Of a DNA stretch of 32,638 nucleotides, positions 1-32,638 are shown piece by piece. The DNA lies in assembly GCA_903839905.1 (NCBI GenBank), contig CAIMDX010000069.1, positions 1 to 32,638 on the forward strand, read 5' to 3'. The notes beneath the pieces were generated by a model. That model was given only the letters and a program-made list of their open reading frames with translations, ran no database searches and was not told the DNA's origin. Position 1 is the stretch's first letter; every line of letters begins with the position of its first letter. Position numbers and translations under genes: made by a program. The stretch comes from an uncultured bacterium. GTDB lineage: Bacteria; Patescibacteriota; Minisyncoccia; Minisyncoccales; JAQTVQ01.

Positions 1-28
1 ATTTATCAAAACAGGAAAATCCTGTCAA
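1..28 (-). promoter_or_regulatory. putative sigma70 promoter pointing out of the window (TTGACA-N17-TAAAT...)
   Basis: Minus strand reads TTGACA (28-23), a 17 nt spacer, then TAAAT cut off at the window edge. Same TTGACA-N15-GATAAAT form as the promoter at 3151-3123. Confidence 0.5.
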
Positions 29-88
29 CGGCCAAGGCGGGAAAAAGCAAACAAAATAATGTTTGTCCCTCCCTCTGTGAATTACGCT

Positions 89-2143
89 TTACTGGCGAAG
101 CATTGGCACAAACTCAATACCGCTGATATCGGTAATAGAGGAACCTGTTAAGAGAGGCTTGGCTACCCACATAATACCGCCATTGTTAAAAACCGTATAA
201 ATAGATTTTGCATCTTTCTGATCATTGGATGATTTTATTATATTTCCCAGATCCTGGCTGTATGTTGTTACTATGTTCCCCAGCAAGTCATATTTTTTAA
301 GGCTCCCGTTTGTGTAGAAATAGAAATAATTTCCATCGCAAGAAAAAGTTGAGTCTGCACTGGCCGAAACCCCTAGATTAATCGTGCCAAGGGCGTTTAG
401 GCTCTGGTCATATTTATATATCTTTTTTCCTGCGTCCTTGCTTGCTTTTGAAAAAAGATAAATGCTGGTTCCGTCTGTAGCTAAAGGACCATTCTCATTC
501 ATATTTATTTTATTGCCGCCTTCGATTTTTAAATACTGAAACAAATGAGCAGTAGTGGGAGCGGAGCAGTATCCATAAGTACCCGGGTATGTAGAATCTG
601 AATATGAACTATATTCTTTTTCATTTATAGTTACGATACCGCAAACTTCCGACCAACTTTCGCTGCTTCTTGTAATGACTGCTCTTTTATAGACTAAACC
701 TCCAGCTTCATTTTTAGAAACTATAAAAAAATAATTATCGGATCCGGCGCCAAAAATTAATCTTTTATTCAACGGATCCCATCCGCTTATTGATGTATCT
801 GCTGTACTGACTGGGTATCCCTCGCTTAACGCTATCCCTCCGACCATCACACTTCCCATAAATGCAAATTCTTTTGAAGGACCCCAAACTCCCGAGCCTC
901 CGCTCCCCGCTCCGATCACTATATTATTCCAAGTCGTAGAATTAGCGCAGACCGAATTAACACAAATGGCGGTGGCTGAATTAATCGTACCCGTGGCGTT
1001 GATATTGCCTCCGACAGAAAGGTTTTTGGTAATATTGACATTACCATTGAAGTATCCTGCGTACCCTGCGATGTTTTGTTGTTCTGCGTATAGAGCTGAA
1101 TTGCCGGAATTGGCGTAAGCCGCGATTGCGTCGCCGGAGCTGCCAGTAGTGACTCCAGAACTACCGGCGCCTACGACTGCCAATTTGGCAAGGGGTGCTG
1201 CTGTCCCGATGCCGACATCGCCGCTGCCTAGAATAGTCATTCTTGTCGTAGGTGCATCGTTAGTAGTGCCCGCGTTAAACACTATTTTTCCTGAAGCTTG
1301 ATTAGCATTGATGGCTAAGGTACCGGACTGCACGCCAAAACCATAAACAGTCGTCCCGCTTTCATACAATCTGATATTATAAGTTGGGTTGTTGCCAACA
1401 GTATCATAGTTAGTGCCAAATGATAGTTTCGCTCCCGGCGCGGCAGTGCCGATGCCCACATTGCCGGTGTTGTAATAGATATTTGATCCCGAAGTAATCC
1501 ATTGGCTGGAAGCGCCGCCTCCTATCTGCGACCAAGAAGACCAGGAACCGGAATATCTGCCGCGGATATAGATGCCGGCATTGGACGGACTGGCATAAGG
1601 TATAGCCAGCTGGGTGATATTGCCCGAACCGTTCTTGGAATTGTATTCAAAGTTAAAAGTATGGAAATACGAAACAGGGCCGGGACCGCTGGCCGCATTG
1701 CCCATAAGAAGAGTATAACCGCTGCCCGAACGGATATTGGAAGGATCATTCCAGTCTAAAACTCCGGCAGTGGTTTGCGCGCCGAATCCTCCGATTATCT
1801 GGCCCTGGACATCTAACTTCGCCCCCGGCGCCGTTGTGCCAATTCCGACACTACCGTCTTGGCCGACAATAAATTTAATTGATCCAGCGTTATTTTTCAA
1901 AGCAAAGCTCTGGCCGGATTGAGTCAACCAGTATTTAACAGCATCAGAACCTATAGCCAAATCTCCGGCTTTAACTTGAGCAATACTGCCTGTATTTATC
2001 GGCGCGGCCACGCTCGCGGGCATGGTGCCGGATGGCTCTGACCAGGCCAGGGTAAAATATCCGGCTGAAAGAGATAGAACTAAAACTGCGGCCAGAAGAG
2101 GCAAAGTTCCCGAAGAGATTTGAAAAAATTTAGGCATAGACAT
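89..2143 (-). CDS. secreted/anchored fibre-like surface protein with GNVGIGTxAP repeats, a tail-fibre/pyocin-knob-like module and a beta-rich C-terminal domain; paralog of 18116..19537
   Basis: N-terminal hydrophobic signal plus WSEPSGTMP..APINT motif; three G[SND]VGIGT[TA]AP repeats; module ending IYIRGRYSGSWSSWSQI resembles phage fibre knob domains; CVNSVC motif shared with the paralog. Confidence 0.8.
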   Translation of the reverse strand: MSMPKFFQISSGTLPLLAAVLVLSLSAGYFTLAWSEPSGTMPASVAAPINTGSIAQVKAGDLAIGSDAVKYWLTQSGQSFALKNNAGSIKFIVGQDGSVGIGTTAPGAKLDVQGQIIGGFGAQTTAGVLDWNDPSNIRSGSGYTLLMGNAASGPGPVSYFHTFNFEYNSKNGSGNITQLAIPYASPSNAGIYIRGRYSGSWSSWSQIGGGASSQWITSGSNIYYNTGNVGIGTAAPGAKLSFGTNYDTVGNNPTYNIRLYESGTTVYGFGVQSGTLAINANQASGKIVFNAGTTNDAPTTRMTILGSGDVGIGTAAPLAKLAVVGAGSSGVTTGSSGDAIAAYANSGNSALYAEQQNIAGYAGYFNGNVNITKNLSVGGNINATGTINSATAICVNSVCANSTTWNNIVIGAGSGGSGVWGPSKEFAFMGSVMVGGIALSEGYPVSTADTSISGWDPLNKRLIFGAGSDNYFFIVSKNEAGGLVYKRAVITRSSESWSEVCGIVTINEKEYSSYSDSTYPGTYGYCSAPTTAHLFQYLKIEGGNKINMNENGPLATDGTSIYLFSKASKDAGKKIYKYDQSLNALGTINLGVSASADSTFSCDGNYFYFYTNGSLKKYDLLGNIVTTYSQDLGNIIKSSNDQKDAKSIYTVFNNGGIMWVAKPLLTGSSITDISGIEFVPMLRQ

Positions 2144-2194
2144 AAAAAAATGTTAGCTGTTATTGCTATTGCGTTAATAATTAGATTAGTTTTT

Positions 2195-2231
2195 ATTATA
2201 TCACAGCTTCAACTCGCTGCCCTGTGGATAA
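2195..2231 (-). promoter_or_regulatory. extended -10 (TGaTATAAT) for the surface-protein gene, with a DnaA-box match upstream
   Basis: Reverse complement of 2195-2203 is TGATATAAT. 2223-2231 TGTGGATAA is the reverse complement of TTATCCACA. The paralog has TGATATAAT at 19589-19597. Confidence 0.5.
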
Positions 2232-2249
2232 AAACTTCACCAATCCTCT

Positions 2250-2268
2250 GCAAAGGTCTAACCTCTGC
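2250..2268. repeat. REP-like palindrome GCAAAGGTCTAACCTCTGC
   Basis: Shares the CAAAGGTCTAACCT core with copies at 32414-32430 and 32467-32487. Confidence 0.7.
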
Positions 2269-2291
2269 GATTCTGGAAACTTCGCGAAATT

Positions 2292-2329
2292 AAAAAAGAA
2301 AAAGTTGGGCGGATGGCAGCGCCCAACTT
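2292..2329 (-). terminator. intrinsic terminator
   Basis: Perfect 10 bp stem AAGTTGGGCG/CGCCCAACTT followed on the minus strand by a T-rich tract, directly after the stop of 2328..2846. Confidence 0.75.
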
Positions 2330-2846
2330 ATGTTTCCGGCATATCTATCCAGCTGCTTGCTATGAGCAAAGCTCCATTTCTTCGGGTAATATGGTAAGCG
2401 ATCCTGTGCTTGCCTCCGTTCGGCCCAATCTCCGCCTTTTCAAGATCTACTCCCAAAACTTTTCTTTGGCTTGTTGCAAATTGATCAACAAGCTCAAGAA
2501 GAGTGGTTTCCTTGATTTCGGACGGGCCGAGGCTTATTGTCCCCGAATAACCGGATTCCCTCTTTTGGGGAATAGCAGGCAATGCCTTTATTCCCAAAAG
2601 CTGGTAATAACCAGCCTCCAAAGGATCGGAAGGACTGACGAATTCCACCTGGTATCTGGTAGCCTCAAAATCAATGTTCATCCTTCTAAGGACGGAACGA
2701 AGATCTTTCCAGCTATAGGACCAGTCAAGAATTATCACTCCGCCGACTTCTCTAAGCTTGGGCTGGAAAATATCGCCGATATTCGCATTTCTATACGCGC
2801 CGAGCAAACTGGTTGCCGGCATATTTTCTGCGGGTATTTCTTCCAT
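2328..2846 (-). CDS. hypothetical protein (orphan, about 172 aa; start reassigned to MEEIP)
   Basis: Long ORF with a purine-rich region before the ATG at 2846 and a terminator after the stop. No family recognised. Confidence 0.6.
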   Translation of the reverse strand: MEEIPAENMPATSLLGAYRNANIGDIFQPKLREVGGVIILDWSYSWKDLRSVLRRMNIDFEATRYQVEFVSPSDPLEAGYYQLLGIKALPAIPQKRESGYSGTISLGPSEIKETTLLELVDQFATSQRKVLGVDLEKAEIGPNGGKHRIAYHITRRNGALLIASSWIDMPET

Positions 2847-2980
2847 TTTCTTTCCCTTCTGTTCCTTTTTAAGTTTTCCAAAGATCAATTTTGAGCGAAG
2901 TCTGTCTGCCATCAGACAGCTTATTTTTCCGCTCTTGAATTGCGCCCGCAAACGCCATTCAAGAAAGGACAATATCGCCT

Positions 2981-3151
2981 AAAAACAAAAAATCCTCAGA
3001 GGCCTGAGAATTTGCAATATGCTTTTTTATTTAACTATTTTTTGCAAACGGAAATTCCCAGACCTTGAGTTCTGCTAAAATAAAACCAAAAATTGTTTCT
3101 TGTCTGAATATTCATTATTTTTTATTTATCAAATCAATTAAGAATTGTCAA
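2981..3151 (-). promoter_or_regulatory. putative leader-peptide transcription attenuator 1
   Basis: TTGACA at 3151-3146; leader ORF 3115-3035; antiterminator GGTCTGGGAATTT (3064-3052) complementary to AAATTCTCAGGCC (3013-3001); terminator ATTCTCAG-GCCT-CTGAGGAT-TTTTTGTTTTT. Confidence 0.65.
3035..3115 (-). CDS. putative leader peptide MNIQTRNNFWFYFSRTQGLGISVCKK (26 aa)
   Basis: ATG about 7 nt after the predicted -10; ORF overlaps the antiterminator; FWFYF codon run. Confidence 0.55.
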   Translation of the reverse strand: MNIQTRNNFWFYFSRTQGLGISVCKK

Positions 3152-3179
3152 TTTTTATTTTGTTTTTCTAAAACCATAA

Positions 3180-3312
3180 AAAAGCCGAAACATTTTTAGG
3201 CATGATCCGGAGGCTGGCGCTTGGATGGAACCCCGCCTCCGCTCTTAAGAGAGCTATGGCGAGGCGAGGTCGGAGGGAATTTTAGCGCTTGCCTAAAAAT
3301 GTTTCGGCTTTT
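3180..3312. repeat. 23 bp perfect inverted repeat enclosing an 87 bp GC-rich nested palindrome
   Basis: AAAAGCCGAAACATTTTTAGGCA (3180-3202) / TGCCTAAAAATGTTTCGGCTTTT (3290-3312); inner CGCCTC...GAGGCG stem. Confidence 0.85.
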
Positions 3313-3417
3313 ATTTTCTCTGAGCCCTTGGATAAAATCGCCACAAGAGCAAAGCCGATGACTCCAAAAATATCACTTCGCAGAAAAACCCCTCTTCTTC
3401 CACTAACAATCCACAAT

Positions 3418-4884
3418 TTATCCATTGCTAATCCTCGGGAACAGCGGCGAAGATTTTTTGGATTCCAATTGATCCGCTATTGCTAAAGAAGTGCCGGGTA
3501 AAAACGGCTCTATTATTTCCCCTATTTTTTTTAAAGCAAAAAGTAAGCTTCCGACCACTTTCCGATTTTTATCAATCAGTTCCTGGCTACCCTGCTCCCA
3601 AGGTTTTTCTTTCTCAACGATCTTATTGCAATAAGCGATCAAATCCCAAATAGCGATCAAAGCTTCATTAAATTTGTATAAGCTTATTTCTTCCGAAGAT
3701 CTTGCTTCCGCTTTTATGATGGCTGTTTTTAATCCGTCATCAGAATTTCCTTCTTCCGCATTTAGCTTATTAGCCATAGCCAAAGTCCTGGCCAGCAGAT
3801 TCCCTAACCCTCCGGCTAGATCGCCATTATACCTTTGCTCAAACTTTTCCTGCGAAAAATCGCCGTCGTCCCAGCCCGGAATCTCGCGCAAAAGATAATA
3901 ACGCACGGCATCGGTGCCGTATTTATCAGCCAAAAAAATCGGATCAACCACATTGCCCAAACTTTTAGACATTTTCTGACCGTTGGAAGTGATATAGCCG
4001 TGGATGAATACTTGTTTGGAATTCGGCAATCCGGCCGACATCAGCATCGCCTGCCACATCGCGGTTTGCTGCCTTAAGTTATCTTTGCCAGCAACCTGGA
4101 TGGCATTCTTGTTTTCTTTAGTTCCCCAAAAATTGATAAATTTCTCTTCATCTTGAGGCCAGCCAAGACAGGAAACATAATTTACCAAAGCGTCAAACCA
4201 AACATACATCACATGATCATCGTCTCCGGGGACTGGTACTCCCCAAGGCATTTTATTCTTCAAACGGGAAATGCTGAAGTCCTGCAATCCTCCTTTAACA
4301 AAACTGTATATTTCTTTCTGGCGGGTCGCCGGAATCACGAATTCCGGATTGGCATCGTAAAGATCAAGCAACGGTTTTTGATATTTAGAAAAGCGGAAAA
4401 AATAATTCTCCTCTTCAATCGTTTCCAGATCTTTGTTCGGGTGGATCGGACAGCGGCCGTCAATCAGTTCCGAATCGGTTTTTTCCAGCTCGCAGCCCAC
4501 GCAATATTTAGCCTTATAGCTTGTTTTGTAAATATCGCCATTCGCTTCGCATTTTTTCCAAAACTCCTGCGCCGCTTTAATGTGATGCGGATCGGTCGTC
4601 CGGATAAAATTATTATAAGAAAGATCCAATTTCTCTTTTAACAAGCTAAACTTGGCCGCATATTCGTCGCAATAAGCCTGGGGATCTTTCTTATCGTCCA
4701 GGGCTTTCTGGTAAATTTTCAGACCGTGTTCATCCGTGCCGGTATTGAAAAAAACTTCCTTTCTTCTTTTTCTTTGGCTTCGCGCAATCGCGTCGGCCTG
4801 GACGATCTCCAAAGCAAAACCGATATGCGGCACCGCATTGACATAAGGCAAGGTCGTGGTGATATAAAAATTTTTGGAATCCAT
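3418..4884 (-). CDS. metG: methionine--tRNA ligase (short monomeric form)
   Basis: FYITTTLPYVN..PHIG, GTDEHGLKI, CxxC..CPIH knuckle, YVWFDAL, KMSKS. Confidence 0.97.
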   Translation of the reverse strand: MDSKNFYITTTLPYVNAVPHIGFALEIVQADAIARSQRKRRKEVFFNTGTDEHGLKIYQKALDDKKDPQAYCDEYAAKFSLLKEKLDLSYNNFIRTTDPHHIKAAQEFWKKCEANGDIYKTSYKAKYCVGCELEKTDSELIDGRCPIHPNKDLETIEEENYFFRFSKYQKPLLDLYDANPEFVIPATRQKEIYSFVKGGLQDFSISRLKNKMPWGVPVPGDDDHVMYVWFDALVNYVSCLGWPQDEEKFINFWGTKENKNAIQVAGKDNLRQQTAMWQAMLMSAGLPNSKQVFIHGYITSNGQKMSKSLGNVVDPIFLADKYGTDAVRYYLLREIPGWDDGDFSQEKFEQRYNGDLAGGLGNLLARTLAMANKLNAEEGNSDDGLKTAIIKAEARSSEEISLYKFNEALIAIWDLIAYCNKIVEKEKPWEQGSQELIDKNRKVVGSLLFALKKIGEIIEPFLPGTSLAIADQLESKKSSPLFPRISNG

Positions 4885-4917
4885 AATTTATAATTAGCAT
4901 AAGCTTAAGGCCTTTGC

Positions 4918-4949
4918 AAAAAAGAAAAAACCCTGCCAAAAAGACAGGG
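4918..4949 (-). terminator. intrinsic terminator of the 65 aa orphan gene
   Basis: CCCTG/CAGGG stem followed on the minus strand by a long T tract. Confidence 0.55.
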
Positions 4950-4955
4950 CATAAG

Positions 4956-5153
4956 CTAGGGCGCTTCAAAAGCGCCGGTTTCTCTGGCAAGGCGGGAAAT
5001 TTCTTCCGCCATTGCCGTTAAGATGTCATAGACATCTTTGGGATCTCTAACATCGCTGGCGCAAATAGCATTCGCTATTTGGCCGGCTTGCGCAAATTCA
5101 CGCGCTCCGACCGCAGCCAGAGCCTCTTTCTTCCTTGCTTCAATATTCTCCAT
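4956..5153 (-). CDS. small helical hypothetical protein (65 aa)
   Basis: Shine-Dalgarno-like AAAGGTGA before the ATG; own terminator; lies downstream of attenuator 2. Confidence 0.65.
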   Translation of the reverse strand: MENIEARKKEALAAVGAREFAQAGQIANAICASDVRDPKDVYDILTAMAEEISRLARETGAFEAP

Positions 5154-5204
5154 AACATCACCTTTTAACTTGTAAAAGTACTGCTTCTAAGCCAAATTCG
5201 GCCC

Positions 5205-5387
5205 AAAAACAAAAAGCCCTCTTTGCGAGGGCTATCTTTTTGATGGGTGGAATTTATTTAAAAACTATTTCCTATCCAAAAGACGGCCCTCGCAAAGAGG
5301 GATGCTAATGACGATCTGGCTCAAATTTTGCTTATTGGAATTGTACATCTTTGACTTAAAAATATCCCATTGAATGATTATTGTCAA
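5205..5387 (-). promoter_or_regulatory. putative leader-peptide transcription attenuator 2
   Basis: TTGACA(5387-5382)-N17-TATTTT(5364-5359); leader ORF 5348-5265; 31 nt antiterminator (5301-5271) complementary to 5247-5217 including 16 exact bp; terminator AGCCCTC-GCAAA-GAGGGCT-TTTTGTTTTT. Confidence 0.75.
5265..5348 (-). CDS. putative leader peptide MYNSNKQNLSQIVISIPLCEGRLLDRK (27 aa)
   Basis: ATG 10 nt after the -10; the 3' half of the ORF is the antiterminator strand; IVISI run just before it. Confidence 0.55.
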   Translation of the reverse strand: MYNSNKQNLSQIVISIPLCEGRLLDRK

Positions 5388-6097
5388 TCAATAACTTCAC
5401 CCATATCAGATTTGTCGCTTGGGCCGACGACAACCACAAATTCCCCTTTTACAACTCCTTCTTCCAGCTCTTTTATTATTTTTTCAACCGGGCCGCGATA
5501 TATTGTTTCAAATTTTTTGGTCAGCTCGCGGCAAACAACGATTTGACGGATTTTTCCGCTATTTTTTTCCAGTACGGCTATTTCTCCTAAGCTTTTTATT
5601 ATCCTGTAAGTTGACTCGTAAAAAATCACTGGATATTTTGAGGCTAAAATTTCTTCAAAATATTTTTTTCTTTTATTTTTTACCGGCGGAAACCCTAAGA
5701 ACAAAAATTTATCCATTGAAAAATCGCAGACGCTGGCCGCGGCGACCAAGGCGCAAGGCCCGGGGATGGGAATTATTTCCAGATCAGGAAAAATTTTTAA
5801 AGCCGATTCTATTAATTTGTTGCCCGGATCGGAAACTCCCGGAGTGCCTGCGTCCGAAACAAGGGCTAGATTTTTATCTTGCTTTAAAAGATCAATGATA
5901 TAGTCTATTTTTTGAATCTTGGAATGCTGGTGGTAGCTCAAAAGCGGTTTTTTAATTTCAAACCGCTCTAAGATTTTTTGAGTATTGCGCGTGTCCTCGC
6001 ACAAAATCAAATCCGCCTCGGACAATATTCTCAAAGCCCGCGCGGAAATATCTTCCAAGTTACCGATCGGCGTAGCGACGATATAAAGTTTTGGCAT
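5384..6097 (-). CDS. rsmI: 16S rRNA (cytidine1402-2'-O)-methyltransferase
   Basis: LYIVATPIGNLEDIS.RA, CEDTR, VSDAGTPGVSDPG, RELTK.FE, KGEFVVV. Start reassigned to MPKLY at 6097. Confidence 0.96.
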   Translation of the reverse strand: MPKLYIVATPIGNLEDISARALRILSEADLILCEDTRNTQKILERFEIKKPLLSYHQHSKIQKIDYIIDLLKQDKNLALVSDAGTPGVSDPGNKLIESALKIFPDLEIIPIPGPCALVAAASVCDFSMDKFLFLGFPPVKNKRKKYFEEILASKYPVIFYESTYRIIKSLGEIAVLEKNSGKIRQIVVCRELTKKFETIYRGPVEKIIKELEEGVVKGEFVVVVGPSDKSDMGEVID

Positions 6098-6098
6098 T

Positions 6099-7124
6099 TT
6101 AATTGCTTGATTCCTCTTTTTTCTTTTGCAAAAATTGCCTTGAAAATTCATAAAAAATGCCGGCCATTGGGATAACTAAAATAGCGCCCATTATTCCCCA
6201 AAGCCTGGCTCCGATAAGCAAAGAGATAATAACCAGCACCGGAGGAATGCCGATCATCTTTTTTGTGAGCAACGGGGTCAGAACATTCCCTTCAACTTGG
6301 TGGATCAGGATAAAGGCGATCAAAACCAATATCGCCGCGTTCGGTCCAGGATCTAAAAGCGTAAAAAAACCGATAAGCAACCCCGCAACCATCGGGCCGG
6401 CAATGGGAACAATGTTGCTGACTGCGGCGAAAAGAGCCAGGGTAAGGGAATATTTTATTGCAAAAACTTCCAATAATAAATAAGTAAAGACTCCCACAAA
6501 AATACAGCTTAAAACCCGGCTGCCGAACCATCCGGCAACTTTATTCTCAACGCTGGAAAAAAGAGTATAAATATACTCTTCATATTTTTTGGGAGATATC
6601 AAAAATAAGAATTTTTGGATTGATTTCTCTTCTAAGGACAAAAATATCGCGATAGTGAAAAGAGTGATCATCGTAAAAATCCCTCCAAAAAAAGTTGAAG
6701 CGGCGCTAAAAATGCTAGTTGAAGCTGTTACTAATACCCCTTGCAAATATTTATTAAAAACTTCAAAACTTTGAAGCTGATTGATATCAAAATCTTTCAA
6801 GGCAGGAGCTGCTTTCTCAAAATAAACCGGCAAAAGCTGCGAAAAATTAGTAAGCTCTTTGGAAAAAGTGTTGGCAGTAAAATAAATAAAACCGCTGACA
6901 AGAGAAAAAAACGACAAATAAATAAAAGCTGTTCCTACCACTCTTGGAACTTTTCGCTTTTGGAGGAAATCAATGACCGGGTTGAAAAGAACTGAAATGA
7001 TCAAAGAGAAAACGATCAAAGTCAAAATGTCCTGGATCAGAAAAAGGATATAAAAGAAGATCAAGGCCAGGCCAATCTTCAAAATAGACCCCCATGAAAT
7101 GTCTAAGGTGTTTCCATTGGCCAT
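6099..7124 (-). CDS. AI-2E (PerM/UPF0118) family transporter
   Basis: Multi-TM protein with LFNPVIDFLQKR, IVPIAGP, QVEGNVLTP, LWGIMGAILVIP. Confidence 0.9.
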   Translation of the reverse strand: MANGNTLDISWGSILKIGLALIFFYILFLIQDILTLIVFSLIISVLFNPVIDFLQKRKVPRVVGTAFIYLSFFSLVSGFIYFTANTFSKELTNFSQLLPVYFEKAAPALKDFDINQLQSFEVFNKYLQGVLVTASTSIFSAASTFFGGIFTMITLFTIAIFLSLEEKSIQKFLFLISPKKYEEYIYTLFSSVENKVAGWFGSRVLSCIFVGVFTYLLLEVFAIKYSLTLALFAAVSNIVPIAGPMVAGLLIGFFTLLDPGPNAAILVLIAFILIHQVEGNVLTPLLTKKMIGIPPVLVIISLLIGARLWGIMGAILVIPMAGIFYEFSRQFLQKKKEESSN

Positions 7125-7128
7125 AATT

Positions 7129-8400
7129 TTATAAATTAGAATTTAACAAATTAATAAATTCTTCTTTTTCTTTGAACGGGCCGATCAAAGCCAAATTCAA
7201 CTTCTCCGGCTTAAAAATATCCTGGGCAACCGCCAAAATTTCTTCGGCTGTTACGCTGTTAATCTTAGCAAATATATCTTCCGGAGTTAAGATTTCCCCC
7301 TCCAGTAATTCCTGGTCGGCATAGAAAGAAGCTAACGATTCGGAAGACTCCAAAGACATTGCCATCCTCCCCTTAATGATTTCTTTTGCTTTTTTCAACT
7401 CTTCAGCCGGAACTTTTTCTTGAGATATTATCTTATACTCTTTTAATATAGCGGCTATTCCTTCTCCCACTCTGGTATTATCAAGACCAATCCTGGTTAC
7501 CAAACAGCCGGTATCGGGATCCGATTCGGCGCTAGTGGACAGGTAATAAGAAAGGCCGAGTTTCTCCCTGATATTCATAAACATCCTTGAGCTGAAACCT
7601 TTACCTAAAACCACGCTTAATAAACTAAAAGCATATCTGCGGCTATCAGATATCTTATAGCCTCTTGTTCCCAACATCATATGCGCTTGATCGGTTTTCT
7701 TCTCATAAAGAGAAACCATCGGCTTATCCTGGATCTCTAAAACTTTTTCTTTCTGCGGAGCTTCTTCCTTCTTGAAGGATTTGAAATGCTCCTCCACTTT
7801 AGATAGAATATCTCTTTCGTCAATCCCGCCCGCAACGCATACCACCGTATTGGCTGGAGAATAATTTTTTTGCTTATAAGAAACTAATTTTTCTCTGTTA
7901 ATCCCGGACAAACTCTCCCTGTTCCCGATAATCGGGCGGCCGGCGGCGCAATCGCCGTAAAGGAGATCTATCCAAAGGTCTTCAATATGGATCTTGGGAT
8001 CGTCCAAATACATATTCAGTTCTTCAGTGATAACTTTCCTCTCCTTCTCTATTTCATTCTGCGGCAAAAGCGGATTCAAAAAAATATCAGCCGTAAGATC
8101 CAGCGCCAGCTCAAAATTTTCATTCCTCGCTTTGCCCCAATAACCGGTATAGTCGTAGCCCGTGAAGGCATTGGAAATTCCCCCCACCTTGTCCATGGCT
8201 TCCATTATATCTTTTTTATCCGGCCGTTTTTTACTGCCGTTAAAAACCATATGCTCCAAAAAATGCGAAATGCCATTGATCTCTTTGGGTTCGTATTTGG
8301 AACCCGTTCCGGTCAGCACTAAAACCGTCACAGTCTGGCTGTTCTCTTGAGGAGCAGCAATGATTCGCAATCCGTTGGGCAGGGTAATTTTTTTGTACAT
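7129..8400 (-). CDS. M16 (pitrilysin-like) zinc metallopeptidase
   Basis: LPNGLRI, GISHFLEHMVF (HxxEH), NAFT, SSRMF..IREKLGLSYY. Confidence 0.95.
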   Translation of the reverse strand: MYKKITLPNGLRIIAAPQENSQTVTVLVLTGTGSKYEPKEINGISHFLEHMVFNGSKKRPDKKDIMEAMDKVGGISNAFTGYDYTGYWGKARNENFELALDLTADIFLNPLLPQNEIEKERKVITEELNMYLDDPKIHIEDLWIDLLYGDCAAGRPIIGNRESLSGINREKLVSYKQKNYSPANTVVCVAGGIDERDILSKVEEHFKSFKKEEAPQKEKVLEIQDKPMVSLYEKKTDQAHMMLGTRGYKISDSRRYAFSLLSVVLGKGFSSRMFMNIREKLGLSYYLSTSAESDPDTGCLVTRIGLDNTRVGEGIAAILKEYKIISQEKVPAEELKKAKEIIKGRMAMSLESSESLASFYADQELLEGEILTPEDIFAKINSVTAEEILAVAQDIFKPEKLNLALIGPFKEKEEFINLLNSNL

Positions 8401-8410
8401 CAGTTGTTTA

Positions 8411-8573
8411 AATTTCTAATTACTAATATCTAATTAAGCCCCAATGTCCAAATCCCAAAACCCAACCAAGCCCCAAACCCTAATGACCAAATCGTTCGTT
8501 TTAGCCTGCCGGCAGGCAGGGATTTTAGAAATTGGGATTTGGTTGGTCATTGGACATTGGGATTTGGGATTTT
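8411..8573. repeat. inverted heptamer-repeat element A with central CCTGCCGGCAGGCAGG palindrome
   Basis: Left arm aagcccc aatgtcc aaatccc aaaaccc aacc aagcccc aaaccct aatgacc; right arm is an imperfect reverse complement with the same phasing. Confidence 0.85.
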
Positions 8574-8578
8574 AGAAG

Positions 8579-10006
8579 CTAGCATCCAAATTTTTCCTTT
8601 AATAATCCGACCAACTCCGCTATCTTCACCCTTTCCTGCTGCATAGTATCCCTGTCTCTCAAAGTAACATCATTATTTTGCAGGGTATCAAAGTCCACTG
8701 TTACGGCATACGGAACGCCGACTTCGTCCAAGCGGCGATAGCGGCGGCCGATGGAACCTGTTTCGTCGTATCGGCACATAAAAAGTTTTTTAAGCGTCTC
8801 GTGGATTTCTTTGGCTTTGGCGACTAATTCAGGCTTGTTTTTTAAAAGTGGCAAGACTGCTACCTTAACAGGCGCCAGGTTTTTAGTAAACCTCAAAATC
8901 GTTTCCGCTTCTTTTACAGCTTCCGTAGTCTGGGTCCGACCTCCTTGGATTTCTTCAAAAGAATCGCACAGAACCGCGAAAAACAGCCTTTCCACTCCGC
9001 AGGAAGGCTCTATCACAAAAGGAATGTAAGAACTTTTATCCGTTTCGTCAAAATATTTCAAATCCGTTCCCGAAAACTTTTCGTGGCGGCCAAGATCAAA
9101 ATCGCGGCGGTTGGCAATACCTTCAATCTCCGCCCATCCCCAAGGAAATTTATACTCCACATCCACGCAAGCCTTGGCGTAATGGGCTAATTCATCTGGG
9201 CGGTGCGGCCTGAATCTTAAATTTTCTTCTTTTAAGCCAAGGTCTTCTACATACCAGCGCATCCTTTCCTTGGTCCAGTATTCAAAAGCTTTATCGTCTT
9301 CGCCGGGTTTGATAAAATATTCCAATTCCATTTGCTCAAACTCGCGGCTACGAAAAATAAAATTGCCGGGAGTGATTTCGTTGCGGAAAGCTTTGCCGAT
9401 CTGGGCAATGCCGAAAGGAAGTTTTACTCTTTGCGTGTCCAAAATATTTTTATAACTGGCGAAAATTCCTTGGGCTGTTTCCGGACGCAAATAGGCCACT
9501 GAAGCGCTGTCCTCAACCGGACCGACAAAAGTCCTAAACATCAAATTAAATTTGCGCGGCGCGGCCAGCTCTCCTCCACAATCAGGGCATTTGGCGCTGG
9601 CCAAAACTTTAGCCATCTGATTGATATCCGCCGTGTCTTTGACTTCTTCGTCCGTAAAACCAAGCTTCTTAAGCTCGCCGGAATCTCTTAATTTTTCCAT
9701 CAAATGATCGGCTCTGAATCTTTTATGGCAAGCTTTGCATTCCGATAAAGGATCAGAAAACTCCGTGGTATGCCCGGAAGCTTCCCAAATTCTCGGGCTC
9801 ATAATAATTGAACTGTCCAAACCGACGATATCGTCTCTTTTCTGGACCAAAGCCCTCCACCAAGTCTTTTTAATATTATTTTTCAGTTCCGTTCCCAAAG
9901 GGCCAAAGTCAAAAAACCCGCCAAAACCGCCGTAAATTTCGGAACTCGGAAAAACAAGTCCCCGCCTCTTAATCAAAGAAAGAATCTTTGCCGCTGTATC
10001 TTCCAT
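8579..10006 (-). CDS. glyQS: glycine--tRNA ligase, alpha2 (GlyQS, archaeal/eukaryotic-type)
   Basis: KRRG.VFPSSEIYGG, LRPETAQGIF, GKAFRNEITP, REFEQME, IEPS.GVERL, GSIGRRYRRLDEVG. Start likely MEDTAA at 10006. Confidence 0.96.
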   Translation of the reverse strand: MEDTAAKILSLIKRRGLVFPSSEIYGGFGGFFDFGPLGTELKNNIKKTWWRALVQKRDDIVGLDSSIIMSPRIWEASGHTTEFSDPLSECKACHKRFRADHLMEKLRDSGELKKLGFTDEEVKDTADINQMAKVLASAKCPDCGGELAAPRKFNLMFRTFVGPVEDSASVAYLRPETAQGIFASYKNILDTQRVKLPFGIAQIGKAFRNEITPGNFIFRSREFEQMELEYFIKPGEDDKAFEYWTKERMRWYVEDLGLKEENLRFRPHRPDELAHYAKACVDVEYKFPWGWAEIEGIANRRDFDLGRHEKFSGTDLKYFDETDKSSYIPFVIEPSCGVERLFFAVLCDSFEEIQGGRTQTTEAVKEAETILRFTKNLAPVKVAVLPLLKNKPELVAKAKEIHETLKKLFMCRYDETGSIGRRYRRLDEVGVPYAVTVDFDTLQNNDVTLRDRDTMQQERVKIAELVGLLKEKFGC

Positions 10007-10082
10007 AGCCTTTGGGCCCTTCCCTTTACCTCTTTTGGCTTTCGCCTGCAAGGTTAAAGTTTGCCGGGTTTTATTGATTATT

Positions 10083-11714
10083 TTATTTAACTTTTGCTTG
10101 CAATGGCAGTATTTTCGAAGACAAAACAGTCTTGGTCCATTGGTCTTCTCCGGAAACCTGGACAGTATCTAAAACAGGAACATCTTTGCCTGTATCCTCT
10201 GTTTTTGGAATAACGGAAAGCTGAAAAGCGCACGATTTCGGTTCTGTTAAAATCCCTGATCCCGCTTCCAAATCTCCAACCTGCCATAATATCTCCCGCG
10301 ACTGCGAATCATAAGTCAGCCCGGAATTTTCTTGCGGCCAAATCTTTCCGGTAAAAATTACTCCTTCCGGCAAAGTCGTTCTAATCTTTACATTCTTAAC
10401 ATCATTATAAGAATTAGTGATCTTCCAAACTAGGGCGAAAGTATTAGCCAGGCCCGGCTCTAAAGGAATAGTTCCTCCGCTCACAAAATATTTGCTATCC
10501 AGTGAAAGCTCTTCCTGCCCTTTCAGAGTAGAGGATACTTTATTGGTAAAACTTTCGTTCAGCTGGCTTATTGTAATTTTATTTGTTATTTCCGGATTCT
10601 TATCCGCCAAAGTCTGTATCGGCCATTCATTTTTTAAGTTTATCCAAAATTCCACTTTCCCTTCTTCACCTTTATCCAAATACTGCAACTGCGGAACTTT
10701 CTTTCCATCCCAAATGATGGAATTATCTCCAGTGCCAAAATTACCTTCAGGCGCCTTGATTGAATTGAAATCAAAACTTTTTCCGTCTAATCTAGAAATC
10801 AAAACCAAATCGGTCAAAGGATCCTCGCCTATATTGCGGAAAAAAATCTCATAGTGCAACATATCGCCAGGCACAGCCGTATATTGAGGGCTGCCGTTAA
10901 TCTGCTGCGAGATATACAGACCCGGTGCGGAAATTTCAACTCCTTTTATAGCTTCTGCTAACGGAATAAAATCGCCATCCTGCCAAATGCCGATCTGCGC
11001 TTTAAAAATTTTCTGTTCTTTCGCCTCGCCACTGACTTTGCCTGAAATTTCTATCCTTCCCCCCTCGCCTTCGTTAAGATTAGCGATGTTCCATTGATTC
11101 TGGTCCAATGCCTGCGGCTTGGCCGAAACAAAATCAAAACCGGACGGATACTGAATCTGGCAGGTCAAATCGGCCAGCGGATAGGAAATATTAGACCAGT
11201 AATTTATTTTAAAAGTAAAAGGCTTGCCGGCCGCCACCGAAGAGGGAAGATCAAGCGTAAAATTTAAAGAGGCTTTTTCCACGATCGTAGTAAAAGTCGT
11301 AGAAACTTCATTCCGGGTATTTAATCCTTTGGGCTGGAAAGTTAAAACTGCTTTGGCGGTCCTTGCCTCTCCTTCCTTGGCCAAAAGCCTGGCCGAAAAA
11401 ACAAAACTACGCTCTTCTCCAGGATAAATATCCCCTTTCAACTGAGCGGAAGACATCCTTTGGATCCTGTCTCCGCCGTCTTCTAAAATGGAGTTTTTGG
11501 GAAATTCAAAAGAAAGCTCTGGACTTTCGGCCCTAATCGTTCCGTTGTTCTTGAATTTAACGATATATTCTATTTTGTCTCCCAGGGCGGCCTTTTGCGC
11601 TCCCAGTATTTCAAGCTTGATCGTTTCCTTGGAATAAGAACTCTGCTTCCACAAATAAAAACTGCCGGCCAAAATTAAAATAAGAACTGCGAAAATGAGA
11701 ATAATTTTTTTCAT
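10083..11714 (-). CDS. membrane-anchored beta-sandwich repeat protein (DUF11/Ig-like)
   Basis: N-terminal TM; repeated 'GD.I.Y.I.F.N.G' and 'I.W.VGDL.AG' units. Confidence 0.7.
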   Translation of the reverse strand: MKKIILIFAVLILILAGSFYLWKQSSYSKETIKLEILGAQKAALGDKIEYIVKFKNNGTIRAESPELSFEFPKNSILEDGGDRIQRMSSAQLKGDIYPGEERSFVFSARLLAKEGEARTAKAVLTFQPKGLNTRNEVSTTFTTIVEKASLNFTLDLPSSVAAGKPFTFKINYWSNISYPLADLTCQIQYPSGFDFVSAKPQALDQNQWNIANLNEGEGGRIEISGKVSGEAKEQKIFKAQIGIWQDGDFIPLAEAIKGVEISAPGLYISQQINGSPQYTAVPGDMLHYEIFFRNIGEDPLTDLVLISRLDGKSFDFNSIKAPEGNFGTGDNSIIWDGKKVPQLQYLDKGEEGKVEFWINLKNEWPIQTLADKNPEITNKITISQLNESFTNKVSSTLKGQEELSLDSKYFVSGGTIPLEPGLANTFALVWKITNSYNDVKNVKIRTTLPEGVIFTGKIWPQENSGLTYDSQSREILWQVGDLEAGSGILTEPKSCAFQLSVIPKTEDTGKDVPVLDTVQVSGEDQWTKTVLSSKILPLQAKVK

Positions 11715-11788
11715 TTTATTTTTTTCAAAAACTCTTTTCCTCTCCGGCGCGCGGCAAAGAAAAAAAGCCCTTTATTCCAACTTATTTG

Positions 11789-14665
11789 TTATTTGTTTGC
11801 TGTTTCAACGGCTAGCCAAAGCTCGTCGCCGCCGATCTTTACTTTCTTTTGCAGTTTGATATTTGCATCTTCTCCGCTCAATTCTATTTTTACGGCAATC
11901 ACATCTTTAGCCAAAATTTCCTTGTTTTTTTCTAAAATTTTATTAAGAAAATCGCTCCCATTGAATTTTACCAGAATTTCGTCTTTTGGGGTAAGGCCGG
12001 CTTCTTTTCTGATCTGCTGAATCTGCCTGGCGATCTCGCGGAGGGTTCCTTCTTCTCTCAGCTCAGGAGTAAGCTTTGTATCTAACTCTATCTCCTTTTC
12101 AAACTGCTCGCAAAAAGAAACCTTTTTGACATTGACCTCTTCTTTTATCAGTTCCCAAAAAGAAACATTGCTTTGAATATTTTCCGAAGCTTTTCTAATT
12201 TTCAATTCGGCCAGTGGCTGTTTGACCTTTATTCCTGTTTCCGATCTTAAGCGCAAAGCCTCGGTAATGATATTTCTTGTCTCATCCATGTCCGCCTCCA
12301 GCTTCGTATCAATAAGGTCCTGGCTGAAAATAGGCCAATCTGACAAATGGACCGATTCTTTGTCTCCGCCAATCGTTTTATAGATATATTCTGAAATAAA
12401 AGGAGCGAACGGAGCTAAAATTTTGGCTGTCTGAAAAAGAACGAAACCGAATGTCTTGATGCCTTCAGCGTCTCCTTCCTTAAACCTGCCTCTTGATCTT
12501 CTTAAATACCAAGTTGAAAGATCATTAATAAATCCTTCAATATTCCTAGCAGCTGAAACAACATCATAGCCGTCCATTTTTTCGGTAGTTTCTTTAATAA
12601 AACGATTGAGCTTGGACAAAATCCATTTGTCTAAAATATGTCGGCTTTGAGGCAAAGAAAAATCCGCCTGCCCTTGCTGGTAAGTTTTATAAAAAGAATA
12701 AACATTCAAAAGCAACAGAATATTTTTTTGGTAGGTTTCTTTCAAATCTTTCTCGGAAAAAAACAAGTCCTCTCCCTTCATTACCAAAGAAGACATTAAA
12801 TAAAGCCTTAAAGAATCGGCGCCGTATTTTTCTATCGCTTCCCATGGATCAGGAAAATTCTTTTTAGATTTTGAAAGCTTTTCCCCTTTTTCGTTAAGAA
12901 CCGTACCGGTCGTAACAACATTTTCAAACGGAACTTTGTCAAAAAGAATGGTTGACATCACATGCATGACATAAAACCAAGCTCTGGTTTGGGCGATATA
13001 TTCGGCCACAAACTGTGCGGGTAAGCGTTTTGCGAAAGCTTCTTTGTTTTCAAAAGGATAATGCAATTCGGCAAAAGGCATTGAAGCGGATTCCACCCAG
13101 CAGTCAATTACTTCCGGAACCCTTTCCATCAAACAGCCGCAAGCGCAAGGAAAATTGACCTCGTCAACAAACGGTCTGTGCAAATCTTCTACTTTCTTGC
13201 CGCTCAATTTTTCCAGCTCGGCAATGGAACCAACGACTTCCAACTTGCCGCATTCCTTACATCTCCAAATCGGCAAGGGCGAAGCCCAATAACGATTTCT
13301 GGAAATATTCCAATCAGGCGCGGATTCCAATCCTTTTTTAAAACGGCCATATTTCAAATGCTCCGGATGCCAATTAATGTTTTCATTCAGCTCAATCAGC
13401 CGGCTTTTTATTTTTTGGATATTGATAAACCAAGCCGGAATGGCGTTGTAATACAAGGCTGTTCCGCATCTCCAGCAAAAAGGATAAGGATGCGTGGTTT
13501 TTTCCGTTTTATAAAGCAAATTTCTTTGAACCAGGTCTTTTTTAATAAATTCATCGGACTCTTTGAATTTTTTCCCTTGAATAAATTCCGGGGCTTCTTC
13601 AATAAACCTGCCTTTATTGTTCAATAACGATAAAACCGGCAAGCCGAATTTTATTCCAAGATTGTAGTCGTCTTCGCCGTAAGCCGGAGCGATATGCACG
13701 ATGCCTGTTCCATCTTCGGCCGTCACAAAATCAGCAGGCAAAACTTTATAAACTTTTGCCGCTTCTTCTTCGTTTAATTTAGCTTTATAGAGCGGCTCGT
13801 AAGACAGCCCTACCAAATCTTTTCCGCTGATTTCTTTTATTATATTTCCTTCCAAGCCGTAATTTTTCGCCCTGTTTTTGGCCAAGATAAAATATTCTTC
13901 TGCCTCTTTAACCAAAACATATATAAATTCCGGATTGACGGCCAAGGCAAGATTGGACGGCAAAGTCCAAGGAGTGGTTGTCCAGGCTAATAAAGAGGCT
14001 TTTGATAATTCCGAATCGCTGCTCTTGACCTTGAATTTAACGATCACCGATTCTTCGGTCAGCTCTTTATAGCTGTTGTCCATCGCCACCTCAAAATTGG
14101 AAAGAGGCGTTTCGCATCTTGGACAATAAAGTAAAACTTTTTTTCCTTCATAGATCAATCCTTTCTTCCAAATTTCTTTGATTGCCCACCAAACGGATTC
14201 AATATAAGAATTGTCCATCGTTTTATAGGAATTCTCAAAATCAATGAACCTGCCGATTCTTTCAATCATTTTTCCCCAATCATGCGCGTAGGTTAAAACA
14301 TTTTCGCGGCAAGTCTGGTTAAAAGTATTGATGCCGATTTCTTCAATTTGTTTTTTACCGGAAATTTTCAATTTTTCCTCAACTATATTTTCAATGGGCA
14401 GGCCGTGGCAATCCCAGCCCCAGCGGCGGGCAACAAAGCGGCCCTTCATGGTCCAATAGCGGGGCACCACATCTTTGATGGTTGAAGCTAAAATATGGCC
14501 GTAATGAGGCAGGCCAGTGGCAAACGGAGGGCCGTCGTAAAAATTAAAAACAGGGCAATTTTTTCTTTGCTCCATTGATTTTTCAAAAATTCCATTTTCC
14601 TTCCAAAATTCTATGACCTCTTTTTCCCGTTTGGAGGGATCGTTTTCACCTCCTTCAAAAACCAT
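11789..14665 (-). CDS. ileS: isoleucine--tRNA ligase, type 2 (IleRS2)
   Basis: FYDGPPFATGLPHYGH, GWDCHGLP, AWTTTPWTLPSN, GTGIVHIAP, DWNISRNRYW, KLSKS; C-terminus of IleRS2 type with no zinc finger. Confidence 0.96.
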   Translation of the reverse strand: MVFEGGENDPSKREKEVIEFWKENGIFEKSMEQRKNCPVFNFYDGPPFATGLPHYGHILASTIKDVVPRYWTMKGRFVARRWGWDCHGLPIENIVEEKLKISGKKQIEEIGINTFNQTCRENVLTYAHDWGKMIERIGRFIDFENSYKTMDNSYIESVWWAIKEIWKKGLIYEGKKVLLYCPRCETPLSNFEVAMDNSYKELTEESVIVKFKVKSSDSELSKASLLAWTTTPWTLPSNLALAVNPEFIYVLVKEAEEYFILAKNRAKNYGLEGNIIKEISGKDLVGLSYEPLYKAKLNEEEAAKVYKVLPADFVTAEDGTGIVHIAPAYGEDDYNLGIKFGLPVLSLLNNKGRFIEEAPEFIQGKKFKESDEFIKKDLVQRNLLYKTEKTTHPYPFCWRCGTALYYNAIPAWFINIQKIKSRLIELNENINWHPEHLKYGRFKKGLESAPDWNISRNRYWASPLPIWRCKECGKLEVVGSIAELEKLSGKKVEDLHRPFVDEVNFPCACGCLMERVPEVIDCWVESASMPFAELHYPFENKEAFAKRLPAQFVAEYIAQTRAWFYVMHVMSTILFDKVPFENVVTTGTVLNEKGEKLSKSKKNFPDPWEAIEKYGADSLRLYLMSSLVMKGEDLFFSEKDLKETYQKNILLLLNVYSFYKTYQQGQADFSLPQSRHILDKWILSKLNRFIKETTEKMDGYDVVSAARNIEGFINDLSTWYLRRSRGRFKEGDAEGIKTFGFVLFQTAKILAPFAPFISEYIYKTIGGDKESVHLSDWPIFSQDLIDTKLEADMDETRNIITEALRLRSETGIKVKQPLAELKIRKASENIQSNVSFWELIKEEVNVKKVSFCEQFEKEIELDTKLTPELREEGTLREIARQIQQIRKEAGLTPKDEILVKFNGSDFLNKILEKNKEILAKDVIAVKIELSGEDANIKLQKKVKIGGDELWLAVETANK

Positions 14666-14706
14666 ATTTTTTGTTTGATTTTAAACTCTTAAAAATTAAA
14701 AAAATA

Positions 14707-14766
14707 CTAATAGCCTTTACTATCTATTATCTGTCTTATTCTGAGTTTCAACGATAATTTGCCCAT
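14707..14766 (-). CDS. possible ileS leader peptide MGKLSLKLRIRQIIDSKGY (19 aa)
   Basis: Three ATA Ile codons within five codons, 41 nt upstream of ileS, inside a leader with alternative hairpins. Confidence 0.35.
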   Translation of the reverse strand: MGKLSLKLRIRQIIDSKGY

Positions 14767-14904
14767 TTTTAGACAAATTAAACTCTATTTCTGTTCTGCT
14801 AGAGAATAAAATATACCGTAAGCCTATACAATTTGTCCTCTATAAATTTCTTAGCACCTTTGCCTCTTTTTTTCAATTAAAGGATATCAACAGCTCAATA
14901 TAAA

Positions 14905-14962
14905 AGAACGGCAAATGCCGTTCTCTCTCACAAAAAATCTTACACGGATTTCACCCGTGTAA
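14905..14962. repeat. two short palindromes downstream of argS (terminator/REP-like)
   Basis: AGAACGGCA-aa-TGCCGTTCT (14905-14924) and TTACACGG-N7-CCGTGTAA (14940-14962). Confidence 0.6.
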
Positions 14963-14975
14963 TATTTTCCACTTT

Positions 14976-16745
14976 TTACATCCTCTCCGGCGCTTTGATG
15001 CCTAAAAGAGTAAGGCTGTTTTTTAAAATTTGGGCTGTGGCTTTGGTCAACGCCAAGCGGAATATTTTTTGCTCTTTCTTCTCGGCGTTCAAGATCGGCA
15101 GTTTTTCGTAAAGCAAATTATATTTTTGCGCCAACTCGTAAGCAAAATTGCACAAAAGATTCGGCGAAAACAACTTGGCCGCTTCGGCCACGATCTCCGG
15201 AAATTTAAAAAGCATGCCCAAAACCGCCCTCTCCTCCACCGCCATCTCAACAACTTCCCGAGGGTCTAACCCTCGGCGATTTTTTGCTTTGCTTAGAAGG
15301 CTTTGACAGCGGGCGATGACATATTGCAAGTATGGCCCGGAATTGCCTTTAAGGTTCAACATTTTGTCCCAATCAAAGATAATTTCTTTGGAATAATGCT
15401 GGGAAAGGTCATTGTATTTTATCGCTCCTATTCCCACCATCTCGGAAATCTGCTGTTTCTCTTTATCTTTGAGATTTTTATTTTGTTCCGATCCTGATAT
15501 TAATTTTTCCGCGCGGACAATAGCCTCATTTAAAACCTCTTCCAAATGGATGGTCTGCCCCTTGCGCGTGGAAAATTTTCCTTCGGCTGTACGATAGAGC
15601 CCGTGTCCTATATGAACAAACTGGCTTTTTTGAGCCCAGCCCAAAAGTTCAGAGGCCAAAAAGAACTGCCGGACATGCAAGGCTTGTTCGGATCCGATCT
15701 CATAAATGAACAAATCAGGATGCCATTGCTTGATACGGTATTTAATAGCAGCCAAGTCGCGGGAAAAATAAGTGGAAGTTTCATTTGATTTCAAAAACAT
15801 AGCCGGAGGCAAAACTTCGTTCGGATATTCAAAAATCAAGGCGCCCTGGCTTTCTTTGGCCAAACCTTTTTCTTTGGCTTCATTGATCACTTCTGCGATT
15901 TTGTCCAAATAGAAACTTTCTCCTATCGCGTGATCTATTTTTACGCCGAGCAGGCCATAAATTCTGTTAAATTCTTTCAGGCTTGTCTTTACGCAAGCAA
16001 TCCAGATCATTTTAGCGGTTTTGTCTCCATCCTCAAGCTTTTTAAACCATTGACGGCCATAATCTGCCATTTCCGGCTTGCCTTCCGCTTCCTGGTGAAA
16101 TTCAACATATATTTTTTCAAAATCAGCTAAAGTCAATTTACCCAAAATCTTAACCGCCTCTTTAGAAGAAGCCCCCTTTAATTTTTTTTCAAAAAGCTGA
16201 TAGCTTAATTTGCCAAATTGCGTACCCCAGTCCCCTAAATGATTGATGCCTATCGTTTTCCATCCCAAAAAACCGTATAGATTATAGATGGCCTGGCCGA
16301 TGATCGTTGACCGCAAATGGCCGATACCGAAAGGCTTGGCAATATTGACCGCAGAATATTCAACTAAAACCGCTTTGTTATTTTTTTTACCGCGGCCGTA
16401 ATTATTTTCTTCTTTCAATATTTTTTCCAGTTCTCCCAATAAAAATTTTTCGGAAACATAAAAATTAAGAAACCCGGGCGCCGCGATTTCTATCCGCTCA
16501 AACTCAATTGGATGCTGTTTCTCTATTTCCTTCTTTAAAATTTCGGCTATTTCCATTGGATTTTTTCCAATCAATTTGCCTATTTGCAAAGCCAAACCAG
16601 TCGCATAATCGCCGCGCCCGTAATCGGGATAATCAATCTTAATTTTAGCCAAATCAAAATCAGCCGGCACAATACCTTCTGATTGCAATAATCTAATGGC
16701 TTCTTTCAATAAAAAATTTAATTGTTCTTTAAGAGTGGCTACCAT
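14976..16745 (-). CDS. argS: arginine--tRNA ligase
   Basis: GDYAT, AAPGFLNF, VEYS..NIAKPFGIGHLRSTIIG, NHLGDWGTQFG, KFSTRKG, GNSGPYLQY, LLGIKAPERM. Confidence 0.97.
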   Translation of the reverse strand: MVATLKEQLNFLLKEAIRLLQSEGIVPADFDLAKIKIDYPDYGRGDYATGLALQIGKLIGKNPMEIAEILKKEIEKQHPIEFERIEIAAPGFLNFYVSEKFLLGELEKILKEENNYGRGKKNNKAVLVEYSAVNIAKPFGIGHLRSTIIGQAIYNLYGFLGWKTIGINHLGDWGTQFGKLSYQLFEKKLKGASSKEAVKILGKLTLADFEKIYVEFHQEAEGKPEMADYGRQWFKKLEDGDKTAKMIWIACVKTSLKEFNRIYGLLGVKIDHAIGESFYLDKIAEVINEAKEKGLAKESQGALIFEYPNEVLPPAMFLKSNETSTYFSRDLAAIKYRIKQWHPDLFIYEIGSEQALHVRQFFLASELLGWAQKSQFVHIGHGLYRTAEGKFSTRKGQTIHLEEVLNEAIVRAEKLISGSEQNKNLKDKEKQQISEMVGIGAIKYNDLSQHYSKEIIFDWDKMLNLKGNSGPYLQYVIARCQSLLSKAKNRRGLDPREVVEMAVEERAVLGMLFKFPEIVAEAAKLFSPNLLCNFAYELAQKYNLLYEKLPILNAEKKEQKIFRLALTKATAQILKNSLTLLGIKAPERM

Positions 16746-16753
16746 AAAAAACT

Positions 16754-16870
16754 AATGTAAAATTGAAAAATCAAAATGTAAAATGATAAATTAAAATTAT
16801 AAAATTTCCGTTTTAAGCATTTTGAAACTTTGCATTGTCATTTTGATTTTTGATTTTTACATTTTGAATT
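16754..16870. repeat. inverted heptamer-repeat element B
   Basis: Left arm aaattga aaaatca aaatgta aaatgat...; right arm attttga tttttga tttttac attttga; arms of about 50 bp are imperfectly complementary. Confidence 0.85.
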
Positions 16871-16983
16871 AAAGCTTGGGAAAATCTAACCTACTATCAT
16901 GCTGCCTCTATCCATCATCTACTCTATATCTTGGATTTTCCTCTTTTAGTTTAGCGGATTTTATCCAAAATTTAAAGTTTTTA

Positions 16984-17013
16984 AAAAAATACACGGAAAT
17001 CCGTGTATTTTTT
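16984..17013. terminator. bidirectional terminator-like palindrome
   Basis: AAAAAATACACGGA-AA-TCCGTGTATTTTTT. Confidence 0.7.
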
Positions 17014-17061
17014 AGATTAATCATAAAGAGAATCACCTTTATTGTTTGCTGGCAACAGGTT

Positions 17062-17422
17062 TTATTTTTTTGATTTTTCCAAAGCCATTACCCTTTTTTC
17101 CAAAAGAGCAAATTCATCCCGGCCAATTTTCTCCTTCAATTCACCCTGTTAAATAAAACCTTTCTAGGTTTTAGACTGCCGAGCAGTCTATTTAACAGGG
17201 TAAATTGCGGATTAAATGTAACTCATCAAAAACGAGCTCAAATTTATAATCCACCTCATTAAATCTTTCGTCAACTTCTTTTCTAAAATCTCCGATTTCT
17301 TTATCTAAAGCCTTATGTCCATCTAAAACAAAACCAAGCTTGGAGTCAACATCTTCTAAAATCACTCCAAAATGGCGTTCAGAATCAGGGAGTTGCTTTT
17401 TATTTATTTTCCTTTTAATCAT
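17062..17422 (-). pseudogene. small coiled-coil protein gene interrupted by a 61 bp insertion
   Basis: Removing 17143-17203 restores ...LHLIRN-ELKEKIGRDEFALLEKRVMALEKSKK* (99 aa), collinear with the neighbour's LHIIKDDLKEKADRCELKVLERRIEILEKR. Confidence 0.85.
17144..17200. mobile_element. MITE-like element 1 (57 bp)
   Basis: TIR CCCTGTTAAATA/TATTTAACAGGG, two internal perfect hairpins, interrupts a CDS. Confidence 0.8.
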
Positions 17423-17441
17423 ATATTTTTTATATACAGAT

Positions 17442-17738
17442 TCACCTCTTTTCTAAAATCTCAATACGGCGCTCCAAAACTTTTAATTCGCATCTATCCG
17501 CTTTTTCCTTCAAATCATCCTTAATAATATGTAAATCCATTTTCATAATCTCTATATCTTCCGTGTTTTTTACGACCATATCGCGAATAACAGACAACTG
17601 TCTTTGCATTCCGGAAAGAGATTCGGCAATAAGCTGAACCTGCGACTTAAAATCCTCGCTGACCACTCCTAAATAGCGCTGATATTCTCCGCGCTGTTCT
17701 TCCAAAATGGTTTTGAGCGACTTTTCACTTAATTCCAT
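17442..17738 (-). CDS. small coiled-coil hypothetical protein (98 aa)
   Basis: Heptad-like charged/hydrophobic pattern; R(Y/H)(L/F)GV(V/I).ED..S motif shared with the interrupted neighbour. Confidence 0.8.
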   Translation of the reverse strand: MELSEKSLKTILEEQRGEYQRYLGVVSEDFKSQVQLIAESLSGMQRQLSVIRDMVVKNTEDIEIMKMDLHIIKDDLKEKADRCELKVLERRIEILEKR

Positions 17739-17768
17739 ATAATTTAGAAATTTAATAATTTATGTCAT

Positions 17769-17870
17769 TTAAAGTCTTTTCTCAACCAGACCTGCTCTCT
17801 TTTCCAGAAATGCGAATTCGTCTATGTTTAATTTTTTAAGCAGCTTATTCAGTACAGTGGATACTATCAC
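17769..17870 (-). pseudogene. C-terminal remnant of a third coiled-coil paralog
   Basis: Translates ...LKKLNIDEFAFLEKRAGLVEKRL*, similar to DEFALLEKRVMALEKS. Confidence 0.55.
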
Positions 17871-17890
17871 AATCAAAAATCAAAAGCCAA

Positions 17891-18003
17891 CCCCGTTAGA
17901 AGTTTGGCCTTGGCCTTTGTTATTATAAAAGCCTGAAGCCGTAAAGCGGCTTCGCCTTTAAGCTTTTCAATAAAGGGAAGCTCTCTTTGAACTTCTAACG
18001 GGG
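17891..18003. mobile_element. MITE-like element 2 (113 bp) with 4 bp direct repeat CCAA
   Basis: Perfect 14 bp TIR CCCCGTTAGAAGTT/AACTTCTAACGGGG; CCAA on both sides; internal GAAGCCG-TAAAG-CGGCTTC hairpin. Confidence 0.85.
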
Positions 18004-18027
18004 CCAATCATGGAAACTCAGATTCAT

Positions 18028-18050
18028 AAAATGGTGGCTGACCCCATTTT
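18028..18050. repeat. REP-like palindrome AAAATGG-TGGCTGACC-CCATTTT
   Basis: Short inverted repeat downstream of the surface-protein gene. Confidence 0.45.
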
Positions 18051-18115
18051 TAATAAAACAATGTTTGTCCCGCTCCTGCGGATAGCTAAGTACCTGGCAA
18101 CGTTATCACTTTACT

Positions 18116-19537
18116 TTACTTGCGAGACCTTGGCGCAAACTCAAGCCCGATAACAGTTGTGTTTACATCGTTCGACCCGCCATTGGAATCATCATATTCC
18201 ACGCTAAGAGGCCTGACTGTCCAAATAACGCCGTCCATGACAAAAAAAGCATAATCATCTTTCAGGTCATAGTTATATGTTCCTATTCTTTGCCCTGATA
18301 AATCATATTCTTTGATTTGTTTATTTTCATAAAAATAAAAGCTATTTCCGTCCTGAGAAAATATCAATTTTAAATTATATCCAGTTTTTGAAGTAGGAGA
18401 AACCGTTAAAGTAATCGTGCCAAGAGCGTTTAAATTTTGATCATATTTATAAATCTTTTTGCCGCCATCTTTGTCAAATAGTGAAAAAAGGTAAATATAG
18501 GTACCATCTGTGGCCAATGGTCCATTTTCATTCATGTCTATTGTCGCACCGTTGCCGCTTAGAGATTGAAAATTGCCAGCGCCACCGAAGCCGCCGGCGC
18601 CAGAATAGCAGCTTCCAGAATTGCCCGCATATTTTGAACGAGTAGTAGAAGAATATTTTTTGTTTCCTATAATCACGCTTCCGCAGTATCCTCCAGTGCC
18701 AGAGCCACCTTCATAAACTAAGTTCCCGAATTCATTTTTTGAAAAAACAATAGACCCTCTGGCTAATTTTTTACTAACAGGGTCCCACCCGCTTATATAC
18801 CAAGGATCGTTTCTATCCATACCGGTCCCTATTAACGATCTTTCAAGAAAGATAAAATCATTAGATGAAGAACCCCAGGTTCCTCCCGACCCGCTCCCCG
18901 CTCCGATCACTATATTATTCCAAGTCGTGGAATTGGCGCAAACAGAGTTGACGCAAAGGGCAGTGGCCGAATTGATCGTGCCCGTGGCGTTGATGTTGCC
19001 TCCGACAAAAAGGTTTCTAGTGATATTTGAATCGCCCTTGAAATATCCTGCGTACCCTCCTCCTGTGCTGTTTTGTTGCTCTGCGTATAAAGCTGAATTA
19101 GCAGAGTTGGCGTAAGCTGCGATCGCGTCGCCAGAGCTGCCAGTGCCTCCAACTGCTAATTTGGCGAGAGGCGCTGTTGTGCCAATACCGACATTGCCGG
19201 AATTGGCCTGAATGATTGTATTGGAAGTATTGCGATAGCCAAGAAAAAGACTTCCGCTTTTCACATTCAGTTCGTTAGTGTAAATACTGATGCCTCCGGC
19301 ACTGTCCACCACTAAGCCGTCAGCGCCAGCAGGAACATGAAGACTACCTCCAAGAGTCAGGCTTCCTGCCTTGGTTTGGGCTATATTGCTCGTATTGATG
19401 GGCGCATCCACGCTCGCGGGCATGGTGCCGGACGGCTCTGACCAGGCCAGGGTAAAATATCCGGCTGAAAGAGATAGAACTAAAACTGCGGCCAGAAGAG
19501 GCAAGGTTGCCGAAGAGATGTGAAAAAGTTTAGACAT
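18116..19537 (-). CDS. secreted fibre-like surface protein, paralog of 89..2143
   Basis: Near-identical signal region, one GNVGIGTTAP unit, shared SSGDAIAAYANS...CVNSVCANSTTWNNIVIGAGSG block, homologous but diverged C-terminal domain (MNENGPLATDGT.IYLFS). Confidence 0.8.
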   Translation of the reverse strand: MSKLFHISSATLPLLAAVLVLSLSAGYFTLAWSEPSGTMPASVDAPINTSNIAQTKAGSLTLGGSLHVPAGADGLVVDSAGGISIYTNELNVKSGSLFLGYRNTSNTIIQANSGNVGIGTTAPLAKLAVGGTGSSGDAIAAYANSANSALYAEQQNSTGGGYAGYFKGDSNITRNLFVGGNINATGTINSATALCVNSVCANSTTWNNIVIGAGSGSGGTWGSSSNDFIFLERSLIGTGMDRNDPWYISGWDPVSKKLARGSIVFSKNEFGNLVYEGGSGTGGYCGSVIIGNKKYSSTTRSKYAGNSGSCYSGAGGFGGAGNFQSLSGNGATIDMNENGPLATDGTYIYLFSLFDKDGGKKIYKYDQNLNALGTITLTVSPTSKTGYNLKLIFSQDGNSFYFYENKQIKEYDLSGQRIGTYNYDLKDDYAFFVMDGVIWTVRPLSVEYDDSNGGSNDVNTTVIGLEFAPRSRK

Positions 19538-19664
19538 AAAAAAATGTTAACTGTTATTAATGTTATGTTAATGATTAAATTAATTTTGATTATATCAAAT
19601 TATTAAAACTAAAAACAGAACAAGGCTGTGGACAAACCAACGGTTGCCGGTTTAAGATAAGATT

Positions 19665-20126
19665 GTGAAAATTATCTCTGAAAACAGAAAAGCGGAATTC
19701 AATTATGAAATTCTTGATCGGTTTGAAGCCGGCCTTGTTTTGAACGGCCAGGAAGTTAAATCCATAAAAACCAGCGGCGCCAGCTTAAACGGCACTTATG
19801 TGATGCTTCGGCAGGAGAAAAGAGCCAAGCGCCCGGAATTATTTTGGATAGGCGGCAATGTCCCTCCTTACCAGCCCGGCAATATGATGTCTAACTATGA
19901 CACGCGGCGAGCCAGAAAATTGCTCTTAAACAAGAAAGAGATCAATTATCTAATAGGCAAAACGAAGATCAAAGGCTTGACTTTAGTGCCTTTAAGGCTG
20001 TATGATAATAACGCTAAATTGAAGCTTGAGTTTGGCATTGGAAGGGGCAGAAAAAAGTTCAATAAAAAAGAACTTATAAAAACCCGCGATGCCGAACGAG
20101 AGATAAGAAGAGCCCTTGCAAGGTAA
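19665..20126 (+). CDS. smpB: SsrA-binding protein
   Basis: NRKA.FNY, FEAGLVLNGQEVKSI, R.RKLLLNKKEI, GLTLVPL, GRKK; adjacent to tmRNA. Confidence 0.97.
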   Translation: MKIISENRKAEFNYEILDRFEAGLVLNGQEVKSIKTSGASLNGTYVMLRQEKRAKRPELFWIGGNVPPYQPGNMMSNYDTRRARKLLLNKKEINYLIGKTKIKGLTLVPLRLYDNNAKLKLEFGIGRGRKKFNKKELIKTRDAEREIRRALAR

Positions 20127-20136
20127 CAAAAACCAA

Positions 20137-20486
20137 GGGGGCGACTGCTTCGACAAAAAAGTTTCGTTCAAAACAAGCAAGCCGAGCATGATAGGTCTGC
20201 TCGTTAATCCGCCCTATCAAACCTATAAGTGCCAACTTATTCAAACAACCCGAATTAGCTTTAGCTTAATTCCATCCGCCAGCCTATTCTCTATAAGCTT
20301 CAGCGGGTGTCAAATTTAGAGATAGATAACTGCCTTTCCTGAAACAGTTATTGATTTGGCTCAGGATAGAAGGATCAAGATTTTGCCTGTTACATACTTG
20401 GCCCTTCAAAAATTCAAAATAGGCTAAGCTTGTAGAAAACTTTGGATGATTTTTTTGGACGGGGTTTCAATACCCCCGCCTCCACC
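20137..20486 (+). ncRNA. ssrA: tmRNA (one-piece); tag ANLFKQPELALA at 20231-20269
   Basis: 5' GGGGGCG..TTCGAC; 3' GGACGGGGTTTCAATACCCC-CGCCTCC-A; G3.U acceptor pair; ATAAGT-GCC resume context; tag ends ALA*. Confidence 0.95.
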
Positions 20487-20585
20487 CCATTAGAAATTTT
20501 AGATCAAAAAATATTCCATAAAACCATTATTCTTAGAAAAATAATAGCTTTATCAATATTTTGGAATGTAAACTTTCTAACGGGG
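20485..20585. mobile_element. MITE-like element 3 (101 bp) at the tmRNA 3' end
   Basis: TIR CCCCATTAGAAA/TTTCTAACGGGG (11/12); AT-rich self-complementary interior. Confidence 0.75.
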
Positions 20586-20640
20586 TAAAGAACCTCAATT
20601 TAGCGAATTCGCTTAAAGATGTCCCCTTTCAGCGAGAAAG

Positions 20641-21180
20641 ATTAAAAAATATTTAATCCAAAAAAGACTTATTAAAAGAGTATTTATCAACAACCAAATA
20701 AGGTCCCCGGAAGTGCGATTAATAGATGAAACCGGCAAGCAGATAGGCGTTTTGCCATTAGCCGAAGCCTTGAAGATGGCCCAAGAGAAAAATTTGGATA
20801 TGATCCAAATCACCGAAAAAGTGGAGCCGCCGATTTGCAAGATTGGAGATTACGGCAAGTACCTCTACGCCGAACAGAAAAAAGAAAGAAAAGAAAAGGT
20901 CAGCGGAAAGGCTGGAGAAATAAAAGGCATCAGATTGGGTTTTAATATCGGGATCCACGATCTGGAAACCAGAGCCAAACAAGCCGAAGGATTTTTGAAG
21001 GACGGATCAAAGATAAAAGTAGAATTAATCTTGAGGGGAAGGGAAAAGGGTTTGAGAGGATTCGCCGAGCAAAAGATTCAGCAATTTTTAGAAATTTTAA
21101 ACTCTAAAATACCGATAAAAACTGAAAGGGATCTCAAAAAAGAAATGAGGGCCCTGACGATAATTATTTCAAAAAAATAA
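20641..21180 (+). CDS. infC: translation initiation factor IF-3 (non-AUG start; ATT 20641, ATC 20656 or ATT 20671)
   Basis: Conserved [14 protein letters not shown] lies upstream of the called GTG; [24 protein letters not shown]; no in-frame ATG back to the stop at 20614. Confidence 0.95.
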
Positions 21181-21181
21181 T

Positions 21182-21379
21182 ATGGCAAATAAAGCAAAAA
21201 CCAGAAAATGCATCGCTAAAAGGTTTAAGGTAACCCCCACCGGAAAAATCTTAAGAAGACCAACCGGCCAAAACCATCTTCTGTCCAAAAAATCATCTCA
21301 GAAGAAAAGAAGCTTGAAGAAATGGGTTGAAGTCTCTCCCAATGAAGTTAAAAAGATAAAAAGAATTTTAAGCTACTAA
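21182..21379 (+). CDS. rpmI: 50S ribosomal protein L35
   Basis: KTRK..AKRFKVT.TGKI, H.LSKKS; position in infC operon. Confidence 0.95.
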
Positions 21380-21382
21380 AAT

Positions 21383-21727
21383 ATGGTAAGAATAAAAAGA
21401 GGCGTTGCCGCCAACAAAAGAAGAAAAAATACGATCAGCGAAGCAAAAGGATTCAAATGGGGGCGCAAATCCAAATTCAAATCAGCCAAATTGGCTTTAA
21501 TGAAAGCCCGCAGATACTCCTATCGCGACCGCAGAGTAAAGAAAAGAACCATCAGATCGTTATGGCAAACCCACATCAATTTTGCCGTTCGCGCTGAAGG
21601 GCTGTCTTACAGCAAATTCATCGCCGCATTGAAAAAAGCCAACATTGAATTAGACCGCAAGATATTGGCAGGATTCGCCGCCAAAAACCTTAAAGTCTTC
21701 AAAGCAGTCGTCGCCAAAGTAAAGTAA
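21383..21727 (+). CDS. rplT: 50S ribosomal protein L20
   Basis: [42 protein letters not shown]. Confidence 0.97.
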
Positions 21728-21742
21728 TCTATCTCATTAAAC

Positions 21743-21770
21743 AAAAAAACCGCTCAAAGCGGTTTTTTTT
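21743..21770. terminator. bidirectional intrinsic terminator
   Basis: A7-CCGCT-CAA-AGCGG-T8 between convergent genes. Confidence 0.85.
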
Positions 21771-21803
21771 GTTTTAACTAGCAATGGTCCAGTCCAATAG
21801 TCG

Positions 21804-22727
21804 CTATAATATTTTTATCTCTGGCTTGGCTGGCAGCTTATCCTGTTTTGAATATCTTATCATCAGCTCTTTTCCTTTTCCCAAAACTTCAACGGTTTGC
21901 TCTTTTGTTGCCGGAATCAAAAACCTGATCAAAATCGTTGGACCGGCAAAATTTTCCGGCTCAATCAGCAAATCTTCTGGTTTTTCCAAACTGGCCAATC
22001 GCTCCCCTTCTTTTTGATCCCTGGCTATAGCTGCAAAAAAATTATTTTCAAAAAAGATCCGGCCGTTTTTTAAAATTTGAATATCTTCTCCGCTAAAATC
22101 AGGTTTTCTTTTTAGTAATTCTCCCAGCCTCTCCGAAAATTGCGGATCGGTCAGCAAGCAGCCTCCGGCCGGCTGGGGAAAATATTCAATGCCTAATTTT
22201 TTAACCAATTCCAGCTGGCCCTTCCGGGACTTGCCTTGAAAATCAAAAAGATCCGCCCTTCTAACCAACCCCTGTTTTTCGGGAATGGTTTCCGGTAAAA
22301 GTTTGGCTGAAAGGGGCCTTAAGATAAGTCCTTCCAGCCCGGCCCCCTTCTCCATCATCTGGAAAGTATTATTATTCTGGGAAAAAGGCCTTTGGCCAAG
22401 AACCTCGCCCGTGGCAATAAAATCAGCCTTTCTCTTTTCCATCAATTCCTTGGCTTTTTTCAGCATTAAAAAATGGCAATCAACGCAAGGGTTTAAGTGC
22501 TTCCCGCGCCCATGTTCCGGTTTTTTTACCGCTTTAAGCTGATCTTCGGCAATATCAACGGTTTCTATTTCCATGCCGTTTTCTCCAGCGGTTTTTTGCG
22601 CCTGGTCACAACCAAAAAAATAGCTTTCAAAACAAACCGGAAAAACCTCAATTCCCTGATCTTTTAAGATCTTATAAGACAGAAGCGAATCCAATCCGCC
22701 GGAAAAAAGTAAAATTGCTTTAGGCAT
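21804..22727 (-). CDS. ThiI/MnmA-like PP-loop tRNA thiouridylase family protein
   Basis: SGGLDS PP-loop, NPCVDC, TGEVLGQRPFSQ, PAGGCLLTDP. Confidence 0.85.
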   Translation of the reverse strand: MPKAILLFSGGLDSLLSYKILKDQGIEVFPVCFESYFFGCDQAQKTAGENGMEIETVDIAEDQLKAVKKPEHGRGKHLNPCVDCHFLMLKKAKELMEKRKADFIATGEVLGQRPFSQNNNTFQMMEKGAGLEGLILRPLSAKLLPETIPEKQGLVRRADLFDFQGKSRKGQLELVKKLGIEYFPQPAGGCLLTDPQFSERLGELLKRKPDFSGEDIQILKNGRIFFENNFFAAIARDQKEGERLASLEKPEDLLIEPENFAGPTILIRFLIPATKEQTVEVLGKGKELMIRYSKQDKLPAKPEIKIL

Positions 22728-22752
22728 GTTCCCTCGCTCCGCTCGATCAAAA

Positions 22753-23208
22753 TCAAAATGAAAAATGATTAACGGAATTATTTATTAAATAATTATTAGC
22801 TTTGACTAAAATATTCTTGGCATTGGCAAACTTCATTTCTTTAAAAGCTTGTCCAAATGGCAGCCATTCATAACCGATATGTTCATCGGAAATTTTTATT
22901 TCTTCTTGCTCTGTTTCCGCCAAGAAAAAAGCAACTGTTTTAAAAATGGTTTTTCCTTGGACATTGAAAAAATATTTGATGGAATGCTTAAACCCAGGTA
23001 AAAAACGAATATCTTTCAGCCCGGTTTCTTCTTCTATCTCCCGACAAGCCGCAGCCATTTCCGTTTCCCCCTCTTCCAAATGACCTTTGGCAAAATCCCA
23101 ATATCCCTTGGCCTTGGGCGACGATCCAGCATAATGCAAAAGCAGATAATAAATATCCCTTCCCTCTTTTCTAAATATGACCACTCCGGCGGATTTTTCT
23201 GAAGCCAT
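22753..23208 (-). CDS. Nudix hydrolase, Ap4A hydrolase-like
   Basis: EKSAG, WDFAKGHLEEGETEMAAACREIEEETG Nudix box, ISDEH.GY.W. Confidence 0.92.
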   Translation of the reverse strand: MASEKSAGVVIFRKEGRDIYYLLLHYAGSSPKAKGYWDFAKGHLEEGETEMAAACREIEEETGLKDIRFLPGFKHSIKYFFNVQGKTIFKTVAFFLAETEQEEIKISDEHIGYEWLPFGQAFKEMKFANAKNILVKANNYLINNSVNHFSF

Positions 23209-23236
23209 AAATTCTTAATTAAATCACGGTTATTTT

Positions 23237-23358
23237 AAAGTTCAAATTTCAAAGCTCAAATGTCAAATCAAATCCAAAATCCCAAATCCAAAAAAGTTTT
23301 CGTTTTGGGCTTTGGATTTTGGGCTTTATTTGAAATTTGGATTTTGGCATTTGGATTT
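23237..23358. repeat. inverted heptamer-repeat element C
   Basis: Left arm aaagttc aaatttc aaagctc aaatgtc aaatc aaatcca aaatccc aaatcca; right arm is the inverted equivalent. Confidence 0.85.
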
Positions 23359-23369
23359 ATAAACCAATC

Positions 23370-25100
23370 CTAAAATTTCTGTTTAAAATAAATTACTAAT
23401 TCTTTTAACGACCAGGTATTAATAACATCTACTGGCTCTGCCCACCCCCTCCTTGCCTGGGCCACTCCCAGCTCCATAAAACGCATTTGGTCCTTGATGT
23501 GGCTGTCGGTATTTATCGCCATTCTTACTCCGGCTTCTTTGGCCTTCTTAATATTAATATCATTCAAGTCCAGCCTTTCCGGATAAGAGTTGATCTCCAA
23601 GGCCACATTGAATTCTTTAGCCGCCCGCAAAAGTTTGTTAAAATCCGCTTGGTATTCGTCTCGTTTTTTCAATATCCTGCCGGTTGGATGGGAAATGATT
23701 TTTATATTCGGATTTTTCATCGCTTTAATTATCCTCTCGGTCATTTGATCTTTTTCCATTTTAAAATGGGAATGCACTCCGCCGATTGCATAGTCTAATT
23801 TAGCCAAGGCTTCATCTTTGATATCAATAGAACCGTCTTTCAGAATATTAGCTTCACAGCCGTGAAGAATTTTCAATTTTAAATTTTCAATTTTCAATTT
23901 TTTATTGGTCCTGTCTATCTCAATCCTTTGCTCCAATAGCTCCTTCTCATTCAACCCATGTTCTATCGTTAGGTATTTGGTGTGGTCGGTAATGCCGGTA
24001 TATTCATAACCGAGTTCCATCGCTTTCTTAGCCATTTCTTCAATAGAGTTTTCTCCGCCGCTCCAAGTTGTATGGCAGTGCAAATCGCCCTTAATGTCTT
24101 TAAGCTCAACCAACTCCGGCAGCTTTTTTACTTGAGCTAATTCTATCTCCCCCCTATCCTCTCTTAGTTCCGGCGGGATCCAGTCCAGGCCCAAGGCGTT
24201 ATAAATGCCTTTTTCATCTTCTCCGGCGATCATCTTGGGTCCTCGAAAAAGACCGTATTCCGAAAGCTTTAATCCTTTTTCAATGGCAATCTTTCTTAAA
24301 ACAATATTATGATCCTTGGAGCCTGTAAAGTATTGCAATGCTGATCCATAGCTTCTTCTCGGTACTACCCGCAGATCCATATCAAAATCTTCTTTTAATC
24401 TTATTGAAGCTTTAGTCCCTCCCTGGCCCCAAATCTTTACTATGCCCGGCAGGCTCGTAAAAAAATTCATTACTTTTTTCGGCTGGCTTGAAACTACTAA
24501 AAAATCCACATCGCCTATGGTTTCTTTCATCCGCCTCAATGAACCGGCAAAATCAACTTGCTCAACTTCTTTGATGCTTTTTAACTTGCCATAAACCTCT
24601 TGGGCTTTGGGCAATATCTCCCCCAACAAAAATCTTCCCTTGGACCTTTTTAAAAATTCTATGCCTTGAAGAATATTCGCTTGGGCTTTGGGCCCGAAGC
24701 CGAATAATCCGGCGATCTTGTTTTGCTTGGCCGCTTTCTCTAATTCTTTAAGGTTAGTAATGCCTAATTTCTGAAAAAGATATCTGGCCCGCTTCGGGCC
24801 CATCCCTTCAACCGCGATCATCTCTTCCATCTTGATTGGCAATTTCCTTTTCAGCTCGCTGTAATATTTTATCTTGCCGGTTTTGATATACTCCTCTATT
24901 TTTTGGGCAATGCTATCGCCCACGCTTGGAATCTCTCCCAAAGCCTTCAATCCGCCTTTTTTATAAATATCAGCCACATTTTGCTCTAAAGCGTCAACCG
25001 TAATAGCCGCATTTTTATAAGCATACGGCTTGAACGGCACTTCCTCGCTTTCCAAAAAATCGCCTATCTCATATAAAATTTTTGCAATTTCTTGATTCAT
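23370..25100 (-). CDS. polX: DNA polymerase X with PHP 3'-5' exonuclease domain
   Basis: HhH motifs, AGSLRR.KETIGDVD (DxD intact), DLR, YFTGSK.HN; PHP DLHCHT, TDH, HPTGR, TDSH. Confidence 0.96.
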   Translation of the reverse strand: MNQEIAKILYEIGDFLESEEVPFKPYAYKNAAITVDALEQNVADIYKKGGLKALGEIPSVGDSIAQKIEEYIKTGKIKYYSELKRKLPIKMEEMIAVEGMGPKRARYLFQKLGITNLKELEKAAKQNKIAGLFGFGPKAQANILQGIEFLKRSKGRFLLGEILPKAQEVYGKLKSIKEVEQVDFAGSLRRMKETIGDVDFLVVSSQPKKVMNFFTSLPGIVKIWGQGGTKASIRLKEDFDMDLRVVPRRSYGSALQYFTGSKDHNIVLRKIAIEKGLKLSEYGLFRGPKMIAGEDEKGIYNALGLDWIPPELREDRGEIELAQVKKLPELVELKDIKGDLHCHTTWSGGENSIEEMAKKAMELGYEYTGITDHTKYLTIEHGLNEKELLEQRIEIDRTNKKLKIENLKLKILHGCEANILKDGSIDIKDEALAKLDYAIGGVHSHFKMEKDQMTERIIKAMKNPNIKIISHPTGRILKKRDEYQADFNKLLRAAKEFNVALEINSYPERLDLNDINIKKAKEAGVRMAINTDSHIKDQMRFMELGVAQARRGWAEPVDVINTWSLKELVIYFKQKF

Positions 25101-25153
25101 TTCTTCTGTTGCCTTATTCTAAGCTAAAAACAAAGGACGGTCCATTGAAAAAC

Positions 25154-25183
25154 CAAAGGGGATGCTAGATAGCATCCCCTTTG
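25154..25183. terminator. terminator-like 14 bp perfect inverted repeat after greA
   Basis: CAAAGGGGATGCTA-GA-TAGCATCCCCTTTG with T runs on both strands. Confidence 0.7.
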
Positions 25184-25203
25184 ATTTTTGATCTGGCCAA
25201 TGG

Positions 25204-25692
25204 CTAAGCTTCTCCTTGGGAGACCTTTAATACTTTATAAACAAAATTTGGCTGATTTTTTACAGCAACCGCTTCTCCTATTTTCCGGCCCAGTAATGCC
25301 TGGCCAACCGGCGACTCGTTAGATATTCTTCCTTCAAAAGGATTGGCTTCCAGCGTTCCGACTATAGTAAAACTGGTCTTATTTCCCGAATTGTCCTGCA
25401 AAAAAACTTTTGATCCCAAATAAACTGTTTCTTTGTCTTCTTTCGGCGGCATTATTATCTCATAGTTCTTCAAAACCGTATCCAGCTCCTGAAGCTTGGT
25501 TTCAAGCATCTCCATATCCTCCTGAAACGACAAATATTCCGAGTCAATATCTTCCGATTGCAAAACCTTGGGAACATCTCCCCTAGTCTTGGCCAGCCTT
25601 ATTTTTTTTAATTCCTCAAACTCCTTCTTAATTTTGGATAAACCTTCGCGAGTTAAATAAAATTTTTGATCTTGAAGCATTGTTGTTGCCAT
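25204..25692 (-). CDS. greA: GreA/GreB family transcription elongation factor (divergent tip)
   Basis: YLTREGL.K.K.E.E.LK, SEY, V.LGSKV, IVG..EANP..G.ISNESPVG.ALLG. Start likely MATTM at 25692. Confidence 0.85.
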   Translation of the reverse strand: MATTMLQDQKFYLTREGLSKIKKEFEELKKIRLAKTRGDVPKVLQSEDIDSEYLSFQEDMEMLETKLQELDTVLKNYEIIMPPKEDKETVYLGSKVFLQDNSGNKTSFTIVGTLEANPFEGRISNESPVGQALLGRKIGEAVAVKNQPNFVYKVLKVSQGEA

Positions 25693-25698
25693 ATATAT

Positions 25699-25919
25699 AA
25701 AAAATCCCTTCTGGGGCAAGGGAGTTAGCTTTTATTATTTATTCCTGATTGTGTTTAAGTTTGTTCTACGAGCTTTTCCCTTACCTTAGAAGTGTGGTCC
25801 TTGACCGCAAATAAAAAGTTTGCCGGCAAGTTTAGCGGTAATGGATTGCTTCATTCTGTTTTGGACATTCAGCATATTCATCGTGAATTAATAATAAGCT
25901 CGGCCCCAGCCTTTGTCAA
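25699..25919 (-). promoter_or_regulatory. putative leader-peptide attenuator 3 (greA leader)
   Basis: TTGACA(25919-25914)-N17-TATTAT(25896-25891); leader ORF 25881-25786; antiterminator TTCTAAGGTAAGGGA (25791-25777) versus TCCCTTGCCCCAGAA; terminator TCCCTT-GCCCCAG-AAGGGA-TTTTTT. Confidence 0.7.
25786..25881 (-). CDS. putative leader peptide MNMLNVQNRMKQSITAKLAGKLFICGQGPHF (31 aa)
   Basis: ATG 9 nt after the -10; stop codon lies inside the antiterminator. Confidence 0.5.
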   Translation of the reverse strand: MNMLNVQNRMKQSITAKLAGKLFICGQGPHF

Positions 25920-25973
25920 TAATCAATTTTACCCTTATTTATCAAGGCTTTCTAACCATTATCAACAGCCAAC

Positions 25974-26003
25974 AAAAAATCCGCCGAAATGAGCGGATTT
26001 TTT
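25974..26003. terminator. intrinsic terminator of the atp operon
   Basis: AAAAAATCCGC-N8-GCGGATTTTTT. Confidence 0.8.
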
Positions 26004-26013
26004 GCGAAAATTA

Positions 26014-26295
26014 TTATTTTTTCTCTAATTCTCCAGTTTGGCAATAAAGAAAAACTTCTCCTGTCACTAAAACCGTTGTTTGTTTAGGCTGGACTTCCAA
26101 AACTCCTCTTTCAATGTCAAAAATAAATTCTTTCAATTCTTTATCCTGAATCTTTATTTTTCCTTTTTTCAAAGGAGTGATCAATGGCACATGGCCTTCA
26201 AGCACCGTAAGCTCTCCGGCAAGGCCGGGCAAAATAACAGAGCAAACATCTCCCTGGAAAACTATTTTTTCGTGGCTGATAAGGCTTAATTTCAT
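26014..26295 (-). CDS. atpC: F1 ATP synthase epsilon subunit (N-terminal domain only)
   Basis: V.LPG..GELTVL.GH.PLIT.LK.G, GVLEV; last gene of operon. Confidence 0.9.
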   Translation of the reverse strand: MKLSLISHEKIVFQGDVCSVILPGLAGELTVLEGHVPLITPLKKGKIKIQDKELKEFIFDIERGVLEVQPKQTTVLVTGEVFLYCQTGELEKK

Positions 26296-26300
26296 AAAGT

Positions 26301-27772
<1,472 letters not shown>

Positions 27773-27774
27773 CG

Positions 27775-28677
27775 TTACGATATTGCCTCTTTGGCTGAAG
27801 TTATTTCTCCCAGTTCGGAGGTGATCTGCTCCTGTCTGGCCTTGTTATAATCTAAAATTAAAAACTTGATAATCTCTTTGGCATTGTCGGAAGCATTTTT
27901 CATGGCGATCATGCGGGCCGAATGTTCGGAAGCGTTGGCTTCCAAAATGGAATGGTAAATTTCAAAAGTAACAAGCTCCGGCACCAAGCTTTCAAAAATT
28001 TCTTTGGAACTGGGTTCAAAAACATATTCCAAATACGGTTCCGGTTCTATTTCTTTTGATCCTTTCGGGGCATGCTCCTTTAAAAGTTTTTCAAAAATAT
28101 CTTCTTCTACCGGCAAAACTTGTATTACGCAGGGCTCCTGGGTAAGAGTCGTTACAAAATTGGTAAAAACAAGATAGATTTTTTGATATTCTTTTTCAAA
28201 ATATCTGGTCAGTACCTCGGCAAGAGGCCTTATCTCATTCAGTTTTCCAAAGTCTCCGATTCCGCTGAATTCAATCTTTAATTTATAGCCTTTTCTCTTA
28301 AAAAAAGCTGATGACTTTTTCCCAATGGCAACGATTTCCACCGGCGCAATCTTTTCAAGATCTTTAATCTGCTTATGGGCATAGTTCAAAATATTTTTGT
28401 TAAAAGACCCGCAAAACCCCCTGTCGGAGCTGACCACTACGGCTAATATTTTTTCCGGCGGCCGCTCTTTAAAATAAAAACTGGCCAGGCCCTCTTTTTT
28501 TTGGTATGCGCTCAATTTTTTCAATATCTGATAAACCCTTAAAGCGAATGGACGAGAATTAAGCGCTAGATTCTGGGCCTTGCCCATTTTGACCGCCGAA
28601 ACCAAACCCAAGGCATTGGTAATCTTGGAAATATTCTGGACAGAACCGATCTTCTGCTTAATTTCTTTAGACTTCAT
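27775..28677 (-). CDS. atpG: F1 ATP synthase gamma subunit
   Basis: KITNA..VSA.K, SDRGFCGSFN, ASEHSARMIAMKNASDNA, YNKARQ..IT.EL.EI. Confidence 0.97.
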   Translation of the reverse strand: MKSKEIKQKIGSVQNISKITNALGLVSAVKMGKAQNLALNSRPFALRVYQILKKLSAYQKKEGLASFYFKERPPEKILAVVVSSDRGFCGSFNKNILNYAHKQIKDLEKIAPVEIVAIGKKSSAFFKRKGYKLKIEFSGIGDFGKLNEIRPLAEVLTRYFEKEYQKIYLVFTNFVTTLTQEPCVIQVLPVEEDIFEKLLKEHAPKGSKEIEPEPYLEYVFEPSSKEIFESLVPELVTFEIYHSILEANASEHSARMIAMKNASDNAKEIIKFLILDYNKARQEQITSELGEITSAKEAIS

Positions 28678-30175
28678 ATTTTTGCAGCGCTTCCCTTAAC
28701 CCTTTTTCCATTTCCAAACGAAGCTCGGGGCTAATGTCTCTGGTTTTTTTAATATTTTCTAAAACTTCCGGCTTGATAGATTCAAAATATTCAAAAATAT
28801 CTTTTTCCGCCTGCTTGATGTCGGGCAGCTTAACTTTGTCCAACCATCCTTTAACAGCGGCAAAAATAATCAAAACTTCTTTTTCAAACGCCAGCGGATT
28901 CCTTTCTTCCTGCTTTAAAAGCATCATCATTCTTTTGCCTCTTTCTATTTTTTCGCGGGTTTCCTGATCTACCTCTTCGGCAAATTCCAAAAATCCTTCC
29001 AGCTCTTTGAATTGAGCCAACTCCAGTTTTAAAGTAGAAGCTATCTTTTTCATCGCTTTGGTTTGGGCCGCGGACCCGACTCTGGAAACAGAAAGACCAA
29101 TATTCACCTCTGGCCTCTGTCCTTTAAGATACAATCCGGCGTCAAAAAAGATTTGGCCGTCAGTAATGGAAATTACATTAGTGGGCACATAAGCGGTGAT
29201 GTCTCCGGCTTGAGTTTCAATAATAGGAAGAGCGGTCAATGATCCGCCTCCTTTTTCCTTGCTAAGCTTGGCAGCTCTTTCCAATAATCTTGAGTGGAGA
29301 TAAAAAACATCTCCCGGATAAGCTTCTCTTCCCGGCGGCCTTCTTAAAATCAAGGCGATTTCGCGCCAAGCCCAAGCATGCTTGGTCAAGTCATCATAAA
29401 TAACCAACGCGTCCTTTCCGGCATTCATAAAATATTCTCCCTGCGCCGCTCCGCAATAAGGAGCCAAATACAAGAAAGAAGCCGGGTCGGAGGAAGTTGC
29501 AGCCACAACAATGGTATATTCCATAGCGCCGCTCTTTTCCAATATTTCAATGGTGCGGGCCAATTTGGCTCTTTTTTGCCCGATGGCCACATAAATGCAG
29601 ATCGGTCTTTTAGCTTCGGTCTTTTGATTTATGATCACATCAATAGCAAGAGAGCTCTTAGTGGAAATTCTATCGCCCAAAAGCAATTCTCTTTGCCCTC
29701 TTCCAATCGGAATCAAGCTATCAATAATTTTAATACCAGTATGCAAGGGATAATCAACCCCTTCTCTTTCAATAACCGATGGGCCGATTTTCTCTATCAA
29801 CCCGAAATCTTTGGATTCAATTTTTCCTTTGCCGTCCAGCGGCCTTCCCAAGGGATCAATTACGCGGCCGATCATTCCTTCTCCCACCGGTACAGAAACG
29901 ACTTTACCGGTTCTCTTAACAACATCTCCCTGCCTGACTTTGGAGTCTTCTCCTAAAATAATGGCTCCCACTTCCGTTTCTTCCAGGTTCAAAGCTATGC
30001 CTAAAATTTCTTCTTCCTTCCCCTCAAATTTAATGATCTCCATTGAGCTCACATTTAAAAGGCCGCTAATCTTGGCGGTTCCGTCTTTAACTTCAATCAC
30101 CTGGCCGATCTCTTCTTTTTGGGAATTGAAATCCAAATCTTCTATTTCTTTTTTTAAATAGTCTAAAATTTCCAT
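28667..30175 (-). CDS. atpA: F1 ATP synthase alpha subunit
   Basis: PIGRGQREL, YDDLTKHA, RRPPGREAYPGDVFYLHSRLLERA, PTNVISITDGQ, SVSRVG. Start likely MEILD at 30175. Confidence 0.97.
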   Translation of the reverse strand: MEILDYLKKEIEDLDFNSQKEEIGQVIEVKDGTAKISGLLNVSSMEIIKFEGKEEEILGIALNLEETEVGAIILGEDSKVRQGDVVKRTGKVVSVPVGEGMIGRVIDPLGRPLDGKGKIESKDFGLIEKIGPSVIEREGVDYPLHTGIKIIDSLIPIGRGQRELLLGDRISTKSSLAIDVIINQKTEAKRPICIYVAIGQKRAKLARTIEILEKSGAMEYTIVVAATSSDPASFLYLAPYCGAAQGEYFMNAGKDALVIYDDLTKHAWAWREIALILRRPPGREAYPGDVFYLHSRLLERAAKLSKEKGGGSLTALPIIETQAGDITAYVPTNVISITDGQIFFDAGLYLKGQRPEVNIGLSVSRVGSAAQTKAMKKIASTLKLELAQFKELEGFLEFAEEVDQETREKIERGKRMMMLLKQEERNPLAFEKEVLIIFAAVKGWLDKVKLPDIKQAEKDIFEYFESIKPEVLENIKKTRDISPELRLEMEKGLREALQKYEV

Positions 30176-30206
30176 ATTATTTGCAGGGCTTTGCCCTAAA
30201 TCCAAA

Positions 30207-30590
30207 TTAAACTAATTTTTTCCTGATATTTTCAATAATCGTCTTTATTGAAGAATCAATTAAAAAGTTGTTAGTCTTAGCTTTAAATCCGCCGATAATG
30301 GATTGGTCTATTTCAACTTTGAATTTTTTATCTTTGCCTAATTTTATTCTTAAATTTTCTTTTATTTCTTCCACTGCCCTCTGGTCTAAATTCCTGGCCA
30401 GAACCAAAACCGCTTCATTCTCTTTCTCTATCAGCTCCAATTCTTTCAAAATCTTGGGAAGAAAATATGTTTTCTTCTTGCGAGCCACTACTTCCAAAAA
30501 ATTCTTGGCTATTTTTTTCTGGCCGTTTTCATTCTTTCCAGCCAAAGCTGCAACAAAAGCCTTAGCGAAAATTTTAGCTTCATTTTTCAT
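30207..30590 (-). CDS. atpH: F1 ATP synthase delta subunit (short)
   Basis: D.SIIGG....LIDSSIK C-terminal motif; position between atpF and atpA. Confidence 0.85.
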   Translation of the reverse strand: MKNEAKIFAKAFVAALAGKNENGQKKIAKNFLEVVARKKKTYFLPKILKELELIEKENEAVLVLARNLDQRAVEEIKENLRIKLGKDKKFKVEIDQSIIGGFKAKTNNFLIDSSIKTIIENIRKKLV

Positions 30591-31069
30591 TATTTCTGTA
30601 CGGCTAAAAGCTTATCTATAAGGGCTTTGTCTTTCTGGGAATCAAGTTTTTCCCCTAAAATTTTCTCGGCCAGCGCCAAGGCGGATTCCACTTCTCTTTT
30701 TCTTTCAGCATCCTTCATTTTGTCTATTTCCCGCTGGGTTTCTTTTTTAGCAGCCTGAATAATATTAAGCCTCTCCTGTTCTCCCAAAAGAATAGAGTTT
30801 CTTATCTTTTCATCGCCTTTCTTTTTGCCTTGATCAAAAATTTCCATAGCTTTCTGCTGGGCTTTGGCTACGATCTCTTCTCTTTTTTCCCTGATTTCTT
30901 TTATTTTTTCTTCAGCAACCATTGACCTTTCCAGCCCCTCTTCAATCTTTTGTTTTCTCTCCCTTAAAATTTTCAAAAACGGACCCAAGGCGAATTTTTT
31001 CAACAAAAACAAAACAATCAAAAAATTGATCATCTCGCCTAACAAGATTTTCCAGTCAATTCCCAACAT
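30590..31069 (-). CDS. atpF: Fo subunit b
   Basis: LGIDW...INFLIVLFLLKKF...P...L.ER..KI..GL, then coiled coil. Confidence 0.92.
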   Translation of the reverse strand: MLGIDWKILLGEMINFLIVLFLLKKFALGPFLKILRERKQKIEEGLERSMVAEEKIKEIREKREEIVAKAQQKAMEIFDQGKKKGDEKIRNSILLGEQERLNIIQAAKKETQREIDKMKDAERKREVESALALAEKILGEKLDSQKDKALIDKLLAVQK

Positions 31070-31089
31070 AAATGATAATTAATGTTAAA

Positions 31090-31128
31090 TCCCGCAAAAA
31101 CGGGAGTGCCTACCAAAAGGCAGGCACT
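31090..31128. repeat. two stem-loops between atpE and atpF
   Basis: TCCCG-CAAAAA-CGGGA and AGTGCCT-N10-AGGCACT. Confidence 0.6.
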
Positions 31129-31143
31129 ATTTAGCAACGAAAA

Positions 31144-31377
<234 letters not shown>

Positions 31378-31382
31378 TTAAT

Positions 31383-31640
31383 TTATTTTTTCTGATTATT
31401 TTTGTTATTTTTTTGCGAATTTTTTTCTATAAACGGCAAGACAAGGTAGCGAACATCAACGATTGTAACAATAATTGAAAAAATTACAAGCGATATCAGA
31501 AACAAAGGCGCGGTATTAAATTTTTTATCCAAGAATATTCCTAAAAGCAAAAACGCTATCATAGGCAATACGACCAGCAGCCCCATCTGCATTCCGAGCC
31601 CCAAAGCGTACAAAAAATCTTTCTTTTGATTATTCTCCAT
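31383..31640 (-). CDS. AtpZ/AtpI (ATPase gene 1) family membrane protein
   Basis: Two TM helices with G..LDK.F.T.P motif; overlaps the atpB end. Confidence 0.85.
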   Translation of the reverse strand: MENNQKKDFLYALGLGMQMGLLVVLPMIAFLLLGIFLDKKFNTAPLFLISLVIFSIIVTIVDVRYLVLPFIEKNSQKNNKNNQKK

Positions 31641-32346
31641 GTAGAACCGTGGCAGTTGTATAAAAAACCACCACTAATGACGAAAAAATAAAAGCCTGGA
31701 TGAAACCGACCAATATTTCCAAAGCTAAAAACGGCAATGGCACGAAATAAGCCAGACCCCAATGGATGCCGGTGGCTACCACAATCAATAATGTTTCTCC
31801 GGCAAACAGATTCCCGAAAAGCCGCATAGACAAGGAAATTATCCTGGTAAATTCCCCCAGTCCTTCCAAAATACCGACAAAAAACAAAACCGGGCTTCTC
31901 AAATCAAAAAACCTTCCGAGGTAAGAAAAAAGCCCAAGCTCTTTGATGGAAGAAAAATTAATGAAAAATACGGATAAGGTAGCCAGAGCCAAAGTAAAGT
32001 TTATATCCGAGCTTGGCGAACGCAAAAAAGAAAAAAGGCCCAGCCCGGGCAAAAGCTCTACTAGATTGGATAAAAGAATCATTAAAAACAAGGTGATGGC
32101 AATCGGAAAAACTTTTTCCGATTTGGCCCGATCGTGCGTTACGCTATCAACAAAATTAAGGTAACTCTCCAATATCCATTCCAAAAAATTCTGGACTTTT
32201 CCAGGCCAAAGGCTCTTTTTTCTGAAAGCCAAAAAAAACAGGAGGGATAAAAATCCTCCTATCGCCAAGATAAGCAAAAAGGTATTGGTTACCGGGAAAT
32301 TGCCAATTTGAAAAAGTTTTGTAGCTTCAATAGATATTTCCTCCAT
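31630..32346 (-). CDS. atpB: Fo subunit a
   Basis: PGKVQN..E, RSPSSDINFTLAL, ISLSMRLFGNLFAGE (conserved Arg), LEILVGFIQAFIF. Confidence 0.96.
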   Translation of the reverse strand: MEEISIEATKLFQIGNFPVTNTFLLILAIGGFLSLLFFLAFRKKSLWPGKVQNFLEWILESYLNFVDSVTHDRAKSEKVFPIAITLFLMILLSNLVELLPGLGLFSFLRSPSSDINFTLALATLSVFFINFSSIKELGLFSYLGRFFDLRSPVLFFVGILEGLGEFTRIISLSMRLFGNLFAGETLLIVVATGIHWGLAYFVPLPFLALEILVGFIQAFIFSSLVVVFYTTATVLHGE

Positions 32347-32354
32347 AAGAGTTC

Positions 32355-32384
32355 ATTCTAGCCCGCCAAAATCAAAAATGTCAA
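32355..32384 (-). promoter_or_regulatory. sigma70 promoter of the atp operon (leaderless atpB)
   Basis: TTGACA(32384-32379)-N18-TAGAAT(32360-32355); ATG 8 nt downstream. Confidence 0.65.
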
Positions 32385-32413
32385 GAATCGCGATTTTTAA
32401 ATCGCAACTTTAC

Positions 32414-32487
32414 CAAAGGTCTAACCTTTGATAGAAGTCATCAATAGAGAAAAAGGTGATTTTTTTTGCAAAGGTCTAACCTTTGCA
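32414..32487. repeat. pair of REP-like palindromes CAAAGGTCTAACCTTTG
   Basis: Copies at 32414-32430 and 32467-32487; third copy at 2250-2268. Confidence 0.75.
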
Positions 32488-32500
32488 GCCAGATATTATT

Positions 32501-32638
32501 TTATTCTACTAGTTCCGGCTGGTAAAAGTCGTTCATTTTGATCTTTTGAGCGATGGCTTTGGTGATTTTTTTGTTTTGGATGGACACTTCCAAAGCCAGA
32601 CCTTCCATTGTTTCTTTGGAAAAGCTCTGGTCAAAAAG
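32501..32638 (-). CDS. C-terminal fragment, probably CapA-family (metallophosphatase-like) protein
   Basis: Open frame LFDQSFSKETMEGLALEV...NDFYQPELVE*; FDQ.FS.ET..GL resembles the CapA C-terminus. Truncated by the window edge. Confidence 0.55.
   Translation of the reverse strand, partial: LFDQSFSKETMEGLALEVSIQNKKITKAIAQKIKMNDFYQPELVE

Follow-up and report, generated by a model that had tools for sequence, protein, structure and literature searches.

Short leader ORFs with terminator-antiterminator pairing upstream of greA and two orphan genes in a Patescibacteria genome as probable ribosome-mediated transcription attenuators

In the enterobacterial trp, his, phe, thr, leu and ilv attenuators a promoter-proximal ORF ends with its stop codon beside an antiterminator strand, the antiterminator and terminator helices are mutually exclusive, and the ORF carries runs of cognate codons. 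For greA/rnk, leaders consisting of a terminator and an antiterminator were predicted by Naville & Gautheret 2010 (accessible part of PMC2965389). Here we describe three loci (L1, L2 and L3) on the minus strand of a 32,638-nt window, i.e. the whole stretch of DNA analysed, from an uncultured bacterium of the Patescibacteria. An initial annotation had reported that promoter, ATG, short ORF, antiterminator strand, hairpin and gene follow each other in the same order at all three, and re-reading the minus strand confirmed this arrangement, with the ATG 7, 10 and 9 nt past the -10 element at L1, L2 and L3, respectively. Taken together, there are good grounds to regard all three as ribosome-mediated transcription attenuators, and this form of the known mechanism is apparently undescribed in Patescibacteria.

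The predicted folds of the free leaders were compared with those of shuffled controls, a check that had likewise been proposed in the initial annotation. At all three loci the minimum free energy (MFE) structure is the antiterminator (z = -2.9, -6.1 and -2.55 for L1, L2 and L3; matched by 3, 0 and 4 of 200 shuffles), which reaches -47.7 kcal/mol at L2. The antiterminator duplex alone gives p = 0.006 at L1 and p < 0.001 at L2 (1000 shuffles each); at L3 it is marginal, both in this genome (p = 0.07, 1000 shuffles) and in the leaders of its own genus (p = 0.06-0.09). Thus, for L3 the support comes from the family of greA leaders to which it belongs.

L3 precedes greA (25204..25692, minus), which encodes a 162-aa transcript cleavage factor with the Pfam domains GreA_GreB and GreA_GreB_N. 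The promoter (25891..25919, minus) consists of TTGACA at 25919-25914, a 17-nt spacer and the -10 element TATTAT at 25896-25891 (11/12 matches). It is followed by the leader ORF MNMLNVQNRMKQSITAKLAGKLFICGQGPHF (25786..25881, minus), which has its ATG at 25881, 31 codons and a TAA stop at 25788-25786, and orthologs of which are present in three genomes (G001, G002 and G004). The antiterminator strand CTTCTAAGGTAAGGGAAAAGCT (25771..25792, minus), seen in the MFE fold, includes the stop codon of the leader. The predicted intrinsic terminator TCCCTTGCCCCAGAAGGGA followed by T6 (25699..25723, minus; hairpin 25723-25705) ends 6 nt 5' of the greA ATG. Judged together with its relatives, L3 is very likely a ribosome-mediated transcription attenuator.

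Among 110 greA upstream regions sampled from the order, 82 contain a stable hairpin ending at most 75 nt from the greA ATG, and 59 additionally show a significant antiterminator, defined as an upstream complement to the hairpin 5' arm with p <= 0.05 at a distance of 5-70 nt. An ATG-initiated ORF of 24-60 codons, counted if its stop falls -12 to +36 nt from the antiterminator strand, is found in 56 of these 59 leaders, compared to 5.9 ± 2.4 (maximum 13) in 200 shuffles and none on the opposite strand of the same regions. Relative to the beginning of the antiterminator strand, the stop falls between -10 and +33 nt in 58/59 leaders and thus tracks this strand, not a peptide length. A promoter scoring at least 10/12 is present in 50 of the 56 leaders, a Shine-Dalgarno-like motif in only eight. 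In most genomes the greA ATG follows the T tract by 6-25 nt, which leaves no room for a separate promoter. Within other orders of the phylum, 39 greA-like upstream regions yielded one significant complement and none with an ORF. On these sequence comparisons we assign L3 to an order-wide greA leader family.

The covariation in orthologous leaders that the initial annotation had named as a check is indeed found, the antiterminator covarying with the terminator across 61 leaders. In a sequence-only MAFFT alignment of these leaders, which were preselected for having the complement and are relatives, hence not independent, the 13 antiterminator pairs are paired in 80.2% of cases as against 67.5 ± 1.0 in shuffles, a value that 0 of 500 shuffles reach. 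All 13 pairs have changed on both sides, compensatory cells number 120 compared to 52 ± 8, slid controls remain at or below 56% paired, and the terminator pairs covary likewise.

The encoded peptide, by contrast with this pairing, shows no purifying selection: in ten homologous ORF pairs the three codon positions have changed about equally often (79, 75 and 77 changes at positions 1, 2 and 3). This argues against reading the short ORFs as free-standing genes for small proteins, such as small membrane or type-I-toxin-like peptides, with their own promoter and terminator. Each unit does comprise a promoter, an ORF and a terminator, some peptides resemble single transmembrane helices (a 49-aa peptide after metG in G004 and candidate C27 of the own genome), and leaderless bona fide genes exist in this genome. 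Nevertheless, besides the even substitutions, the reading frame across the conserved antiterminator strand differs between leaders, the stop follows that strand and not a peptide length, its pairing with the terminator 5' arm covaries, in most genomes the short distance between T tract and greA ATG excludes a promoter, and in related leaders the cognate codon runs described below fit the downstream enzyme, so that we consider the small-protein reading improbable. Two peptide features listed initially have to be revised as well. A late Cys, claimed for all three peptides, is not a conserved feature, since in G001 the L1 ortholog ends before it; the Asn/Gln-rich starts are present, but starts rich in Asn, Gln and Lys are common to these leaders at large and not special to the three loci, presumably reflecting A-rich 5' ends.

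The greA leaders contain no single-residue run of the cognate type, the commonest maximum being 3 identical residues in 9. Codons -13 to -6, counted back from the antiterminator, are, however, enriched in ILVFT (60.5% versus 38.9 ± 2.1 in within-peptide permutations, 0/1000 of which reach it). From its sequence, the greA leader would act as a multivalent or general translation-speed sensor, which, if true, raises GreA when ribosomes lag behind RNA polymerase.

A covariance model trained only on greA leaders (R1; E-values rough) matches in 86 of the 101 genomes from the order, in many of them at 2-6 sites, and 28 of the 60 non-greA matches retrieved show, as classified by eye, the layout of short ORF, antiterminator and terminator. 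Several of these sister leaders carry codon runs that are cognate to the gene behind them: a Met run before MetE (L245), Cys runs before cysteine synthase (L252, L261, L272 and C74 of the own genome), Phe/Tyr runs before ADH synthase (L254, L259) and DAHP synthase (L258), and Thr runs before the threonyl-tRNA synthetase ThrRS (thrS; L277, L287). The targets of this architecture in the order also include a Clp ATPase. In the cysK leader of the own genome (C74), 6 Cys occur in 9 residues, and its ATG lies 6 nt past the best -10-like hexamer, TATTTT. The expectation in the initial annotation that amino-acid biosynthesis is lacking and biosynthetic operons are not addressed thus holds only in part, in view of this poly-Cys leader before cysteine synthase and of the classical biosynthetic genes in relatives. 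The fact that a model trained on greA also recovers leaders with cognate codon runs provides indirect evidence that ribosomes read these leader ORFs.

This evidence also bears on attenuation by RNA alone or by a protein, as proposed for E. coli GraL, with GreA or another factor acting and the ORF being incidental. Such a mechanism has precedents, since 5' attenuators with antiterminators precede greA/rnk in Proteobacteria, bacilli and Clostridia, with no ORF noted in the accessible part of PMC2965389, and autoregulation of E. coli GreA, as described in the accessible part of PMC6829880, requires GraL in cis. The leaders of the order, however, contain the ORF far more often than expected (56/59 compared to 5.9), with none on the opposite strand, its stop is located at the antiterminator strand, and the same RNA architecture precedes amino-acid genes with cognate codon runs, which makes an incidental ORF about as improbable as the small-protein reading, if not slightly more so. 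The logic of ribosome-mediated attenuation put forward initially is therefore borne out by the covariation, the conserved ORF and stop, the unselected peptide and the sister leaders, and GreA may still provide an input on top of ribosome sensing at the greA leaders.

L1 precedes a genus-specific gene for a 172-aa protein (2328..2846, minus) that is present in 5/5 genus genomes and 0/196 other genomes of the order. It has no match in Pfam, and a PDB fold search with its AlphaFold2 model (pLDDT 68) returned nothing at E <= 0.001. The leader precedes the ortholog of this gene in all five genus genomes. Its promoter (3123..3151, minus) combines TTGACA at 3151-3146 and a 17-nt spacer with the -10 element TAAATA at 3128-3123, which is without the usual final T and has TGn directly before it; the TTGACA and -10 block is kept in all five genomes. 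The leader ORF MNIQTRNNFWFYFSRTQGLGISVCKK (3035..3115, minus; ATG at 3115, 26 codons, TAG at 3037-3035) is retained in the five genomes with 23-27 codons, and among its orthologs there are an in-frame indel and a shift of frame with respect to the antiterminator strand. This strand, GGTCTGGGAATTT (3052..3064, minus), pairs with the terminator 5' arm AAATTCTCAGGCC in the MFE fold, and the stop codon is offset from it by +27. Its 12-mer GTCTGGGAATTT is invariant in the five orthologous leaders, yet read in different frames. The predicted intrinsic terminator (2981..3013, minus; hairpin 3013-2990) has the stem AAATTCTCAGGCC/TCTGAGGATTT with a T tract behind it; among the orthologs of the genus the loop varies whereas the 5' arm AAATTCTC does not, and one compensatory change is seen, GGTCT:AGGCC in G000 versus TGTCT:AGACA in G003.

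The L1 ORF contains a run of aromatic codons, FWFYF, at 3091-3077, and a run of this type is also kept in G082, which belongs to another family. Because FWFYF sits where the sister leaders have their cognate runs, L1 would, by analogy, most likely sense charged Phe/aromatic tRNA. In G003 and G004 a Ser-rich run takes its place; what these two leaders retain is a pyrimidine tract, and the case for Phe sensing by the L1 family as a whole is weaker for it. As to its mode of action, L1 is likely to be a ribosome-mediated transcription attenuator.

L2 is a lineage-specific case. Its promoter (5359..5387, minus) has TTGACA at 5387-5382, sharing bases with the stop codon of the TP_methylase (rsmI-like) gene that lies upstream, a 17-nt spacer and the -10 element TATTTT at 5364-5359. 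The leader ORF MYNSNKQNLSQIVISIPLCEGRLLDRK (5265..5348, minus; ATG at 5348, 27 codons, TAG at 5267-5265) contains an I-V-I-S-I run immediately 5' of the antiterminator strand CCCTCTTTGCGAGGGC (5286..5301, minus), from which the stop codon is offset by +34. This strand is the exact reverse complement of terminator positions 5232-5217, a self-match that forms an exact 16-nt inverted repeat. The predicted intrinsic terminator AGCCCTCGCAAAGAGGGCT (5205..5233, minus) consists of the hairpin 5233-5215 and a T tract. The gene 3' of it (4956..5153, minus) encodes a 65-aa orphan without a Pfam match, has its own terminator at 4950-4930 and occurs in only one of the five genus genomes (G000). In G001-G004 the rsmI-like gene is directly followed by metG, without L2 and the orphan, indicating that both form a recent, lineage-specific insertion of about 470 nt. 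The tail shared by two leaders, as first noted, comes down to the 15-mer TTTTTGTTTTTRGGC, which across the 779-kb genome occurs at L1 and L2 only. L2 has no ortholog in G001-G004 and is thus without comparative support; we lean only slightly towards reading it as a ribosome-mediated transcription attenuator.

A genome-wide regulon, as postulated in the initial annotation, is not supported. Scanning the genome for the pattern returned 21 candidates compared to 27 in the shuffled control and missed the cysK leader, and of the 21 candidates only L1, L2 and L3 are intergenic with a TTGACA promoter. In the own genome R1 places L3 at the top, followed by the cysK leader in second, L2 in fifth (23.4 bits) and L1 in seventh position, and only about 4-5 of the ranked sites are real leaders. 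One could also suppose that promoter-like sites, short open frames and terminators, in a genome this AT-rich, came together at the three loci by chance. This reading could draw on the pattern scan, on the near-chance rate of an ATG 3-14 nt past a strict promoter match (15/71) and on ORFs of 26-31 codons not being rare at 41% G+C, but is very improbable given that folds and duplexes beat shuffles at the individual loci, that the three loci alone combine intergenic position and TTGACA, that L2 and L1 rank high with a model built from the greA leaders of other genomes, and that relatives retain L1 and L3, conservation and covariation arguing against chance for these two.

The anatomy, the covariation, the conserved ORF and the relatives with cognate runs are shown by the sequences and suggest a mechanism, in which translation, termination and the sensed signal are inferred. 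A strong sigma-70-type promoter would yield a leaderless or nearly leaderless RNA with a translated short ORF at its start. Leaderless translation is plausible here, since two genes, rpmH and one encoding 238 aa, begin 7-8 nt past a -10 element. The end of the ORF, or the bases around its stop, would supply a strand able to pair with the terminator 5' arm 20-55 nt downstream. A first ribosome that has reached the stop or its vicinity would cover this strand, the terminator would form and transcription would end ahead of the gene. With a ribosome that lags, has stalled a few codons earlier or is missing altogether, the antiterminator would pair and RNA polymerase would read into the gene. This would be a two-state switch without a third, anti-antiterminator strand: a corresponding region 1:2 helix is found in only 5/56 greA leaders at p <= 0.05, with a median z of -0.07. 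Since no anti-antiterminator was found, an untranslated leader should read through as well, and stalling, which the initial annotation named as allowing read-through, would not be required for it.

Compared to the classical enterobacterial attenuators (see also PMC1183508), the leaders described here share the short ORF, the stop-adjacent antiterminator and the exclusive antiterminator and terminator helices. Cognate runs likewise occur in part of them, namely the Met, Cys, Phe/Tyr and Thr runs of related leaders; L1 has FWFYF before a gene without a family match, and the greA leaders have the mixed ILVFT block. They differ from the trp type in having no 1:2 helix, so that an untranslated leader should read through and not super-attenuate, and from classical attenuators in general in that many are leaderless or without a Shine-Dalgarno sequence, that greA, thrS, a Clp ATPase and orphans are among their targets, and that the lineage is Patescibacteria. 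L1 (2984-3112, minus) aligns over the full Rfam model of the Phe_leader RF01859, with U-rich Phe codons on Phe codons and terminator on terminator; at 27.5 bits, compared to a gathering score of 55, and with many model pairs unformed, this is an analogy and not membership. The cysK leader resembles the polycysteine leaderless sORFs of mycobacteria, which in their abstract-level description (bioRxiv 10.1101/834739) are Cys-codon-rich, Cys-responsive attenuators; compared at this level, the read-out here would be an intrinsic terminator with a covarying antiterminator, in another phylum. In the uORF attenuators of vmlR and msrD, as outlined in the accessible parts of PMC9226507 and the msrD preprint, a stalled ribosome frees the antiterminator and switches the gene on, likewise a signal of slowed translation, whereas here greA and housekeeping or orphan genes stand in the place of resistance factors. 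For the L3 leader (25699-25881) Rfam, which may not include GraL, gave no family at gathering score or E <= 1, and its matches within 25600-26050 lie only upstream of the leader, over the atpC terminator. With the E. coli greA leader/GraL (Potrykus et al.), going by the accessible part of PMC6829880, the greA leaders share an intrinsic terminator and an antiterminator in the greA 5' leader. Only 19 nt lie 5' of the GraL terminator and that part describes no ORF, whereas here an ORF of 24-50 codons is conserved order-wide; both arrangements imply feedback-type control of a factor that needs a tuned level.

The stretch is contig C69 of a 779 kb genome (41% G+C, completeness 94.5%), whose MetRS is 91% identical to its nearest public record, a Candidatus Paceibacterota MAG; its initial annotation as CPR-like is therefore correct. 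It is present in five lake or freshwater DNA runs, with no RNA run among those listed. Rereading the sequence reproduced, at three minus-strand leader loci (L1 to L3), the order of promoter, short ORF, a strand able to pair with the 5' arm of the downstream hairpin (antiterminator strand) and terminator. At L1 (2981-3151), a -35 element at 3151-3146 and a -10 element TAAATA precede an ATG at 3115 with a 26-codon ORF, the strand at 3064-3052, a terminator with T tract at 3013-2990 and a 172-aa ORF. At L2 (5205-5387; -35 at 5387-5382, -10 TATTTT), the ATG at 5348 opens 27 codons, and the strand at 5301-5286 is an exact 16-nt reverse complement of the terminator at 5233-5215, behind which a 65-aa orphan and then metG follow. 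At L3 (25699-25919; -35 at 25919-25914, -10 TATTAT), a 31-codon ORF starting at 25881 has its stop codon within the strand (25792-25771), and the terminator (25723-25705) ends in T6, with the greA ATG 6 nt beyond. The antiterminator is the minimum-energy fold of each isolated leader (z = -2.9, -6.1 and -2.55 for L1, L2 and L3), and the duplex of strand and terminator arm, compared to 1000 shuffles, yields p = 0.006, <0.001 and 0.07, respectively. Searches for paralogs of the three leaders and their peptides within the genome (blastn, tblastn) returned self-matches only.

Several further features of the genome were recorded. A tmRNA gene at 20137-20487 (+) (RF00023, 131.7 bits) is the only feature of the window to reach an Rfam gathering score. 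Two large paralogous proteins of 684 aa (89-2143 (-), without Pfam match, just downstream of the gene behind L1) and 473 aa (18116-19537 (-)) share about 49% identity over 400 residues, and a partial copy is found on contig C20. Two genes are leaderless, namely a 238-aa gene in 31630-32384 (-) with TTGACA-N18-TAGAAT and an ATG at 32346, 7-8 nt past the -10, and rpmH (ribosomal protein L34; C51, about 5640-5810 (+)), the ATG of which lies 7-8 nt past a consensus -10.

The greA leader was followed across the order, where greA orthologs are present at E <= 1e-25 in 143 of 201 sampled genomes. We analysed 110 upstream regions, fetched in two rounds of 30 and 80. A stable hairpin ends at most 75 nt from the greA ATG in 82 of them, and in 59 of the 110 the hairpin 5' arm has an upstream complement 5-70 nt away at p <= 0.05 (200 dinucleotide shuffles); in further regions, on reading, the promoter stands immediately in front of greA, without a leader. 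An ATG ORF with its stop between -10 and +33 nt from the strand start accompanies 58 of the 59 complements. Under fixed criteria, i.e. 24-60 codons and a stop at -12 to +36 relative to the strand, 56 of the 59 leaders are retained, compared to 5.9 ± 2.4 (maximum 13) in shuffles and none on the opposite strand. The promoter score is at least 10/12 in 50 of these 56 leaders, a perfect TTGACA-N16-TATAAT occurs in 24 by our own count, and an SD-like motif in just 8. As an outside control, regions upstream of greA-like genes were taken from other orders of the phylum; these 39 regions contained 19 hairpins and one significant complement, none with an ORF.

Covariation of the leader pairing in orthologs, which had been named at the outset as a check, was found. 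In an alignment of 61 greA leaders (MAFFT, sequence only), whose rows were preselected for a complement somewhere upstream and include kin that are not independent, the 13 antiterminator pairs are 80.2% paired, compared to 67.5 ± 1.0 in shuffles. All 13 pairs show two-sided changes; there are 120 compensatory cells (shuffles: 52 ± 8), and the covariation score of 0.428 (versus 0.220) is reached by 0 of 500 shuffles. Slid controls are at most 56% paired with a score of up to 0.167, and the terminator helix covaries likewise. Ten homologous pairs of leader ORFs differ by 79, 75 and 77 changes at codon positions 1, 2 and 3, and what is conserved in these leaders is, as judged from such comparisons, not the peptide. 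The stop codons fall into two classes, either directly at the strand (mostly TGA) or about 30 nt past it, in which case the strand would read as G-R-F-S followed by a basic tail. A search for an anti-antiterminator, i.e. an upstream partner for the antiterminator strand, was negative (5 of the 56 leaders at p <= 0.05), and the minimum free energy fold of the free leader contains the antiterminator in 32 and the terminator in 24. Thus, a two-state switch is suggested, the outcome of which would be set by the folding order and by masking through the ribosome. C44:4916-5356 (+) encodes a further GreA-family paralog with 32% identity to the GreA of the window; most genomes of the order have two.

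With a covariance model built on the alignment (R1), matches at E <= 0.01 were obtained in 86 of 101 genomes of the order, frequently at several sites within one genome. Among the matches listed, 60 outside greA were examined (the 20 strongest and 40 others), and in 28 of these 60, by reading, a promoter is followed, as at greA, by a short ORF, an antiterminator and a terminator; the remaining ones resemble ordinary 3' terminators. Many of the 28 leaders contain single-amino-acid runs that match the downstream gene. Hereof, VVMGMVM (L245) precedes MetE, ACCDCC, CCVCCC and SCCCPCC (L252, L261, L272) precede cysteine synthase, FYFGFF and FFFNFYFF (L254, L259) precede ADH synthase, and FYFYFAFF (L258) precedes DAHP synthase. 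The very short leaders L277 (G085; MNFNNSTTTSTTTSF) and L287 (G073; MKHIKGNPTTTTTTS), from two different families of the order, carry TTTSTTT and TTTTTT directly before ThrRS genes. Ile runs (L253) stand before a fragment with a weak citramalate-synthase match below the cut-off, and a Leu/Val run, ILVLVLLVVV (MAKTMNLINILVLVLLVVVQPRRLVRFIKS; L273, G040:C15), stands before a Clp_N/AAA ATPase (ClpB/ClpC-like). Such cognate runs provide indirect evidence that ribosomes read these ORFs. The Clp ATPase is, as greA, a non-biosynthetic target. A candidate His-type leader, L289, contains three His and precedes a gene with a weak Pribosyltran match below the cut-off.

The 172-aa gene behind L1 is specific to the genus (5/5 genus genomes, 0/196 others) and has neither a Pfam match nor a fold match in Foldseek PDB. 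The leader precedes it in all five genomes, the leader-gene pair being placed elsewhere in the relatives G003 and G004. When the five leaders are aligned, neither the strand GTCTGGGAATTT nor the arm AAATTCTC varies, but the frame in which the strand is read does. The ORFs span 23-27 codons, G001 having an in-frame indel, and one compensatory pair change was identified by reading. An FWFYF run is kept in our genome (G000), G001 and G002, with Ser-rich runs instead in G003 and G004. In another family (G082:C1:94447-95723, minus; L278), two tandem leaders of the L1 type, METQTSRINFWFYFYGQTPQSLGI and MNSQRNYYWFYFYFGPIHYLGIFHL, lie upstream of an ORF and retain the aromatic run as NFWFYFY and YYWFYFYF; the strand and arm of the second (TCTGGGAATTT / AAATTCTC) are the same as in L1. 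The Rfam Phe_leader model aligns to L1 over its full length, but at half its threshold. We read L1 as a putative aromatic-codon leader. The region from metG to the L1 promoter contains a hairpin-like, GC-rich element (3190-3300, about 110 nt) with inverted ends, CATTTTTAGGCA / TGCCTAAAAATG, and no Rfam match. G001 lacks the element, G002 has it in the orientation opposite to that of G000 and G003, and in G000 its interior is different. An assignment of the element as invertible was rejected, as DNA contigs of four runs show the window orientation only.

Of the three loci, alternative pairing is strongest at L2. The four relatives G001-G004 have neither L2 nor its 65-aa orphan between the rsmI-like gene and metG; the orphan occurs in one of the five genus genomes. 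In G003 and G004, metG is followed by comparable modules, whose ORFs are rich in I/L/V and whose strands and terminators form matched pairs of their own (p < 0.001). L2 is plausibly an attenuator, without orthologs. Downstream of metG, after the short-ORF modules, lies a conserved, apparently non-coding element containing ...GTCTAACCTTGGGCGATCCCACACCAGG..., twice in L034 (G004:C33) and once in L032 (G003:C58); an Rfam search of the relatives' loci L031, L032 and L034 gave no match.

Among the R1 matches within the own genome, L3 comes first and a cysK leader second, with L2 in fifth and L1 in seventh place; ordinary terminators make up the other top matches, save for one ambiguous case on C27. 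The cysK leader (C74, about 13750-14050 (+); 28 bits) is a fourth one, in which a TTGACG promoter, a 38-codon ORF (MNKQINQIISCCCACCSSCKKEVNLLGPLAGCKLEDSF) with 6 Cys in 9 residues and an antiterminator/terminator pair precede a cysteine synthase that is 45-52% identical to the relatives' enzymes. In the C27 case (about 8050-8215 (-); 21.3 bits), a terminator follows a 36-codon ORF (MLSDKKSKRNFKIIWIVLVVLIAVSTILSLIAPAFR), which may be a fifth leader or encode a small membrane protein. With the queries used, metE, DAHP synthase and ADH synthase were not found in this genome. A genome scan for promoter, short ORF and terminator/antiterminator gave 21 candidates compared to 27 in the shuffled control and missed the cysK leader because its stop falls about 50 nt past the strand; it is therefore not counted as evidence of absence. 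In conclusion, the attenuation mechanism of the initial annotation appears to be right, a judgement for which the whole case is sequence comparison (ORF conservation, covariation and relatives with cognate runs). Its extension to a genome-wide regulon sparing biosynthetic operons did not hold, as about 4-5 sites exist in G000, and leaders precede cysteine synthase (C74) and, in relatives, metE and aromatic synthase genes.

In the greA leaders no residue dominates; in a stretch of 9, the maximum number of identical residues is most commonly 3. I/L/V/F/T account for 60.5% of codons -13 to -6 before the strand, compared to 38.9 ± 2.1 under permutation (reached by 0 of 1000), and this block lies, by reading, roughly where cognate runs sit in the specific leaders. 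The greA leader is best read as a sensor of translation speed, either multivalent or general. An additional, GreA-dependent input via polymerase speed is possible, in parallel to E. coli, where, according to PMC6829880, GreA autoregulation requires the leader in cis and is observed in vivo only. It is rather doubtful that the leader senses transcription-translation coupling instead of one amino acid. Here, the terminator would form only with the first ribosome parked at the leader stop as RNA polymerase makes the hairpin. The antiterminator strand would be freed, and GreA production would rise, either with a ribosome that lags because any one of several hydrophobic amino acids is scarce or translation is under general stress, or with a slow, backtracked polymerase, due to too little GreA. 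If so, the factor rescuing uncoupled polymerases would be under built-in homeostatic control in one Patescibacteria order, and the ribosome would be indicated as an accessory factor of the type that the E. coli GreA/GraL loop still lacks, one operating in vivo only. A replacement of a missing stringent response by greA attenuation is ruled out by a RelA_SpoT-domain ORF and a DksA/TraR-type zinc-finger ORF in G000. In the case of greA, the mechanism would control a transcription elongation factor, and the hypothesis that ribosome-polymerase lag sets the GreA level becomes testable.

Leader-peptide attenuation is a textbook mechanism, and Patescibacteria (CPR) have tiny genomes with few known regulators; to our knowledge, their gene regulation is largely uncharacterised. 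The comparisons suggest that, in one large order of this phylum, several genes per genome are under leader-peptide attenuation. In many of the leaders, near-consensus promoters are combined with leaderless or SD-less short ORFs, which gene callers will overlook and which the covariance models from this work can annotate. Moreover, the runs can indicate the amino acid that is monitored in a genome, and the leaders give handles on orphan genes such as that of the 172-aa protein behind the aromatic-codon leader. No publication that we found describes attenuators in Patescibacteria/CPR or a leader peptide of greA, and supplementary files of papers could contain such predictions. Leaderless poly-Cys attenuator ORFs have reportedly been described in mycobacteria. 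In PMC2965389, greA genes are presented as prone to 5' attenuators.
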